A stretch of DNA of 64,000 nt from an uncultured Pelagibacteraceae bacterium (GTDB lineage: Bacteria > Pseudomonadota > Alphaproteobacteria > Pelagibacterales > Pelagibacteraceae). Below, one piece after another: positions 1 to 64,000 of this stretch. The notes below the pieces were generated by a model, which searched no databases, was not told where the DNA came from, and worked only from the letters and a program-made list of their open reading frames with translations. Position numbers and translations under genes: made by a program. Positions within the stretch are counted from its first letter, which is position 1, and the number at the start of each line of letters is the position of its first letter. The DNA is taken from the NCBI GenBank assembly GCA_902562875.1, contig CACEVB010000002.1, forward strand, positions 16,941 through 80,940. Direction: 5' to 3'.

Positions 1-323
1 CCATAGTTTTGTTTGCTGCTTGAGGAGTTACCAGTAATAGAGGAGTATGGTTCCAATAAGCTGTTTTAATCGGAGTTACGAGTCCAGTTATTCCTGGACC
101 ATTTTGTGCAATGACCATCGATATTTTTTCCAGTTGATCTTGTATAGCCATCTGCAATTAATCCACCGTTAGTCTCATGAGCAACATCCCAAAAAGTAAT
201 ACCAGCTTTTGGAAATAAATCAGAAATTGGCATAAACGCAGATCCTATAATACCAAACGCGTGCTCAATTCCATGCATTTGGAGGACCTTGATGAAGGCT
301 TCTTCTGTTGTCATTTTAGTCAT
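1..323 (-). pseudogene. xsc: Sulfoacetaldehyde acetyltransferase (ThDP enzyme), 5' part, with a +1 frameshift; runs off the window start
   Basis: N-terminus MTTEEAFIKVLQMHGIEHAFGIIGSAFMPISDLFP...HETNGGLIADGYTR is Xsc-like. Removing one base from the T6 run at 124-129 restores ISMVIAQNGPGITGLVTPIKTAYWNHTPLLLVTPQAANKTM to the window edge. Could be a sequencing error. Confidence 0.85.
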
Positions 324-411
324 TATCTAATATCTTTTTTTAAAATTTAATTTTAATACAACGGGATTAATATATAAGATTACAGGAATTTCAAACAAAG
401 AAATCGTCACA

Positions 412-699
412 ATGACAGGCACAGATATTATAATTCATGACAAAAAAGACAATGTGGGAGTTGTCGTTATCGAAAAGATAAAGCCAAATCAGGAATGTAA
501 TTGTTGGATAATGGAAAATGACGATTCGACAAAAATTCAATCAAAAAATGAAATACCTTTAGGTCATAAAATTGCAATGACAGATCTTAGTGAGGGAGAC
601 ACAATAATAAAATATGGTCATGATATTGGAAAAGTTGTTAAATCTATAAAAAAAGGTGAACACGTTCATGTTCATAATGTAAAAACAAAAAAGTGGTAA
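412..699 (+). CDS. suyA: (2R)-sulfolactate sulfo-lyase small subunit (SAF/UxaA N-terminal domain)
   Basis: [37 protein letters not shown] motifs; directly upstream of suyB. Confidence 0.85.
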
Positions 700-700
700 G

Positions 701-1867
701 ATGGAAATTCCAAATAGTTTTTTAGGTTACAAAAGAGAAAACGGTAGAGCTGGTACAAGAAACCATGTAATTATTTTACCAGTAGATGATATATCTAATG
801 CATGTGCAGAAGCAGTTGCTAATAATATTAAAGGAACTATTGCTTTACCACATTCATATGGAAGACTACAATTTGGAGCTGATTTGGAATTGCATTTTAG
901 AACAATGATTGGCACTGGAAAAAATCCTAATGTTGCAGCAGTTATTGTGATAGGTATAGAACCTAAATGGACAAAAAGAATTGTAGACGCTATTTCTAAA
1001 ACTGGAAAACCAGTTGAAGGTTTTAGTATCGAAGGAGTTGGTGACATAGATACTATTGCTAAAGTCTCAAAAAAAGCTCAAGAATTTTCAATGTGGGCAT
1101 CAGAAAAACAAAGAGAAGATTGTCCTATGAGTGATTTATGGATATCAGTAAAATGTGGTGAGTCTGATACTACATCAGGCCTTGCATCTAATCCAACGGT
1201 CGGGAATTTAATGGAAAAGTTAGAACCATTTGGTGTTCACTTATGTTTTGGAGAAACTTCAGAGTTAACAGGCGCTGAAACTGTTTGCGCCAAAAGAGGT
1301 AAAACAACTGAAGCAGAGCAAAAATTTATGAAAACCTGGAATAGCTATAATGATTTTATACTCAAAGAGGCAACAAACGATTTATCTGAAAGCCAACCTA
1401 CCGCTGGAAATATAGCCGGAGGACTTACAACAATTGAAGAGAAGGCTTTTGGTAATTTTCAGAAAATTGGCAATTTGAAATTTATTGATGTTTTAGAACC
1501 CGCTGAAGAACCAACTAAAGGCAAAGGTTTATATTTTATGGATACATCATCAGCTGCCGCAGAATGCGTAACTTTACAAGCAGCTGGAGGATTTAATATT
1601 CATTTATTTCCAACAGGACAAGGTAATATAATCGGTAATCCAATTGAACCGGTAATCAAACTTACAGCTAATCCATTAACTGCAAAAACAATGAGTGAAC
1701 ATATAGATGTTGATGTATCAAAAATATTATCAAGAAAAATGAATTTAGATCAAGCTGGAGATGAATTAATTAAAGCGACTATTAAAGTTGCAAATGGAAG
1801 ATTAACTTGTGCTGAGGCTTTAGGTCACAAAGAATTTGTTATGACAAAACTTTACAGAAGTGCTTAA
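701..1867 (+). CDS. suyB: (2R)-sulfolactate sulfo-lyase large subunit (UxaA family)
   Basis: [45 protein letters not shown]-terminal MTKLYRSA typical of SuyB; sulfonate context. Confidence 0.88.
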
Positions 1868-2940
1868 GACTGTTCTGCTCTCTTTTTAATTTTTGAAAAA
1901 AAATGTCTTACCATAGCCGCACCAACTCCTAAGCCAAGAGCTAGAATAATTGACGCTAATCCATAACTTATAGGTTGATCTGTTTGAAAATCTTTAACAA
2001 ATTGTGATAACCAATTCAATTTTTCTGGTGCAGATTTAGTCAATTGATTTATTGAGTCATCAGAAAAAAAGGTGTCATATGCAATCGCAATTCCTACTAG
2101 CATTAAAAGTATTGCTAAAATTGCTTTAAATTCTGAACTGTCAACTCTTTCACTTATCTTTTGACCGAACTGAACACCTAAAATTGAACCTAAAATTAAA
2201 ACTGTTACTAAAATTAAATCTATAGAACCGTAATTGAATGCATGAAGAACTGTAACGATTGCGCTTATAAAAATTGTGACAAAAAGGGATGTTCCTGGAA
2301 TTAAATGTGTTGGCATCCCAATTATATAAATCATTGCAGGTACCAAAATAAAAGCACCCCCTATACCCATTATTGCTGCTATAAAACCAACAATAAGACC
2401 CATTAATATAGGTGTAAATACACTCTCATATAATTTTGACTTTTTAAATCTCATTCTTAACGGAAGACCATGTATCCAATAGTGAGCGTGTAGCTTTTTT
2501 CTAACTATAACTTTTCTTCTAGCTCTATCTATTTCTGTGACACCCTGAACAAGCATCAATGTTCCAATTATTGCAAGTATGTACATGTAAGCTAAAGAGA
2601 TAACTATATTTATTTTGCCAATATCTTTAAAATATGTAAATGTAATTATACCAAGTATTGTTCCAGCTGCTCCACCAATCACAATCATAAAACCCATTTT
2701 ATAATCTAAGGTTCCTTTTAAATAATGAGTTGTTGATCCAGATATAGATGTACCTAAAATATTATTTGCCTCGTTAGGAACTGCGTATGCAGGAGGTATG
2801 CCTAGAAAAATTAAAAAAGGTGTCATCAAAAAACCTCCTCCAACACCAAATAGGCCAGATAAAATTCCAACTATAAAACTTAAAAAAAATATAAATGGAA
2901 GACTTACATAAACTTCTGCTATTGGAAGATAGAAATCCAT
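1864..2940 (-). CDS. TauE/SafE-family sulfite exporter
   Basis: Two GxGGGF/GIGGAF repeats in a polytopic membrane protein; [11 protein letters not shown]-terminus. Confidence 0.85.
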
Positions 2941-2991
2941 ATGAAATAGTTATTCCTCTACAGAATCAAAGTCAATAAAATGATTTAGATT

Positions 2992-3138
2992 TTAAATTCC
3001 TATAAATGTTCCAAAAAGCATGACACTCCAATATGCGGCTAATCCGAAATAAACAAGAAATTTTGAATTTATAAACGAGAAAATATTTGGAAATTGTTTG
3101 ATAAATAAGCTTATATTTTTTTTAAACCTTTCAAACAT
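2992..3138 (-). CDS. 48-aa putative single-TM microprotein (MFERFKKNISLFIKQFPNIFSFINSKFLVYFGLAAYWSVMLFGTFIGI)
   Basis: Manually translated ATG..TAA; fills the gap between two co-oriented genes; hydrophobic C-terminal helix; not in the ORF track. Confidence 0.5.
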   Translation of the reverse strand: MFERFKKNISLFIKQFPNIFSFINSKFLVYFGLAAYWSVMLFGTFIGI

Positions 3139-3189
3139 GCTCGTTCACTATACCCTGATTCGAAACTTGGCAAGTAAATATTTTTAAAT

Positions 3190-3540
3190 TTAAAAAATAG
3201 TTGCACCGAAAACTTTCACTTCTCCACCCTCTTCTCCAAGTACAATTCTACCGAGAAACTCTCCGGGAACTTTTGAACTGGTCTGTCTGTATAGGACTGT
3301 TATGTAGTCCCCCCTTCTTAGACATCCAAATGCCTTACACCCTTCATTAAGATTTGATATCAACTCATTATTAGCCCACTGTTTACCAAGCTCAACTTCG
3401 TTTGCTCCATAAAGCATTTGTGATGAAAAATCTCTTGTGAAACCTCCATAATCCTTAATATTTGAACATTTTACTAGGTTGGTCCACATAGGGTTGGCAA
3501 TTTTGATGATCTCATCATCAGAGTTATCGAGTAAACTCAT
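3190..3540 (-). CDS. Hypothetical protein, possibly NTF2/SnoaL-like fold, co-oriented downstream of aprA
   Basis: 116-aa ORF starting 10 nt after the aprA stop; helix-then-strand pattern. Confidence 0.75.
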   Translation of the reverse strand: MSLLDNSDDEIIKIANPMWTNLVKCSNIKDYGGFTRDFSSQMLYGANEVELGKQWANNELISNLNEGCKAFGCLRRGDYITVLYRQTSSKVPGEFLGRIVLGEEGGEVKVFGATIF

Positions 3541-3550
3541 AAATTTAAAT

Positions 3551-5407
3551 TTAAGATGCTTGCTTTTTTTCTTTTTCGTCGATTATATGATAGACAGGCT
3601 TCTTTTCGAACTCAAATTTGCCTGTTTCTTGGTCTCTTTTTGAAACAGTCAAGCAATGCCAATTTTCATCATCTAATTTCATATGATCACCTCTATAATA
3701 ATAGCCAGGCCATCTAGTCTCTTTTCTATATAATGTATGCTCTGTGACACACTGAGATGTAATTGCTCTATGTTTTAACTCCCAAGCTCTCATAAGTTGG
3801 TGGTAATCCTCAGCAGCCACATGTTCCAAATCTTCTTGAAGCCAATCAAGTAGTTCAAGACCTTTTTTAAGTAAATTCTCATTAGTCATATAATTATTTG
3901 ATAAACCTCCACAGTATTCGTCCATTATTTTCTGTAATCTTTGTAAACCTTGTATTGGAGAAATATAGCTCGGAGAAACAGTTCCACCTGTAATCTCATT
4001 TCTACCTACTGTGTAATTTTCTAATGGTTTATAGATAATTTCCTTAAGATTATCGTACTGTTTTTCAGAAATATCAATTCCATTAGCTTTTTTGTCCTGG
4101 ATATATTTCACTGCAGCCTTTGCAGCTAACCTACCTTCAGTAAAAGATCCTGAGGAAAATTTATGTGCACTACCTCCTACGGTATCACCTGCTCCAAATA
4201 GACCATCAACTGTAGTCATTCTATTATATCCCCAAAAATATTCGTCAGGAGCAATATCCTCTGGACCACTAACCCAAGCTCCAGAGCAAGTAGCATGTGA
4301 ACCCATGACATATGGTTCAGATGTTGTTAGCTCGGGATTCGTATATTTAGGATCAATATTCTGCGAGGCCCAAACAACTGCTTGTCCTACCGTCATTCCT
4401 AAGAAATTTTCCCATCCTACTGTTTCTAAATGAGGATCTTGGAATGCTTCCTTAGTAACCATATGAATAGGTCCACCTCCAGCAGCCATCTCCTGAATAA
4501 ATGCATGATTTCTTAGACAAGTAGGTGTTGGGTGATGATCTATATATTCCCCTACTAGACCTTTCGTTTGATCGTACCATTTCTTCTCGTAGTTCTCACC
4601 ATTTGCATTTTGTGTGTAAGTTTTTAAATGTAAAAAATATGCACCAACTGGTCCATATCCATCTTTGAATCTACAAAGAACAATTCTATTTTCCATTTGA
4701 GTCATTTTAGCACCAACTGCTATTGGTAACGCATAAGCTGACCCATTACTCCATGGCGCATACCATGTTCTGCCCATTCCTTCTCCAACTGCTCTTGGTT
4801 TAAATATGTGTGAAGCACCTCCCGCACAAATTATAACTGCTTTTGCTCTAAAAACATGGTAATCACCTGTTCTCATATTGAAACCGACTGCACCACCAAT
4901 TCTGTTTTCTTTACTTTCATCTTTTAAAAGATGAGTAATCATAATTCTGTTATAGACTTTATCAGCTGATTTTTTTGCTGCCTCAGCAACAATTGGTTTA
5001 TAACTTTCTCCGTGAATCATAATTTGCCATTTTCCCTCACGTTGATATCTTCCATCTTTATTTTTCATCATTGGAAGACCCCATTCGTCAAACATATGCA
5101 CTGTTGAATCAACATGTCTTGCCATGTCATAACCTAAATCTTCTCTTACAAGACCCATTAGATCATTTCTTGCATATCTTACATGATCCTCGGGTTGATT
5201 TTCATTCCACTGCATACCCATATAGCAATTAATTGCATATAAACCTTGGGCAACAGCACCACTTCTGTCTATGTTCGCTTTTTCTACACAGACTATTTTT
5301 AAGTCTCTTCCCCAGTGTCTGGCTTCAAATGTTGCACCTGTACCTGCCATACCGCCGCCGACTACTAAAATATCACAATCTTCGAAAATAGTTTTGTGTT
5401 TTGCCAT
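3551..5407 (-). CDS. aprA: Adenylylsulfate reductase alpha subunit
   Basis: GGGMAGTG FAD motif, RSGAVAQGLYAINCY, WQIMIHGESYKPIVAEAAK, ETRWPGYYYR. Confidence 0.97.
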   Translation of the reverse strand: MAKHKTIFEDCDILVVGGGMAGTGATFEARHWGRDLKIVCVEKANIDRSGAVAQGLYAINCYMGMQWNENQPEDHVRYARNDLMGLVREDLGYDMARHVDSTVHMFDEWGLPMMKNKDGRYQREGKWQIMIHGESYKPIVAEAAKKSADKVYNRIMITHLLKDESKENRIGGAVGFNMRTGDYHVFRAKAVIICAGGASHIFKPRAVGEGMGRTWYAPWSNGSAYALPIAVGAKMTQMENRIVLCRFKDGYGPVGAYFLHLKTYTQNANGENYEKKWYDQTKGLVGEYIDHHPTPTCLRNHAFIQEMAAGGGPIHMVTKEAFQDPHLETVGWENFLGMTVGQAVVWASQNIDPKYTNPELTTSEPYVMGSHATCSGAWVSGPEDIAPDEYFWGYNRMTTVDGLFGAGDTVGGSAHKFSSGSFTEGRLAAKAAVKYIQDKKANGIDISEKQYDNLKEIIYKPLENYTVGRNEITGGTVSPSYISPIQGLQRLQKIMDEYCGGLSNNYMTNENLLKKGLELLDWLQEDLEHVAAEDYHQLMRAWELKHRAITSQCVTEHTLYRKETRWPGYYYRGDHMKLDDENWHCLTVSKRDQETGKFEFEKKPVYHIIDEKEKKQAS

Positions 5408-5877
5408 TAATAATAAACTCCCTTTTTGAAAGTTTCTTTATTAATAGTTGGTAGGTCTTTATTAGTATTTAAACCATTCGGCTCGTTATAAAGAATTTGA
5501 GACTGCATTTCACCTTGGTTTGGGGTATCCCCTTCAGATAATTTTGGTATATGTTTCCCCCATGGTTTAGTAGTAATAGGTGAAACGAAATTTTTTTCAG
5601 TTCCATTTCTAAATTTAATTCTCCAAGAAATTTTTCCCTTTTCTTCTTCTCTTCGAACTCTAACACTGTGACCCATTGGGGCAAAGTCAGCGTAACCTCT
5701 TACATCAATTGCGTGATTAGGGCATGCTTTAACACAAGAATAGCATTCCCAGCAAAAATTAGGTTCAATGTTCTTTGCTCGTCTAATGTTTTCATCTATG
5801 TGCATTATATCTGATGGACAAATATCTACGCAGTGCCCGCATCCATCGCATCTAGTCATGTATACAAAAGTTGACAT
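5407..5877 (-). CDS. aprB: Adenylylsulfate reductase beta subunit
   Basis: CDGCGHCVDICP and CWECYSCVKACP 4Fe-4S motifs, VRGYADF. Confidence 0.97.
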   Translation of the reverse strand: MSTFVYMTRCDGCGHCVDICPSDIMHIDENIRRAKNIEPNFCWECYSCVKACPNHAIDVRGYADFAPMGHSVRVRREEEKGKISWRIKFRNGTEKNFVSPITTKPWGKHIPKLSEGDTPNQGEMQSQILYNEPNGLNTNKDLPTINKETFKKGVYY

Positions 5878-5909
5878 AATTTTATAAATTCTCCTTTTTT
5901 AATAACATA

Positions 5910-6710
5910 TTAATAGTGTTTTGGCTCTTCTCTTTTTATACCTAGGCCAAATTGCTCTGGACCATCAGCTTCAGGGGGCAAATTATCTCTTGATCCATCA
6001 GCCTCAGCAAGATTTTTTTGGATTGCAGCACCAGGTTTATAAAACATATGGGCAAATTTTGACCAATAAACTCCCCCGAAAAGAATCAAATTCGCAACAA
6101 TATAAAAAACTAAAAATACTTTGTCGTCCCATCTGTCTCCAAGATTCATGTTTTGCAAGTAAGACCATATTAAACCAAACAAAGATGTTGCTATTAATGC
6201 CAGAACAAATAAATCAGCCTTAATTATCCTATACCACGGCTGAGCTTCTGAATAAACATCTACTCTTAAAAAAAACCAAAACCAACAACCTCCAATAACT
6301 GTTAGTAAAGCACCAGCATGCCAAAGGATCGGCCAAATATTAGGAGTAGATGATGATGGATTTGTGTACATGAAGACCATAACCACTGTAGAAATCCAAA
6401 ATAAAATCGTTCCATACATTCCCATCACATGAGCTGCTCTTCTTTTGCCCGCTCCTAGCTCGGATGTAGTGGCAATATCACTTACAACAGTTTTAGATAA
6501 AACTTTTATTCTTTCACTTGTGGATAAGACTTTAGTTGCATTTTTTTTTGCTTTTTTTGCATTATCAAAAAAGTATTTAACATTTTTTTTATGAATCATA
6601 TCCATTACTGTTCCAACAACAATTAATGCAATCATCAAAATGACAAATAATTGCATAAATATAGGTGAAAAACTTTCAGTAAGCAAAAAAAAAGGATTTG
6701 TAGTAAACAT
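5910..6710 (-). CDS. aprM: APS reductase membrane anchor
   Basis: Multi-TM protein, WSKFAHMFYKPGAA motif, directly upstream of aprB. Confidence 0.88.
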   Translation of the reverse strand: MFTTNPFFLLTESFSPIFMQLFVILMIALIVVGTVMDMIHKKNVKYFFDNAKKAKKNATKVLSTSERIKVLSKTVVSDIATTSELGAGKRRAAHVMGMYGTILFWISTVVMVFMYTNPSSSTPNIWPILWHAGALLTVIGGCWFWFFLRVDVYSEAQPWYRIIKADLFVLALIATSLFGLIWSYLQNMNLGDRWDDKVFLVFYIVANLILFGGVYWSKFAHMFYKPGAAIQKNLAEADGSRDNLPPEADGPEQFGLGIKREEPKHY

Positions 6711-6770
6711 TATTTATGATCTCCGCAATTTATAACTATTCTAAATTTTTAATCTAGTTAAATTAATAGA

Positions 6771-7541
6771 TCAACCGTAATATATTGGACACTTAGTAAC
6801 AGCTTTTTCGTAATAATCATTAAGAATTTTGTAGTATTTTAGGCTTTTTCTTCTCCAATTGATACTTTGAATGCTGCTTACAGAAATCACTCCTTTACCT
6901 GAACCAAGCAATATTATTTCATCGTACTCATTTAGATTCTTTAAATGGATGTTCGTATAATTTAAAACAAATTTTTGACCAATAAATTTAATTGTAATTC
7001 CTTTATAAAAATTTTTCTTTGGAGAAAACAATCTATTCTTTTTCACAAAAACAAGATTAGCTGTTGCAGTTTCGTAAATTAGTTTGTTAAAACATAAAGC
7101 TAAGTCAAAGGATTTTAAATCAATATTTTTCATTTTTTTTAAGATAAATTTATACTTGAGGTTTTTATACTCAGGATTATATCTTTTATAATTCAATAAT
7201 TTTAATTTAAAATTTTTACTCGGCGTAATTCTATTCCTAATAGAGATTGAAATTAAATTTTTATTAATGGCTAGTCGTAATAAATGATTATAATTTTTAT
7301 TCTTTTTTAAATTAATTCTTAAAATTTTATCTAGTTTAAATTTTAAGTTTCTTTTGAAAATTTTATAACTTTTTGTAGAGCTAATTAGATTGGTTAAATG
7401 ATTTTGTAGAAAAACTATTTTTAATGGTTTGCCAATTAAACGTATAGTAGTAAAGACACCATGTTTACCCCATAAGTCTTTAAACGGAACTTCATTTAAA
7501 GTATTAATTTGATAAGATTTTTTTAATAATAAAGTCGCCAT
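6771..7541 (-). CDS. pabC: Aminotransferase class IV, probable aminodeoxychorismate lyase
   Basis: GVFTTIR, YKNLKY, YETATANL, KGIT motifs; operon with pabA/pabB. Confidence 0.7.
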   Translation of the reverse strand: MATLLLKKSYQINTLNEVPFKDLWGKHGVFTTIRLIGKPLKIVFLQNHLTNLISSTKSYKIFKRNLKFKLDKILRINLKKNKNYNHLLRLAINKNLISISIRNRITPSKNFKLKLLNYKRYNPEYKNLKYKFILKKMKNIDLKSFDLALCFNKLIYETATANLVFVKKNRLFSPKKNFYKGITIKFIGQKFVLNYTNIHLKNLNEYDEIILLGSGKGVISVSSIQSINWRRKSLKYYKILNDYYEKAVTKCPIYYG

Positions 7542-8061
7542 TTTCTGTTAAGAAAGATTCCGGATGAAATTGAAAACCGAAAATTTTATTTTTTGTATCC
7601 TCAAAAGCCATAGGTATATTTGTATTACTACAACGCATCGTTATATTCAAATAGTCTGAATAAAAAGGTTCGTATAATTTTAAAGAGTGATACCTTCCAA
7701 CTTTAAAAGTTTTATTTTTCTTAAATATTTTACTTTTATTAGTAACTTTTACTTTTGATTGAAATCCATGATATATGTTTTTTTGTTGAATAATTCTTCC
7801 ATTTTCATTGTAAAGTATTTGCTGGTAACCTAAGCAAATACCAATGATTTTTTTTTTACCTTTAAAGTTTTTATAAATTTTTGATGTTTGAGGATAATCT
7901 TTTGGTGCACCAGGACCGGGTGATAATACAATTGTACTAGAGTTGTTTAAAATTTTATAATTTATATCAAAGTAATTTGAACAATGAACTTTATCAAACT
8001 TCCTAAATTGATGAACAACGTTCCACGTAAAAGAGTCTTGATGGTCGATAATATATATCAT
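7504..8061 (-). CDS. pabA: Aminodeoxychorismate synthase glutamine amidotransferase subunit
   Basis: DHQDSFTWN, SPGPG, GICLGYQ, RYHSL, QFHPES. Confidence 0.88.
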   Translation of the reverse strand: MIYIIDHQDSFTWNVVHQFRKFDKVHCSNYFDINYKILNNSSTIVLSPGPGAPKDYPQTSKIYKNFKGKKKIIGICLGYQQILYNENGRIIQQKNIYHGFQSKVKVTNKSKIFKKNKTFKVGRYHSLKLYEPFYSDYLNITMRCSNTNIPMAFEDTKNKIFGFQFHPESFLTENGDFIIKKILSN

Positions 8062-9272
8062 TTATATAGCTCTAATAAAGATTTTGCTTTTATATAATTT
8101 TCATTAAATTCTTTTTTAGCTGTACTATCCAAAACTACCCCAGAAGCTGCTGATATCTCTGAAAAGCTTTTAAAGTTTAAAATTGACCTTATAATAATAT
8201 TAAATCTCATATCTTTATTGTATTTTATAAAGCCAAAGCTTCCTGTATAAATATTTCTATCTTCATTTTCTTGATTATTTAAGAGCTCTAAAGTCCTAAT
8301 TTTCGGGCATCCAATAACAGATCCTCCTGGCATCATCGATTTAATTATTTCTTGTAAATCTATTTTTTTAATTAAGGATCCCTTTATTAGCGTAACATAG
8401 TGGTAAAGATGTTTATACTCCTCAACAAACTTTTTTTTATATATTTTTACACTGCCTGGTTTACAAATTTTAGATAGGTCACTCCTCTCCATATCTACAA
8501 TCATATTATGCTCTTTTGTCTCTTTAATGTTGTTTTTAAAAAATTTTAAAGCTTTATACTTATTTAGGCCATTTGACTTCTTAAGAGTTCCAGCGATTGG
8601 TTTTGTAAAAATGTTTGATCCTCTCTTATCAATTAATGTTTCTGGAGAACAACTTACTATTGAATAGTCTTTATCTTTAATCATAAATGCTTCAGGAGAA
8701 GAATTGACTTTCATCAACTTCCAGAAAAAATTAATAGGGTTTATTTTAGATCTATTTCTATATTTGGTGCAGATCTTAATCTGGTAAGTTTCTCCCTCTC
8801 TTATTTTTTTTGAAAAATATTTAAATATTCTCTGATACTTAGGAAATTTTATATTCATTTTAAAAGGACTCGATACTTGAGTTTTTTGAAAGCTAGTTTT
8901 TAATTGCTTATCCTTGTGTTTAGAGATTATTTTAATATTTTCCCTAATTTTAATAATCGTTTCTGGTTTATAAAATATTCCCTTATAAAACTTACTTTTT
9001 TTTTGATTTGAGGTTTTAAGACCTATCAAATTACACAATAATTCGTAACCAAAAAAACCAATCATCATATCAGTTTCGTGTTTAAATTGTTTTTTATTAA
9101 AAATTTTAAAAAATTTTTTTATATTTTTATTTGTTAAAATAGTTTTCTTAGAAAAGTGAGTATAAATATTATAACCTTCATTAACCTTATAAATTATTAA
9201 AGGCTCATCTGATTGATAAAGCTTTTCTAAATATGGGTTAAACCTAAATTTATGCTTTTTGTAATCTTTCAA
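8058..9272 (-). CDS. pabB: Aminodeoxychorismate synthase component I
   Basis: SPETL, KPIAGT, EHNMIVDMERSDL, PGGSVIGCPK. Confidence 0.85.
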   Translation of the reverse strand: MKDYKKHKFRFNPYLEKLYQSDEPLIIYKVNEGYNIYTHFSKKTILTNKNIKKFFKIFNKKQFKHETDMMIGFFGYELLCNLIGLKTSNQKKSKFYKGIFYKPETIIKIRENIKIISKHKDKQLKTSFQKTQVSSPFKMNIKFPKYQRIFKYFSKKIREGETYQIKICTKYRNRSKINPINFFWKLMKVNSSPEAFMIKDKDYSIVSCSPETLIDKRGSNIFTKPIAGTLKKSNGLNKYKALKFFKNNIKETKEHNMIVDMERSDLSKICKPGSVKIYKKKFVEEYKHLYHYVTLIKGSLIKKIDLQEIIKSMMPGGSVIGCPKIRTLELLNNQENEDRNIYTGSFGFIKYNKDMRFNIIIRSILNFKSFSEISAASGVVLDSTAKKEFNENYIKAKSLLELYK

Positions 9273-10479
9273 CTGCTTTTTCTTTAATTGGTAAGTGTAT
9301 TAAACCTGCAAATACAGATAATGCAATTGCTAAATACCACGCATAGTCATAAGAGCCATATATATCATAGAATAATCCTCCAAGATATGCTCCAAAGAAA
9401 GAACCAATTTGATGACTTAAAAAAACTAATCCATAGAGTAATCCTAGATACCTTGTTCCAAATATATGGGCTACAATTCCACTGGTTGCAGGCACTGTTG
9501 AAAGCCATAAAAGTCCAAAACTTGCCCCAAAAATTATAGATGATATGTTGCTAGGTGGTAAAAAAATAAATGCAATTATTGAAATACCTCTTAAAAAATA
9601 AATAACACTTAAAATAATTTTCTTACTCATTTTAGATGATAAATAACCACTTAGCAGGGAGCCAAAAATATTAAATAAACCGATCAAAGATAAAATCATC
9701 GCTGCTGTCCAATCACCTAGTCCTCTATCAATTACATATTTGGGCACATGAGTCCCAACTAATGTAATGTGAAATCCACAAACAAAAAAACCTGATATTA
9801 ATAGTAAATAACTTTTATTGTTAAATGCTTCGCATAATGCCTGAAATGTAGTTTGTTTTAAGTTTGACTTTGAGTTAATTGAAATATCATTTTCATTAGG
9901 AGATCTCACAAAATAAGCGATAAAAAAACCAATACTTAAGAATATCATAAAATACAATAGTGTATTAACCCAACCGTTATTATCTAATGAATAGTTAGTA
10001 AATAATGGTGAAATAAAATACCCAAATGATCCCGTCGCCGTAACTAGGCTCATTGCTATAGTTCTATTAGATAGAGGAAAATGTTTTCCAACTATTGACA
10101 TTGGAATACTTATTGCTGTACCACCGCAACCTATACCAATTAATACGCCCAAACTTATTTGAAAGTATAGACCTGTATTTGGACCTGCATATAGAAAATA
10201 TACCCCAAGTATGTAAAATAAAAAGGCAAGCATTATTGCTTTGTGTCCTCCATATTTATCTGCAATTGCTCCAAAAATTGGACCTGATAAACCCCATCCA
10301 AGCATTTGAATTCCTATTGCTAAACCAAATTCGGTATTTGAAATACCAAGATCAACATTAAAATCCATAAAAAACATTCCAAATACCTGTCTTACACTTA
10401 GAGATATAAGCACAACAAGGCAGGCTGCTATCAAGGTTGTTAAGGCTAATTTATTTGTTATAAATTTATCAGTTGTCAT
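9250..10479 (-). CDS. MFS transporter
   Basis: Approximately 12 TM helices, GAIADKYG motif A, GFFVCGFH. Confidence 0.9.
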   Translation of the reverse strand: MTTDKFITNKLALTTLIAACLVVLISLSVRQVFGMFFMDFNVDLGISNTEFGLAIGIQMLGWGLSGPIFGAIADKYGGHKAIMLAFLFYILGVYFLYAGPNTGLYFQISLGVLIGIGCGGTAISIPMSIVGKHFPLSNRTIAMSLVTATGSFGYFISPLFTNYSLDNNGWVNTLLYFMIFLSIGFFIAYFVRSPNENDISINSKSNLKQTTFQALCEAFNNKSYLLLISGFFVCGFHITLVGTHVPKYVIDRGLGDWTAAMILSLIGLFNIFGSLLSGYLSSKMSKKIILSVIYFLRGISIIAFIFLPPSNISSIIFGASFGLLWLSTVPATSGIVAHIFGTRYLGLLYGLVFLSHQIGSFFGAYLGGLFYDIYGSYDYAWYLAIALSVFAGLIHLPIKEKAVERLQKA

Positions 10480-11651
10480 CTTAAAAATCTTAACGATTTA
10501 TTAATATCTTTTATTAAATCTTTTGAGTCTTCTAAACCAATGTGTAGTCTTACTATATACTCGTTTTTATTTAATTTTAAATATTTTCTATTTCCTTGTT
10601 CATTTATCTCTTGGTGTAAAGCCAAACTTTCATATCCACCCCAACTATAACCATGGCCAAATAGTTTTAGAGAATTAACAAATTTATCCACTGATTTTTT
10701 ATTTTCAGCTTTTATTTTTATACCCATTAATCCAGATGAACCTGAATAGTATTTTTTCCAAAATTTATAATTTTTAGTATTTTTTTTATAAGGATATAAA
10801 ACTTTTATGTTCTTCTTTTTTGATAAAAACTTTGCTATCTTTATTGCATTATCTTGATGTTTATCTAGTCTAATGTCCAATGTTCTGATACCTCGCATTA
10901 TTAGATAAGCGTCATCTGGACTTAATCTCAAACCGGTCATATTTTGAGCTTTCATAACTTTATTAAAAACTCTTTTACTCACCGCAAGACTACCGCCCAT
11001 TACATCAGAATGTCCCGAATAATATTTTGTTGCTGATACTATTGAAAAATCAAATCCAATTTTAATTGGTTTTAAAAAATAAGGTGTAGCCCATGTATTA
11101 TCTATAGCAGTTAAAATACTTTTTTTTTTTGCAAATAAGATAATTTTAGTTAAATCTTGAAACTCGAATGTATTACTTCCAGGATTTTCAACATAAATCA
11201 ATTTAGTTTTTGATGTAAAGTTATCTTTAATAGTGTTCAAATTATTTGGATCATAAAATTTTGTGCTAATATTAAATTCTTTTAAATAATTTTCAGTTAA
11301 TAAGCGCGTCGGACTGTATATAGGATCTGCTATAATAATTTCATCGCCAGGTCTTAAAATACTGAAAAGACATAAGAAAACAGATCCAAAACCAGTGGGG
11401 GTCAGGAATGTATAATAGGAATCCTCAAGCTTTGTCAAAATTTTCTCTAGCTCGAATGTAGTTGTTGTTCCTTGACGTCCATATTCAAAGTGGCCTCCTC
11501 TTGGATTTTTAAAATTTTTTTTTTGAACTTTTCTTAAATCAAACATCGATTTGAAAACCATTGTGGATGTTCTAACTAATGGAGGGTTTACAGATCGAGT
11601 TTTAAAGTCCTTATAAGTATGTTTTAAAAAGGTTTTAAATGATTCAGCCAT
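10476..11651 (-). CDS. metC: Cystathionine beta-lyase (PLP)
   Basis: YGRQGT, DNTWAT, SATKYYSGHSDVMGG, GYSWGGYESL, RLHIGLED. Confidence 0.88.
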   Translation of the reverse strand: MAESFKTFLKHTYKDFKTRSVNPPLVRTSTMVFKSMFDLRKVQKKNFKNPRGGHFEYGRQGTTTTFELEKILTKLEDSYYTFLTPTGFGSVFLCLFSILRPGDEIIIADPIYSPTRLLTENYLKEFNISTKFYDPNNLNTIKDNFTSKTKLIYVENPGSNTFEFQDLTKIILFAKKKSILTAIDNTWATPYFLKPIKIGFDFSIVSATKYYSGHSDVMGGSLAVSKRVFNKVMKAQNMTGLRLSPDDAYLIMRGIRTLDIRLDKHQDNAIKIAKFLSKKKNIKVLYPYKKNTKNYKFWKKYYSGSSGLMGIKIKAENKKSVDKFVNSLKLFGHGYSWGGYESLALHQEINEQGNRKYLKLNKNEYIVRLHIGLEDSKDLIKDINKSLRFLR

Positions 11652-11672
11652 AAATAAATTTGATAAGTAAGT

Positions 11673-11703
11673 TTGACAATGCTATATCCCACGAATAAGT
11701 CAA
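11673..11703. promoter_or_regulatory. Possible overlapping divergent sigma70 promoters (metC / basic micro-ORF)
   Basis: TTGACA on + at 11673-11678 and TTGACT on - at 11703-11698; the -10 elements are weak. Confidence 0.35.
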
Positions 11704-11727
11704 TAAAATTTTAAAATTAAGGAGATT

Positions 11728-11811
11728 ATGGGATACCCCAAAAAACATAGAGGCCGAAGAAAAATGGGCTCGAAAAAAAGAAGAGCAAGAAAAAAAAATA
11801 AAAAAAAATAG
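11728..11811 (+). CDS. 27-aa highly basic microprotein MGYPKKHRGRRKMGSKKRRARKKNKKK (ribosomal-protein-like)
   Basis: AAGGAG Shine-Dalgarno at 11719-11724, ATG 11728, TAG 11809-11811; 16/27 K+R, no acidic residues; not in the ORF track. Confidence 0.7.
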   Translation: MGYPKKHRGRRKMGSKKRRARKKNKKK

Positions 11812-11822
11812 TTATTCTCATA

Positions 11823-12521
11823 ATGGACAATATTTCTAAAGTTAAATCCATTAGCCTTTGGATTTTTATAATACCTTTTTTTGCAATAAATATATGTTTG
11901 GTATTAATAACTAAATTTCATGGAATTTTTCCTAACCAAGAGGATGTTCTACTTAATACGATACCTTATTTTGATGGAGGAACTTCAATAAGTAGAACTG
12001 CTAGAGTATTTCCGACTTACTTAATATTTAAACCTGCAATGTTTTTAACCTCATTTTTATTAATAAAATATTGGTTAAATAATAAAATTATTATTTATAA
12101 ATACGACGAAAATATTAAACATGTTAAAAAATTTGTATTCTTTGGAGTTGGTTCTGCAATACTTTTAACTATTCATTCAATTTTTTTAGGTATTAAGTTT
12201 GATTACGACATATATAAATTATTTAGAAGACTTGTTATGTTATTATTTATAATTTTTGAAATAGTAGCACAACTATATCTAGTTCTAAGTCTTTTTAAAA
12301 TTAAAAATTTAATTTCAAAAAATATTAATTATATATTTTTAAAATTAAAAATCCTATTAGTCTCTACTTTAATAATTGTTGCAATAATTTCTATACCGTT
12401 AGTAAGTGTTCCAGGAAATAAATTTTTAAAACATGCATTAGAGTGGAATTATTTTGTAGGAGTAATTATTTTTTACTTGCTTACGCATTTTATGTGGAAA
12501 AAAAAAATTAATTTTTTGTAA
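11823..12521 (+). CDS. Hypothetical integral membrane protein
   Basis: Approximately 6 TM segments, [14 protein letters not shown] loop. Confidence 0.8.
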
Positions 12522-13626
12522 TCCAGCCTCCACCTAAGACTTTATAACCTAAATCATCTTTTTTATAAAATACACATGCTTGACCAGGAGATATTCCATA
12601 CTCATCTTCTAATAGGGTTAATTTTGTGGAACCATTATTAAGATTTAATTTTGATCTTAGCAATTTACCTGTAGATCTTACTTTTACAAAAATTTCATTT
12701 TTAAAAAATTTTTTATCTACTAAAAAATTTAATTCTTTTAGTAAAATTTCTTTAGTTAATAAATCTTTTTTTGATCCAACAATTATTTCATTTTTATCCG
12801 CAATAATGTCTATTACGTACAACGGCTCTTTATAAGGGATTTTTATTCCTTTTCTTTGTCCAATAGTAAAATTAATTATTCCATCATGTGCTCCTAAAAC
12901 TTTTCCTGATATATCTTTAATATTTCCTTTTCTAAATGAGTCTGGCCTTAATTTTTTTATAACTGAAACATAATCTCCATTTGGAACAAAACATATATCT
13001 TGACTATCTGGTTTATCAGCTACATTTAAATCTAAATTTTTCGCTATTTTTCTCGTTTCTTCTTTAAGTAAATTTCCAAGAGGAAATCTTAAAAAATTTA
13101 GTTGCTCTCTTGTAGTGTTAAATAAAAAATAACTTTGATCTCTATTTTCATCAATTCCCCTGTACATTTCGGTTACATTATTTTTAGTCACACTTTTTAC
13201 ATAATGTCCCGTGATAAGCGCATCTGCTTTTAGATTTTTTGACTCCTCAAATAAATCATTAAATTTAACTGTTTTATTACATTGAACACACGGAATTGGT
13301 GTTTCGCCTTTTAAATAACTATCTACAAAATTATTTATAACACCCTCTTTAAATTTGCTTTGATAATAAAACACCTTGTGTTTTATATCTAACTTATGAG
13401 CAACTCTCTTTGCATCTAGTATATCCTGGCCTGAACAACAAACCTTGGAATGCGCTACTTCCTTGTTATTATCATATAATTTAAGTGTTACACCAACAAC
13501 ATTATACCCTTGTTTTTTCATCAAAGCTGCTGCTGTAGAAGAGTCCACTCCGCCGGACATAGCTACTACTACTTTGGTATCTTTAGGGTCTTTATCTAAA
13601 CCTAATAAGTTTAATTCTCTTTTCAT
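12508..13626 (-). CDS. mnmA: tRNA 2-thiouridylase
   Basis: [49 protein letters not shown]. Confidence 0.97.
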
Positions 13627-13668
13627 ATTTATGGTATTTATACTTATTTCTATTATAAATTAAATTAA

Positions 13669-13842
13669 ATGATTTTAGATTTTGAGCCAGGTGACAGAGT
13701 GGTTAATCCTTTAAGAAAAGATTGGGGGATAGGCCAAGTTCAGTCAATAATTAATGAAAAAGTTACAGTAAATTTTGAAAATATTGGCAAAATTGTAATA
13801 AATTCAAAAAATATTAATCTTGAAAAGATAAATAATGAATAA
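13669..13842 (+). CDS. DUF3553-like small protein (57 aa)
   Basis: Manual translation MILDFEPGDRVVNPLRKDWGIGQVQSIINEKVTVNFENIGKIVIN...; WGIGQVQS/VNFEN motif; overlaps the cysQ start; not in the ORF track. Confidence 0.8.
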   Translation: MILDFEPGDRVVNPLRKDWGIGQVQSIINEKVTVNFENIGKIVINSKNINLEKINNE

Positions 13843-14608
13843 ATTGGATTATAAAGAAATATGCTACAGCTTAATTGATACTTTTCTTTTTGCAGGAAAA
13901 AAATGCTTAGACATTAGAGATGAAGGTCTTAAAACTGAATATAAAGAAGACAATACACCAGTAACAAACGGTGATATTGAGGTAAACAGAATTTTAATTA
14001 ATAAGTTAAATAAAACAACACCAAATGTTCCTTTGGTGTCAGAAGAAAGCACATCAAACAAAACAAATAATAATTTAACAACATTTTGGTTAATAGATCC
14101 AATAGATGGAACATATGATTATGTTAACAATAGAGATGAGTTTACTATTAACGCTGCTTTAATAGTAAATAAATTACCTATTGTTGGTCTAATATATGCA
14201 CCAGCAAAAAAAAGGATGTTCTATACTTATAATGAGGGTCATAGTTTTGAAATAATAAATAATAATGAAGTAAAATTGAACTGCAAAAAAAAAACAAAAA
14301 TAGACCAAATTAAAGCTGTGCATTATTCCGATAAATTAAAACCTGAAATATTTAAACTGCATCAAAAATATGGAGTAACAGAACATCACAGAATGAAAAG
14401 TTCTTTAAAATTTTGTGTTATAGCTTCAAGTGAATATGATATTTATATTTCAGAACCTAGGGCATCAGAGTGGGATATAGCTGCAGGACATGCAATATTA
14501 CAGAATGCTGGTGGTATTGTGACTGATTTTGAAAATAATCAAATTACGTATGGAAAAAAAGATTTTAAAAATTCAAGTTTAATTTTAAGAAGGAGTTATA
14601 ATTTATAA
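13835..14608 (+). CDS. cysQ: 3'(2'),5'-bisphosphate nucleotidase (inositol monophosphatase family)
   Basis: PVTNGD, SEE, WLIDPIDGT, SSLKFC, EWDIAAGHAIL. Confidence 0.9.
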   Translation: MNKLDYKEICYSLIDTFLFAGKKCLDIRDEGLKTEYKEDNTPVTNGDIEVNRILINKLNKTTPNVPLVSEESTSNKTNNNLTTFWLIDPIDGTYDYVNNRDEFTINAALIVNKLPIVGLIYAPAKKRMFYTYNEGHSFEIINNNEVKLNCKKKTKIDQIKAVHYSDKLKPEIFKLHQKYGVTEHHRMKSSLKFCVIASSEYDIYISEPRASEWDIAAGHAILQNAGGIVTDFENNQITYGKKDFKNSSLILRRSYNL

Positions 14609-14609
14609 A

Positions 14610-14759
14610 ATGAACGAGACTGTTAGAATAATTTTAATAATAGTGATTTCAGTAAGTATTTTTGGTTTGATTGTTTTTGTTTGGGTAAAAAATTATATAA
14701 AAAGAAAAATTGACTATTACCTAGAGGAAAAAAATAAAAAGAATTTTACAAAAGATTAA
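14610..14759 (+). CDS. 49-aa single-TM microprotein (MNETVRIILIIVISVSIFGLIVFVWVKNYIKRKIDYYLEEKNKKNFTKD)
   Basis: Manual translation; starts 1 nt after the cysQ stop; one TM helix followed by a basic tail. Confidence 0.6.
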   Translation: MNETVRIILIIVISVSIFGLIVFVWVKNYIKRKIDYYLEEKNKKNFTKD

Positions 14760-15309
14760 TTATTTTCAAATATTCATTTTTATCTATATCTATTACACGT
14801 TTAGAAGTATCGAAATCAAAACCAGATCTTGCCAATATTCCTAAATCTTTTTTATAAAACAGTTGTCTATTATTTTCCTCTCTTGCCGGCCCTATTCTCT
14901 TTTTTTTACAAATTTTAATTGCTGAAAAAAAATCTTGATCCTCGTTATTATCTTTAATAGTTTCTATAGTCTCTTTGATATATTTATCTTTAATTCCCTT
15001 ATTGAATAAATAATATCTTATTTTATTTATTGAGCTACCGCGCTGAATTAAGCTTTTCGCTTTTGAACTTGAATAAAACTTATCATTTAAAAATTTATTT
15101 TTTTCTAAATCTTCTAGTACAGTATCAATCAGATCTTTCAAATTATTTTTGTTAATATTTGATGAGTTAAACCTAAGGTATTTCTTTAATAAGTAGGTTC
15201 TTAATTGTTGTTTAGATGGGGCAAATTTCTCCACATAACCATAAGAAAGACTACGCATCTCTTCAACAATATCCTCAAAAGATTTTTTTTTATTTTTATT
15301 AGGAATCAT
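14746..15309 (-). CDS. recX: RecX-family regulatory protein
   Basis: FLNDKFY, RGSSINKIRYYLFNKGI, KKRIGP, LARSGF. Confidence 0.8.
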   Translation of the reverse strand: MIPNKNKKKSFEDIVEEMRSLSYGYVEKFAPSKQQLRTYLLKKYLRFNSSNINKNNLKDLIDTVLEDLEKNKFLNDKFYSSSKAKSLIQRGSSINKIRYYLFNKGIKDKYIKETIETIKDNNEDQDFFSAIKICKKKRIGPAREENNRQLFYKKDLGILARSGFDFDTSKRVIDIDKNEYLKIINLL

Positions 15310-15336
15310 TAAAAATGTAATATATTACTTTTTATT

Positions 15337-15810
15337 ATGATCGAACAAATTTCGGCATTTTTTAATACAGAAATGATATATTTGTGGTTGAACTTTGGAG
15401 TAATACCATTTTGGATAACACTGGTTTTTTTTCCACAATCAAAATTCTGTAATTATATTGTAACATCCATTATACCTTTTTTCTTATTATCATTAATATA
15501 TTCATATCTACTATACCTATTTTATATAAGTGGGTACAATTTTAATCAAAACTTTTCTTTGTATTTAAGTTTAAGTAATTTAAGAGAGTTATTTACAGAA
15601 AATTCTTTCTTAGTGTTATTCTGGATACACTTTTTGGCTATGAATCTATTTTGTGGTTGTTGGATAGTAAAAGATAGTCAAAAATTTAACATTTCGAAAT
15701 ATTTAAATTTCTTGCCCTTGATCATTACTTACTTTATTGGGCCAGTAGGTTTATTTATTTATTGGTTAATTAGAATAGTATCTGCAAAAAGAATTAATCT
15801 TATAGACTAA
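15337..15810 (+). CDS. ABA4-like (DUF4281) membrane protein
   Basis: WIHFLAMNLFCGCW and GPVGLFIYW motifs. Confidence 0.8.
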   Translation: MIEQISAFFNTEMIYLWLNFGVIPFWITLVFFPQSKFCNYIVTSIIPFFLLSLIYSYLLYLFYISGYNFNQNFSLYLSLSNLRELFTENSFLVLFWIHFLAMNLFCGCWIVKDSQKFNISKYLNFLPLIITYFIGPVGLFIYWLIRIVSAKRINLID

Positions 15811-16197
15811 TTATTTTTTTATTTTAAAACCTTTTTGTTCCATGGCTCCAAAACCACCCTCTACATGAGATACATTCTTAAATCCCATTTCTTTTAGGGT
15901 CTTTGCAGCTAAAGCTGATCTTCCGCCTGCTGCACAAAATAATACAATATCTTTTTTTGTATCTATTAGATTGTTTTGCACCAAAGGGCTATTAGCATTT
16001 AATGAAAATTCTAAAAGACCTCTTGGAATATGCGTAGAATTTTCAATAACCCCTGTATTTCTTAATTCGCCTTCCTCTCTTATATCTATTAAATTACACT
16101 CGTTATTTTTAGATAAATTTAATGCCTCATCTGCTGATATAGTTTTAATTTCTTTGTTAGCCTCAACAATAAGAGTTTGTGGTGATTTAATGCTCAT
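15811..16197 (-). CDS. Rhodanese-like sulfurtransferase domain protein
   Basis: IDIRE, HIPRGLLEF, FCAAGGRSALA, HVEGGF. Confidence 0.9.
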   Translation of the reverse strand: MSIKSPQTLIVEANKEIKTISADEALNLSKNNECNLIDIREEGELRNTGVIENSTHIPRGLLEFSLNANSPLVQNNLIDTKKDIVLFCAAGGRSALAAKTLKEMGFKNVSHVEGGFGAMEQKGFKIKK

Positions 16198-16224
16198 TTT
16201 AATATAAATATTATATTAAATACT

Positions 16225-17211
16225 ATGTTAAAAAATACCATAAAAAAATTTTTTGTTAAAATTTCAAGAATGTTAGGTTTTGAAATTTTAGATCAAAATA
16301 AATTTGTTTCTCCGACTTTAAATAAAGAAATTAACCAAGAATTAAGTATCTTTAATGAGAAATCGATAGTAATCCCTCTTGGAGAAGTCAAAATAAAAAG
16401 AAAAGCAAAATCGTTACTTATTATATTTAGAACTAACAGCAATATAGAAATATGGGATCAAAATAAAAAAAGAGTTTTTGAAGAAAAAAAAATAAATTAT
16501 ATAAAAAAATCATTAAATTCTCTTATAAAAAGTATAAAATATAATAAAAAAATTTTACCTAAATTTGATATAAATCTAAAAATTCTAGACGATAATTCTA
16601 AACTAGAAAACTTAAACATTATAAAGAAAATATGTGAAGATAGTAATTTAGATTATGAATTAATTAATCATGATAGAGATAAATTTAAAGATTTTATTAA
16701 AAAACAAAAAACAGAGGACACATTTTCTAATTTATCTACTTTATTGACCTCATTTAATATAGGAAAAGATATTGGGAAAGATTTAATTTATTTTATCGAA
16801 GATGACTATATTCATTCAGAAAAGATGATAATTGAGGCTATAAAAACGTTTGAAAGAATAGCGTCTCAATTGGATAAAGATATATTTATTTGTCCCAGCG
16901 ATTACCCATATTTGTATATGAATAATGAAAAAACTAATGTTTTGATAGGAAGCGATAGACATTGGAGAACTATAAATAAAACATTATGCACATTTATGAC
17001 TACTAAAAATCTAATCGAAGAATATTGGACTAATTTTGAAAAAAATTGTGAGGATAGACATGACCCTTTTGAAAAATATTTAAACGAAATATATGAAAAA
17101 GAAATTTGTATTTCTCCTTTAAAAAGTCTTTCAACACATATGGCAAACATTAACTCTAGTTATGGTTTGTCTCCATTCATTAATTATAAAAAAATTTGGG
17201 AAGAAAATTAG
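16225..17211 (+). CDS. Putative glycosyltransferase (GT-A/GT2-like)
   Basis: ILDDNS and IYFIEDDYIH DxD-type motifs. Confidence 0.6.
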   Translation: MLKNTIKKFFVKISRMLGFEILDQNKFVSPTLNKEINQELSIFNEKSIVIPLGEVKIKRKAKSLLIIFRTNSNIEIWDQNKKRVFEEKKINYIKKSLNSLIKSIKYNKKILPKFDINLKILDDNSKLENLNIIKKICEDSNLDYELINHDRDKFKDFIKKQKTEDTFSNLSTLLTSFNIGKDIGKDLIYFIEDDYIHSEKMIIEAIKTFERIASQLDKDIFICPSDYPYLYMNNEKTNVLIGSDRHWRTINKTLCTFMTTKNLIEEYWTNFEKNCEDRHDPFEKYLNEIYEKEICISPLKSLSTHMANINSSYGLSPFINYKKIWEEN

Positions 17212-17214
17212 AAT

Positions 17215-17246
17215 AAAAAAAAAGGCCCCTGATTAAAGGGGCCTTT
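17215..17246 (-). terminator. Rho-independent terminator of amtB (possibly bidirectional)
   Basis: AAAGGCCCCT-gattaa-AGGGGCCTTT stem with a 9-nt U tract on the minus strand. Confidence 0.88.
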
Positions 17247-17265
17247 GAGGGAGAGAAAAATTATT

Positions 17266-18561
17266 TTAGTCTCTTATTGCGTAAGCTATAACTCCAGTTT
17301 CAGATACATCTGTACCTTTCATTTCAGCTTCTTTACTCAATCTGATACCCATAGTTGCTTTCATACCTGACCATACAATTAATGAAACCACAAATACGAA
17401 TGCATTAATTGAAACAACTCCAAGAAGTTGAGCACCAAATGTAACTCCTGAATTAGTTATCGGCACTGCTAATGTTCCCCAGATACCTGCAAACAAGTGT
17501 GCAGGAATAGCTCCAACAACATCATCAATTTTTAGACTGAATAGTAGTTTAGTTCCATAAACAACTATAATACCACCAACACCACCAATTAAAATCGCAG
17601 CGATTGGAGACGGCATTAATGGTTCAGCAGTGATCGCAACCAAGCCACCAATACATCCATTAAGCATTTGCACTACATCTGTTTTTCCAGTTAATCTAGT
17701 GACTGCTGCAGCGGCCATTACACCACCTGCACCCGCTAATAATGTGTTTATAAAGATTTTAGATACTGCTATAGCATCTGGTGCTGTTCCAATTGCTAAT
17801 TGAGAACCACCATTAAATCCAAACCATCCTAACCATAGTATAAATACTCCTAGTGTTACGAGTGGTATTGATGAAGCTGCAAAAGGCTTGATAGGAGCTG
17901 CACCGGCTTTGGTAAATCTACCTAACCTAGGTCCTAGTAGCAATGCTCCTGCTAAAGCTGCTGCTCCTCCTGTCGAGTGAACAAGTGTTGAGCCTGCAAA
18001 ATCTGAAAAACCAGCCTTTGCTAACCAACCACCACCCCATTGCCAACCCATAACAATTGGATAAATAATTCCTGCTAAAATTGCAGCGAATAAAAAGAAC
18101 GGCCAAAGCTTAATTCTTTCAGCCAATGTTCCTGACACGATTGAAACTGTTGTTACACAAAATACCATTTGGAAATACCAATCTGATCCATCTGCATAAC
18201 CAGTATCGATTTTACTAGCGTCGCTCCATGGTACGAATTTTCCAATGTACCCTCCTTCTGGGATACCATATGCTAGGTTGTATCCAACTAACCAGAACAT
18301 TATTGCTCCAATAGATACTAAACCTATATTTTTTGCACAGATAACAGATACACTTTTTGATGTAACCATACCTGACTCTAACATTGCAAATCCGCAAGCC
18401 ATAAAAAAGACCAGGAACCCACACATTAAAAAAAGTAGAGTATTAAAAATAAACCCCACTTCTGCAGAAACTGTTGACTCTGCCATACCCACGTTAGTCA
18501 TGCTCATTAGAAACATGAAACTAATTGCGGGTGTGATAAATTTTTTTATAAATTTCCCCAT
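17266..18561 (-). CDS. amtB: Ammonium transporter
   Basis: GFAMLESG, FQMVF, AERIK, DFAGSTLVH, WFGFNGGS, DDVVGAIPAH. Confidence 0.97.
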   Translation of the reverse strand: MGKFIKKFITPAISFMFLMSMTNVGMAESTVSAEVGFIFNTLLFLMCGFLVFFMACGFAMLESGMVTSKSVSVICAKNIGLVSIGAIMFWLVGYNLAYGIPEGGYIGKFVPWSDASKIDTGYADGSDWYFQMVFCVTTVSIVSGTLAERIKLWPFFLFAAILAGIIYPIVMGWQWGGGWLAKAGFSDFAGSTLVHSTGGAAALAGALLLGPRLGRFTKAGAAPIKPFAASSIPLVTLGVFILWLGWFGFNGGSQLAIGTAPDAIAVSKIFINTLLAGAGGVMAAAAVTRLTGKTDVVQMLNGCIGGLVAITAEPLMPSPIAAILIGGVGGIIVVYGTKLLFSLKIDDVVGAIPAHLFAGIWGTLAVPITNSGVTFGAQLLGVVSINAFVFVVSLIVWSGMKATMGIRLSKEAEMKGTDVSETGVIAYAIRD

Positions 18562-18562
18562 T

Positions 18563-18589
18563 TAACCTCCGTTGTTAAAGAGGAGGTTA
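18563..18589 (-). promoter_or_regulatory. Hairpin sequestering the amtB Shine-Dalgarno
   Basis: mRNA UAACCUCC-UCUUUAACAAC-GGAGGUUA-A-AUG: perfect 8-bp stem whose 3' arm contains the SD. Confidence 0.7.
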
Positions 18590-18655
18590 TAATTTTAAAA
18601 AAAATTGAGTGGAATCGTTTTTTATGAAAAATAGCTATGCGGTATATGCATATAG

Positions 18656-18698
18656 TAACAACCCCAATTAATAATAATTTATTTAATTGAGGTTGTTA
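18656..18698 (-). terminator. 16-bp stem-loop after the HU gene (terminator or stabiliser)
   Basis: UAACAACCUCAAUUAA / UUAAUUGGGGUUGUUA with one G-U pair on the minus strand; no U tract on that strand. Confidence 0.55.
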
Positions 18699-18704
18699 TT
18701 TTGC

Positions 18705-18980
18705 TTACTTGTTAAAGATTTCTTTAAGTGCTTTTGCTGGTAAAAATTTTACCTTTTGAGAGGCAGCAATTTGGATCTGTTCTCCAGTTCTTGGATTTCT
18801 TCCAATTCTCGCTTTTCTCTTAGCTACTTTATATGTGCCAAAACCAGCAATTTTCACTGAATCATCGTTTTTTAAAGCATCCAGTATAGTGTTGGTAATA
18901 GTGTCAAAAGTACGCTCAGCATCAGCTTTGCTCTGATTTAATGAGCCAGCTAATTTAGCCACTAGTTGTTTTTTGTTCAT
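18705..18980 (-). CDS. hup: DNA-binding protein HU
   Basis: MNKKQLV, GFGTY, RIGRNPRTGE, KFLPAKALK. Confidence 0.95.
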   Translation of the reverse strand: MNKKQLVAKLAGSLNQSKADAERTFDTITNTILDALKNDDSVKIAGFGTYKVAKRKARIGRNPRTGEQIQIAASQKVKFLPAKALKEIFNK

Positions 18981-19132
18981 TTTAGCTCCGGTTTATAAGG
19001 TTAATTTACATACTTAACAAAATCATTGATAATTCAAGTTTTTTTTTAGTATTAAACACACTTATTAGCACAATATATAGTATATTAAATAAAGCTCTAT
19101 TTTAAAGGCTTTTTTGCAATAAAAAAAATTAT

Positions 19133-20242
19133 TTAAAACAGACCTAAATCTTTTAAGTCGTTGAAAGTTGCAAAAAACATAAGGAAAAGCAACAAAAACA
19201 TTCCGATTCGAAAAAACCCTTCCTGTGTTTTCTGGCTTAAGGGTCTTCCTAAAATTTTTTCAATTGCATAAAACATTAAATGTCCTCCATCCAATAAAGG
19301 TATGGGAAATAAATTAATTAAACCAAGACTAATTGAAATATAAGCCATTATGCTCAAAAAAGGAACAATACCAAATTCAGCCACTTGTCCGGTAATTTTA
19401 GCAATTCTTATGGGACCTCCTAATTGCGAACTGTCGCCAGATCCTGAAATAATTGATCCCATATATTTTAAAGTAGAGGTAGTCACAAAATACACTTCAT
19501 AAATCGCATAGGTAAAAGCTTTTATCGGACCTAATTTCACGTGTTTAATTTCGTTATTAAATGGAGAAAGTTTTATACCAACAATTCTTTTTTTTACTTT
19601 GTTACCTAAACCATCATCTGCATCAATAGTTTTTGGCTCAACATCATAAATTTTTTCTTCTCCGGATCTATTTACTTTTAATGTAATAACTTTAGAAGTA
19701 GATAAACTAATCAATTTAGAAACATCTAAAATACTCCTAACTTTCTTATTATCGATTTCTAAAATAATATCATTGTTTTTAATTCCAGCAACCTCAGCAG
19801 GACTATCTTTTTGGACTTCATTAATCACAGCTGGAGTAAAATCTTTTCCTACAATCATATAAATTGAAGCAAAAATTAAAATGGCTAGTATGAAGTTTGC
19901 GAGTGGACCACCGAAAACAATTAAAGATCGTTGATATAGCGGTTTTAAAGTAAATAATTTTTTTTGATCTACTTCGCTATATTTTTTTAAAATTTCTTCA
20001 TGATCTGCTTGTGAAAATACATTTCTATCACCAAAAAACTTTACATAACCACCTAATGGTAAGAGACATATTTTCCATCTAGTGCCAGATCTATCATTCC
20101 ATCCGTATAATTCTTTACCGAATCCAATTGAAAAATCAGTTACACCGACACCGTATTTTTTTGCAAAGTAATAATGACCATATTCATGAACAAACACTAC
20201 TACCAAAATCAAAACAAGAAAAGGTATTAAAAAATTAAACAT
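19133..20242 (-). CDS. rseP: RIP metalloprotease
   Basis: HEYGH, PDZ domain, NLFPIPLLDGGH. Confidence 0.95.
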   Translation of the reverse strand: MFNFLIPFLVLILVVVFVHEYGHYYFAKKYGVGVTDFSIGFGKELYGWNDRSGTRWKICLLPLGGYVKFFGDRNVFSQADHEEILKKYSEVDQKKLFTLKPLYQRSLIVFGGPLANFILAILIFASIYMIVGKDFTPAVINEVQKDSPAEVAGIKNNDIILEIDNKKVRSILDVSKLISLSTSKVITLKVNRSGEEKIYDVEPKTIDADDGLGNKVKKRIVGIKLSPFNNEIKHVKLGPIKAFTYAIYEVYFVTTSTLKYMGSIISGSGDSSQLGGPIRIAKITGQVAEFGIVPFLSIMAYISISLGLINLFPIPLLDGGHLMFYAIEKILGRPLSQKTQEGFFRIGMFLLLFLMFFATFNDLKDLGLF

Positions 20243-20260
20243 GTTATTATATTAGTCATT

Positions 20261-21691
20261 TTACCTTAATTTCCAAGTGACAATAGGTGCAAATGTTGCA
20301 AATAAAAAAGACAAAAACAATAAAGATTGAGATACAAATGCTGGAAAAAAATCTACTGGAAATATTATTCCTACAAGTAATGATTTAGAAAAATCTGGAA
20401 ATGGAAATAGTAGAATCCCTAAAGTTAAGCCAAATATAATAGAAATATATGCTTTTTTTTCGTTAAATGATTTAGAATAAAATCCATAAAATACACTTAA
20501 TACAGCAGCACAACAAAATAGATCAGCTAATAAAAATAAATATAAAATACTTAATCCTTTTGATGCAATAAAAAAAGTTATTAACGAGAGAAACAAAATG
20601 ATTTTATTGGACAATTTTTGATAGTTACTTTTAAATTTTATCGCTTTTTTTCCGTCTACAATTATCAAGCTAGAAATACCATTTATCAACGTATCTATAC
20701 TACTTACTGTTAAAGAGATTGCCAAAAAAATTATTATTATAGACAAAATTTCTACTTGATCTTGAAACAACAATGAAAAAAATGCAAGGTCAGGAACAAC
20801 ATCTGAATTTTGAGAAACGGCTATAAGTCCGCTGAAACCCATTAAAAATACTATAGGTATTATTATTATAAAAGAAATAATTAAACTTTTTTTAAGCATT
20901 TTATTATTTTTTGCTGCATATACTCTTTGCCAGTTTCCTTGATGGAAAAGATTTGTTGCAGCAACTGCAATAAAAAAAGTTATTCCAGCTGTAAAATTAG
21001 GTAAATAGTTTGAGCTCAAAAGATTAGGTTTATTATTTCTAATAAAATCAAAACTAAATATTCCTTCATTAAACGATGTTAAATATGAGTAGGCAATTAC
21101 AATTAATATCCCAAAAATAATAAATTGAATATTGTCCGTAAATATTGATGCACGTAAACCACCATATAATGTATATGCAAGTGAACTTACAATAACTATT
21201 ATAGCTGTAATCCATAAATCAGTTCCTGAAATATAATTTAGTAAAATAGAAACAGCTGTAACCTCAGCAATCAAGAATATAGTCATGTAGAATATTGATA
21301 AAATTAAAATTAATTTAAAAAGTTTATGACCAAAATGTAATCTAATTACTTCGATTAGAGATTTACTATTTGGAAAAGATTTTCTGAATTTTTCTCCTAA
21401 ATAAATCAAAGCAAATAATGGAAAAGCTGTTCCTAACGCGTAGCCTATTACTGCTCCAACGCCTCCCCAGGTGGCGGCTGACGCAGGTCCAAACAATATC
21501 CAGGCCCCTAATGCTGAAGCAACTAGGCTAGTCGTTAGTGAGAATGTTTCAATACTTCTATTGGCTACTAAATAATTATTAATTCCTTTGAACCTTTTTG
21601 AATAAACAATTCCAATTATAGCAAATAGTGAACAAATAATTATAGTTATAGTTATTGAAAAAGATTGGCTTAGTAGATTTATTTTATTCAT
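20261..21691 (-). CDS. thiV: Sodium:solute symporter, ThiV-type thiamin-precursor (HMP) transporter
   Basis: SSS motifs (YTLYGGLRASIFTD, WQRVYAAK) plus an upstream TPP-type riboswitch. Confidence 0.8.
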   Translation of the reverse strand: MNKINLLSQSFSITITIIICSLFAIIGIVYSKRFKGINNYLVANRSIETFSLTTSLVASALGAWILFGPASAATWGGVGAVIGYALGTAFPLFALIYLGEKFRKSFPNSKSLIEVIRLHFGHKLFKLILILSIFYMTIFLIAEVTAVSILLNYISGTDLWITAIIVIVSSLAYTLYGGLRASIFTDNIQFIIFGILIVIAYSYLTSFNEGIFSFDFIRNNKPNLLSSNYLPNFTAGITFFIAVAATNLFHQGNWQRVYAAKNNKMLKKSLIISFIIIIPIVFLMGFSGLIAVSQNSDVVPDLAFFSLLFQDQVEILSIIIIFLAISLTVSSIDTLINGISSLIIVDGKKAIKFKSNYQKLSNKIILFLSLITFFIASKGLSILYLFLLADLFCCAAVLSVFYGFYSKSFNEKKAYISIIFGLTLGILLFPFPDFSKSLLVGIIFPVDFFPAFVSQSLLFLSFLFATFAPIVTWKLR

Positions 21692-21760
21692 TTATCCCTT
21701 TCTGAATTACCGGACAGGTTCATTGGGTTTAATCTCAGTCTTGCGACACCCCTCTAAAAA
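21690..21760 (-). ncRNA. TPP (THI-box)-family riboswitch, variant
   Basis: GGGGU-GUC-GCAA-GAC-UGAGA-UUAA-ACCC-AAUGAA-CCU-GU-CCGG-UAAU-UCAG-AA-AGG-GAUAAAUG: P2, P3 (GNRA loop), UGAGA, P4 and L5 UAAU are present; the SD overlaps P4/P1. Confidence 0.88.
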
Positions 21761-21776
21761 TATACAATTATTTATT

Positions 21777-22838
21777 TTAAAAGCAAACTAAATGTTTTAT
21801 GTGTATTGGTTTTTTAATTCCAAATGTATCATCTATTTGATGTTGATGAACATGGTGAGAATGTACGAATACTGATATATTTTTATTGCTTTTTGTTCTA
21901 AGAGTATAAATAAAGTTAGTCCCTTTAAATTTTTTATCAACTACATAAAGTTGTAAGTTACTTTTATCATCGTGTTCTAAATCTTCTGGTTGTAAGAGTA
22001 ATTTTACTTGTGTGCCTATTTTATGTTCATTTACAAAATTACCTTTTATAATCCCAAGGTCTTCATTCTCTAAAGTATACTGTCCAGTTACTATAGCTGG
22101 GACTAGAACACCCCTATTCAAAAAATTGACCACTTTCACAGAATTAGGATAATGATAAACATTATATGGCTCATCAAATTGTTTTAATTTTTTGTCAAGG
22201 ATAACACCACATTTATCACCTAAATAAAATGCCTCATTAGAGTCATGTGTGACAATTATAGTTGTAATTTTAAATTCTTTTAAAATTTTTTTTAATTTAA
22301 CCTGAATTTCTTCCTTAAAATTTTCATCTATGTTAGAAAGAGGTTCATCCAATAATAATAAATCTGGATTTGAAACTAGTGCCCTGGTTAATGAAGCTCT
22401 TTGAGCTTCGCCCGCACTTATTTGATGTGGGTATTTATTTAAGATTTTTTCTATGTTCAATATTTTAACAATTTTTTTTTGGTCTATTTTTTTTTTATAT
22501 GCAGCATTGTTTCTATTTGCTCCAAATTTAATATTTTTCTCAATTGTATAATGAGGAAATAAAGCATTTTCTTGAAATGACATGGAAATATTTCTATTTT
22601 CTGGATCAATATGATTTGAACTAGAAGATAAAACTTTTGATTTAAGTTTAATTGATCCTTTCTCAATTTTTTGAAGGCCAGCAATTGATCTTAGAATTGT
22701 TGTTTTTCCTATACCTGATGGGCCTAATAAGCAAATAATTTCTCCAGCTTTCCTAATATTTAGTGACAGGTTTTTAATCTTAACATTTCCATCAACTTGA
22801 AAATCAACATTTTTAATTTCTAAATAGTTTTTAGTCAT
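21777..22838 (-). CDS. fbpC: Fe(III) ABC transporter ATP-binding protein
   Basis: GPSGIGKT, LLLLDEP, VTHD; HSHHVHQH tail; operon context. Confidence 0.88.
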   Translation of the reverse strand: MTKNYLEIKNVDFQVDGNVKIKNLSLNIRKAGEIICLLGPSGIGKTTILRSIAGLQKIEKGSIKLKSKVLSSSSNHIDPENRNISMSFQENALFPHYTIEKNIKFGANRNNAAYKKKIDQKKIVKILNIEKILNKYPHQISAGEAQRASLTRALVSNPDLLLLDEPLSNIDENFKEEIQVKLKKILKEFKITTIIVTHDSNEAFYLGDKCGVILDKKLKQFDEPYNVYHYPNSVKVVNFLNRGVLVPAIVTGQYTLENEDLGIIKGNFVNEHKIGTQVKLLLQPEDLEHDDKSNLQLYVVDKKFKGTNFIYTLRTKSNKNISVFVHSHHVHQHQIDDTFGIKKPIHIKHLVCF

Positions 22839-24453
22839 TACTCTCTTTAAGAATATATTTAGATATTAGTATAATAAACAAACTTGCAATTAATACCAAA
22901 AATAAAGATGGTACCGCAGCCGCCTCCAGTAAATCCTGTGATGCATAAATATAGGCGGTTGTTGCAAATGTTTCAAAATTAAAAGGTCTTAAAATTAATG
23001 TTATTGGTAACTCTCTTATTATTTCTAGAGAAATTAGTATTGAAACAAAAAAAATCGAGCTTTTTAGGTAAGGAATATGAATATTTAAAAAAGTCTTAAA
23101 TTTTGAGTAACCTGCTAAGTAAGCACTTTCGTCTAAAGATTTACTTAATTTGTCATAGCTGGATTTTATCCCATTGCATGATAAAGAATAAAATCTAACA
23201 AAATATGCAATTATTAATCCAAATATAGAACCGATAAACATTTTTTTTATAGAATTTATTTCAAAGAAATTTATTATTGTATCATCAAACCATGCAACAA
23301 AAGTAATATATGCAACTGCTAAAATAACTCCAGGTAAAGCATATCCAGATATCGATATTGTTGTTAGAAAATTTAAAAACTTGCTATTGCTTACTCTGCT
23401 CCCGTAATTTGAAATAAAAGAGAAAATAATCAAAATTAAAGATGATAAAGAAACTAACAAAAGTGTGTTTAAAATTAATTCTCCAATATTTAAGTCAAAA
23501 TAATTTTTTGGATATAAGATTGTCCAATATAACATTTGAGCTATAGGGAATATAAAACTTAAAAAAAATATAATAAAGCAAATTAAAAAAGCTAAAAAAG
23601 AATTTAAACCATATAGTTTTATTCTTTCTATTTTTTTAAATCCACCTTGTAATGGTGAATGATATTTAGCTTTATTTCTAGAAAAGTTTTCAACTATAAA
23701 AAAAGTAAAAATAAAAAGTAACAAATAAAATGATAATTGATTAGAAAAAACTAAATCATCAAAAGATAACCAAGAATTATAGATTGCTGTTGTTAGTGTA
23801 TTAATGCTAAAAAAATCAACTGCCCCAAAATCAGACAAGGTTTCCATTGCGACCAGAGCCAATCCGGCTACAATCGCAGGTCTAGCTGACGGTATTATAA
23901 TCTTAAATAATGATCTAAATTTTGTAAAACCTAAATTTCTACCTAGCTCTATTAAATTATATGATTGGTAAAAAAATGATGCTCTAGTTAATATATATAC
24001 ATAAGCATAAATCGAAAATGAAATAGATAATATGGCTCCAATCATACCGTCAAATTTTGGAATATATGAATTATAATTTCCCTCACCAAATAGTGACTTT
24101 AGAATTGTAAATGCCGTTCCATAGTTTTCAAAAAAAGCTGTTAACGAATATGCATAAATATATGGTGGCACAGCAAAACCTAATATTAATGACCATTTGA
24201 AAAAATTTACAAAAGGAAATGAGTAAAATGATACTAAGTAAGCTGAGCTAACACCAAATATTAATGTTAAAAATAAAACTCCCAATAAAAGTATAAATGA
24301 ATTTGATATATATTCGAATAAAAATGTATCTTTTAAAATTTCAAAATAATTGCTTGTGTTTTCAAAGAAACTAAAGAAAACAGTAATAACAGGTAAAATT
24401 ACAATAAGTGATATTAAAAAAGTGCTTATATACCAAATGTTAAAATTTTTCAT
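22831..24453 (-). CDS. fbpB: Fe(III) ABC transporter permease
   Basis: Duplicated permease, ARPAIVAG, METLSDFGAV, ELPITLILRPFNFET. Confidence 0.92.
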   Translation of the reverse strand: MKNFNIWYISTFLISLIVILPVITVFFSFFENTSNYFEILKDTFLFEYISNSFILLLGVLFLTLIFGVSSAYLVSFYSFPFVNFFKWSLILGFAVPPYIYAYSLTAFFENYGTAFTILKSLFGEGNYNSYIPKFDGMIGAILSISFSIYAYVYILTRASFFYQSYNLIELGRNLGFTKFRSLFKIIIPSARPAIVAGLALVAMETLSDFGAVDFFSINTLTTAIYNSWLSFDDLVFSNQLSFYLLLFIFTFFIVENFSRNKAKYHSPLQGGFKKIERIKLYGLNSFLAFLICFIIFFLSFIFPIAQMLYWTILYPKNYFDLNIGELILNTLLLVSLSSLILIIFSFISNYGSRVSNSKFLNFLTTISISGYALPGVILAVAYITFVAWFDDTIINFFEINSIKKMFIGSIFGLIIAYFVRFYSLSCNGIKSSYDKLSKSLDESAYLAGYSKFKTFLNIHIPYLKSSIFFVSILISLEIIRELPITLILRPFNFETFATTAYIYASQDLLEAAAVPSLFLVLIASLFIILISKYILKESND

Positions 24454-24484
24454 TTAACTAATTTTTAACCATGAAAAATTAGGT

Positions 24485-24518
24485 GTGTCCACAATAAAGG
24501 AGACTTTATCGTGGACAC
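24485..24518 (-). other. 15-bp stem-loop between fbpA and fbpB
   Basis: Minus strand GUGUCCAC-G-AUAAAG-UCUC-CUUUAU-U-GUGGACAC, followed by ACCUAAUUUUU. Confidence 0.75.
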
Positions 24519-24531
24519 TAAATTGAAAAAT

Positions 24532-24705
24532 CTATTTATTAAAAACTTTTAGGATTTGCGGAAATTCCTTAGTTTCTATTTTAGATATTTCTCTCCCATT
24601 TATTCTTCTATTGATCTTTTCACACTCCGAAGCACACGTAGGGCATGCTTCGGAAGATTTATTTAGATCAATCTCTTGAATAAATTCTTTATCTCTAGTT
24701 GACAT
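24532..24705 (-). CDS. 57-aa micro-ORF with a CPTCxxxC motif inside the iron operon
   Basis: Manual translation MSTRDKEFIQEIDLNKSSEACPTCASECEKINRRINGREISKIETKEFPQILKVFNK; starts 1 nt after the fbpA stop; overlaps a hairpin at 24626-24654. Confidence 0.55.
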   Translation of the reverse strand: MSTRDKEFIQEIDLNKSSEACPTCASECEKINRRINGREISKIETKEFPQILKVFNK

Positions 24706-24706
24706 A

Positions 24707-25735
24707 TTATTTCCAACCAGCTCCTGTCATTGCTGTAACGGCCGCTGCTTGATTTTTTCCATAATTAACAACTTTAGTTTTTAGATCTTGTTTAAAATCT
24801 AATCCCATGTTTACAACTAATTCATGAGGTGAAACACCTGCAATCATTGGATACTCAAAAGTATTATTTACAATATGTTCCTGAGCTTCTTTGCTAAGTA
24901 AAAATTCTACTAGAGCAATTGCATTAGATTTATTTGGAGCACCTTTCACTAAACCTGCACAACTAATATTCATATGTGTTCCTCTGCCATCCTGATTAGG
25001 GAAAAATGGTTTAACTTTTTTAGCAGCTTCTTGTTGCTCCGCTCCTTTTTTTCCCGATAACATTAAAGCCAAATAGTAAGTATTAGCTACAGCAATATCT
25101 GCTTCACCAGCTGCAACAGCCATAATTTGTGCCCTGTCGTTACCTTTTGGAGTCCTTGCCATGTTAGACACGACTCCCTCTGCCCAAGCTTCTGTTGCTT
25201 TTTTTCCATTATTTTTAATTAGTGAAGCTACTAATGATTGGTTATAGATGTTGTTTGATTTTCTAATTACTAATCTACCTTTCCATTTTGGATCGGCTAA
25301 ACTTTCATAAGTTAAACCAGCTAATTCAGCTCCAGTTACTCTCTCTGGTGCAAAGTAAACTATTCTTGCTCTTTTAGCTATCCCAACCCAGCTTGATGTT
25401 CTAAAGTTTTTTGGAACTGCTGATTTTATTGCATCAGAGGATAATCCTGCTTGCAACATTCCTTTGGATTTAAATGCTCCACATCTTCCTGCATCAGCAG
25501 TAATGTAAAGATCTGCGGTTCCGCCGCCCTCTTCAATTATCCTTTTTTCTAAAGCCCCTGATTTCCCAGAAACAACATTTACTTTAATTCCAGAATTTGC
25601 AGTAAACTTTTCATATAGTTGAATATCACTATCATAGTGTCTTGCGCTATAAACGTTAACAACACCGTGGCCATCTGCAAGTGCTGGACCTAACAATAAT
25701 GAAAATATTATTGCTATCGAACTTAACAATCTCAT
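24707..25735 (-). CDS. fbpA: Fe(III) ABC transporter substrate-binding protein (FutA/FbpA/SfuC type)
   Basis: Signal peptide, VYSARHY, YNQSL, GNDRAQI, ANTYY iron-ligand tyrosines; AAGGAGAG SD. Confidence 0.95.
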   Translation of the reverse strand: MRLLSSIAIIFSLLLGPALADGHGVVNVYSARHYDSDIQLYEKFTANSGIKVNVVSGKSGALEKRIIEEGGGTADLYITADAGRCGAFKSKGMLQAGLSSDAIKSAVPKNFRTSSWVGIAKRARIVYFAPERVTGAELAGLTYESLADPKWKGRLVIRKSNNIYNQSLVASLIKNNGKKATEAWAEGVVSNMARTPKGNDRAQIMAVAAGEADIAVANTYYLALMLSGKKGAEQQEAAKKVKPFFPNQDGRGTHMNISCAGLVKGAPNKSNAIALVEFLLSKEAQEHIVNNTFEYPMIAGVSPHELVVNMGLDFKQDLKTKVVNYGKNQAAAVTAMTGAGWK

Positions 25736-25787
25736 TTATTCTCTCCTTAATTTAGTTAAATGAATCCTTAAATGAGCATCTTGTAAT

Positions 25788-25824
25788 TGATTATTATTAT
25801 CAATGCAAATGATAATTATTATCA
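25788..25824. promoter_or_regulatory. Tandem Fur boxes upstream of fbpA
   Basis: Perfect 7-1-7 TGATAAT-T-ATTATCA at 25810-25824 and one-mismatch TGATTAT-T-ATTATCA at 25788-25802. Confidence 0.85.
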
Positions 25825-25872
25825 TATTGTAGCAGGTAAAAAGGTCTATTTCCTTGTATTTTTACCTTTTTT

Positions 25873-26763
25873 CTAAAATTCCCATTCTTGAATTTTACTA
25901 TATAGAAAGTTTCTAAATGATGTAACTCTTGCAACATTTTTTAATGATGCTGGATATACGAAGTGAGCCTCTGTTATTGGTCCTTCAACAGTCGGAAGCA
26001 CTTTTACAATATTTGGTTGTTTCATAGTGATATAATCTGGTAGCGCAGCTAAACCCACCCCACTTTGCACTGCTAGTAGAAGTCCATAAACACTGTTAAC
26101 TCTCATACAAGTTTTTCTCTTTTTATTCTCTTTCATGCCCAATTTTAGAGCCCAGTCAGGGTTAAAAACTGGTGAAGGTGCACCTTTCCCGAAAGATATA
26201 AACTTATGTTTATTTAAATCATTTAGTGTTTTAGGATATCCGTATTTTTCTAAATATTTTGGTGATCCATAAATATGGTAATTAATATCAACTAACTTTT
26301 TTTGAATATAATTTAGTTGTTTTGGTCTTCTCATGAAAATACCAATATCTGCCTGTCTTGTACTTAAATCTAGCTCTTTATTATCAAAAACTAGCTCTAC
26401 TTCAATTTCTGGATTTAAATCCATAAATTCTTGAATTCTGGGAGTTAACCATGTGGTCCCAAAGCTAAGCACAGTGGTTACTACTAGTTTGCCGCTAGGT
26501 TTATCTTTTTTATCACTTAAAGTTGTCTCAACCTCTTTTAATTTACTTATTACCTCATGAGCGGTTTTAAATACATATTCGCCATTTTCTGTTAATGTTA
26601 AACCTCTTGCATGTCTCTCAAATAATTTGACTTTTAGGTCTTCTTCAAGTGATTGAATCTGTCTACTGATTGCAGATTGACTTAAATTTAATAAGACAGT
26701 AGCGCTAGTGAAACTACCTGCTTCAGCAACTGCATGAAAAATTTTTAATTTATCCCAATCCAT
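25873..26763 (-). CDS. vtlR: LysR-family regulator, VtlR/LsrB-like
   Basis: MDWDKLKIFHAVAEAGSFT, LSQSAISRQI, RHARGL, ELDL..RQAD, FRNFLYSKIQEW resemble alphaproteobacterial VtlR/LsrB. Confidence 0.75.
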   Translation of the reverse strand: MDWDKLKIFHAVAEAGSFTSATVLLNLSQSAISRQIQSLEEDLKVKLFERHARGLTLTENGEYVFKTAHEVISKLKEVETTLSDKKDKPSGKLVVTTVLSFGTTWLTPRIQEFMDLNPEIEVELVFDNKELDLSTRQADIGIFMRRPKQLNYIQKKLVDINYHIYGSPKYLEKYGYPKTLNDLNKHKFISFGKGAPSPVFNPDWALKLGMKENKKRKTCMRVNSVYGLLLAVQSGVGLAALPDYITMKQPNIVKVLPTVEGPITEAHFVYPASLKNVARVTSFRNFLYSKIQEWEF

Positions 26764-27765
26764 TTATTTATTCACATTTACCAAAATTTTATTTGTTAAT
26801 TTACCCTCTAACATATTTGGAAACGTTTCTAATAATTCCTCTAAATTTAATTCTTTTATCGATTTTTCTAAAATTTTAAAATCAACTAATCCTGGAAACT
26901 CTCCCCAAATAAACTCTTTTCTTTTTTTGCTAATATTAACTGAATCAACACCCCAAAGCTTAACCGCTCTTAGAATAAATGGTAAAACATTTGTATTAAG
27001 TTTGTTGCTACTCGCATTACCACACAAAGCGACAATACCTTTAGGTTTAGTTTGTGATATTGCGTTTGATAAAATGTTTCCACCAACAGTATCTACAACT
27101 CCGTCCCAAGTACCTTTATCCAAAAGCTTAGGTTCACCCTCAAATTCTTTACGATTTATAACGTTTTTTGCACCAAGTTCTTTTAAATAATTTTCCTTAT
27201 CTGGTTTACCTGTTATAGCAGTAACATTTATACCCATCTTCGATAAGACCATTACTGCAACCATTCCAACTCCACCTGTGGATCCAGTCACTAAAACATC
27301 CTCAACTTTGCTTTGTAAAAGAAGTTCTTCTCTCGCTTTTACTGAAAACGCACAAAGCAAAGCAGTTAATCCAGCAGTACCTAAAATCATTGCCTGTTTT
27401 GTGTTTATTCCTGCCGGACATTTAATTAAGAAATCTTTCTTAATTTTTGCATATTGTGAGTATCCTCCATGAAAAAGCTCACCTACTCTACAACCTGTCA
27501 AAATCACTTTATCTCCCTCTTTAAATTCAGCATTATTGGTTTCAGCAACGGTTCCTGAAAAATCAATACCTGGAATTCTTGGAAATTCCTTAACAAGTTT
27601 ACCCCCATTTTTTAAAATCATTGCATCTTTAAAATTTAAATCTGAATAGTCAACTTTTACTAAAACATCTCCCTCTTTAAGAAAGCTTCTATCTAATTCT
27701 TTTACCTCTCTTGAAAATTCCTCATTTTGATTATCTATAACTATGGCTTTGAATTTTTCGGACAT
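26764..27765 (-). CDS. acuI: Acryloyl-CoA reductase (YhdH/AcuI, MDR family)
   Basis: YSDLNFKD, PGIDFSG, GTAGLTA, VTGSTGGVG, PFILRAV.LWGVDSV. Confidence 0.88.
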   Translation of the reverse strand: MSEKFKAIVIDNQNEEFSREVKELDRSFLKEGDVLVKVDYSDLNFKDAMILKNGGKLVKEFPRIPGIDFSGTVAETNNAEFKEGDKVILTGCRVGELFHGGYSQYAKIKKDFLIKCPAGINTKQAMILGTAGLTALLCAFSVKAREELLLQSKVEDVLVTGSTGGVGMVAVMVLSKMGINVTAITGKPDKENYLKELGAKNVINRKEFEGEPKLLDKGTWDGVVDTVGGNILSNAISQTKPKGIVALCGNASSNKLNTNVLPFILRAVKLWGVDSVNISKKRKEFIWGEFPGLVDFKILEKSIKELNLEELLETFPNMLEGKLTNKILVNVNK

Positions 27766-27785
27766 TTTAAAATGAATATTAAATA

Positions 27786-28397
27786 TTATTTACTAATGAA
27801 TCGCAAATATCTATTTTGATAACTTAAGTCTTCCTTAAATTGACCTAGGTAATAATTTGTAACTGTTGTAGCTTGTTCTTTTTTAATTCCTCGCATTGTC
27901 ATGCACTGGTGAGTTGAGTCAATTGTAACTGCCACACCTTTTGCGTCTAATGTTTTCATTAAAGTAGTTGCTATTTGCATTGTTAATCTTTCTTGGGTTT
28001 GAAGTCTCTTTGAAAACACTTCAACAACTCTTGCAAGTTTGCTAAGCCCCACCACTCTTTCGTTTGGTATATAAGCAACGTGCGCTATACCTATAATTGG
28101 TGCCATATGGTGTTCACAATGACTTTGTACAGAAATATTTTTTTGCACAACCATATCATCGTAACCGTTAACATCTCCAAAAGTTTTATCTAAAATTTTG
28201 TTTGGATCTTCTTTATATCCTTTAAAATATTCTTTGAATGCTTTTGTTACTCTTTTAGGTGTTTCAATTAAACCTTCTCTTGTCGGATCCTCTCCGATCC
28301 ATTTTAATATTTTGATAAATGCCTCTTCTGCCTCTTTGTCAGAAATTTTATTACTATCTTTAAATTCAACAATTTTATTTTTTTCAAATTTCATCAA
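27786..28397 (-). CDS. folE: GTP cyclohydrolase I
   Basis: SHCEHH, GLSKLAR, RLQTQERLT, HQCMTMRG. Confidence 0.97.
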   Translation of the reverse strand: MMKFEKNKIVEFKDSNKISDKEAEEAFIKILKWIGEDPTREGLIETPKRVTKAFKEYFKGYKEDPNKILDKTFGDVNGYDDMVVQKNISVQSHCEHHMAPIIGIAHVAYIPNERVVGLSKLARVVEVFSKRLQTQERLTMQIATTLMKTLDAKGVAVTIDSTHQCMTMRGIKKEQATTVTNYYLGQFKEDLSYQNRYLRFISK

Positions 28398-28468
28398 AAT
28401 CGTTATATATATAAATTATTAATTTTAAAATATTTAATATATTTCCAAATATGCTAATAAAATAACTT

Positions 28469-28936
28469 ATGTTTAAAAAAAGAGAAAATGTTGTTGAAAT
28501 AGAGGAGGGAAACCTACTTTCTCCAAAATTTGATAATAATGGATTGATTCCAGTTGTGACAACTTGCGCAAAAACAAAAGAGGTATTGATGCATGGCTAC
28601 ATGAATGTGGAGTCATTAAAACTTACCATAGAGACTGGGGAGGCTCATTATTGGAGTAGATCGAGAAAACAAGTATGGCACAAAGGAAAAATTAGTGGTT
28701 TTAAACAACAGGTATCTGAGTTAAGAATTGACGATGATCAAGACACTATCTGGATGAAAGTCGATATTGGAAAAGGATCTAGTTGTCATGTTGGATATAG
28801 ATCTTGTTTTTATAGGTCAATACCTTTAGGTAAAATTAAAAATGGAAGAAATATTAAAATGAATTTTGAAGAAAAAAAAAAAAAATTTGACCCAGATAAA
28901 GTTTACAAGGGAGAACCAAACCCTACGAAAGTATAA
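28469..28936 (+). CDS. hisI: Phosphoribosyl-AMP cyclohydrolase
   Basis: YWSRSR, WHKG, DDDQD, CHVGYRSCFYR. Confidence 0.95.
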   Translation: MFKKRENVVEIEEGNLLSPKFDNNGLIPVVTTCAKTKEVLMHGYMNVESLKLTIETGEAHYWSRSRKQVWHKGKISGFKQQVSELRIDDDQDTIWMKVDIGKGSSCHVGYRSCFYRSIPLGKIKNGRNIKMNFEEKKKKFDPDKVYKGEPNPTKV

Positions 28937-28969
28937 GAATAATTTAATGGAATTAAATTATAATATTTT

Positions 28970-29611
28970 ATGGAAAAGATTAATTTTGAATTAATAAGAC
29001 GATTTGGTCCCTCTGTATTCAAGGTCAAAATGCCAGACAAACTTGTTGTGAATCTAAATAATTATATTGATGGAATAATAGATGATAAAGAAAAATCTAC
29101 ATCTCTCGATAAGGGAGAAAGCTTAGTAGGTGATGTCACACAAGAGTTTAAAATCGAAAATAAAATGATGGAGGAAAGTGGATGGGCAAGATTTTTAGCT
29201 GACTGTGCTCAAAAATGGATAGAAATAGAGACTGAAAAAAAAATATCAAAATTTCAAATGTTGGACTCCTGGATTGTAAGACAATTTAAAAATGAATATA
29301 ATCCAACTCATTGGCATAGTGGTCATATATCCGGTGCGGGTTTTTTAAAAGTTCCATCAAATTTGGGAACACATGTTCAAAAAAAACAGACGAAAGATTA
29401 TAGAGGTGGAAATTTGCAATTGATACATGGATCAAAAATGTTTTTATGTCATTCTACTTTAAACATTATACCAAAAGTAGGAGATTTTTATTTTTTCCCG
29501 AATTATATGATGCATAGCGTTTTTCCTTTTAAAGGTTCTGACGAAGAAAGAAGATCGATTTCATTTAATGCTAATATAGATGAAAATATTTATAATGTTT
29601 ATGGTAAATAA
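28970..29611 (+). CDS. Putative 2OG-Fe(II) oxygenase (TIGR02466-like)
   Basis: YNPTHWHSGHISG, FFPNYMMHSVFPF, RRSISFN. Confidence 0.75.
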   Translation: MEKINFELIRRFGPSVFKVKMPDKLVVNLNNYIDGIIDDKEKSTSLDKGESLVGDVTQEFKIENKMMEESGWARFLADCAQKWIEIETEKKISKFQMLDSWIVRQFKNEYNPTHWHSGHISGAGFLKVPSNLGTHVQKKQTKDYRGGNLQLIHGSKMFLCHSTLNIIPKVGDFYFFPNYMMHSVFPFKGSDEERRSISFNANIDENIYNVYGK

Positions 29612-29978
29612 TAGTCAAAAAAATGTTTTAGGTGAAGACTTGGAAGAATGCTCAAAAAACCCCTTGACTGGTTGGTTTAGAGACGGCTGTTGTAATACTG
29701 ATGAAAATGATAAGGGCGTACATACTGTTTGTGCAAAAGTAAATAACGAATTTTTAGAGTGGTGTAAAAATGCAGGTAATGATTTAATAACACCTCATCC
29801 TGAGTATGGTTTTCCAGGGTTGAAGGATGGCGATAAATGGTGCATTTGTGCAAGTTGGTACGCTAAAGCGGTTGATGCAGGTAAAGGATGTCCAATTTTT
29901 TTAAAAAAAACTCATCGAAATACTCTAAAACTTGTTCCTATTGAAATTTTAAAAAAGTACGCTTTAGATTTATCTTAA
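29601..29978 (+). CDS. DUF2237-family protein
   Basis: NVLGEDLEECS, TGWFRDGCC, GNDLITP, WCICASW; start placed at the MVNN ATG. Confidence 0.85.
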   Translation: MVNNSQKNVLGEDLEECSKNPLTGWFRDGCCNTDENDKGVHTVCAKVNNEFLEWCKNAGNDLITPHPEYGFPGLKDGDKWCICASWYAKAVDAGKGCPIFLKKTHRNTLKLVPIEILKKYALDLS

Positions 29979-29979
29979 T

Positions 29980-31599
29980 TTACATATTTCCATATTTTGG
30001 TCCTCCTCCACCCTCTGGAGTTACCCAATTAATATTCTGAGAAGGTTCTTTAATATCGCAAGTTTTACAATGAATACAATTTTGTGAATTTATGACAAAT
30101 TTATTTATATTATTCTCCATTTGAACTTCGTAAACTCCTGCTGGGCAATATCTTTGAGCGGCTTCATCATATTTTTCAAGGTTATATTTAATAGGCAATT
30201 CTGGGTCTTTAAGATGTAAATGAACAGGCTGATTATCTGTATGATTTGTTCCTGTTAAATAAACTGAACTTGTTTTATCAAATGTAATAATATTGTCTGG
30301 TTTTGGATAGTCAATTTTAGGCATTTTTTCGGCTGGCATAAGCGCCTCATGGTCTGCATGCTTATGCTTTAAAGTGAAAGGTAATTTTCCTCTAAAAAGT
30401 ATTTGATCTATTCCAGTAAAAATAATTCCTAAAATTAAACCCCAATTGAAACTAGGTTTAACATTTCTTGCTTGATGTAATTCTTTATGAACCCAGCTTT
30501 TATTAAATTTTTCCTCATAAATAGATAAACTTTTATTATCCCTAAAATGCTCGACAATTGTTTCAGCAGCAATCATTCCACTCTTCATTGCTGTGTGTGA
30601 TCCTTTTATTTTTGGCATGTTCAAAGTGCCTGCATCACAACCAATTAATAAAGCTCCGGGCATATACATTTTAGGTAAACTTTGGATACCTCCTTCTATT
30701 AATGCTCTTGCGCCATACGAGATTCTCTTTCCTCCTTTAATATATTTTTTTATAGATGGATGTGTTTTAAATCTTTGAAATTCGTCAAATGGTGACAAAT
30801 GAGGGTTTTTATAATCAAGACCAATTACATAACCTAAAAAAATTTGTTTATTCTCTGCATGGTACATAAAACTTCCACCATAGGTATTGTTATCTAATGG
30901 CCATCCTGCAGTGTGCATTACAAGTCCTTCTTCATGATGTTTTTCATCAATCTCCCATATTTCTTTAAGCCCTATACCGTACTGTTGAGGATTTTTTCCT
31001 TTATCTAATTCGAATTTATTAATTAGTTGTTTTCCTAAGTGACCCCTGCAGCCCTCGGCAAAAATTGTAACTTTTGCATGTAATTCTATTCCAGACTCAA
31101 AACTATCTTTTTTATTTCCATCTTTATCTATACCCATGTCTTGAGTAGCAACACCTTTGACTGAGCCGTCATTATCATAAAGAATTTCACTTGCTGGAAA
31201 TCCTGGGAAAATTTCAACCCCTAATTTTTCTGCTTGCTCTGCCAACCATCTACATAAATTTGCAAGACTAATAATATAGTTGTTATGATTTTGCTGAACT
31301 TTAGGTAAAAGCCATGTTGGCCAACTTATTGACTTATTTTTTCCTAGAAATAAAAATTTTTCCTTAGTAACTTTTGTTTTGATTGGGTTTTCTAATTCTT
31401 TCCAATTAGGAATTAGCTCATCTAATGCTCTAGTTTCAAAAACATTTCCAGATAAAATATGCGCACCAATTTCTGAGGCTTTTTCTAATACACAAACATT
31501 AATTTCTGGATTTAGTTGTTTTAATTTTATAGCGGAGGATAACCCTGAGGGGCCACCACCGACAATAACCACATCATATTCCATAACTTCTTTAGTCAT
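29980..31599 (-). CDS. Electron transfer flavoprotein-ubiquinone oxidoreductase
   Basis: GGGPSG, GAHILSG, YCPAGVYE, NCIHCKTCDIK, PEGGGGP. Confidence 0.96.
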   Translation of the reverse strand: MTKEVMEYDVVIVGGGPSGLSSAIKLKQLNPEINVCVLEKASEIGAHILSGNVFETRALDELIPNWKELENPIKTKVTKEKFLFLGKNKSISWPTWLLPKVQQNHNNYIISLANLCRWLAEQAEKLGVEIFPGFPASEILYDNDGSVKGVATQDMGIDKDGNKKDSFESGIELHAKVTIFAEGCRGHLGKQLINKFELDKGKNPQQYGIGLKEIWEIDEKHHEEGLVMHTAGWPLDNNTYGGSFMYHAENKQIFLGYVIGLDYKNPHLSPFDEFQRFKTHPSIKKYIKGGKRISYGARALIEGGIQSLPKMYMPGALLIGCDAGTLNMPKIKGSHTAMKSGMIAAETIVEHFRDNKSLSIYEEKFNKSWVHKELHQARNVKPSFNWGLILGIIFTGIDQILFRGKLPFTLKHKHADHEALMPAEKMPKIDYPKPDNIITFDKTSSVYLTGTNHTDNQPVHLHLKDPELPIKYNLEKYDEAAQRYCPAGVYEVQMENNINKFVINSQNCIHCKTCDIKEPSQNINWVTPEGGGGPKYGNM

Positions 31600-31620
31600 G
31601 TAATTTTTTTACAGTATTTA

Positions 31621-32574
31621 CTATTTTTGTATAGTGTTTAATTTGTTCAGCTCTTCTAGAAATTGAGGTAGAGCTTCAAAAAGATCAGCTTCTAAACCAT
31701 AATCAGCAATACTGAATATTGGTGCCTCTCCATCTTTATTGATTGCGACAATTACTTTGCTCTCTTTCATTCCAGCCAAATGTTGAATTGCTCCTGAAAT
31801 TCCAACTGCAATATATAAATCTGGCACAACCACCTTACCCGTTTGCCCAACTTGATGATCGTTTGTTATATATCCTGCATCTACAGCAGCTCTTGAAGCT
31901 CCAATTGCTGCGTTAAGTTTATCCGCAACAGCTGTAATTAATTTAAAATTATCTCCACTTTGCAAACCTCTTCCGCCAGATATTACAATTCTCGCAGTTC
32001 CAAGTTCAGGTCTGTCTGACTTGATCTCCTCTTTTTTTACAAATTTTGTTGAAGAGTACTCCTCGCCAGTATCTCCCTTTTCTATTTCTGCTGACCCACC
32101 AGAAGAAGGTGCTGGTTCAAAAGAAGTGGGTCTTACTGTAACACATTTTTTTGGATCATTACTTTTAACAGTTGCAAATGCATTTCCTGCATAAATTGGT
32201 CTTAAAAAAGTATCTGACGAAATAACTTTTATAATATCGCTAACCTGAGATATATCTAGTTTAGCAGCAACTCTCGGCATTAAATTTTTACCGAAGGTAT
32301 TCGCAGCGCTTACAATGTGTGAATATTTATCCGCATATTTTAAAATTACAGGGACATAATTTTCCGCAACATAGTTTTCATATATCAAATTATCAACATG
32401 TATTACTTTTTTCACGCCGGAAACTTCCGATAATGATTTGGCAACAGGATCAGAATTATGTCCCATAATCAATACATGAACATCTTCATCAATTTTTGTT
32501 GCAGCATTTATTACATTAAGAGTAAATGGTTTTAATTCTTTATTGCTGTGCTCCGCTATCAATAGAACTGACAT
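31621..32574 (-). CDS. etfA: Electron transfer flavoprotein alpha subunit
   Basis: RPIYAGNA, GASRAAVDAG, QVGQTGK, GISGAIQHLAGM. Confidence 0.97.
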   Translation of the reverse strand: MSVLLIAEHSNKELKPFTLNVINAATKIDEDVHVLIMGHNSDPVAKSLSEVSGVKKVIHVDNLIYENYVAENYVPVILKYADKYSHIVSAANTFGKNLMPRVAAKLDISQVSDIIKVISSDTFLRPIYAGNAFATVKSNDPKKCVTVRPTSFEPAPSSGGSAEIEKGDTGEEYSSTKFVKKEEIKSDRPELGTARIVISGGRGLQSGDNFKLITAVADKLNAAIGASRAAVDAGYITNDHQVGQTGKVVVPDLYIAVGISGAIQHLAGMKESKVIVAINKDGEAPIFSIADYGLEADLFEALPQFLEELNKLNTIQK

Positions 32575-33323
32575 TAGATTACTTTTGCCTCATTTTTTAA
32601 TTTATTTACTAATTCAGCCACATTAGCAACTTTGATACCTGCTTTTCTTTTTGGTGGCTCTTCAACTTTAATTTGTTCGATTCTAGGTTTTGTATCAACC
32701 CCCAAATCTGTAGCACTCATTTGATCTAAAGGTTTTTTTTTTGCTTTCATTATGTTAGGCAATGAAGCATACCTGGGTTCATTTAATCTTAAATCACACG
32801 TAACAATTGCAGGTATTTTCACCTCAATAGTTTCTAATCCTTCATCAACTTCTCTTGTTACTTCCAAACTTTTATCTTTTACTTCAATTTTTGATGCAAA
32901 GGTCGCTTGAGGCCAATTGAGTAACGCTGCTAACATTTGACCTGTTTGATTACAATCATCATCAATTGCTTGTTTACCCATAAATACTAAATCTGGTTTT
33001 TCTTTTTCTACTATAGCTTTTAAAATTTTAGAGACAGCTAGCGGCTCAACTATTCCCTCTGTTTTGACATGAATTCCTCTATCAGCTCCTACTGCTAGAG
33101 CCTTTCTGACAGTTTCTTGAGCTTTGTCTTCACCTATTGTAATTGCAACAATCTCTTTTGCTTTTCCAGATTCTTTTATTCTTACTGCCTCCTCAATTGC
33201 ATTATCATCTGGTGGATTTGTAGACATTTTAACATTATCAGTCACTATTCCACTGTTGTCTTCCTTAACTCTAATTTGAACATTGTAATCAATTACTCTT
33301 TTAACAGCTACTAATATTTTCAT
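32574..33323 (-). CDS. etfB: Electron transfer flavoprotein beta subunit
   Basis: [33 protein letters not shown]. Confidence 0.97.
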
Positions 33324-35755
33324 TATGCTCTCAATAATTTATTTTTAGGATCATAAGGACTATCCTCTAAAATAGTCGCTTCATGTTTCATCCCCAATAT
33401 TTCAATCTTTAGTTTTTGGCCTACGTTAGCTAACTGTGGTTTTACCATTCCTAACGCTATTGATTTTCCTAATCTAAATCCGTAATCTCCACCGGTTGCT
33501 CTTCCTATAACGCTACCATTTTCATAAATTGGATTATTTCCCAAAACATCAGCATTATCAACATTGTGTACTTCGAGTGTAACTAGCTTATTATCAAATC
33601 CTTTTTCTCTCCATTTGTTCAGCGCATCAAGACCAATAAATCTTCCCTTATTAGGATGTATAAATCTATCTAAACCACTTTCATAAGGAGAGTATTCTAT
33701 AGATAATTCAGTACCTACCAATTTATATGATTTTTCAACTCTTAAACTATTCATAGCTCTAATTCCAAATGGTTTTAATCCTAGATCTTTTCCAGCATCC
33801 ATTAATTTATCAAATATATGATTTTGATATTCAATTGGATGATGAAGTTCCCAACCTAGTTCTCCAACAAAATTTACTCTCATAGCATTAACAGGAGCAT
33901 AACCTACGTCTACATTCTTAGCACTGAGCCATTTGAAATTATCATTTGAAAAATCATCTTTAGAAACTCTTGTCATTAGCTCCCTTGCTTTAGGGCCTGA
34001 TACAACTAGAACGCCAGTGCTATTAGTTAAATTTTCAAATTGAACTGAGCCATCTTGTGGCATCCATTTTAATATCCAGTCATGGTCTAATCTTTGATAT
34101 GCTCCAGCCGAAACAAGGTAAAAACTATTCTCTGACTCTCGCATTACTGTAAATTCAGAGTGAACACCACCTTTTGTATTCAATGCGTGACATAAATTAA
34201 TTCTTCCAATTTTCTTTGGTAATTTATTCGCCACAAGATTATCTAAAAACTCCTCAGCCTTTGGTCCTTTAATTCTGCATTTTGCAAAAGCCGTCATATC
34301 TAATAGACCAACATTTTCTCTTACATTTTTGCATTCTTTCTTAATTGCATCAAACCATTTAGATCTTCTAAATGACCAATGATCTTTTTGTTCCATTCCA
34401 TCAGTTGCGAAGAAATTTGGTCTTTCCCATCCAAATTTTTGACCAAAAACAGCTCCAAGGTTTTTCATTCGATCATAACATGGTGCTGTTCTAAGTGGTC
34501 TTGCAGCTGGTCTCTCTTCATCGGGAAAATGAGTTATAAATACATGGCTATACGCCTCCTCATTTTTTTCTTTTAAATAAGATTTAGAGCAATAATCCCC
34601 ATATCTTCTTGGTTCTACTCCAAGCATGTCAATTGTTGGTTCTCCATCAATTATCCACTCTGCTAATTGCCAGCCTGCACCACCTGCGGCTGTTATTCCA
34701 AAACTATGACCTTCATTAATCCAAAAATTTTTTAAACCCCAAGCAGGTCCTACTATTGGATTACCGTCAGGTGTATAACAAATTGCACCGTTATAAACTT
34801 TTTTTACTCCAACTTCTCCAAAAGCTGGTACACGATGAATTGCACCTTCTATGTGTGGCGCAAGTCTTTCTAGATCTTCTTGAAATAATTCGTATTCAGA
34901 ATCTTTTGATGGACCATTAACGTAACATGCTGGAGCACCATCTTCGTATGGGCCTAATATAAGTCCACCCGCTTCTTCTCTCATGTACCATCTACTGTCA
35001 CTATCTCTTAGTACTCCCATTTCAGGTAGACCGTCTTTTTTTCTTTTTTGAATTTCTGGATGCGGTTCAGTAACAATATATTGGTGTTCTACTGGAATTA
35101 CTGGTATATCTAAACCTACCATCTTACCCGTTTGACGGGCAAAATTACCTGAACAGGAAATTACATGTTCACATTCAATTGATCCCTTATCTGTTTCCAC
35201 TATCCAGCCAGTCTTTGTTTGTTTAATACTTGTGACTGCAGTATTTCTATAAATTTCTGCACCTCTATTTCTAGCACCTGTTGCTAATGCTTGTGTTAAA
35301 TCTGCTGGCTGAATATATCCGTCTTCAGGATGTTGTATTGCGCCAACTAAATCATCTGTATGACATAAAGGCCAAATTTCTTTGACTTGTTCTGGTTTTA
35401 AAAAATTAACCTTCACACCAATTGTTTGAGCAACTCCTGCATATTGATAATACTCATCCATCCTATCATTATTGCTAGCTAATCTAATGTTTGACACAAC
35501 ACTGAACCCTACATTTTTTCCAGTTTCCTCCTCTAAATTTTTATATAAATTTACTGCATATTTATGAAGTTGTCCCACAGAGTAACTCATATTGAAGAGT
35601 GGTAGTAATCCTGCAGCATGCCAGGTAGACCCCGATGTAAGTTCTTTTCTTTCGACCAAAACAACATCGGACCAGCCCTTTTTGGCTAAATGATATAAAG
35701 CACTTACTCCTACTACTCCACCTCCAACAACAACAACTTTAGCTTTATTTTTCAT
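33323..35755 (-). CDS. Dimethylglycine dehydrogenase-like FAD/GcvT-domain oxidoreductase
   Basis: [22 protein letters not shown]-terminal GcvT domain (GELGWELH); stop overlaps the etfB start. Confidence 0.88.
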
Positions 35756-35799
35756 TAATTGATTTCTACTAGATTTTTCATATTTTACGAAACAAAAAT

Positions 35800-36006
35800 T
35801 TAATAATCATCATCAGAATCTCTCCAACCTTTAATATACATCAAATACGCCGCAACACTTACACTAATTGCTCCAGCTACCATGCCGCAGTTAAGCCCTA
35901 CAACTTTACCGAAAAAATACCATCCAATTTGTGTAGCTCCAATAGGAGGTATACATAAAATTGCCATCAAGACTGGTATCTTTTTATAAAAAGGCCATTT
36001 ATCCAT
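35800..36006 (-). CDS. 68-aa two-TM hypothetical membrane protein
   Basis: Likely start MDKWPFYKK at 36006, overlapping the upstream stop (TAATG). Confidence 0.65.
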   Translation of the reverse strand: MDKWPFYKKIPVLMAILCIPPIGATQIGWYFFGKVVGLNCGMVAGAISVSVAAYLMYIKGWRDSDDDY

Positions 36007-36470
36007 TATATTGATGAACCCATATCTAAAGGTTGAGAGACTGAGGTAGTTAGCCAACAATCTTTTAAAGGACCCGAGGATTTATATTTTTCAACCTTCC
36101 ACTGAAATTTATAATATTTTTTATCATCATCCATAATTGTTACTTCGTACATTGCAACTTCATTTGTTATATATACCTGATCTACTTTATGCTCTTTGTG
36201 GTTTAAAAGCATTGAGTAGGATGCGCCTTTCAACATTGATTTAAACTTAGCTAACGGACCAGTATATCTTTGGTTATTTGGGTGTGCAAATTCCCATGTT
36301 TGTTCTATACCACTATCTTTTTTTGGTTCGTCATTATTCATCAAACCTCTTAATTGAATTTTTACAACTTGTATCGGCTCTATTCCATTATTTGGTTTTA
36401 TTAACTCGCCAAAAGCTGGTAAATTATAGAAAATTATTATTAGAATTAAACTTAATCTTTTTAAATACAT
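36006..36470 (-). CDS. Secreted hypothetical protein (DUF4864-like)
   Basis: Signal peptide, QVVKIQL, FAHPNN, CWLT. Confidence 0.7.
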   Translation of the reverse strand: MYLKRLSLILIIIFYNLPAFGELIKPNNGIEPIQVVKIQLRGLMNNDEPKKDSGIEQTWEFAHPNNQRYTGPLAKFKSMLKGASYSMLLNHKEHKVDQVYITNEVAMYEVTIMDDDKKYYKFQWKVEKYKSSGPLKDCWLTTSVSQPLDMGSSI

Positions 36471-36523
36471 ATTTATAATTTAATTATATTATTAAAATAT
36501 AACTTTTAACGATTGATAAAAAA

Positions 36524-37465
36524 ATGAAAATAGGATTTATTGGCTTAGGCAATGTAGGTGGAAAATTAGCAAATAACTTGCTTAAAAGCAGATATAGATT
36601 AATTGTTAGAGATTTAGATCCAAAATTATTAAAGAAATTTAAAAAAAGGGGGGCAGTTATTGCTACTTCTCCAAAAGATTTAGCTGAAAAGAGTGACGTA
36701 ATTATTACCTGTCTACCATCACCAAAATCGTGTTCTAGAGTTATGACTGCAAAAGACGGTGTGCTTAAAGGTTTAAAAAAAAATAAAATTTGGCTTGAAA
36801 TGAGCACTACTGATCAATCAGAGGTAAAAAGAATAGGAACAATGATCAAGAAAAAGGGTTCTTATGCACTAGATGTGCCAGTGAGTGGTGGTTGTCATAG
36901 AGCGGCAACTGGAAATATTTCGATATTTGCAGGAGGCGAAAAAAAAGTTTTCAAAAAAGTTTTACCAATTTTAAAGTGTATGGGTAGAAAAATTTTATAC
37001 ACAGGAGAATTAGGAACAGCATCAATTTTAAAAGTTATCACAAATTATTTGGCATCTGTTCATTTAGCAGCACTTGGAGAAGCATGGACAGTAGCAAAAA
37101 AATCAAAATTAAATTTAAATAAAACTTATAAAGGTATTGCTGCTTCCTCTGGTAATTCATTTGTTCATGAGTCAGAAAGTCAGGTAATATTAAATGGTTC
37201 ATATAATATTAATTTTACAATGGATTTGGTAAAAAAGGATTTGAAGTTATTTAATGATCTTTCTAAAAGACTTAAAACACCTTTAGAAATATCACCCTTT
37301 GTACTTAACATATTTAATAAAGCTCAAAAAAAATATGGATCTAAAGCTTGGTCATCGATGGTCGTTAAAAGATTAGAAGATAAGTACAAATTAAAATTTA
37401 GAGCACCAGGTTTTCCAAAAGAATTAAAAGATTTTGAAAAGCAAAAAAAAGGTTATGAAATATAA
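36524..37465 (+). CDS. NAD(P)-dependent beta-hydroxyacid dehydrogenase (3-hydroxyisobutyrate DH family)
   Basis: GFIGLGNVG, EMSTT, PVSGG, catalytic K in LKVITN. Confidence 0.85.
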   Translation: MKIGFIGLGNVGGKLANNLLKSRYRLIVRDLDPKLLKKFKKRGAVIATSPKDLAEKSDVIITCLPSPKSCSRVMTAKDGVLKGLKKNKIWLEMSTTDQSEVKRIGTMIKKKGSYALDVPVSGGCHRAATGNISIFAGGEKKVFKKVLPILKCMGRKILYTGELGTASILKVITNYLASVHLAALGEAWTVAKKSKLNLNKTYKGIAASSGNSFVHESESQVILNGSYNINFTMDLVKKDLKLFNDLSKRLKTPLEISPFVLNIFNKAQKKYGSKAWSSMVVKRLEDKYKLKFRAPGFPKELKDFEKQKKGYEI

Positions 37466-37485
37466 CAATTATGCTACAATAATTT

Positions 37486-38919
37486 ATGTTAGATAAAAAA
37501 AAGTTCTATATAAATGGTGAATGGGTAGATCCAAAAAACCCAAATAATTTTGAGGTAATAAATCCCTCTACTGAAGAAGTGTGCGCTGTTATAAATTTAG
37601 GAAGTTCAGATGATACTAATTCTGCAGTTAAGGCTGCAAAAAAAGCTTTTGAAACATGGAAAGAAACAACTAAAGATGAAAGATTAAAATTGTTAGAGAA
37701 ACTTCTAACAATATACAAGGCTAGATGGGATGATATGACAGATGCAATTACAACTGAATTAGGTTGTCCAAAAGATTGGTGTTCTGCAAATCAAACCTCA
37801 TCAGGAGCAGGTCATATAGAGGATTTTATAAAAAGATTAAAAGAATTTAATTTTGAACCTGGGTTTGATAAAGGCTCAGTTAATCATATTGTGTATGAAC
37901 CAATTGGAGTTTGTGGTTTAATAACTCCCTGGAACTGGCCGATAAATCAGATTGCGCTAAAAGTAATTCCTGCGTTTGCAACCGGATGTACAATGATATT
38001 AAAACCTTCAGAGATCGCTCCACTTTCGGGAATGTTATTTGCAGAAATGATACATGAAGCAGGTTTCCCTGCAGGTGTTTTTAATTTAGTTAATGGAGAT
38101 GGTCCTGGTGTAGGAACGGATTTATCAGGACATCCTGATGTTGATATGGTTTCTTTTACAGGTTCTACTAGGGCAGGAAAATTAATAACTAAAAATGCAG
38201 CTGATACAATTAAAAGAGTTTGTTTGGAGTTAGGTGGCAAGGGTGGAAATATTGTTTTTGCAGATTCATATCCAGATGCAGTGAGAGATGGTATTAGAAA
38301 CGTAATGAGTAATTCAGGACAATCTTGTGATGCTCCAACAAGAATGTTGGTTGAAAAATCCATTTATAAGAGAGCAGTTGAAGAAGCTGCTGATGAAGCA
38401 AATAAAATCAAAGTAGATTTAGCATCTAAAGCGGGTGAGCATATTGGTCCTGTGATATCTAAAACTCAATTTAATAAAATCCAAAGTCTTATTAAAAGTG
38501 GCATAGATGAAGGTGCAACCTTAGTTGCTGGGGGACCAGATAAACCTGAGAACTTTAAAAAAGGTTACTTTATAAAACCTACTGTATTTACTGATGTTAA
38601 TAATGAAATGAGAATAGCAAAAGAGGAAATTTTTGGTCCAGTTTTATCTATCATACCATTTGAAAACGAAGAAGATGCAATTAAAATAACAAATGATACA
38701 GAATATGGACTTGGAAATTATCTGCAAACAGAGGATAAGGAAAAAGCTAAAAGAGTATCAAAAAAGTTAAGATCAGGAATTGTTTATGTAAATCATAAAC
38801 CTGCAGACTCTGGAACACCTTTTGGAGGATATAGACAGTCAGGTAATGGACGTGAAGGAGGCACTTGGGGTCTTCATGAATATTTAGAGGTCAAAACAAT
38901 AACTGAATGGAAAAATTAA
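37486..38919 (+). CDS. Aldehyde dehydrogenase
   Basis: ITPWNWP, FTGST, LELGGK, GQSC, EEIFGPV. Confidence 0.95.
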   Translation: MLDKKKFYINGEWVDPKNPNNFEVINPSTEEVCAVINLGSSDDTNSAVKAAKKAFETWKETTKDERLKLLEKLLTIYKARWDDMTDAITTELGCPKDWCSANQTSSGAGHIEDFIKRLKEFNFEPGFDKGSVNHIVYEPIGVCGLITPWNWPINQIALKVIPAFATGCTMILKPSEIAPLSGMLFAEMIHEAGFPAGVFNLVNGDGPGVGTDLSGHPDVDMVSFTGSTRAGKLITKNAADTIKRVCLELGGKGGNIVFADSYPDAVRDGIRNVMSNSGQSCDAPTRMLVEKSIYKRAVEEAADEANKIKVDLASKAGEHIGPVISKTQFNKIQSLIKSGIDEGATLVAGGPDKPENFKKGYFIKPTVFTDVNNEMRIAKEEIFGPVLSIIPFENEEDAIKITNDTEYGLGNYLQTEDKEKAKRVSKKLRSGIVYVNHKPADSGTPFGGYRQSGNGREGGTWGLHEYLEVKTITEWKN

Positions 38920-38920
38920 T

Positions 38921-39304
38921 ATGATTGGTTATGTGATGGTTGGCACCAACAATCTAGAAAAAGCGATTATTTTTTACGACGAAGTTCTAAGAATTATAAA
39001 TCTTACTAGAAAAGACACTGACGAAGTCTGTGCAGGCTACACTCAAAATAATGGAGATGGCAATATAGAATTTTACGTAACCAAACCTGCAAACATGAAA
39101 ACAGCAACATTTGGCAATGGAACACAGGTTTCATTTTTAGTTTCATCAAGAGAAATTGTGGATAAGTTTCATGAAATTGGCTTAAAAGCTGGTGGAACTA
39201 GTGAAGGAAGTGGTGGTGAAAGACCTGAGGGTTCAGGTGTTTACTATTCATATATTCGCGATCTAGATGGAAATAAAATCTGCGCTTTTACAAATAACAA
39301 ATAG
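38921..39304 (+). CDS. VOC/glyoxalase-family protein
   Basis: GYVMVGTNNL, GNGT, YIRDLDGNKI. Confidence 0.88.
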   Translation: MIGYVMVGTNNLEKAIIFYDEVLRIINLTRKDTDEVCAGYTQNNGDGNIEFYVTKPANMKTATFGNGTQVSFLVSSREIVDKFHEIGLKAGGTSEGSGGERPEGSGVYYSYIRDLDGNKICAFTNNK

Positions 39305-39309
39305 CTTCA

Positions 39310-40221
39310 ATGACCTACTCATTAATAGATGAAAGATTAAAACAAGGTAAGACAATCATTCTAGACGGGGGTATTGGAGGAGAGTTACAAAAGGTTGGGG
39401 CAAAAATGGATAAAGGTTTATGGTGTGGAAGATGTTCGCTAGATAGTCCTGATAAATTATTAAAAGTACATAATAATTATATAAACGCAGGTGCCGATGT
39501 AATCACAACAAATACTTATGCCTCAACACCTATATCTATGAAAAAATATGGTTATGAAAACTTAATCGAGGAATGTAATTTAAAAAGTGTTGAAATTGCA
39601 AAAGAAGCTGCTGATGGAAAAAATGTAGCTGTTGCAGGATCAGTATCCACTTATGGTTATTTTTTAAAAGATGGTGTAGAAAACATGTTGCCCAGTTTTA
39701 ACGACCATTTAAAAATTTTATCTAACTCAGGTGTTGATCTAATAATACTAGAAGCAATGTCATCTCAATATGACATCGTTGAAACTCTCTTAAAATGTTC
39801 CAAGAAAATAAATATACCCATATGGCTTTCTATATCGTGTGTATTTGATAGAAATAAGGAAATTTATCTGGGATATGACGATGACGTAAAAAATGACAAG
39901 CCTCAGATTTATGAAAATTTTAAAGATACGTTGCATAAAATTAAAAAAATACACTCTGGACCAATCTTAGTAGCACATTCAAATATGAGTGTTACTGAAG
40001 AAGCTATAAAGATTTTAAAAGATAACTATAAAAAGACAATTGGTGCATATCCAAATAGAGGGTATTTTGAAAAACCTGAGTGGAAATTTTCAGACAACAT
40101 TCAACCAAAAGACTATTTGAATAAAGCAAAAAGTTGGAAAAATAACGGTGCTCAGATAATTGGTGGATGCTGTGGTATTGGATTAGAAGAAATAAAAGCA
40201 ATATCAATTCTAAAAAATTAA
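39310..40221 (+). CDS. Homocysteine S-methyltransferase family protein (BHMT/MmuM-like)
   Basis: ILDGGIG, AGADVITTNTY, YPN, IGGCCG. Confidence 0.88.
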   Translation: MTYSLIDERLKQGKTIILDGGIGGELQKVGAKMDKGLWCGRCSLDSPDKLLKVHNNYINAGADVITTNTYASTPISMKKYGYENLIEECNLKSVEIAKEAADGKNVAVAGSVSTYGYFLKDGVENMLPSFNDHLKILSNSGVDLIILEAMSSQYDIVETLLKCSKKINIPIWLSISCVFDRNKEIYLGYDDDVKNDKPQIYENFKDTLHKIKKIHSGPILVAHSNMSVTEEAIKILKDNYKKTIGAYPNRGYFEKPEWKFSDNIQPKDYLNKAKSWKNNGAQIIGGCCGIGLEEIKAISILKN

Positions 40222-40235
40222 TATATTATAAACTT

Positions 40236-40691
40236 ATGAAAACATTCATTGGCGGAATAGGTTGTTTTTGGGACGAAAAAAAATACGACGGTATTGATGG
40301 AATAATATCTACTGAATGTGGATATTGTGGCGGGGATGAACCGAATGTAACATATAAAGCTGTATGTGGTGGTGATACTGGTCATATAGAAGTTGTAAAA
40401 GTTCAGTATGATGAAAAAACAAAATCATATGAGGATATGGTTAGATTATTTTTTGAGCTTCACGACTCTACACAAGTTAATCGACAAGGTACGTATGTTG
40501 GGATTCAATATAGATCAGAAATTTTTTATGCAAATGATGAAGAAAAAAAGATTGCTGAAAAAGTACTAGATGAAATGAATAAAAAACTAGATGGAAAAGT
40601 TTCAACAAAGGTTTCAAAAGAAAAAAATTATTGTAAAGCTGAAGGTTACCATCAAAAGTATGAAAAAAATAAGTCTTTAAAGTTTGGCTAA
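40236..40691 (+). CDS. msrA: Peptide-methionine (S)-sulfoxide reductase
   Basis: GCFW, GYCGG, TGHIEVV, QYRS, YHQKY; start placed at the MKTF ATG. Confidence 0.88.
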   Translation: MKTFIGGIGCFWDEKKYDGIDGIISTECGYCGGDEPNVTYKAVCGGDTGHIEVVKVQYDEKTKSYEDMVRLFFELHDSTQVNRQGTYVGIQYRSEIFYANDEEKKIAEKVLDEMNKKLDGKVSTKVSKEKNYCKAEGYHQKYEKNKSLKFG

Positions 40692-41841
40692 AATAATATC
40701 ATATAAAAATCCGGAGCTAGCTACTATCAAAGATAATAAAGCTTTATGGAATCTTCCTAGAACAAGAAGATTTGGTTACAGAAACCTTCACAAAATAAAT
40801 AGATACGGACTTTTTTTAAGGTCAGACTTGGTTTTAAAACTTAAAAAAAATTACAAAAAAGAAATTGGAGTAAAGCCACTTGTTAAAATATTAACAAAGA
40901 ACAAATCTTTCTGCTCTTTGATTGTCGGAAATGGTCAAAATATCTTATTTGAAAAGTATGCAAAAGATTTTTCGTACAATCAACCTCAAACAATAATGTC
41001 GATTACTAAAATGTTTGCAAATTTATTTGTAGGTGAGCTGTTAAAGAATAAGAAAATTAATTTAAATAAAAAAGTTTCACACTATCTTCCTAAAATTGGG
41101 AGCGGGTATGCAAATGCAAAAATTCAAGATGTTTTAAATATGAATATTGTAAATGCATATACAGAGGATTATACGAAAGCTTATTCCTCATCATTTATGC
41201 ATGAACCTGTTGGTGGTTGGAGGCTACCAAAATCTGGACAAATTAAACTAAGCCAAGAACAATATTTAAATACTATAAAAAATATTAAAAACAGAGACTT
41301 AAAAAATAATACTGAATTCGCACTTTATAAATCAGCAAATACAGATGTCATTGGATTATTAATTGAAAAAATTAGTGGAATACCTTTGAGAGATTGGATC
41401 TTAACAGTGGTGGAGTCAGCAGGATTTGAAGATGGTCTTTATATTGCCTCGGATAGATATGGAATGCCATGGTTATCAGGTGGCGGATGTTTAATCACAA
41501 GAGACTTTTTAAGAATGGGTCTTTTATTTGCAAGAAAAGGCAAAGGAGTTGGAACAAGACAAATTGGATCTGCAAAGTTTATAAATCAAACTGTTAAAAA
41601 CATTTGTCCAAAATATATGGAGCTATCAAAAAATAAATATTTATACTATTCCAATTCAACTATGACTTCAGGAAATGTCATTGGTCATTCTGGTTATGGT
41701 GGTCAGTATTTAGCAATCAATCTTAAAACAGGTAACGTAGCAGCCTTTTTTTCAGTCCTTGAAACCAAATCAGCTACTAAAGAAAGTTACAAAAAGGACA
41801 TGATTAATATGTTGATAGAAATAGTTGATAGTAAATATTAA
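40684..41841 (+). CDS. Serine hydrolase, beta-lactamase class C/NylB-like
   Basis: SxxK (SITK), YKSANT, HSGYGGQ. Confidence 0.85.
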   Translation: MAKIISYKNPELATIKDNKALWNLPRTRRFGYRNLHKINRYGLFLRSDLVLKLKKNYKKEIGVKPLVKILTKNKSFCSLIVGNGQNILFEKYAKDFSYNQPQTIMSITKMFANLFVGELLKNKKINLNKKVSHYLPKIGSGYANAKIQDVLNMNIVNAYTEDYTKAYSSSFMHEPVGGWRLPKSGQIKLSQEQYLNTIKNIKNRDLKNNTEFALYKSANTDVIGLLIEKISGIPLRDWILTVVESAGFEDGLYIASDRYGMPWLSGGGCLITRDFLRMGLLFARKGKGVGTRQIGSAKFINQTVKNICPKYMELSKNKYLYYSNSTMTSGNVIGHSGYGGQYLAINLKTGNVAAFFSVLETKSATKESYKKDMINMLIEIVDSKY

Positions 41842-42737
41842 GCAGCTTTATCGTCTTTGGGAGATAGAACAACTGCTAAAATACCACCTAAAATAATCAT
41901 TGAGCTTCCAACAATTTCTCTCCAGCCAAACGGTTCATCCGTCAAAATACTAGAACTTATTACTCCAACGACTATTTCGGTTAAAAATAATATTGAACAT
42001 AAGCCTGCACCCAATTTGCTAGGAGCCCACAAAATTACTATACCAGTTGGAATAAAATAAAAAATGGAAAGACAAATTAGAAATAACGACATTGAGATAA
42101 AAGCATCTACATTAGGCATAGGTCCTAAATATTCTGATAAAATAAATCCTGCAGCTATATTAAATAAAGCACCATAAAAGAAGAATGAAAAGATAATCGG
42201 AAATACACCATCTGTTTTAACTATTTCAAGTCTTATCATTCCACCCGCAAACATAGCGCCGCCAATTAATGCAATCCAATCTCCTGCATTTTCTGGTAAG
42301 GGTAGAATTGTATTCTTACTAAATACAATCCATAAACCTGCTAAAGCTAAAGCTAGCGTTACCGCTCTTTGCCAACCAGGTTTTTTTTTTAAAAATAATA
42401 TTTCGAAAATTGTTGTCCATATAGGTGTCATATAAAATAATATTAGTGCTCTTATTACATCAGTTAGAAGAAAACTAAGCGCGTAACATATAAAACCACC
42501 ACCAACTAAAAACCCTGTCACTGGAAGTTCAAAACCTGTGTCTTTTTTTTTTAAACCTCTCCATATTGCAATAGGTAGTAATAAAAGAACACCAATTATC
42601 ATTTGAGCTATTGTTCCCCATCCACCTGTTAAACCTCCAGCTTCCAAATATCTCTGAGGTAACCAGTAAATTCCCCAAGCACCCGCTGATACAGCCAGAG
42701 CTAGTGCAATTTTAAAATGATGTTTGTGTCTTTTCAT
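41838..42737 (-). CDS. DMT/EamA transporter
   Basis: Approximately 10 TM helices, LFYMTPIW. Confidence 0.88.
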   Translation of the reverse strand: MKRHKHHFKIALALAVSAGAWGIYWLPQRYLEAGGLTGGWGTIAQMIIGVLLLLPIAIWRGLKKKDTGFELPVTGFLVGGGFICYALSFLLTDVIRALILFYMTPIWTTIFEILFLKKKPGWQRAVTLALALAGLWIVFSKNTILPLPENAGDWIALIGGAMFAGGMIRLEIVKTDGVFPIIFSFFFYGALFNIAAGFILSEYLGPMPNVDAFISMSLFLICLSIFYFIPTGIVILWAPSKLGAGLCSILFLTEIVVGVISSSILTDEPFGWREIVGSSMIILGGILAVVLSPKDDKAA

Positions 42738-44134
42738 TATTTAAATTTGGCCTTTATATTAGAGTATTTATAAATTTTCTCATACGTTTTTGCAAAAGAT
42801 ATAAGTTTTATATCATCCCCCTTTTTAGCTATAATCTGCAAACCCATTGGGTTACCATTTTCGTTAAATCCAATTGGGACTGTTAAAGTTGGTAAATCCA
42901 ACAAACTTGAAATAATAAATACCTCCAACCATCTATGGTAGGTATCAAGTTCTTGATCATTTATTTTTTTTGGATATTGAATATTTTTATTAAATGGAAA
43001 AACTTGAGATGAAGGAAGTATTATAAAGTCAAATTTTTTGAATATTTCCTCTATCTGAGTAAGAGTTTTGTTTTTTTTATCAAATGCAATTTTGATATCA
43101 TCATCATTAATTTTAGATCCTTTATTATATTCCCAAACTGCTTGTTCGGTCATATCATTAATGTTTTGAATTTGCATATTTTTTGTATCGTTAAAAATTC
43201 CTTTAGCTCGAAAACAAGTCCAGCTATCCCAAATATCAGATGTTTTTAATTTAGAGTTTATAGACTCAACTTTCACATGATCTTTAATTTTATTAAGTTT
43301 ATTCTTACACATTTCAATTATACCTTTTTCAAAATGGTATTTTTCAATTACATCTTCTAACAAAACTAATTTAATGTTTGAGAATTCTTTATCTGTTAAA
43401 TTGCTAAATTCAAATTTATTTTCTAAATCAAATGAAAGTGGATCGTTATTATTTGATCCTACAATTGAATCTAAAAGCAATGACATGTCTTCTGGTGTTT
43501 TTGCAAAACACCCTGGTGTAGTTAAAACTGGAATTTTTGGATCCTGAAAAGATCTGTCAGAGGCTATTAGTCCAGTCGTTGGCCTAAATCCATATATGTT
43601 AGCAAAAGCTGCAGGTGCTCGACAAGACCCCATTTGATCTGTTCCGTCTGCAAAAGGCAGCATTCCTGATGCAACAGCAGTACTTGCTCCGCCACTAGAT
43701 CCGGCTGCACATTTCGAAATATCGTAAACATTTGAAGTAGGACCGAATAATCTATTAATCGTCTGCCCACCTACTCCAAGTTCTGCAGTATTGGTTTTTC
43801 CAATAATTGTTATCCCTGCTTCTAATAATTTATCTACAAATAAAGAATTTTTTTTAGGATTATAATTTTTTGTACCAGGATACCCATAAGTTGTCGGAAA
43901 GCCAACTACATCGGATAGATCTTTTATTGCTATGGGCAAACCACAGAATTTCGTATTATTTTTTTTTTTTGCCTCCTCAAAAATTTCATTTTTATTTTTG
44001 ATTGAAATAATTGAATTTAATTTAGGATTTAATTTTTCTATAATATTTAAATAATATTCAATCACCTCTTTAATGGATAAATCTTTAGATTTTATATGAT
44101 TAATGATCTCTGAAACTGTTTTTGTCTCTAGCAT
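42737..44134 (-). CDS. Amidase (amidase-signature family)
   Basis: IKDL, GKTNT, GSSGG, GTDQMGSCR. Confidence 0.92.
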   Translation of the reverse strand: MLETKTVSEIINHIKSKDLSIKEVIEYYLNIIEKLNPKLNSIISIKNKNEIFEEAKKKNNTKFCGLPIAIKDLSDVVGFPTTYGYPGTKNYNPKKNSLFVDKLLEAGITIIGKTNTAELGVGGQTINRLFGPTSNVYDISKCAAGSSGGASTAVASGMLPFADGTDQMGSCRAPAAFANIYGFRPTTGLIASDRSFQDPKIPVLTTPGCFAKTPEDMSLLLDSIVGSNNNDPLSFDLENKFEFSNLTDKEFSNIKLVLLEDVIEKYHFEKGIIEMCKNKLNKIKDHVKVESINSKLKTSDIWDSWTCFRAKGIFNDTKNMQIQNINDMTEQAVWEYNKGSKINDDDIKIAFDKKNKTLTQIEEIFKKFDFIILPSSQVFPFNKNIQYPKKINDQELDTYHRWLEVFIISSLLDLPTLTVPIGFNENGNPMGLQIIAKKGDDIKLISFAKTYEKIYKYSNIKAKFK

Positions 44135-44140
44135 TTAATG

Positions 44141-45334
44141 CTATCTAGCTTTTTTAATACTCTTTAAAGTTAATTCTTTAACTTCGTCTAGTGTAGCTTT
44201 CTTGGGATTTTGACCATAAGCTTGATCTAACATAGATTTTTTCGCTATCCTCTCATAACAATCTTCAGGTACGCCAATTTCATTTAATCCATTTGGTATT
44301 TTTAATCTATCTAACATTTGATTTAAATTATTTTTGAAACTATCAACCGAATGATCTGTGAATTGCATTGCTTCAGACATTCGTTTAACTTTTTCTTCCA
44401 AGCCAGGTAAATTATATTCCATTACTGCTGGAAGAATAATTGCATTTGTTAAACCGTGGTGTGTATTATATTCGGCTCCAACCATATGTGATATTGCATG
44501 AACAAGTCCAAGACCTTTTAAAAATGCAACTCCTCCTAAATAAGATCCAACAATCATGCCTCCTCTAGCTACTAGGTTGTCTGGCTCCTCAACTGCAAGA
44601 TATAAAGACTTAGAAATTAAATTTAAACTTTCTAAAGCAGAGCCATCACATAATGGATGAAATAATGGAACACTGTACCCTTCAATAGCATGTATCATCG
44701 CATCAATACCTGTCCACGCAGTTAAATTTGCTGGTAATTTTATAGTTAGTTCTGGATCAACTAAAGCAAGACAAGGTCTAGCTTCGGGGTGCCACAAACA
44801 AAATTTCATTCCTTTTTTTGTATCAGTAACCATTGCAGTAATCTCTGTTTCTGCTCCAGTTCCAGCAGTTGTTGGTATTGTAATTAATTTTGGAAAAGGA
44901 TTTGTACCTTTGAGATCCCTTGGTACTTTGTCTAAAAACTCAAAGTCCCATAGTGGAATTCCGCTGTTGACTGTTAAGGAAATTGCTTTACCACCATCCA
45001 TGGCACTACCTCCACCTATTGCTATAATTGCATCGTGATTACCTTCCTTAAAAACTTTGCAGCCACCATCAATTTCATGATCTCTAGGATTAGGCGATAT
45101 ATTTGAGTAAATATTAGATTTTATTTTTGCATCTGAAAGTAAATTTTGCAGGTCATTTATAAAAGGTAATTTTGTACTTCCACTGTCTATTACAATTAAT
45201 GGATTAGTAATTTTAAAATTTTTACAAAACTTTCCAATTTCTTTAAATCTTCCAGGCCCGTAGGCTGTGAATGTGGGAAATGTCCAATCTTGATTACTTA
45301 ACAAATCTTGTTCGTTTAATTTAAAATTTTGCAT
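44141..45334 (-). CDS. Iron-containing alcohol dehydrogenase
   Basis: GGGSAMD, PTTAGTG, DAMIHAIE, HAISH, HHG. Confidence 0.93.
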   Translation of the reverse strand: MQNFKLNEQDLLSNQDWTFPTFTAYGPGRFKEIGKFCKNFKITNPLIVIDSGSTKLPFINDLQNLLSDAKIKSNIYSNISPNPRDHEIDGGCKVFKEGNHDAIIAIGGGSAMDGGKAISLTVNSGIPLWDFEFLDKVPRDLKGTNPFPKLITIPTTAGTGAETEITAMVTDTKKGMKFCLWHPEARPCLALVDPELTIKLPANLTAWTGIDAMIHAIEGYSVPLFHPLCDGSALESLNLISKSLYLAVEEPDNLVARGGMIVGSYLGGVAFLKGLGLVHAISHMVGAEYNTHHGLTNAIILPAVMEYNLPGLEEKVKRMSEAMQFTDHSVDSFKNNLNQMLDRLKIPNGLNEIGVPEDCYERIAKKSMLDQAYGQNPKKATLDEVKELTLKSIKKAR

Positions 45335-45372
45335 ATTTAATTAAAAATCTATACTAAAATAACATATTATAC

Positions 45373-46305
45373 ATGAAAATTATTTCAGAAAAGACAGATT
45401 TAAAAAAAACATTTCTTGCAATCTTTACAATGTTACTTGGGGTTGTGTGCGTTGACCTATATCTTGTTGTTATAAGACTTATCGGTAATGATTATTCAGT
45501 ATTTAAATTAGCTGTGTTTAGAAATTTTTTTGCAATCATTCCACTATTAATATTACTGCTATTTACTCAAGAGTACTCATCTCTTTTTAAAAAAGTTAGT
45601 AATAAATTTATAGTTCTTAGTTGTTTAAGAGGATTAAGTTTTCTCGCTATGAATTTGTTTATTTTTATCTCAGTTATTAATGTTGAATTTGCAACTGCCA
45701 TGACTTTAACATTTTCATCTCCTTTTTTTATAGTGATTTTGTCAATTTTCTTCTTAAATGATAAAGTTGGTATTTATAGATGGTCTGCAATTATAGTCGG
45801 CTTTATTGGTGTTGTCTTAATACTAAAACCAAATAGTGATATTTTCAATTTTTATTCAATATTCTCAATATTTACTGCTGTCGCCTGGGCTTTCTCAGTT
45901 ATAATTTTAAAGTTTATTCCAAAAGGTTACTCAACTTCAAAAATTCAATTTTATACATTACTGTTTAATGTAATTGGCGCTCTAATATTGTTTATTATTT
46001 TATCAAGTGATTTTAATATAAATAGTACAAGAGACCTAATGCTTATGATATTAACAGGTATTCTTGGAGGATCAGCAGCAATTCTATTTGTTTATGCTTA
46101 CAGACTTATATCAGTAAGTAAGTTAGCATCATTTGAATATTTTGGTATTCCCTCATCATTTTTATTAGGGTGGTTATTTTTTAATGAAGCTCCATGGTCT
46201 CAGCTATTTCCTGGTGTATTATTGATAGTATCAGCAGGATTTATTATTATTTGGAGAGATGCTCAAAAAAATAAACCGTTTAAAGGTAATAAAAAATTTT
46301 ATTAA
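45373..46305 (+). CDS. DMT/EamA transporter
   Basis: FSSPFF, RWSAIIVGFIGV, FEYF. Confidence 0.88.
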   Translation: MKIISEKTDLKKTFLAIFTMLLGVVCVDLYLVVIRLIGNDYSVFKLAVFRNFFAIIPLLILLLFTQEYSSLFKKVSNKFIVLSCLRGLSFLAMNLFIFISVINVEFATAMTLTFSSPFFIVILSIFFLNDKVGIYRWSAIIVGFIGVVLILKPNSDIFNFYSIFSIFTAVAWAFSVIILKFIPKGYSTSKIQFYTLLFNVIGALILFIILSSDFNINSTRDLMLMILTGILGGSAAILFVYAYRLISVSKLASFEYFGIPSSFLLGWLFFNEAPWSQLFPGVLLIVSAGFIIIWRDAQKNKPFKGNKKFY

Positions 46306-46306
46306 T

Positions 46307-47353
46307 TTAAGACTTAGATTTCATTGATTTCATAACAATGGACCTATCTATTTCACCTAATAGATCACCAGTTTCATTACATACAACTGGATAACTTTTG
46401 TCCGAGTCTACTAATTTATCGATCAAAGTTTCAATTTTTAAATTATCCATTATACAATCCGTTTTTTTTGAAAATAAATTTTTTGTTTCATCGCAACAAT
46501 CTGTTCTCATTACTTTTCCAGCACTTAAAACTTTATATTTAGGTACATCCTCACAAAAATCTTTAACGTATTGATCTTTTGGATTTGCCACTATTTCTTC
46601 AGGAGTTCCCACTTGAGACACTTCTCCATCTTTCATAATTGCAATGTGATCCCCCATTTTAATTGCCTCTAAAAAATCGTGAGTAATAAAAACCATAGTT
46701 TTTTGTAACTTCTCTTGGATTTTTAATAATTCATCCTGCATTTCTCTTCTGATCAATGGATCTAAAGCAGAAAATGGCTCGTCGAAAATTAAAATTTCAG
46801 GATCAACAGCTAGAGCTCTTGCCAACCCTACTCTTTGCTGCATACCTCCTGACAATTCTCTTGGATAATTTTTGTGCCAACCCTCTAAACCAACCATTTT
46901 TAAGACCTCCATTGATTTATCAATTCTATCTTGTTTTTTGTTACCTCTAATTTCTAAACCATATCCAATATTTTCAAGGACTGTCCTATGTGGAAATAAA
47001 CCAAAATGTTGGAATACCATGCTCATTTTATTTCGTCTTAGATCAAGCAATTGACTGCTACTCATCTTTGTGACCTCAACATCATCCATCTTTACCGTGC
47101 CTGTTGTAGGCTCTATTAACCTAGAAATACATCTAACTAACGTAGACTTGCCGCTACCTGACAGACCCATTACTACAAATGTTTCACCTTTTTGAATTGA
47201 AAAACTTACATCCTTAACCGCAACTACATGGCCAGTTTTTTCCTGAACCTCTTTAATCGTTAAACTTTTGTCTAAATCCTTTATGATTCTCTTTTCATCT
47301 GGCCCAAATAACTTCCATATATTTGAGCATGTTATTTTTTGTTCACTGGGCAT
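46307..47353 (-). CDS. Betaine/choline/carnitine-type ABC transporter ATPase (ProV/OpuAA-like) #1
   Basis: GLSGSGKST, LSGGMQQRVGLARAL, DEPFSALDPLIRREMQ. Confidence 0.93.
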   Translation of the reverse strand: MPSEQKITCSNIWKLFGPDEKRIIKDLDKSLTIKEVQEKTGHVVAVKDVSFSIQKGETFVVMGLSGSGKSTLVRCISRLIEPTTGTVKMDDVEVTKMSSSQLLDLRRNKMSMVFQHFGLFPHRTVLENIGYGLEIRGNKKQDRIDKSMEVLKMVGLEGWHKNYPRELSGGMQQRVGLARALAVDPEILIFDEPFSALDPLIRREMQDELLKIQEKLQKTMVFITHDFLEAIKMGDHIAIMKDGEVSQVGTPEEIVANPKDQYVKDFCEDVPKYKVLSAGKVMRTDCCDETKNLFSKKTDCIMDNLKIETLIDKLVDSDKSYPVVCNETGDLLGEIDRSIVMKSMKSKS

Positions 47354-47427
47354 GCTAAATTTATATGAATAAAATAGACAATATTTTTCTTTAAATGTAA
47401 AACAGTTTGTTTTAATTTAATGTAATA

Positions 47428-49536
47428 ATGTCAGCAGAAATATTAGATAAATCTAAAACTAATAAGAATATTATTAAATATATTGCAGTTTTACTGATAT
47501 TTTTGGGAGCACTAGTATTATCCATTCAAAGTGAAGGACAGTCTAAATTTCCGAAATCTGTTACAGATGAGTTTACGTTTACTGCATGGGTTAATGATGG
47601 AGAAGATTACTTAAAAAAAAATTATAGATGGATAACTAAGATCATAGCAGGTTATATTAAATCTGGTTATTACTTTTTAGAAGATTTTTTAATAGAGTCT
47701 CCTTGGTTACTTATTGCATCAATTTTATTTTTACCCTGCCTAATTGCCGGCGGTTTAAGATTAGGTTTATACTCTTTGTTTGTTATTTATTTCTGGGGAG
47801 GAGTAGGCATGTGGGACGAGTCCTTACAGACTCTAGCATTAATGGGTCTTTCGGTTGTACTTTGCGTTTTCTTTGGTGTTTTACTAGGTGTTCTCTGTTC
47901 ACAAAGTGATAGGTTTGAAAATTTTATGAAGCCTATTTTAGATACAATGCAGGTGATGCCAGCATTTGTATATCTTTTTCCTGCGCTATTTTTTTTTGGG
48001 ATTGGAGGAGCACCAGCAATTTTAGCAACAATGATCTATGCAATGCCACCTGTCATTAGATTAACTAACGCTGGTATTAGACAAGTTTCTGAACAGATTA
48101 TTGAGTCTGCAACTTCATTTGGTTCAAGTAAATTGCAGTTGCTATTTAAAATTAAAATTCCTCTATCATTACCAAGTATAATGATGGGAATTAATCAAGT
48201 TATAATGATGGCTTTGGCCCTTGTAGTTTTAGCCTGTTTTATAGGGGCTGAAGGAATTGGTGGACAGGTATGGTTGGCTATTAGAAATTTAGATGTTGGT
48301 TGGGCTATGGAAGGTGGTTTGTGTATTTTGTTTATGGCGATTATGTTTGATAGATTTAGTATGTCTTTTAGCAAAGAGGAAGAAAGACTACCTTTAGATG
48401 TTCAAAAATTTTATCTTTTACCACAAAATTGGGAAAAATTTCAAATTGCCAGAATTTTTGAAAAACCTTTAAGTTATTCACACGCAATAATAAATTTAGT
48501 TTGTAAGAAAATTACAAATTTAATTTCATATGTAGCAGAATTTATTACTTCTTTGTTTAACAAGCCTTTAGGAAGAGATATTGGAGAATTTGTTGGTAAT
48601 AGATACTATATTATTCCCTCATTTATTGTTTTTTTTATTATTAGTTTTATAGACTCAAATATTTTCAGCATCGGAACATTTCCAGAAGAATGGAAACTCT
48701 CAATAAGACAACCAATTGCTGACACTGTAAAATCACTTACAGTAAATCCTGGATTTATTGCATTTACAAAAGGTTTAAGAGCATTCGTTTATCTAAATCT
48801 TTTAAATCCTCTTGATACTTTTTTAACACATACACCATGGTGGTACACAACCGCAGTATTTGCATTAATTGGATATTTTACAGTGGGATTAAGATTTGCT
48901 TTTATAACTGTATTACTTCTCCTTTTTATAGGCGCTTGCGGAATTTGGCCTCAATCAATGATAACACTATCTTCTGTTTTAGTTTCGGTTGCTTTATGTT
49001 TTGCCATAGGAGTGCCATTAGGAATTATTGCATCATATAATCCAAGATTTAAAAATATCCAAAATGTTGTACTAGATGCGATGCAAACTCTTCCTTACTT
49101 TTGTTATCTAATACCAGTTTTAATGTTTTTTGGAGGTGGAATAGTTTCAGCAGTTCTTGCAACTGTGATTTATTCTATTCCTCCTATAATTAGATTAACA
49201 TCTCTTGGTTTAACGCAGGTATCTGGTACGTTTTCAGAAGTTTCAAGATCATTTGGTGGAACTACTTTACAAACTTTAAATAAAGTAAAATTTCCCTTAG
49301 CAGTTCCGAGTTTAGTTATAGGATTTAATCAAACAGTTATTATGGCTTTTGCGATGCAAATTGTTACACCTTTGATTGGCGGAAAGGGTCTTGGATTAGA
49401 AGTATTTAACGGACTTGCACGATCAGATACTGGAAGAGGATTGGCTGCTGGTATAGGAATTGTGCTTATGGCAATTATCATTGACAGAATTTCATTAGCT
49501 TGGACTAAGAAACAAAGAGAGGCTTTAGGTCTATAA
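47428..49536 (+). CDS. Betaine-type ABC permease with two fused ProW-like domains
   Basis: Two copies of LD.MQ..P.F.YL.P / PP.IRLT..G / GxNQ motifs. Confidence 0.92.
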   Translation: MSAEILDKSKTNKNIIKYIAVLLIFLGALVLSIQSEGQSKFPKSVTDEFTFTAWVNDGEDYLKKNYRWITKIIAGYIKSGYYFLEDFLIESPWLLIASILFLPCLIAGGLRLGLYSLFVIYFWGGVGMWDESLQTLALMGLSVVLCVFFGVLLGVLCSQSDRFENFMKPILDTMQVMPAFVYLFPALFFFGIGGAPAILATMIYAMPPVIRLTNAGIRQVSEQIIESATSFGSSKLQLLFKIKIPLSLPSIMMGINQVIMMALALVVLACFIGAEGIGGQVWLAIRNLDVGWAMEGGLCILFMAIMFDRFSMSFSKEEERLPLDVQKFYLLPQNWEKFQIARIFEKPLSYSHAIINLVCKKITNLISYVAEFITSLFNKPLGRDIGEFVGNRYYIIPSFIVFFIISFIDSNIFSIGTFPEEWKLSIRQPIADTVKSLTVNPGFIAFTKGLRAFVYLNLLNPLDTFLTHTPWWYTTAVFALIGYFTVGLRFAFITVLLLLFIGACGIWPQSMITLSSVLVSVALCFAIGVPLGIIASYNPRFKNIQNVVLDAMQTLPYFCYLIPVLMFFGGGIVSAVLATVIYSIPPIIRLTSLGLTQVSGTFSEVSRSFGGTTLQTLNKVKFPLAVPSLVIGFNQTVIMAFAMQIVTPLIGGKGLGLEVFNGLARSDTGRGLAAGIGIVLMAIIIDRISLAWTKKQREALGL

Positions 49537-49637
49537 GCCTTATAAAATAACGTATAATAACGTTACATTTAAAAACTTTACATCATGTGTTATTTTGATT
49601 TAAAATAACTTATTAATTAATTAAGGGGAAAATAATA

Positions 49638-50642
49638 ATGAATATATCTAAAAAATTATCAGCAATGATACTTTCTTTAGTCCTTGTTATTTCTAGTTTT
49701 GGAACTGCAAATGCTGCTAAAAGATTAACAGCTGCAGTAGCAGACTGGACAGGAGGAGAGATAACGTGTCAAGTTGCTGTTAGTGTCCTAGAAGATGAAT
49801 TAGGATACAAAATAAAAAGAGTAGTATTCCCATCAGGAACTGGACTTTGGGAAGCTATCGCAGCTGGTGAAATAGACTTTGCATGCGAAAGTTGGCCAAG
49901 TTATGCGGAGGCTGACACTGTAATGATGAAAGGTCCGCTAATTTATGATGGTAAGACAATGTTTAATTATGAAGGTGATGGAAGTGTAAAACTTCTTGGA
50001 ACAACTGGTATAATTGGTTTGTCTGACTATTTTATTCCAAAATATGCTGCAGATAAATTTGGCATCAAAACTTGGAAAGATTTAAACAAACACAAAGATA
50101 AGTTTGCAACAATTGAGTCAGGGAAAAGAGGTAGACTAATTGGATGTCCTGTAGCTGGTTGGAACTGTCATGACCAAAAAAGATTAGATCTTTTAGGAAT
50201 TGACTTTCAAGCAGATGAGTTAGGAACAGAGGCTGCTGCCATTGCAGAGGCTGTTGCAGCATATGAGAGAAAAGAGCCATTCTTATTATATCTATGGCAA
50301 CCTCATTGGTTCTTTGGTGCTTATGACATGGTAGGTGTAGGACTTCCAGAACACAAAACTTGTGACTCTTTTACAGAAGCGAATAACTGGAAAGATTGTG
50401 GTACTGCAGCATGGCCGGCAACTGGTTGGGCTAAGGACTATACAATGAACTACGGTAATCCTGCAACATTTGCTAAAGCTGAACATGCTGATGCAGCAAA
50501 ATTTTTCACAAAAATGAAATTCGATAACGCTGATCAAGCTGTAATGTTAGTTGAAGTTAAACAAAAAAACAGAGATCTAAAAGAAGTTGTAGCAGAGTGG
50601 AAGAAAAACAATCCAAATAAATGGAAAAGTTGGCTTCCATAA
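49638..50642 (+). CDS. Quaternary-amine ABC substrate-binding protein (ProX/OpuAC family)
   Basis: Signal peptide, DWTG, ESWP, GCPVAGWNC, YLWQPHW aromatic-cage residues. Confidence 0.88.
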   Translation: MNISKKLSAMILSLVLVISSFGTANAAKRLTAAVADWTGGEITCQVAVSVLEDELGYKIKRVVFPSGTGLWEAIAAGEIDFACESWPSYAEADTVMMKGPLIYDGKTMFNYEGDGSVKLLGTTGIIGLSDYFIPKYAADKFGIKTWKDLNKHKDKFATIESGKRGRLIGCPVAGWNCHDQKRLDLLGIDFQADELGTEAAAIAEAVAAYERKEPFLLYLWQPHWFFGAYDMVGVGLPEHKTCDSFTEANNWKDCGTAAWPATGWAKDYTMNYGNPATFAKAEHADAAKFFTKMKFDNADQAVMLVEVKQKNRDLKEVVAEWKKNNPNKWKSWLP

Positions 50643-50664
50643 TTTTATAACTTTATAAAATATT

Positions 50665-50696
50665 AAAGGGCCTTGTTTACAAGGCCCTTTTTTTTT
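50665..50696 (+). terminator. Rho-independent terminator after the SBP gene
   Basis: AAAGGGCCTTG-ttta-CAAGGCCCTTT with a 9-nt T run. Confidence 0.92.
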
Positions 50697-50698
50697 GC

Positions 50699-51343
50699 AT
50701 GAATATAATTCACCGAGGAATAGCTCATAAAAAACTTAAAGAAAATTGCTTAAAATCGTTTAAAGCAACATTTGATAAAAAGTACGGTGTTGAAACAGAT
50801 ATTCATTTTACTAAAGATAATCAAATAATATGTTTTCACGATTTTACATTAAATAGATTATTTAAGATAAACAAAAGTATTAAAAACCTTAATTACCATG
50901 AGATTAAAAATAAAACGAAATCTAAAATTTTAGTACCATTATTAAAAAATGTATTAAAGCTTTCTAAAAAAAAATATTTAATTTTTATAGAGATTAAACC
51001 TATGCTAAACTTGAAGAAAATTAAAATATTATTGAATGAAGTTAAAAACTACAAAAATTGTATAATTATATCTTTCAAACACGTAAACTTATTTAAAATT
51101 CGTAAAATTAACAAAAAAGTAAAAATTGGTTTTTCATTCTCAAAGAGCTCCAAAATTTCAGATATTATAAAAATATCTTCTAATAAAAATTATGATTTAC
51201 TAATTTTAGATAAATTCTTCATAAATAATAAATCCATACAAAAAGTTAAAAAAAACAAATATTTCTATACCATTAAGAAAAAAAAAGAATTTTTGAAATA
51301 TAATAGGAATTATAATCTTATATTTGAAAATTTATCACCTTAA
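50699..51343 (+). CDS. Glycerophosphodiester phosphodiesterase
   Basis: HRG, EN, ETDIHFTKD, HD, IEIK motifs; no signal peptide. Confidence 0.85.
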   Translation: MNIIHRGIAHKKLKENCLKSFKATFDKKYGVETDIHFTKDNQIICFHDFTLNRLFKINKSIKNLNYHEIKNKTKSKILVPLLKNVLKLSKKKYLIFIEIKPMLNLKKIKILLNEVKNYKNCIIISFKHVNLFKIRKINKKVKIGFSFSKSSKISDIIKISSNKNYDLLILDKFFINNKSIQKVKKNKYFYTIKKKKEFLKYNRNYNLIFENLSP

Positions 51344-52465
51344 TTTTTTCAAGTAATTTAATCTTCCAATAATTTCATCTCTGTCCATATAATATCCTTG
51401 TAAATGTCTATGACCAGAGTTTGGGTCAAACTCAGTTCGACCATGCAAAACTCTTCTATTATTAAAAGAAAATATATCACCTGGCTCCATTCTAAAATTA
51501 ATTTGAAACTTATCGCTATGCAATAAATTACCAAATTCATGATGAGCTTTATAAACTTTATCCATAATGTCCGGATGACAGTCTAACGCGTCCATAGTAG
51601 CAACACTAAATCTTATATCGTGATAATCGTTATCTTTAGTTAATCCTATAGCCGGGGCATGGTAACCTCTGTGATTTTCTTGAGTGTAGTCTTTGTCTCT
51701 AAATTTTAAATAAACTTCGGTTAAGGTATTAAAGATCTCTTTATTATTGTGTTTTAAATACTCTGCAACAGCAAAACCATCTACTGCCGAAGACTCTCCT
51801 CCTTTAGCAGAATTTATTAGACAATGTAAAAATTGATAACCAGGTGGGTTTTCAAACCAAGGTAAGTCCATGTGATTTCTCAAAGCATGAGCTGTGTATG
51901 CTGAATTGTTAGGCTTTGGAATATTTATAACCTCAAATGGAGTTTTAAAAAAAGTTTCTCTAGTATGACTAATTCTATTTAATACTGCAAATCCAGATTT
52001 CTCTTCAACTGGTGCATTTTTAACAATTGCAATACCTGTGTGATGTAGTAATTCAAGCCATTTAATCAATCCATCATTACTTTCAATTATTTCATCATGT
52101 TCAACACATATTGATTTAAACTCATCCCTCAGTGAACTATCCCATAATTTATAAGGTGAAATATATTTTTTTTTATTTTTAATTGTGTAACAATTTTCTC
52201 TTAACCAATTTAAGTCAAAATAGCTTATATGATTGCCCTCACTCCACTCAATCTCCAATTTACCGTCTTTGTTAATATTATAATTTTTTGGATTAATTTC
52301 TTTACTTACATTAAGTATATTAAACATTCTGTGGTTAGAGTCTTTGTCATGTGCAGTCGGGCAATTATCTCTAAGCCATAAATAATTAAACTTACTTTCC
52401 TCTCCGTCTGCCCAAAGGACTTTTAAATATGTACTATTTTTTTCTAGCTTCTTAATTTCAGCCAT
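51335..52465 (-). CDS. Gamma-butyrobetaine/trimethyllysine dioxygenase family (2OG-Fe(II))
   Basis: N-terminal WLRDNC domain, AYT, HMD, LHC, VDGF, NRRVLHGR, RHLQGYY. Confidence 0.88.
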   Translation of the reverse strand: MAEIKKLEKNSTYLKVLWADGEESKFNYLWLRDNCPTAHDKDSNHRMFNILNVSKEINPKNYNINKDGKLEIEWSEGNHISYFDLNWLRENCYTIKNKKKYISPYKLWDSSLRDEFKSICVEHDEIIESNDGLIKWLELLHHTGIAIVKNAPVEEKSGFAVLNRISHTRETFFKTPFEVINIPKPNNSAYTAHALRNHMDLPWFENPPGYQFLHCLINSAKGGESSAVDGFAVAEYLKHNNKEIFNTLTEVYLKFRDKDYTQENHRGYHAPAIGLTKDNDYHDIRFSVATMDALDCHPDIMDKVYKAHHEFGNLLHSDKFQINFRMEPGDIFSFNNRRVLHGRTEFDPNSGHRHLQGYYMDRDEIIGRLNYLKKLR

Positions 52466-52532
52466 AAATCAATAATTATTTAAAATACTAAAATTTGCAA
52501 GAAACAAAATCAACTGTTACAAAGTTATTTAA

Positions 52533-53558
52533 ATGACCAAAATAGAAATAAATAACGTTTACAAAATTTTTGGTAGTAATCCCAAGTCAATCCTCCCTAT
52601 GGTCAAAGAAGGAGCAACTAAAGAAGAAATACTTGATAAAACTGGACATACAGTTGGTTTAGATAATGTTTCATTAAAAATTGAAGAAGGAGAAACGTTT
52701 GTGTGCATGGGCTTATCTGGATCAGGAAAATCAACTCTAATAAGACATCTTAACAGACTTATCGATCCAACTGACGGAGAAATAATAGTGGAAGGTACTA
52801 ATGTAATGAGTTTAAACAAAAAACAATTGATAGAGTTTAGAAGACACAAAATGAGCATGGTCTTTCAAAGATTTGGTTTGTTTCCACACAGGACAGTAAT
52901 GGATAATGTCGGTTATGGACTAGAAATGCAAGGGGTTGCCGATACCGAAAGAAAAAAAACAGCTATGGAAAAAATTGAAGCTGTAGGCCTAAGTGGATTT
53001 GAAAATCAATATCCAGCACAATTATCAGGTGGTATGCAACAAAGAGTTGGACTAGCTAGGGCATTAGCAAATGACACAGACATTATGCTAATGGATGAAG
53101 CCTTTTCAGCATTAGACCCTTTAATTAGAAGTGATATGCAAAAACAATTAATAGATCTTCAATCAGAATTAAAAAAAACTATAGTTTTTATTACACATGA
53201 CTTAGATGAGTCTTTAAGACTTGGAGACCATATTGGAATTTTAAATCATGGAAAGCTAGTACAGGTAGGAACTCCTTTTGATATTATAATGAATCCTGCT
53301 GATAATTATGTAAAAGCTTTTGTAAAAGATGTTAACAGAACTAAAGTTATAAAAGCAAAAACAATTATGAGGTCTGGAGAGAATATAAATGGAATTGACA
53401 AAAATAATCTTATAAAAGTAAAAGAAGAACAGTTTGTAGAAGAGTTTCTTCCTCAGGTTGTTGGTACAAATACTAGTTGTGAAGTTGTAGATAAAAGCGG
53501 AAAAATTAAAGGTTATATTACAAAGAAAGAACTACAGAAGACACTCACCAAGTCTTAG
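52533..53558 (+). CDS. Betaine/choline/carnitine-type ABC transporter ATPase #2
   Basis: GLSGSGKST, LSGGMQQRVGLARAL, DEAFSALDPLIRSDMQ. Confidence 0.93.
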   Translation: MTKIEINNVYKIFGSNPKSILPMVKEGATKEEILDKTGHTVGLDNVSLKIEEGETFVCMGLSGSGKSTLIRHLNRLIDPTDGEIIVEGTNVMSLNKKQLIEFRRHKMSMVFQRFGLFPHRTVMDNVGYGLEMQGVADTERKKTAMEKIEAVGLSGFENQYPAQLSGGMQQRVGLARALANDTDIMLMDEAFSALDPLIRSDMQKQLIDLQSELKKTIVFITHDLDESLRLGDHIGILNHGKLVQVGTPFDIIMNPADNYVKAFVKDVNRTKVIKAKTIMRSGENINGIDKNNLIKVKEEQFVEEFLPQVVGTNTSCEVVDKSGKIKGYITKKELQKTLTKS

Positions 53559-53560
53559 GT

Positions 53561-54349
53561 ATGCAAAATAAATCATTAAAGAATAAAAAAATAGTTATTT
53601 CAGGTGGTGCATCTGGAATAGGTTTAGCAATAACCAAAACCTGTTTAAAGAGAGGTGCAACTGTACTAGTTACAGATATAGATAAAAAATTCATAAATAG
53701 GCTAAAAAGAAATTCTAGTTATAAAAAAAGTTTATTTTTATATAATTTTGATGCTGCTGATGAGAATGATGTTAGTAATTTTTTTAAATCTATTTCATTA
53801 AAATTTAAAAAAATTGATTGTCTAATTAATAATGTTGGTATAGCTGGGCCAACTGGAACATTAGAGAAGCTCACATCTAAAGATTGGGAACAAACTTTAA
53901 AAATAAATGTTATAAGTCATTTTTATTTTACTAAACTTGCAATACCTTTATTAAAAAAGAATAAAAGTAGTTCAATAATAAATATTTCTTCAGGGGCTGG
54001 AGTGTTAGGTTTTCCTTTAAGATCTCCATATGCAGCGAGTAAATGGGCAGTAATAGGAATTACAAAAACTTTAGCTATGGAGCTAGGAAGATATAAAATT
54101 AGAGTGAATGCTATTTGTCCAGGCACCATTAAAGGAAATAGAATGTCAAAAGTAATAGAAGATAAAGCTAAGTTTCTTAAGGTTTCTAAAAAAAAAGTTG
54201 AAAATGATTTTCTAAAAATGTCATCAATGAAAAGTTGGATATATGGTGATGACGTTGCTAATATGTGTGCGTTTTTAGTATCTAAAGATTCCGAAAGAAT
54301 TTCAGGTCAGGTAATAGGTGTTAATGGTAATGAACTTAGACTTGATTAA
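53561..54349 (+). CDS. Short-chain dehydrogenase/reductase
   Basis: GGASGIG, NNVG, YAASK, VNAICPG. Confidence 0.93.
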   Translation: MQNKSLKNKKIVISGGASGIGLAITKTCLKRGATVLVTDIDKKFINRLKRNSSYKKSLFLYNFDAADENDVSNFFKSISLKFKKIDCLINNVGIAGPTGTLEKLTSKDWEQTLKINVISHFYFTKLAIPLLKKNKSSSIINISSGAGVLGFPLRSPYAASKWAVIGITKTLAMELGRYKIRVNAICPGTIKGNRMSKVIEDKAKFLKVSKKKVENDFLKMSSMKSWIYGDDVANMCAFLVSKDSERISGQVIGVNGNELRLD

Positions 54350-54350
54350 A

Positions 54351-54788
54351 TTAAAGTTGTCCAATTAATTCAGGAGCAATTTTTTTAGATTTTCCAACAA
54401 ATCTTAAAGAATTTATTTTATCAAGGTTAGACTTATCTCCATCGACTACAACAAAACCTATCATGCCCATAGCTTTATGTGGTGTACACTGATAAGCATA
54501 AATTCCAGGAATAGTAAAAGTGTATTCTACATCCACATTCATTTTTGATTTAAACTTATCAACACCATCTGGTGTTCCATTTCTTATAAATTCTACGTTA
54601 TGACCCTTAGTTGTTGATTTCCAAATAATAGTGTCTCCAGTATTAATTTTGGCAATTTTTTGCGAGTAAACCATCATTTCATTTCCTGATTTATTAAGCA
54701 TTTCTATTACTAAGGTCTCAGAAAAAGCTTTCAGTGTAAAAAGTGAGCTTAAAAGGACGTAAAAGATTATTTTTGACACTGATTTCAT
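54351..54788 (-). CDS. Pseudoazurin-like blue copper protein
   Basis: Signal peptide, EMLN, GHNV, YQCTPHKAMGM type-1 Cu ligands. Confidence 0.9.
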   Translation of the reverse strand: MKSVSKIIFYVLLSSLFTLKAFSETLVIEMLNKSGNEMMVYSQKIAKINTGDTIIWKSTTKGHNVEFIRNGTPDGVDKFKSKMNVDVEYTFTIPGIYAYQCTPHKAMGMIGFVVVDGDKSNLDKINSLRFVGKSKKIAPELIGQL

Positions 54789-54853
54789 GAGGCCTATATA
54801 TTCTTAATTTTTGATCAATCAATAAAGATTTTTGGTACATGTTGCCACATGAT

Positions 54854-55261
54854 TTAAAGTTTTAAATCTTTTTCCGATATCTCCATAAATGGAAAATGTG
54901 AGTCTTCAAAATAAATATTTTTGGCTTTTTTCAAGATACTAATATCATCAAGTAAACCTGCATAAAGGTAAAATTTTTTCCATCTATCAACAAAAGTTAA
55001 TACTGGTGCTGCACATTTGCCACAAAAATACTTGGTTATTTTATTACCACTACCTCCTATATGATCGAAGGTAGACAATAAAGATTTGTCTAAATCTAAT
55101 GCTTTTTCACGAAGTTCAATGATTGACATCATGCCTCCTATTTTTTTTCTACAGTCTACACAATGACAACTAAATACTCTTGGAAGCTCGTCTAATGTAA
55201 CATTAAATTTAATAGCACCGCAAATACAACCACCTTTTTTATTTACAAACTTTTTTTCCAT
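54854..55261 (-). CDS. GFA (glutathione-dependent formaldehyde-activating/CENP-V) family protein
   Basis: GGCICG, CHCVDCRK, FCGKC. Confidence 0.88.
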   Translation of the reverse strand: MEKKFVNKKGGCICGAIKFNVTLDELPRVFSCHCVDCRKKIGGMMSIIELREKALDLDKSLLSTFDHIGGSGNKITKYFCGKCAAPVLTFVDRWKKFYLYAGLLDDISILKKAKNIYFEDSHFPFMEISEKDLKL

Positions 55262-56205
55262 TAATTTCTAACTTTCTTTAAGTATTTGTTTCTTAAAATT
55301 TGTAGATTAATCAGATAATCATCTCTTATATCAGCTAATTTCGTCACAGATTTACCTCTGGCCTGACTCTTAGTACCTTTAATAATTCTATCAGATAGCT
55401 TTTTTGTAAGTTTTGGAGCTTTTAACTTGGTCCAAGGTAATTTTAAAGCTGGTCCGAATTGTCTTAACATATGTTTCATTCCTTGATTTCCACCCGCAAG
55501 GTGAAAAGTTAAAAATGTTCCCATAAGTGAATATCTTAACCCTGGTCCATCTTCAATAGCTCTATCCAGTTCCTTTGTAGTTGCATAATTTTCGTTAATT
55601 ATGTGCAAACCTTCTCTCCATAAGGCCTCTTGTAGCCTGTCCGCTAAGTAACCAGGTAATTCTTTCTTAACCATAATTGGACTCATTGAAATTGATTCAT
55701 AAAATTTCTTAGCTTTTGTTAAAAATAATTTTTTGGTTTTTTTACCTGGCACAATTTCAATGCCTGGTAATAAATATACCGGATTGAAAGGATGGCCTAT
55801 CAAGCCCCTCTCGGGATGTTTACATTTTGAGTATATTTTGGATGGAAGTAAACCAGAGGAACTAGAGGATATAATACTACTTGGTTTTGAGTATAAACCA
55901 ATTTTTTTTAAAAGTTTAGTTTTTATAGTATAATTTTCAGGAGCACATTCAAAAATAAATTCTGCATTTGTTAAAGCATCATGTAAATTTGTGTAAAAGG
56001 ATAGATTATGTAAATTTAATTTATTTTTTTTGAACATTTTTTTTACAAATGGCCAAGTCCTTTTGATTTCTTTAATTAAATTATTTTTATGTTTAAAATT
56101 AATGTCGTAAGCTCTTACTTTTTTACCGTGGGCTAAACACCTAATCACCCAACCTGTTCCTATTACTCCAGTTCCTATCACAGCAACATTTTTAAAAATA
56201 GACAT
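55261..56205 (-). CDS. cdhA: L-carnitine 3-dehydrogenase
   Basis: GTGVIGTGW, SSSSG, GHPFNPVYLLP, DRLQEALWRE, GPALKLPWTKL. Confidence 0.85.
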   Translation of the reverse strand: MSIFKNVAVIGTGVIGTGWVIRCLAHGKKVRAYDINFKHKNNLIKEIKRTWPFVKKMFKKNKLNLHNLSFYTNLHDALTNAEFIFECAPENYTIKTKLLKKIGLYSKPSSIISSSSSGLLPSKIYSKCKHPERGLIGHPFNPVYLLPGIEIVPGKKTKKLFLTKAKKFYESISMSPIMVKKELPGYLADRLQEALWREGLHIINENYATTKELDRAIEDGPGLRYSLMGTFLTFHLAGGNQGMKHMLRQFGPALKLPWTKLKAPKLTKKLSDRIIKGTKSQARGKSVTKLADIRDDYLINLQILRNKYLKKVRN

Positions 56206-57089
56206 TACTTGTGTTTTACAAGTTTTAATTTCTCTCTCGTTTCTTGAGGTGTCATAATAGATGCACCTAAATCTTCAACTATTCGTCTAGCCTTCTCAAC
56301 TAATTGAGGATTTGTAGCTAGCTTACCTTTAGATATATATAGATTATCCTCTAATCCTACTCTTGGATTACCTCCCATGACAACAGTTTGAGCTACATAA
56401 GGCATTTCATTTCTTGAAATTGCAAAACCAGACCAAACGGCCTCTTTTGGCATAATATCTTTCATTGCTTGCATTGCTAAAGGAGTTGCAGGTGCTCCCC
56501 ATGGTATACCTAAACACATTTGAAACATTGGAGGATCGCTCAACAAACCTTCCTTATAAAGTTGAGCACCAAACCACATATTGCCAAGATCGAAAGCCTC
56601 TATTTCTGGTTTTACTTTTATTTCCTGCAATTTTTTTGCAGCTTTTCTTAAGTCTCTTGGTGTATTTACAGTTATCACAGATCCGTCTCCAAAGTTTAGT
56701 GTTCCACAATCTAATGTGCATATTTCTGGAAGAAATTGTTCTGCATTTGCAATTCTTTCCATCACATTAATCATGTCAGTTAATGGTCCGAACTCTAAAG
56801 GTTTTTTTTCTCCAATATCAAGGTCTCCTCCCATGCCTGTTGTTAAATTAAGAACAACATCTGTATCTGAAGATCTTACCCTATCAACAACTTCTTTATA
56901 AAGTTCTAATCGTCTACTAGGAGTTCCATCATCCTCTCTTACATGAATATGAGCGATTGCGGCCCCAGCTTTTGCTGCCTCTATTGAGGCTTTTGCAATT
57001 TGTTCTGGAGTTTTTGGTAAATCTGGATGTTTGCTAGCTGTATCGCCAGATCCTGTTACCGCACAAGAGATAAATACTTTATTATTCAT
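56205..57089 (-). CDS. cdhC: Beta-keto acid cleavage enzyme (3-dehydrocarnitine cleavage, BKACE/Kce family)
   Basis: CAVTG, AHIHVR, TTGMGG, LDCGTLNF, RVGLEDN; translationally coupled to carnitine DH. Confidence 0.85.
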   Translation of the reverse strand: MNNKVFISCAVTGSGDTASKHPDLPKTPEQIAKASIEAAKAGAAIAHIHVREDDGTPSRRLELYKEVVDRVRSSDTDVVLNLTTGMGGDLDIGEKKPLEFGPLTDMINVMERIANAEQFLPEICTLDCGTLNFGDGSVITVNTPRDLRKAAKKLQEIKVKPEIEAFDLGNMWFGAQLYKEGLLSDPPMFQMCLGIPWGAPATPLAMQAMKDIMPKEAVWSGFAISRNEMPYVAQTVVMGGNPRVGLEDNLYISKGKLATNPQLVEKARRIVEDLGASIMTPQETREKLKLVKHK

Positions 57090-57147
57090 TTTTATTAGTT
57101 AGAAGTATAATATCATATCAACTAAGATTATAGGATATAATAATTTA

Positions 57148-58005
57148 ATGGAATTAAATAAAATAAAAGTAAGACGTAGCTTTATTTTTACACCTGGTCT
57201 AAATCCTGAAATGTTCCCTAAAGCTCTAGCTTCAGGTGCAGACATGGTATGTATTGAATTAGAAGATGGAATTGCAATTAAAGATAAGGATGAAGCACGG
57301 AAGAATACAATTAATGCATTAAAAACATTAGAGGTAAAAAATGATGTAGAGTTAGTTGTTAGAGTAAATTGCCAAAGAACTAAACCGGGTCTTTTAGATT
57401 TAGAAGCTTTTGTTTCAAGTAAACTAAAAGTTAAAGCTTTGATGCTACCAAAAGTTAAAACTCCAGATGAGATAACTTTCATTGATGATTTATTAACTGA
57501 TTGTAACTTGGATACTGATCTTCATGTTATAATGGAAACAAATGAGGCCCTTGAAAATATATATAATATTGCTCATGCAAGTAAAAGAATTGTAGCATTG
57601 TATTTTGGAGGTGTTGATATGGCTGCAGAGCTAAGAGTTCCAAATAGTTATGAAAATCTAATTTATGCAAGATCTAAATTGGTACACGCCGGTGCTAGTG
57701 TTGGGGTTGATGTTATAGATGTTCCTTATCTGGATCTAGAAGATATGGATGGAATGAAAAAAGAAGCAGAACTTGTTAGAAATTTAGGATTCACTGGCAA
57801 AGGGTCTATTCATCCTAAACAAATAAATATTTTAAATAAAGTTTTTACTCCGTCTGATGAAGAAATAACTAAAGCAAAAAAAATAATAGATCAATTTAAC
57901 GCATCTGATACAGGACTTGTTGTTATTGAGGGTAAGTTAATCGAGAAACCTGTTCTTAGAGAAATGCAAAGAAGAATATTGGTAGCTGAGAAAATAAGTA
58001 AATGA
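57148..58005 (+). CDS. CitE/HpcH-family CoA-ester lyase
   Basis: RRSFIFTPG, ELEDG, VRVN, LPKV, MET, GKGSIHPKQI. Confidence 0.88.
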   Translation: MELNKIKVRRSFIFTPGLNPEMFPKALASGADMVCIELEDGIAIKDKDEARKNTINALKTLEVKNDVELVVRVNCQRTKPGLLDLEAFVSSKLKVKALMLPKVKTPDEITFIDDLLTDCNLDTDLHVIMETNEALENIYNIAHASKRIVALYFGGVDMAAELRVPNSYENLIYARSKLVHAGASVGVDVIDVPYLDLEDMDGMKKEAELVRNLGFTGKGSIHPKQINILNKVFTPSDEEITKAKKIIDQFNASDTGLVVIEGKLIEKPVLREMQRRILVAEKISK

Positions 58006-58472
58006 GTATCTTTTTAACAAAACAAAAAATTAAAAAAGAGTGGACCGATTATAATGGTCATATGAACGTTGCTTATTATGTATTAATATTTGATCAATAT
58101 GGTTCAGAGGAGTTAATGACATTATTTAAAATGGGTGAAGAGTCTGCAAAAACAACAAAAAAAAGTACTATGGTCGTCGAGTCGCACATAACATACAATC
58201 AGGAAGTTCAAGAAGGTGATGAGGTGGACGTTAATCTAATTTTTTGCGACCATGATAAAAAAAGAATTCTATATAAGCTTGAAATGGTCCATAGTGAGAA
58301 AAAATATGTTGCATCAACAATTGAGGCATTATCTCTATATGTAGATTTAGCTGAAAGAAAAGTTGCAGAATTTGAAAAAGAGAAAGTTCAAATAATGGAT
58401 GACTATATATCAAAACATAAAGATAATTTTAAAATTGATAATTTAAAATTTTTATCAAAATTAAAAAAATAA
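58002..58472 (+). CDS. cdhB: Hotdog thioesterase, betainyl-CoA thioesterase-like
   Basis: EWTDYNGHMNVAYY motif; carnitine cluster context. Confidence 0.7.
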   Translation: MSIFLTKQKIKKEWTDYNGHMNVAYYVLIFDQYGSEELMTLFKMGEESAKTTKKSTMVVESHITYNQEVQEGDEVDVNLIFCDHDKKRILYKLEMVHSEKKYVASTIEALSLYVDLAERKVAEFEKEKVQIMDDYISKHKDNFKIDNLKFLSKLKK

Positions 58473-58521
58473 TTTTAAAATTCTTAGTGACAAATTTAAA
58501 GGCAATATATATTCTTTAATA

Positions 58522-59349
58522 ATGAAAATTAATTTACTTTCAGGCGCTTTAGGTGCTGAAATTAAAGGTATTAGCTTAAAAGATACCTCAAAAGAAAATT
58601 GGGAAAAGATTAATTCTTTAATGTTAGAACACAAGGTAGTTTTCTTTAGAGATCAGGATATTTCATCGGATGAACAGATGAAGTTAGCAAGGCACTTTGG
58701 ACCGCTTGAAAAACATGTATATGTCAAAGCTAGAAATAACTATCCAGAAATTTTAAGAATTATTAAAGCACCAGATGAAAAACATCAATGGGGCGAAGGT
58801 TGGCATACAGATGTAAGCTACAATCCCAAACCAACTAAAGTTATAATATTAAGATCTCATAAAATCCCACCTGTGGGTGGAGATACAATGTTTTCTAACA
58901 TGGAGTTAGCATACGAGACTTTAGATAATGACATTAAGAATAAAATTAAAAGAAAAAAGGCAGTTCATAGTTCTTTAGGCGCAGCCGCGTTTACTGAAAA
59001 TTATAAAGAAATGCAAGGAAATGGAAATTTACAAGAATATTCAAATATTCACCCTATAGTAAGAGTTCACCCAGAAACTGGAAATAAAATTTTATTTGTT
59101 AATTCTATGTACACCAAAAAAATTTTAGATTTAAGTGAAAGAGAGAGCGATGAAATATTAAAAAAAATTTTTAAACATCAAGAAAGATTAGATTTTACTT
59201 GTAGGATTAAATGGACAGAAAACGCTGTAGCTATTTGGGATAACAGATCACTCCTTCATCAAGGATTAAGTGACTTTTTTCCTGGTCGTGGCTTAGGTTA
59301 TGCAAGGGTTATGGATAGAATAGCTATTGAAGGTGATGAACCAAAATAA
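58522..59349 (+). CDS. TauD/AtsK-family 2OG-Fe(II) dioxygenase
   Basis: LGAEI, WHTDVSY, GGDT, HPIVRVHPETG, WDNR..LH. Confidence 0.9.
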   Translation: MKINLLSGALGAEIKGISLKDTSKENWEKINSLMLEHKVVFFRDQDISSDEQMKLARHFGPLEKHVYVKARNNYPEILRIIKAPDEKHQWGEGWHTDVSYNPKPTKVIILRSHKIPPVGGDTMFSNMELAYETLDNDIKNKIKRKKAVHSSLGAAAFTENYKEMQGNGNLQEYSNIHPIVRVHPETGNKILFVNSMYTKKILDLSERESDEILKKIFKHQERLDFTCRIKWTENAVAIWDNRSLLHQGLSDFFPGRGLGYARVMDRIAIEGDEPK

Positions 59350-59352
59350 ATT

Positions 59353-60936
59353 ATGAATTTTGATTATATAATAATTGGCGGGGGATCTGCTGGTTGTGTA
59401 TTAGCCAACAGGCTAAGTGAAAATTCAAAAAATAATGTAGCACTTATAGAAGCAGGTAAGGATAGCGATATTTGGAAAGTTAATATGCCATTGGCAATAC
59501 TTTATGCTATGCATGATCCTAAGTATAATTATAAATATTACTCTGAGCCTGAACCACACTTAAATAATAGAAAAATTTTTTGTCCACGAGGAAAAATGAT
59601 TGGTGGTTGCTCTGCACATAATGGAATGGTTTATGTTAGAGGAAATCCTAACGATTATTCAAGATGGGCTAGAATGGGACTTGATGAGTGGTCTTATGAA
59701 AAAGTTTTACCTTATTTCAAGAAAATTGAAACATGGTCTGAAGGTGGAAATGAATATAGAGGTGGCAGTGGTATTTTGCCAGTTAACCAGTCAAAAAACT
59801 CAAATCCTCTTTTCAAAGCATTTGTAAATTCTGCCGGGGAAGCTGGGTACAAAATAAATTCAGATATGAACGGTAAAGATCAAGAGGGTTTTGGAATGTA
59901 TGACGTAACTATACATAAAGGTGAGAGAGCAAGTGTTTCTAAGTATTATTTAAAACCAGCTAAATCTAGAAAAAATTTAAAAATCCTAACTGAAAAATAC
60001 GTAAAAAGAATAATATTCGATGGAAAAAAAGCTATTGGTATAGAAATTTTAAGCAAAAACAAAAAAGTTGAAAAAATTTACTCAAATAAAGAAATTATTT
60101 TAAGCGCGGGTGCAATTAATTCTCCACAAATACTGATGTTATCTGGAATAGGTCCAGGAGATCATTTAAGAGAAAATGGGATAAATGTTATTCATAATTT
60201 AGAAGGTGTTGGTGCTAATCTTCAAGATCACCTTGAGGTTTATATACAACAAGAATGTAAAAAACCTTTAACACTTTACTCTTATGTTAATAAAATTAAT
60301 ATGATTAAAATTGGAATTCAATGGTTCTTATCTAAAAAAGGACCTTGTTCTTATTCATTTTTAGAAGCAGGAGGTTTTTGTAAATCCTCTCCAGAACAAG
60401 AATATCCTAATATTCAATTCCATTTTTTTCCTGCATTTGTAATTGATCATGGTTTAGTTGATCCTGATAGACACGGTTTTCAACTACATGCAAGTCCAAA
60501 TCATCCAAAAAGTCGAGGTAATATAAAATTAAGAAGCTCAAATATTTTTGACTCTCCAATAATTAAATTTAATTATTTAGAGCATGAAGATGATTTGAGG
60601 CAGACAATTGAATGTGTGAAAGTTGCAAGAAATATACTTAAACAAAATTCTCTTAAAGAATATGCGGGAAGAGAGATTGGGCCTGGTGATGATGCTAAAT
60701 CTGATGAAAATATTGTTGAGTATATAAGATCAAAAGCTGAGACAGCCTATCATCCCTCATGTACACTTAAAATGGGTATAGATAAATCAGCGGTTGTAGA
60801 TCAAAAGCTAAAAATTCATGGGCTTGAAGGCATAAGAGTAGCTGATGCATCAGTTCTTCCTGAAATTACTAGTGGGAATTTAAATGCACCTGTAATTATG
60901 GTTGCAGAAAAAGCTTCAGACGTCATTTTAAATTAA
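59353..60936 (+). CDS. betA: Choline dehydrogenase (GMC oxidoreductase)
   Basis: GGGSAG, RGKMIGG, NLQDHLEVYIQ, ETAYHPSCT, GNLNAP. Confidence 0.85.
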   Translation: MNFDYIIIGGGSAGCVLANRLSENSKNNVALIEAGKDSDIWKVNMPLAILYAMHDPKYNYKYYSEPEPHLNNRKIFCPRGKMIGGCSAHNGMVYVRGNPNDYSRWARMGLDEWSYEKVLPYFKKIETWSEGGNEYRGGSGILPVNQSKNSNPLFKAFVNSAGEAGYKINSDMNGKDQEGFGMYDVTIHKGERASVSKYYLKPAKSRKNLKILTEKYVKRIIFDGKKAIGIEILSKNKKVEKIYSNKEIILSAGAINSPQILMLSGIGPGDHLRENGINVIHNLEGVGANLQDHLEVYIQQECKKPLTLYSYVNKINMIKIGIQWFLSKKGPCSYSFLEAGGFCKSSPEQEYPNIQFHFFPAFVIDHGLVDPDRHGFQLHASPNHPKSRGNIKLRSSNIFDSPIIKFNYLEHEDDLRQTIECVKVARNILKQNSLKEYAGREIGPGDDAKSDENIVEYIRSKAETAYHPSCTLKMGIDKSAVVDQKLKIHGLEGIRVADASVLPEITSGNLNAPVIMVAEKASDVILN

Positions 60937-60962
60937 TATAAAATTCAAAAAAACTTTGGTAT

Positions 60963-61925
60963 ATGTCGCCAATGGTTAAAGATCAAAATACAAAAGGTAT
61001 TTTATACATAATGACTGGAATGGCTTTTTTTTCCATTCAAGATTCTTTAATAAAATTTATATATAACGATATTGCGTTATTTGAGCTATACTTAATAAGA
61101 ACAATAATACAAGCAAGTCTACTTTTATCTTTAGTTTTAATAACAAAGCGTAATGTTACTTTTAAAACACACTACCCTTTTTTAACCCTTTTAAGAGTTG
61201 TATGTTTCTTTTTTGGTTTTAGTTTTTTTTATATCTCTTTGACCTTTATGACACTTGCAATGACAAGTGCCTTGTTTTTCTCTTGCCCATTTTTTATGTC
61301 AATGTTTGCAAAATTCTTTCTGAAAGAGCAAATTGGTATTAGAAGATGGTCAGCAATTGTTGTTGGTTTTATCGGTGTAATTGTGGTTTTAAATCCAGCA
61401 CTTGAGGAATTTAATTTTCTTAAATTGGCACCAGTAGCTTGCGCAATTTGTTATGCAATTTCGATGACTATAACTAAATATACATCTGACAAGGATGATA
61501 TTTATACACAAATGTCTTGGTTGTATGTATTCGCTATTTCTGCAGGAATAATAATTTTTTTAGTTAGTGGTGACGGTAAATTTAACACTTTTTCTGATCC
61601 GACTTTTCAATTCATTACAAGAGAGTGGTTTACAAATCCTTCAGAGGCATGGCCTTATGTAGTTGTGATGGGTATCGTTGCTTTTATATCATTTTTGTGC
61701 GTCTTCTCAGCGTATAGTATTGCATCACCATCTATCATTTCTTTGTTTGAATACTCATATATTATTTGGGCAATGCTTGCTGGGTATATTTTATTTGAAA
61801 CAATTCCTCTGCCAAGAACTTTTTTTGGTGCTGCAATTATTATAGCTGCTGGTGTTTATATTTATTATAGAGAAAAAGTAAAAGGTCAAATGATTGTAAC
61901 AGATACACCAACTGTTAATAGATGA
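60963..61925 (+). CDS. DMT/EamA transporter
   Basis: FSIQDSLIK, RRWSAIVVGFIGV, FEYSY. Confidence 0.88.
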   Translation: MSPMVKDQNTKGILYIMTGMAFFSIQDSLIKFIYNDIALFELYLIRTIIQASLLLSLVLITKRNVTFKTHYPFLTLLRVVCFFFGFSFFYISLTFMTLAMTSALFFSCPFFMSMFAKFFLKEQIGIRRWSAIVVGFIGVIVVLNPALEEFNFLKLAPVACAICYAISMTITKYTSDKDDIYTQMSWLYVFAISAGIIIFLVSGDGKFNTFSDPTFQFITREWFTNPSEAWPYVVVMGIVAFISFLCVFSAYSIASPSIISLFEYSYIIWAMLAGYILFETIPLPRTFFGAAIIIAAGVYIYYREKVKGQMIVTDTPTVNR

Positions 61926-62893
61926 TAAAAAAAAATTATATCCCGACAATCGACATTTCCTTTATTTATAAATATGGATTGGATAATAAAAAATCTTTAA
62001 AGATATTAAAAGAAATAGAACAAGCTTGTACTAAAGTTGGTTTTTTTCAAATAATAGGTCATGGTATTAAACAAAAGGATATTAAAAAAATTACTAAAGT
62101 CGGAAATTTTTTTTTTAATTTAAAAAGTGATAAAAAATTTAAATTAGCTCCAAGAAAATGGAATAAAAAAAATAAAAATTTATATAGAGGTTATTTTCCA
62201 AATGATATTAATGGTAAAGAAGGTTTAGATATTGGAGATTTAAAAATTACTAAAGCTTACTCAAAGAAAATTAATACTAAATATATAGAATTTATTGAGT
62301 TGAATAAGTGTTTTAAAAGAAAATCTATTAAAATTTTATCTAATTACTTTGACGATATTTTTAAATTAAGTGAGTTATTATTTAAAGGTATAATAAAACT
62401 ATACGGTAAAGACCCTATAATTTCTAAAAAAGCATTTACAAGATACAAAACTTTAAGCACATTAAGATTTAATTTTTATCCAAATCAAAATAAACCAGTA
62501 GAAATTTCCAGACAAGATGGTGTTGCTTTAGGTTGCGAAACACATGTTGATAGCGGGGTATTTACTGTATTATATCAAGACAAAACTGGCGGACTACAAG
62601 TTCAAAATAGAAAAAGCAAAAAATGGTATAATGTACCATTTAATAATAAAGCTTTTGTTGTAAATACTGGAAGAGCTATGGAATTTTTAAGCAAAGGCAA
62701 ATACAAAGCAACCAATCATAGAGTACTCTGGAACAAGAAAAAAAGAATGTCTATTCCTTTTTTTTTTGAACCATCGTTTGATTTTATCATGAATAAATCA
62801 TTTCTTAATGAGAATTATAATAAAAAAAATGGAGTGATGTACAAAACTTTTTTAAATAAATCTTTAAAAAAGTTTATTGAGTATCAAAGGTAA
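61922..62893 (+). CDS. Isopenicillin-N-synthase-family 2OG-Fe(II) oxygenase
   Basis: IPTIDI, GFFQIIGHGI, HVD, GGLQV, HRV, RMSIPFF. Confidence 0.88.
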   Translation: MIKKNYIPTIDISFIYKYGLDNKKSLKILKEIEQACTKVGFFQIIGHGIKQKDIKKITKVGNFFFNLKSDKKFKLAPRKWNKKNKNLYRGYFPNDINGKEGLDIGDLKITKAYSKKINTKYIEFIELNKCFKRKSIKILSNYFDDIFKLSELLFKGIIKLYGKDPIISKKAFTRYKTLSTLRFNFYPNQNKPVEISRQDGVALGCETHVDSGVFTVLYQDKTGGLQVQNRKSKKWYNVPFNNKAFVVNTGRAMEFLSKGKYKATNHRVLWNKKKRMSIPFFFEPSFDFIMNKSFLNENYNKKNGVMYKTFLNKSLKKFIEYQR

Positions 62894-62896
62894 TAT

Positions 62897-63364
62897 TTAA
62901 TTTTTTAATGCTGGAAAAACTGGATTAGATTTTTGAAATATCTTCTGATATTCTTGTTTTATACATCTATTCGAAACATACTTTATATTTTGTTTATTAG
63001 CTGTTTCCTCTGCGTTTTTATGATGTATTCCGTATTGTAACCACAAAACTTTTGTTCCTATTTTCACTGCTTGCTCAGCAATATCTGGTGCTTCCTTCGA
63101 AGGTCTAAAAACATCTACTATATCAATCTTCTCGTTAACTTTGTCTAAACCTGAAACTACTTTTTCTCCATTTATAATTTCTCCCTCAGCAAATGGGTTT
63201 ATTGGAATTACTTTGTATCCGAAATCTTGCATATATTTCATTACAACATTTGCTGGTTTCCTTTTAATGTTTTTTGGATCTTCCTTTTTTTTTTCTGAAC
63301 TAATTCCAATCATAGCGATTGTTTTAGCATTCTCTAAAATACTTTTGATTTCCTGATCATCCAT
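62897..63364 (-). CDS. CoA-binding domain protein (YccU-like)
   Basis: TIAMIGIS, IPINP, IDIVDVFR, WLQYG, RCIK. Confidence 0.88.
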   Translation of the reverse strand: MDDQEIKSILENAKTIAMIGISSEKKKEDPKNIKRKPANVVMKYMQDFGYKVIPINPFAEGEIINGEKVVSGLDKVNEKIDIVDVFRPSKEAPDIAEQAVKIGTKVLWLQYGIHHKNAEETANKQNIKYVSNRCIKQEYQKIFQKSNPVFPALKN

Positions 63365-64000
63365 TATTTATGTCTCCACTTTGCAGGTCTTTTTTCTAAA
63401 AAAGCGGTAATGCCCTCTTTTGCATCTTTAGCCATCATGTTCAGCGTCATCATCTCACTTGTATACTTATAAGCTTTACTCAATGGCATTTCTAATTGTT
63501 TATAAAAAGCTCGCTTGCCAATCTTTATAGTTAAATTTGATTTAGATGAAATCTTTTTTGCAATATTTAATACCTCTTTATTTAATTTCTGTTTTGTGAA
63601 GTGATCATTAATAAGACCAATTTGTTTTGCGTAATTTGCTTTAATTGGTTCTCCAGTCAATAACATTTTCATCATTTGTTTTCGATTAATCTTTCTACTC
63701 ACAGCTACCATTGGTGTACTACAAAATAATCCAATGTTTACACCTGGTGTAGCAAATATTGCATCGTTAGTGCTATATACTAAATCACAACTAGCTGCTA
63801 ACTGGCAACCAGCAGCGAAAGCAGCACCATGAACTTTAGCAATAACTGGTTTTCTTCCATCAACAATTTGCATCATAACTTTTGAGCATAAATTAAATAA
63901 TTTTAAATATTTTGATCTAACTTTTAAACTCTTAACTTCTTTTAAATTATGACCGGCACTAAAACCTTTTCCATTACCACTTATTATAATTACTCTTGTC
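63364..64000 (-). CDS. Enoyl-CoA hydratase/isomerase (5' end outside the window)
   Basis: Frame open to the window edge (...GKGFSAGHNLKE...), AAGCQL, TPGVNIGLFCSTP. Confidence 0.9.
   Translation of the reverse strand, partial: TRVIIISGNGKGFSAGHNLKEVKSLKVRSKYLKLFNLCSKVMMQIVDGRKPVIAKVHGAAFAAGCQLAASCDLVYSTNDAIFATPGVNIGLFCSTPMVAVSRKINRKQMMKMLLTGEPIKANYAKQIGLINDHFTKQKLNKEVLNIAKKISSKSNLTIKIGKRAFYKQLEMPLSKAYKYTSEMMTLNMMAKDAKEGITAFLEKRPAKWRHK

What the first reader, a model, noticed from the sequence alone, without database searches (positions are those of the whole stretch)
21690..21760. TPP-family riboswitch with an intact pyrimidine sensor but a degenerate pyrophosphate sensor: possible ligand-switched variant
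Seen: P2, P3 and UGAGA are canonical. The other arm reads CCU-GU-CCGG-UAAU-UCAG-AA-AGG versus E. coli thiM CCU-GAU-CUGG-AUAAUG-CCAG-CGU-AGG: the CG of J5/4 is replaced by AA, J4/5 and L5 are shortened, and P5 has a C-A mismatch. Known: that CG region binds the Mg-pyrophosphate of TPP, UGAGA binds the HMP ring, and SAR11 needs exogenous HMP imported via ThiV. Inference: the aptamer may sense HMP, thiamin or another non-pyrophosphorylated vitamer and close over the SD (AGGGA) next to the AUG.
Basis: partly seen in the sequence, partly recalled or inferred. Interest (0 to 1): 0.75.

Follow-up and report, generated by a model that had tools for sequence, protein, structure and literature searches.

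The report
SAR11 thiV riboswitch lacking pyrophosphate pocket
The RNA switch in front of the vitamin-B1-precursor importer of the ocean's most abundant bacteria is a conserved relative of the TPP riboswitch that has lost the pocket reading the pyrophosphate and its closing helix, so what it senses is an open but testable question.

Summary
The feature is real and conserved. Window 21678-21763 (-) matches Rfam TPP (RF00059) at 39.3 bits, below the 54.3 cut-off. It ends 3 nt before the start codon of a 476-aa ThiV-type sodium symporter.

P2, P3 and the CUGAGA pyrimidine sensor are canonical. In the other arm the four internal-loop bases that build the pyrophosphate pocket of E. coli thiM (A61, U62, C77, G78) are deleted. 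U79 is A, G72 is U, and P5 carries a C.A mismatch.

The change is not private to this genome:
- The 25-nt arm is identical in 109 of the 111 sampled Pelagibacter species that carry this type.
- Three further genera keep the CG-less design, with covariation.
- On a ThiV tree all CG-less leaders lie on one side of one branch.
- Other SAR11 lineages keep canonical or half-reduced arms before orthologous thiV.

No P1 helix is detectable in this type. The Shine-Dalgarno AAGGGA is the 3' strand of P4, so folding of the arm itself should block translation.

The ligand is untested. TPP variants with mutated P4-P5 that bind thiamin, TMP and TPP alike were mentioned in 2017. I consider relaxed phosphate discrimination most likely and an HMP-type sensor possible. 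First readers of this scan noted the same variant on two other genomes.

The parts
21678..21763 (-). Whole sub-threshold match to the TPP riboswitch model RF00059 (39.3 bits, cut-off 54.3)
   Evidence: a match at the same place before all 28 thiV orthologues first fetched
21749..21753 (-). A + GGGG, 5' strand of P2. The A pairs with the base after ACCC in most relatives, but gives an A.A mismatch in this genome.
   Evidence: GGGG invariant; P2 pairs 100% kept and the outer pair covaries
21738..21747 (-). Minimal P3 hairpin (GUC / GAC, GCAA loop); no P3a
   Evidence: covariation UA:48 / CG:19 and CG:57 / UG:9 / UA:3
21733..21738 (-). J3/2 CUGAGA, the pyrimidine (HMP-ring) sensor; equivalent to G40, G42 and A43 of thiM
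   Evidence: invariant in all leaders; contacts as described in PMC7824784
21725..21728 (-). ACCC, 3' strand of P2
21697..21718 (-). Reduced P4/P5 arm CCU-G-UCCGG-UAAU-UCAGA-A-AGG. It has P4 of 3 bp, a G.A mismatch (21715/21700) where the pyrophosphate pocket was, P5 with a C.A mismatch (21712/21703), a G.U closing pair and a UAAU loop.
   Evidence: identical in 109 of 111 species of this type; P5 covariation UA:58/AU:11 and CG:64/UA:5, with C.A in 63 of 69; deletions relative to thiM
21695..21700 (-). Shine-Dalgarno-like AAGGGA, which includes the 3' strand of P4 (AGG, 21697-21699)
   Evidence: read; sits 2-5 nt before the start codon in 107 of the 109 leaders of this type
21689..21691 (-). 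AUG start codon of thiV
20261..21691 (-). thiV-type gene: 476-aa sodium:solute symporter
   Evidence: PF00474 68.2 bits; orthologues of 61-100% identity behind the same leader type

Best explanation
This is the SAR11 thiV leader. It is a streamlined derivative of the TPP riboswitch that represses translation of the HMP importer ThiV.

The P2/P3 arm with CUGAGA still forms the pyrimidine pocket. The P4/P5 arm has lost the internal loop that holds Mg-pyrophosphate and is now a nearly continuous helix with two conserved mismatches (G.A and C.A). P1 is gone.

The SD AAGGGA contains the 3' strand of P4, and the AUG follows 3 nt later. Ligand-assisted docking of the two hairpins (pyrimidine pocket plus the L5-P3 contact) would therefore stabilise P4/P5 and hide the ribosome-binding site directly, without a separate expression platform. 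The two mismatches keep that helix weak enough to open when ligand is scarce.

The most likely ligand specificity is binding through the aminopyrimidine, perhaps also the thiazolium, with little or no discrimination by phosphate number. In a cell that cannot take up thiamin, the switch would then report the TMP + TPP pool, which is end-product feedback on HMP import.

Shown here: the anatomy, its conservation, covariation, apparent single origin and gene association. Inferred: translational control, the role of the mismatches, and the ligand.
For: Family and place:
- RF00059 hit with E 1.4e-6 in the genome, the only credible one.
- One such hit per genome in 138 of 151 genomes of the order.
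- It lies directly before ThiV orthologues in Pelagibacteraceae.

Conservation:
- The arm is identical in 109 of 111 species although ThiV identity falls to 61% and P3 covaries.
- Rare changes restore pairs: C.A to U-A, G.U to A-U, and U-A to A-U in g8/g10.
- CG-less leaders sit on one side of a 100%-supported branch of the ThiV tree.

Pocket loss:
- A61, U62, C77 and G78 are deleted and G72 is U.
- These are the residues that coordinate Mg or bond the beta-phosphate, and G72 touches the thiazole.

Mechanism:
- No terminator is present and the ORF starts 3 nt after the aptamer.
- No P1 signal: 3.11 bp against 3.10 with swapped partners; RNAalifold predicts none.
- The isolated arm folds at -3.9 kcal/mol, against -8.6 and -8.2 with one mismatch repaired and -12.9 with both.

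Ligand precedent and pathway:
- A large collection of TPP variants mutated in the pyrophosphate-binding core binds thiamin about as well as TMP and TPP (McCown 2017).
- ThiE is present in 123 of 123 family genomes, whether the leader arm is canonical or reduced.
- In the own genome (87% complete) ThiC was not found, while ThiD, ThiE and a ThiL-like gene are present.
Against: - No binding or expression data exist for this RNA. The 2024 HTCC7211 study says its ligand specificity still needs confirmation.
- The 2017 statement is unpublished work on unspecified variants, so it may not apply to this architecture.
- Perfect invariance of 25 nt, including both mismatches, looks more like a rebuilt pocket than relaxed specificity.
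- Free thiamin is not a nutrient for these cells, so a thiamin-type sensor has no obvious advantage over a TPP sensor.
- The single-sequence fold is no more stable than shuffles (z +1.07).
- The transcription start is unknown.
Confidence: 0.5

Rival explanations
1. Ligand-switched sensor of the pyrimidine moiety. The RNA binds HMP, HMP-P or HMP-PP, the transporter's own substrate or its kinase products, and shuts import when the pyrimidine pool is full, whatever the thiazole supply.
For: - The pyrimidine pocket is fully kept, while every base that reads the pyrophosphate at TPP distance, and the thiazole contact G72, is gone or changed.
- The new arm, mismatches included, is under very strong constraint.
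- thiV is the only riboswitch-controlled thiamin gene in these genomes.
- HMP is the imported compound, and uptake attenuates within an hour of HMP exposure.
Against: - The canonical pocket alone binds pyrimidine fragments only weakly (own knowledge of fragment studies on thiM).
- Sister lineages with the same ThiE-plus pathway and orthologous thiV keep canonical or CG-containing arms.
- The literature precedent for P4-P5 mutants is thiamin, TMP and TPP, not HMP.
- No match to the known HMP-PP riboswitch family in the permissive Rfam scan.
Confidence: 0.2
2. It is still a TPP-selective riboswitch. The pyrophosphate is read by different means, for example Mg bridged to the retained G60 equivalent and the purine opposite it, so only the architecture changed and not the ligand.
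For: - The G of CCUG (G60 equivalent) is invariant, apart from one Fonsibacter-like (g6) leader that reads CCUUG.
- The base opposite is a purine in Pelagibacter and g8/g10.
- The gene context and pathway are the same as in canonical lineages.
- Published work treats the element as a TPP riboswitch.
Against: - Four of the five pocket residues are deleted.
- The base opposite G is U in the Fonsibacter-like genus and A or G elsewhere, so it is not a fixed contact.
- The arm is shorter by two layers, which changes the distance to the pyrimidine pocket.
Confidence: 0.2
3. A decaying or ligand-independent leader: a remnant of a TPP riboswitch that now serves only as a ribosome-binding region.
For: - The Rfam score is below the cut-off.
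- There is no P1.
- The predicted fold is weak.
- HMP uptake was described as constitutive in HTCC7211.
Against: - Invariance of all ligand-pocket bases of the pyrimidine arm and of the 25-nt arm across more than 100 species.
- Covariation in P3 and P5.
- Retention across ThiV divergence down to about 47% identity.
Confidence: 0.04

Closest known systems
TPP riboswitch / THI element (Rfam RF00059; E. coli thiM aptamer)
   Same: - P2, P3 and the CUGAGA pyrimidine sensor.
- P4 CCU/AGG, a 4-bp P5 and the UAAU core of L5.
- Position before a thiamin-pathway transporter.
- An SD within the P4 and P1 region, as in canonical SAR11 relatives.
   Different: - Scores 15 bits under the cut-off.
- A61, U62, C77 and G78 are deleted, U79 is A and G72 is U.
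- A conserved C.A mismatch lies in P5.
- No P3a and no detectable P1.
- No separate expression platform.
TPP riboswitch variants mutated in the P4-P5 pyrophosphate-binding core (McCown et al. 2017, PMC5473149, citing Roth et al. in preparation)
   Same: Mutations are confined to the pyrophosphate-binding core. Such variants are said to occur in many bacteria.
   Different: That work is not published in the library searched. It is therefore unknown whether SAR11 leaders were among those variants, whether they had a deletion rather than substitutions, or whether they lacked P1.
HMP-PP riboswitch (thiS motif; Atilho et al. 2019, PMC6478431)
   Same: Same pathway.
   Different: It is a small terminator-embedded ON switch with a pseudoknot. 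No match here in the permissive Rfam scan. The 2024 SAR11 study also found a tandem TPP/HMP-PP system unlikely.
Riboswitches that hold the SD inside the aptamer (SAM-II and SAM-V of SAR11, preQ1-II)
   Same: It works like them. Ligand-stabilised aptamer folding itself hides the ribosome-binding site, giving a very short leader in a streamlined genome. This is from own knowledge; SAM-II in Ca. P. ubique is listed in PMC2704228.
   Different: Unrelated folds and ligands.
TPP variants of freshwater acI actinobacteria noted earlier in this scan (e1-5451263, e1-5458328, e1-5269923)
   Same: They were described as TPP derivatives whose pyrophosphate loop became a plain helix, before a B1 uptake operon in another streamlined aquatic group.
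   Different: Different phylum and transporter. I did not see or test their sequences.

Membership tests
TPP riboswitch (RF00059) | Covariance-model score at or above the curated gathering score (54.3 bits) | tested here: not met
   39.3 bits. All 28 first orthologous leaders score 35.7-51.6 bits. Only 9 of 151 genomes of the order exceed the cut-off.
TPP riboswitch (RF00059) | P2-P3 arm with J3/2 CUGAGA forming the aminopyrimidine pocket | tested here: met
   Invariant GGGG, CUGAGA and ACCC, with P3 covariation.
TPP riboswitch (RF00059) | P4-P5 arm with a UAAU-type L5 | tested here: met
   Helix supported by covariation and by pair-restoring changes; UAAU is invariant.
TPP riboswitch (RF00059) | J4/5-J5/4 internal loop (G60, A61, C77, G78) that binds Mg-pyrophosphate | tested here: not met
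   Only the G60 equivalent remains. A61, U62, C77 and G78 are deleted. Their roles are given.
TPP riboswitch (RF00059) | P1 helix closing the three-way junction | tested here: not met
   Best 5'/3' helix is 3.11 bp against 3.10 with swapped partners, and 0 bp in some species. RNAalifold predicts none. Relatives g5, g6 and g7 do have 4-6 bp.
TPP riboswitch (RF00059) | Association with thiamin synthesis or transport genes | tested here: met
   It lies directly before ThiV-type symporters.
TPP riboswitch (RF00059) | Selective binding of TPP over thiamin and TMP | not testable with these tools
   Needs in-line probing or ITC.
P4-P5-mutated TPP variants (McCown 2017) | [quoted passage not shown] | tested here: met
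P4-P5-mutated TPP variants (McCown 2017) | Similar affinity for thiamin, TMP and TPP | not testable with these tools
   Stated for unspecified variants only.
HMP-PP riboswitch (thiS motif) | Match to the family model, with a terminator-embedded aptamer | tested here: not met
   No hit at E up to 10 and no terminator.

The most novel reading that the evidence does not exclude
The CG-less, P1-less leader is a new ligand class built on the TPP fold. It would sense the aminopyrimidine moiety itself (HMP, HMP-P or HMP-PP), so that the most abundant marine bacteria gate HMP import on their pyrimidine pool rather than on the finished cofactor. The conserved G.A and C.A mismatches would form the rebuilt second half of the pocket.
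Probability: 0.18. Interest if true: 0.85.

Novelty: new variant of a known kind. Interest (0 to 1): 0.55.

Why it matters
SAR11 cells are HMP auxotrophs, and ThiV is their only known route to vitamin B1. This leader is the only thiamin-related riboswitch in their genomes. What it reads therefore sets how a large share of ocean bacteria respond to picomolar HMP.

The literature calls it a TPP riboswitch and notes that its specificity is unconfirmed. The sequence shows that the pyrophosphate reader is deleted.

SAR11 also offers a natural series before orthologous genes: canonical, half-reduced and fully reduced arms, and arms with and without P1. That series is a ready-made experiment on how a riboswitch pocket is remodelled and how small a TPP-fold switch can become.

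Tried and rejected
- Rfam at gathering thresholds found nothing in the window.
- The single-sequence MFE fold did not recover the arm and was no better than shuffles.
- The sigma-70 scan found no minus-strand promoter. A position profile of 103 upstream flanks gave only weak AT-rich signals and a conserved AA just before GGGG, so the transcription start stays unknown.
- No RNA holder was listed for this stretch, so no reads were laid.
- A P1 helix was sought in the canonical register and with offsets and was not found.
- A link between CG loss and the thiamin pathway was sought. ThiE is present in all 123 family genomes, so there is no link inside the family.
All 80 listed records were Pelagibacterales except one 2.9-kb contig of a 'Flavobacteriaceae' MAG, which is SAR11-like (ThiV 80% identical, GC 25.6%). 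Absence outside the order is therefore not shown.
- Carini et al. 2014 is not held.
- No published version of the Roth et al. study was found.
- The second RF00059 hit in the genome (16.4 bits, E 0.6) was treated as noise.

Full report
**What is there.** The finding lies on the minus strand. A permissive cmscan of window 21500-21950 gives one credible match: RF00059 (TPP riboswitch) at 21678-21763 (-), 39.3 bits against a gathering score of 54.3, E 2.4e-6. At gathering thresholds the whole window has no Rfam match. In the window's own 1.07-Mb genome it is the only credible TPP hit (E 1.4e-6; a second at 16.4 bits, E 0.6, is noise).

The match runs up to the start codon (21691-21689) of ORF 20261-21691 (-). 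This ORF encodes a 476-aa sodium:solute symporter (PF00474, 68.2 bits), the ThiV type described for SAR11. The upstream gene is the ATPase of an ABC transporter whose binding protein and two-domain permease look like an iron or phosphonate system, not a thiamin one. It ends at 21777, so the aptamer fills the 85-nt spacer.

**Anatomy** (read and the cmscan alignment):
- A + GGGG at 21753-21749.
- A minimal P3 (GUC/GAC, GCAA loop) at 21747-21738.
- CUGAGA at 21738-21733.
- ACCC at 21728-21725.
- The arm CCU-G-UCCGG-UAAU-UCAGA-A-AGG at 21718-21697, followed by G-A.
- Three bases, then AUG.

It lies under an annotated TPP riboswitch before thiM in 5404 of 5426 complete E. coli genomes.

Aligned with thiM (A3), P4, the four pairs of P5 and the six-base L5 region have the same lengths. 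The differences are:
- two bases deleted on each strand of the internal loop (A61-U62 and C77-G78);
- U79 to A;
- A67 and G72 changed to G and U, which can pair;
- a C.A mismatch at the third P5 pair.

According to the structural literature, C77 and G78 bond the beta-phosphate, G60 and A61 coordinate Mg, and G72 touches the thiazole. The G60 equivalent alone survives.

**Conservation.** All 28 thiV orthologues found in 60 relatives carry a sub-threshold RF00059 hit directly upstream, at 35.7-51.6 bits.

A survey of 151 genomes of the order found one hit per genome in 138 of them. Only 9 exceeded the cut-off.

I fetched all these regions and typed the arms in 163 species:
- **This window's type.** 109 of 111 Pelagibacter species have exactly the same 25 nt. 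The two exceptions change C.A to U-A and G.U to A-U, and both restore pairs.
- **Genera g8 and g10** (HIMB058-like by the record titles). They keep the same design, with the first P5 pair flipped from U-A to A-U and A or G opposite the G.
- **Genus g6** (Fonsibacter-like). It has GG opposite U, AUUGG/UCAAU as P5, and no mismatch.
- **A second Pelagibacter group** (12 species, ThiV about 49% identical). It lost only the J4/5 AU and keeps CGA.
- **Genus g7.** Similar to that second group.
- **Genus g5 and the second family.** They keep canonical GAU...CG(G/U) arms.

On 69 distinct CG-less leaders, 93% of cells are paired. P3 covaries (UA 48, CG 19). P5 shows UA 58 / AU 11 and CG 64 / UA 5. The C.A mismatch is present in 63.

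A ThiV tree separates {canonical g5, CGA type, g7} from {this type, g8/g10, g6} with 100% local support. The full loss of CG therefore maps to one side of one branch and is compatible with a single origin, kept while ThiV diverged to about 47-56% identity (FastTree, midpoint-rooted, so direction is inferred).

All 80 listed records are Pelagibacterales, apart from one mis-binned SAR11-like contig.

The substitutions are therefore neither private nor decay.

**P1 and the expression platform.**
- In g5, g6 and g7 a 4-6-bp P1 (for example GUUUUC/GAAAAC) links the base of P2 to the stretch between SD and AUG.
- In this type the best 5'/3' helix averages 3.11 bp, against 3.10 when the partners are swapped between species. 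Some species have none.
- RNAalifold predicts P2 (extended by one covarying pair), P3, P4 and P5, but no P1.
- No terminator is present. The start codon follows the aptamer by 2-5 nt in 107 of the 109 leaders of this type.
- The SD-like AAGGGA (21700-21695) contains the 3' strand of P4.

I infer that the switch works on translation. Whatever stabilises the P4/P5 hairpin hides the SD.

The isolated arm folds at only -3.9 kcal/mol. Repairing C.A gives -8.6, repairing G.A gives -8.2, and repairing both gives -12.9. Canonical arms give -6 to -8.5. Once the destabilising internal loop was deleted, the two conserved mismatches may be what keeps the SD-holding helix in a switchable range. That would explain their conservation without invoking ligand contacts. 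This is inference.

**Ligand.** Nothing here can measure binding. The points that bear on it are these:
1. The pyrimidine pocket is intact, and the readers of both the pyrophosphate and the thiazole are gone or changed.
2. McCown et al. 2017 state that a large collection of TPP variants mutated in the pyrophosphate-binding core binds thiamin about as well as TMP and TPP, and that such P4-P5 mutants occur in many bacteria. They cite work in preparation, and I found no published version.
3. The element has long been listed as a TPP riboswitch before SAR11_0811. A 2024 study of HMP uptake in HTCC7211 says its ligand specificity still needs confirmation.
4. ThiE is present in all 123 genomes of the family searched, whether the leader arm is canonical or reduced. 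It is found in none of the 27 genomes of the second family, whose canonical riboswitch precedes a ThiB-like binding protein. Inside the family, then, no pathway change accompanies the loss.
5. The own genome has ThiD, ThiE and a ThiL-like gene. ThiC was not found at 87% completeness. This fits the known HMP auxotrophy.

I rank the readings as follows:
- relaxed phosphate discrimination, reporting TMP + TPP: about 0.5;
- a pyrimidine-moiety (HMP, HMP-P or HMP-PP) sensor: about 0.2;
- retained TPP selectivity by other contacts: about 0.2;
- a ligand-independent remnant: unlikely, given the conservation.

**Comparison and novelty.** The RNA works like a TPP riboswitch and descends from one. As a family member, however, it fails three tested features: the curated score, the pyrophosphate loop and P1.

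The general idea of P4-P5-mutated TPP variants is in the literature. The specific architecture appears undescribed in the papers I could search. That architecture comprises a clean two-plus-two deletion, conserved mismatches, loss of P1, the SD inside P4, an apparently single origin, and the graded natural series within SAR11.

First readers of this scan noted the same variant on two other genomes (e1-5458144, e1-5458166), without follow-up.

I class it as a new variant of a known kind, of moderate-to-good interest because the host is so abundant and the experiment is simple.

Noticed in passing
L041:623-1605 (-), L038:526-1605 (-), L075:827-1803 (-): In the second family of the order (g2-g4), a canonical TPP riboswitch with a P3a extension precedes a roughly 298-328-aa secreted ABC binding protein (SBP_bac_6). 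ThiE was found in 0 of 27 of these genomes, which suggests they import intact thiamin rather than HMP.
   Followed up: partly
L035:1498-2343 (+): One g5 genome has its canonical TPP riboswitch before a 254-aa short-chain dehydrogenase instead of thiV. This resembles the OarX thiamin-salvage candidates of PMC11223231.
   Followed up: no
L055:1498-2251 (+): One g7 genome has the riboswitch before a 225-aa protein of the uncharacterised Gcw_chp family (PF09694, 59 bits). It could be an unrecognised thiamin- or HMP-related envelope protein.
   Followed up: no
G161:C57:554-662 and G148:C4:107555-107663: Two genomes have a second, weak and longer RF00059 hit (26.4 and 24.1 bits, 109 nt) besides the thiV leader.
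   Followed up: no
L220 (CAYTIE010000064.1): A 2.9-kb contig filed in a 'Flavobacteriaceae' MAG carries the SAR11 leader and a ThiV 80% identical to the window's, with GC 25.6%. It is probably mis-binned.
   Followed up: yes
window 21777-25735 (-): Directly upstream lies an ABC importer: a 342-aa binding protein, a 540-aa two-domain permease and a 353-aa ATPase. Only 13 nt separate its stop codon from the Rfam match to the thiV aptamer, so co-transcription cannot be excluded.
   Followed up: no
window 17266-18561 (-): Ammonium transporter of the 'marine subtype' (TIGR03644, 543.7 bits), consistent with a SAR11 genome.
   Followed up: no

Follow-up and report, generated by a model that had tools for sequence, protein, structure and literature searches.

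A stretch of 64,000 nucleotides (the window) from an uncultured Pelagibacteraceae bacterium (assembly GCA_902562875.1, contig CACEVB010000002.1) carries, at positions 29980-62893, a dense set of genes associated with quaternary amine metabolism, which raises the question of whether they form one route converging on glycine betaine, as an initial annotation had proposed, or an assembly of separate functions. The answer that we regard as reasonably probable is that Pelagibacterales carry here a modular, accessory island for the catabolism of trimethylammonium osmolytes, which in the present sub-lineage lies beside the core DMG dehydrogenase (DMGDH)-ETF-ETF:QO genes. The island most likely produces glycine betaine, starting from butyrobetaine, carnitine, and compounds of the choline type. 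The basis of this reading is observed gene families, synteny, co-occurrence, and distribution, whereas all substrates are those that we infer.

Gene content of the region

Profile searches with Pfam and NCBIfam recovered every gene class named in the initial annotation, whose observations are thereby borne out (Table 1). They also revealed classes that it had not listed, namely HIBADH-like, glyoxalase-fold, MsrA, beta-lactamase-fold hydrolase, amidase, Fe-ADH, a second ABC ATPase, SDR, cupredoxin, GFA, CitE/HpcH-like lyase, TauD, and 2OG-Fe(II) oxygenase. The intergenic gaps of the region contain no free-standing ORFs of at least 40 aa, and no riboswitch was found in it with Rfam. The sole 250-nt "gap" (35756-36005) is the site of a small membrane-protein ORF, which has no Pfam match, displays codon-like conservation across the upstream regions of DMGDH orthologues, and has the conserved C-terminus WRDSDDDY.

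Table 1. Features identified at positions 29980-62893 of the window
Feature	Position	Strand	Basis
ETF-QO (ETF:ubiquinone oxidoreductase)	29980-31599	-	Pfam
Core flank: DMGDH, etfB, etfA, ETF:ubiquinone oxidoreductase	29980..35755	-	Pfam
DAO-FAO_M-GCV_T protein, 810 aa (candidate DMGDH)	33323-35755	-	Pfam
Conserved small membrane-protein ORF, ~68 aa	35800-36005	-	Alignment of DMGDH-orthologue upstream regions
DUF4864 protein	36006-36470	-	Pfam
HIBADH-like dehydrogenase and ALDH, left anchor of island	36524..38919	+	Pfam, NCBIfam
Module A	38921..50642	.	Pfam, NCBIfam
EamA/DMT carriers (three)	41838, 45373, 60963		Pfam
OpuA-type ABC set: ATPase, fused double permease, OpuAC binding protein	46307, 47428, 49638		
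GDPD-family phosphodiesterase, 214 aa	50699..51343	+	Pfam GDPD, 76.8 bits
GBBH_N + TauD dioxygenase (BBOX-like)	51335..52465	-	Pfam, NCBIfam
ATPase2, second ProV-type ABC ATPase; not flanked by a permease or binding protein	52533..53558	+	
SDR, cupredoxin, GFA-family protein	53561..55261	+, -, -	Pfam, NCBIfam
Carnitine-DH-like 3HCDH (55261) and BKACE (56205), cdhC-cdhA-like, abutting	55261..57089	-	
CitE/HpcH-like acyl-CoA lyase and 4HBT_2 thioesterase (58002), 4-nt overlap	57148..58472	+	
TauD-family dioxygenase, GMC/BetA-subfamily oxidoreductase (59353), EamA carrier, 2OG-Fe(II) oxygenase	58522..62893	+	

The region had been called regulator-free, and none of its 33 ORFs indeed encodes a DNA-binding domain. 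However, the entire assembly contains no AraC, TetR, or GntR genes, and its only LysR gene lies 3.2 kb to the left of the region; the absence is therefore uninformative and mirrors a genome with almost no classical regulators. An AraC-type activator CdhR is likewise absent beside the cdh-like genes, PF12833 being unmatched anywhere in this 87%-complete assembly.

Enzymes of the predicted carnitine and choline branches

In the favored scheme, the BBOX-like Fe/2OG oxygenase would hydroxylate gamma-butyrobetaine to L-carnitine, which the 3HCDH-type dehydrogenase would convert into 3-dehydrocarnitine; the BKACE would transfer the betainyl group to CoA, consuming acetyl-CoA and releasing acetoacetate, and the 4HBT thioesterase would free glycine betaine. 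The window holds no identified gene for use of the released acetoacetate. The 3HCDH protein matches NF005471 (L-carnitine DH) best, with 339 bits (cut-off 414), against 200 bits on the next-best unrelated model, 3-hydroxyacyl-CoA DH, and the BKACE encoded next to it scores 309.7 bits on PF05853. In 43-44 of 50 loci, and also in a second Pelagibacterales family, the two genes remain adjacent. Among 36 same-genus genomes, a BKACE orthologue occurs in 14/15 that carry BBOX and 0/21 that lack it, so the genes do co-occur across genomes, a check named beforehand. The 4HBT_2 protein, aligning to positions 345-479 of NF005716, the model of a fused carnitine DH-thioesterase, is a candidate betainyl-CoA thioesterase. 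Going by top family matches, conserved adjacency, and co-occurrence, these four proteins are best read as enzymes of the carnitine series; because they co-occur and are syntenic across two Pelagibacterales families, the previously proposed module leading from butyrobetaine through carnitine to betaine can soundly be inferred.

The BBOX-like protein scores 311.6 bits on TIGR02409, below the equivalog threshold (414.75), and nearly as much, 265.6 bits, on the TmpA model (cut-off 400). When aligned to human BBOX1, it keeps the Fe triad (H198/D200/H341) and the 2OG arginine (R353), and its aromatic cage, of the kind that accommodates a trimethylammonium group, consists of F173, F177, Y190, and Y359. 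Of the carboxylate-binding asparagines of the human enzyme, N191 and N292, the former is kept as N187 and the latter is replaced by Ser. It is conceivable, though the least probable of the readings weighed here, that the BBOX-like, CDH, and BKACE proteins act on another substrate series, for example a trimethylated phosphonate, as with TmpA, or some other beta-hydroxy acid, the carnitine reading being a product of annotation transfer. The close TmpA and BBOX scores (266 vs 312 bits), the loss of N292, and the position of all scores under curated cut-offs speak for such a series, but the Arg insertion that TmpA has after the N292 position is missing, no HD-domain TmpB-like partner is present in the window, the second family has its operon in the BKACE-CDH-BBOX order as well, and the thioesterase matches a domain of the fused carnitine dehydrogenase.

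A choline branch would enter the carnitine scheme at its end product, with the BetA-subfamily GMC enzyme, and possibly the Fe-ADH, oxidizing choline to betaine aldehyde and an ALDH completing the conversion to betaine. The GMC enzyme passes the cut-off of the BetA subfamily model NF002550 (748 bits; cut-off 605), with 682 bits on the betA equivalog TIGR01810 (cut-off 732), and the ALDH is regarded as unspecific because it reaches 420 bits on the BADH model, for which the cut-off is 669. The pair fits a choline-to-betaine conversion, consistent with the earlier proposal. GDPD, located within 10 kb of BBOX in 39/50 loci, may supply choline from glycerophosphocholine. It should be noted, as a counterpoint to the whole scheme, that the BBOX, L-carnitine DH, BADH, betA equivalog, and BHMT models were all missed on curated score.

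Core flank, modules, and distribution

Betaine formed in this way would be demethylated, with electrons passing from DMGDH to ETF and on to ETF-QO. The 810-aa protein has a DAO-FAO_M-GCV_T-GCV_T_C architecture in Pfam and matches rat and human DMGDH over its full length (655 bits, E 2e-195; residues 2-798 in the comparison with rat), compared with 449 bits for the other paralogue of the genome, making it a good candidate for DMGDH. The mammalian enzyme is ETF-linked, and here etfBA and ETF-QO lie directly downstream, the four genes probably constituting one operon. Orthologues of DMGDH were found in 55/61 relatives at 76-93% identity, but in the island carriers G004, G011, G012, G014, and G024 the gene resides on another contig or ~100 kb away. 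Thus, the coupling of DMG dehydrogenase to ETF noted at the outset stands for this locus, but its adjacency to the island does not extend to other carriers: the block is core genome and an island neighbor only in the present sub-lineage. Membership of the homocysteine methyltransferase in PF02574 is clear (175.7 bits), but with 72 bits on the BHMT model NF005718 (cut-off 338), 136 on the MmuM-type model (cut-off 215), and a non-core distribution (9/36 same-genus genomes), assignment as BHMT is not supported, and the gene is best described as an accessory paralogue.

This methyltransferase belongs to module A, which comprises a glyoxalase-fold protein, the PF02574 enzyme, MsrA, a beta-lactamase-fold hydrolase, EamA, an amidase, Fe-ADH, a second EamA, ABC ATPase1, a fused double ProW permease, and the OpuAC binding protein SBP1. 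No substrate is assignable to this conserved 12-kb module. SBP1, present in 6/36 genomes of the genus and hence accessory, has an OpuAC domain (139.6 bits), reaches 72 bits on the ProX model (cut-off 215), and has as its nearest solved relative 4xz6, a weak match (E 1e-14). OpuAC-type annotation has already misled in SAR11: in HTCC1062, the OpuAC-type SAR11_0797 is without a ligand, and the proven betaine binder is a PotD-like protein of another family (PMC11485210). The "betaine-type ABC system" of the initial annotation is accordingly a family label only, from which the ligand of SBP1 is not assignable. ATPase2, which adjoins BBOX in 50/50 loci, is probably the ATPase of a DMSP-type importer encoded a short way beyond the window. 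Its orthologue in the second family directly adjoins the orthologues of a DmpX/DmpW-like pair, and the corresponding pair of the present genome lies 12 kb to the right and is without an ATPase.

The BKACE marker occurs in 144/401 Pelagibacterales species genomes and, as a presence/absence polymorphism, in 117/297 same-genus species genomes at least 80% complete; together with an equivalent island published in mBio in 2025 (PMC12421898), this does away with the notion of a trait specific to one SAR11 lineage. The gene order of the region is repeated in 27 of the 50 full-flank SAR11 loci, and given this recurrence and the co-occurrence of BBOX and BKACE, the clustering is far beyond chance. Long, short, and minimal forms of the island differ by entire blocks. 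The HIBADH-like and ALDH genes are the left anchor in all forms, and in the short and minimal ones they are neighbors of BBOX. At the right, the minimal form is anchored by EamA and 2OG oxygenase, and the CitE/HpcH-like lyase is limited to the long form (29/50 loci); SDR is found in 44/50, GFA in 8/50, and cupredoxin in 2/50 loci. The second family has a compact ALDH-BKACE-CDH-BBOX-(DAO/GcvT paralogue)-ABC-EamA-GMC cluster, with the module A gene set (35-76% identity) at a separate locus near a DMGDH orthologue. The 33 kb are hence a mosaic of separable modules, not a single converging route, and the modules recombine among lineages.

Such modularity might mean that there is no common pathway at all, the region being a hot spot of independent cassettes for different solutes, in which carnitine would be handled only by BBOX-CDH-BKACE-thioesterase, an amide- or ester-linked compound by module A, and ATPase2 would work in a DMSP-type importer. 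The block-wise forms, the separate locus of module A, the DmpX/DmpW linkage of ATPase2, and the unlinked DMGDH of five carriers agree with it. We nevertheless consider it rather unlikely, given the chemical theme common to the modules (onium binding proteins, methyltransferases, and choline- or carnitine-type oxidoreductases), the DAO/GcvT demethylase paralogue inside the carnitine cluster of the second family, and the proximity of module A to DMGDH there.

Even if the catabolic scheme is right about the enzymes, their purpose could be mainly osmo- or cryoprotection, with precursors imported and glycine betaine (or carnitine) kept as a compatible solute instead of supplying methyl groups and electrons. 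In keeping with this purpose, osmoprotectants are classically synthesized by routes of the BetA/BetB type. Restriction to polar populations was rejected, since the loci nearest to the present version come, by record titles, from Red Sea and Mediterranean SAGs/MAGs, a Hawaiian HIMB isolate, and many AG-series SAGs, the last presumably tropical or subtropical. Moreover, the island here abuts DMGDH-ETF-ETF:QO and has a homocysteine methyltransferase inside, and SAR11 is known to oxidize betaine (PMC9321204). Protection as the main role is thus improbable, although it is what the authors propose for the Arctic strains, with their island genes enriched at high latitude (PMC12421898).

Comparison with known systems

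The predicted carnitine module resembles cdhCAB of Pseudomonas aeruginosa and CdhABC of Ruegeria pomeroyi (PMC12478193) in combining a carnitine-DH-type 3HCDH, a BKACE, and a thioesterase, with the BKACE and dehydrogenase genes abutting. It differs in lacking the CdhR/AraC regulator and any binding protein assignable as CaiX-type, in scores under curated cut-offs, and in a thioesterase gene on the opposite strand, behind the CitE-like lyase. With human BBOX1 (PDB 4bg1/3o2g) and TmpA (PDB 6npb), the BBOX-like protein shares the two-domain architecture, iron triad, 2OG arginine, and aromatic cage, but it is without the N-terminal Cys3His zinc site, has Phe instead of Tyr/Trp at two cage positions, and has Ser at the position of the second carboxylate anchor, N292. 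The choline branch is similar to BetA/BetB and to GbsB/GbsA of Bacillus subtilis: its GMC enzyme exceeds the cut-off of the BetA subfamily, an ALDH is present, and the Fe-ADH matches GbsB below threshold. It differs in that there is no BetI, the GMC and ALDH genes are 20 kb apart, and the ALDH shows no specific match to BADH.

The closest system, already known since 2025, is the glycine-betaine genomic island of Arctic SAR11 (subclade Ia.1), which encodes HADH, ALDH, a glyoxalase-type lyase, GDPD, BBOX, an ABC ATPase, ADH/SDR, CDH, BKACE, a class II aldolase (HpcH/CitE), a thioesterase, a second TauD-type "BBOX", choline dehydrogenase, and DMT (PMC12421898). By annotation, ~15 of its 17 named gene types are present here in the same relative order, and both islands are carried by part of the population and lack mobility genes. 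In contrast, the glyoxalase-fold gene and GDPD of the present island are separated by a 12-kb module, which contains the methyltransferase, MsrA, two hydrolases, Fe-ADH, two DMT carriers, an ATPase of its own, a fused permease, and a binding protein. The present island also lacks an SMR gene and, beside ATPase2, a permease and a binding protein belonging to the island; it abuts DMGDH-ETF and has relatives that are non-polar by record titles.

Gene content of the cluster and its regulators

The source assembly, which is 87%-complete, comprises 1.07 Mb in 27 contigs with a G+C content of about 30%. A gap-free gene map of 29980-62893, built by ORF calling with Pfam and NCBIfam (table below), demonstrates that the gene inventory of the initial annotation is correct. 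The chemistry of BBOX (gamma-butyrobetaine-dioxygenase-like), CdhABC, BetAB, and DMGDH-ETF is textbook knowledge. GC content is flat across the region (about 0.29-0.36), giving no signal of mobility, and tRNA genes are absent from the window. Read from its first ATG, the MsrA frame shares 55 nt (window 40167-40221) with the tail of the methyltransferase gene, and its start probably lies further downstream because the Pfam match begins at residue 30.

Features of the cluster and of related loci (window coordinates unless a genome and contig are named; G000 is the source assembly)
Feature	Position	Strand	Remark
LysR-type gene	25873-26763	-	3.2 kb left of cluster
ETF-QO, etfA, etfB, 810-aa DAO-FAO_M-GCV_T protein (DMGDH)	left end	-	Pfam/NCBIfam
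Small membrane-protein ORF (hydrophobic protein, ~68 aa)	35800-36005	-	between DUF4864 and DMGDH
DUF4864 protein	small genes right of DMGDH		ORF calling/Pfam
Module A	38921-50642		12 kb, glyoxalase-fold gene to SBP1
HIBADH-like, ALDH, glyoxalase-fold, PF02574 homocysteine methyltransferase, MsrA		+
Beta-lactamase-fold hydrolase	40684-41841	+
Fe-ADH, EamA		-
Amidase	42737-44134	-
Second EamA		+	importer block
ABC ATPase1		-	importer block
Fused double ProW permease		+	importer block
OpuAC binding protein (SBP1)	49638-50642	+	importer block
GDPD		+	importer block
GBBH_N+TauD dioxygenase (BBOX)	centre	-
ABC ATPase2, ProV-type	52533-53558	+	centre
SDR	centre	+
BKACE, carnitine-DH-like 3HCDH (CDH), GFA, cupredoxin		-
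CitE/HpcH-like lyase, 4HBT_2 thioesterase, TauD, GMC oxidoreductase, EamA, 2OG-Fe(II) oxygenase	right end	+
DmpX-like locus	L111:1679-5779 (G000:C2:82619-86719)
GBBH/TauD-type paralogue	G000:C3:47380-48471		33% identity to BBOX of the window
GBBH/TauD-type paralogue	G000:C6:25541-26602		26% identity to BBOX of the window
Extra PF02574 copy	L009+L010 (G004:C5:98672-99634)		between EamA and beta-lactamase-fold gene

The cluster had been described as regulator-free, which holds insofar as Pfam and NCBIfam detect a DNA-binding domain in none of the proteins of 29980-62893, but this is not a trait of the cluster, because AraC (PF12833), TetR (PF00440), and GntR (PF00392) have no match in the whole assembly and the LysR HTH has a single one. 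No member of the families that provide CdhR/GbdR and BetI elsewhere among bacteria was detected in the source genome. The sole LysR-type gene detected lies directly downstream of a Zn-ADH gene. As for a hidden small regulator, there is no intergenic free ORF of at least 40 aa within 29980-62893, and an 86-aa frame has no Pfam match. Control by a riboswitch or leader RNA instead of proteins was also considered and rejected: Rfam returned 0 matches over the window at the gathering threshold, and with the limit relaxed to E 1 across 29-64 kb the one match, an L20 leader (E 0.11), was at chance level. A structured 250-nt leader before DMGDH is ruled out, as this apparent gap contains the conserved ORF of ~68 aa, which ends in WRDSDDDY, shows codon-like conservation in same-genus genomes, and has no match in Pfam.

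Clustering, distribution, and modular forms of the island

The clustering of these genes is real. Among 50 SAR11 loci that carry a BBOX orthologue with full 10-kb flanks, ATPase2 adjoins BBOX in every one, accompanied by BKACE (44), SDR (44), CDH (43), thioesterase (43), TauD (42), and GDPD (39), and the exact gene order of the window recurs in 27. The genes also co-occur across genomes: a BBOX orthologue is present in 15 of 36 same-genus genomes, and BKACE is found in 14 of these 15 but in none of the 21 that lack BBOX. In a second Pelagibacterales family, 22-23 of 24 genomes harbor a compact version, ordered ALDH-BKACE-CDH-BBOX-(DAO/GcvT paralogue)-ATPase2-permease-binding protein-EamA-GMC. 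BKACE, taken as a marker, is present in 144 of 401 Pelagibacterales species genomes that are at least 80% complete, comprising 117/297 in the genus, 25/27 in the second family, and 0/75 across seven other genera; about twenty of the carriers are single-contig genomes. The outcome named beforehand as refuting the initial annotation, a lack of co-occurrence of the genes, is thus not what the genomes show.

Comparison of the loci defines three forms of the island. The minimal form, HIBADH-ALDH-BBOX-ATPase2-GFA-EamA-2OG oxygenase, lies beside DMGDH-ETF; the short form adds GDPD and SDR-CDH-BKACE-thioesterase-TauD-GMC, and has its own binding protein and permease adjoining ATPase2. The long form, represented by the window, lacks this binding protein and permease but has module A inserted. 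The second family carries module A at a separate locus, consisting of glyoxalase-fold, beta-lactamase-fold, amidase, Fe-ADH, ATPase1, fused permease, SBP1, EamA, and PF02574 methyltransferase genes, which adjoins a DmdA-like GcvT protein and is near a DMGDH orthologue. Module A is therefore a unit held together across two families and not a random insertion.

What module A does can be approached from its contents, namely an OpuA-type importer, amidase-signature and beta-lactamase-fold hydrolases, Fe-ADH, a glyoxalase-fold protein, DMT carriers, and an accessory homocysteine methyltransferase. It is conceivable, albeit rather unlikely, that they form an undescribed pathway that would import an amide- or ester-linked onium compound and free its head group as a methyl donor for methionine; MetE and MetH are reported to be absent from SAR11 (PMC12478193). 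Among solved structures, the beta-lactamase-fold hydrolase is closest to 6-aminohexanoate-dimer hydrolases (E 1e-16), and the amidase matches 6-aminohexanoate-cyclic-dimer hydrolase (E 1e-30), with GatA scoring higher. These matches are a weak hint that the pair may act on amide-linked omega-amino-acid compounds. Some versions of the island have a second PF02574 methyltransferase (329-340 aa, ~32% identical to that of the window), located between EamA and the beta-lactamase-fold gene in G004, G005, G011, G014, and G020.

Enzyme, methyltransferase, and transporter assignments

The DMGDH assignment is good: aligned full length to rat and human DMGDH, the protein reaches 655 bits, compared with 449 bits for its only paralogue, and the ETF and ETF-QO genes lie directly downstream. 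This block belongs to the core genome, occurring in 55 of 61 relatives. Its proposed coupling to the island is seen here as adjacency, but in other carriers (G004, G011, G012, G014, and G024) it resides on a different contig or at a distance of about 100 kb, which makes the physical linkage specific to this sub-lineage.

The carnitine set is assigned by best-match family evidence, under curated cut-offs. CDH reaches 339 bits on the L-carnitine DH model, whose cut-off is 414; for BKACE the assignment is at Pfam level only, and the thioesterase matches the domain that fused carnitine dehydrogenases carry at their C-terminus. The BBOX-like protein retains the iron triad H198, D200, and H341, together with R353 and the aromatic cage F173, F177, Y190, and Y359; Ser replaces the residue equivalent to human N292, the zinc site is missing, and the score on the BBOX model is only slightly higher than on TmpA. 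Butyrobetaine is its likely substrate because of gene context rather than sequence. The GMC enzyme scores above the BetA subfamily cut-off and below the equivalog cut-off, and the model scores of the ALDH are unspecific. Two more GBBH/TauD-type paralogues exist in the source genome, and the region of the one on C3 also carries a second PF02574 methyltransferase, two ALDHs, and two EamA carriers.

The methyltransferase label of the island is not secure. Against the MmuM-type model the PF02574 protein of the window attains 136 bits and against BHMT 72 bits, each under cut-off, and it is found in 9 of 36 same-genus genomes. Attempts to single out a SAR11 BHMT between it and the paralogue elsewhere in the genome failed, as both are weak and alike against human BHMT and MmuM structures and equally patchy in the genus.

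A similar caution applies to the betaine-type ABC system of the initial annotation, for which an OpuAC-family set is present but the betaine label is not secure. The best solved relative of SBP1 is 4xz6, at only E 1e-14, and a PDB search and the protein atlas gave family-level ligand labels only; SBP1 is accessory in the genus (6/36) and near-universal in the second family (21/24). Published work cautions against equating "OpuAC" with "betaine" in SAR11: HTCC1062 binds betaine/DMSP through the PotD-like SAR11_1336, SAR11_1302 binds TMAO, and no high-affinity ligand was found for the proX-annotated SAR11_0797 (PMC11485210). The only other strong OpuAC protein in the genome is encoded 2.6 kb beyond the right end of the window and matches the DMSP-binding DmpX structure 7YLE (E 2e-56); after it come a single permease, a 242-aa protein without family, and a 452-aa DmdA-like GcvT protein, with no ATPase gene at this locus. 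ATPase2 stays beside BBOX even in forms without a nearby permease or binding protein. Given that the DmpX-like and permease orthologues are contiguous with the ATPase2 orthologue in the second family, ATPase2 probably energises this importer.

Significance and relation to the published Arctic island

SAR11 is the most abundant surface-ocean heterotroph. Osmolytes containing nitrogen form a large pool within dissolved organic matter, one that turns over quickly. Should the island work as proposed, about one third of SAR11 species could use carnitine, butyrobetaine, and choline-type compounds as sources of methyl groups, glycine, nitrogen, and energy. The observation underlying the funnel converging on glycine betaine and its demethylation is confirmed, and its interpretation is partly supported.

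The use of such osmolytes has already been published for Arctic strains. In Arctic SAR11 isolates, a 17-20-gene island present in half of the Ia.1 genomes was interpreted as serving betaine uptake and production in polar adaptation (mBio 2025, PMC12421898), and another 2025 paper noted carnitine-metabolism genes in offshore SAR11 genera. What the window adds is that the island is modular and common well outside polar waters, that neither its "betaine" transporter label nor its methyltransferase label is secure, and that a conserved 12-kb module with no assigned substrate travels with it. The locus shares its named genes, in an almost identical order, with the island described from the Arctic isolates (PMC12421898), and is a further, extended member of that island type.
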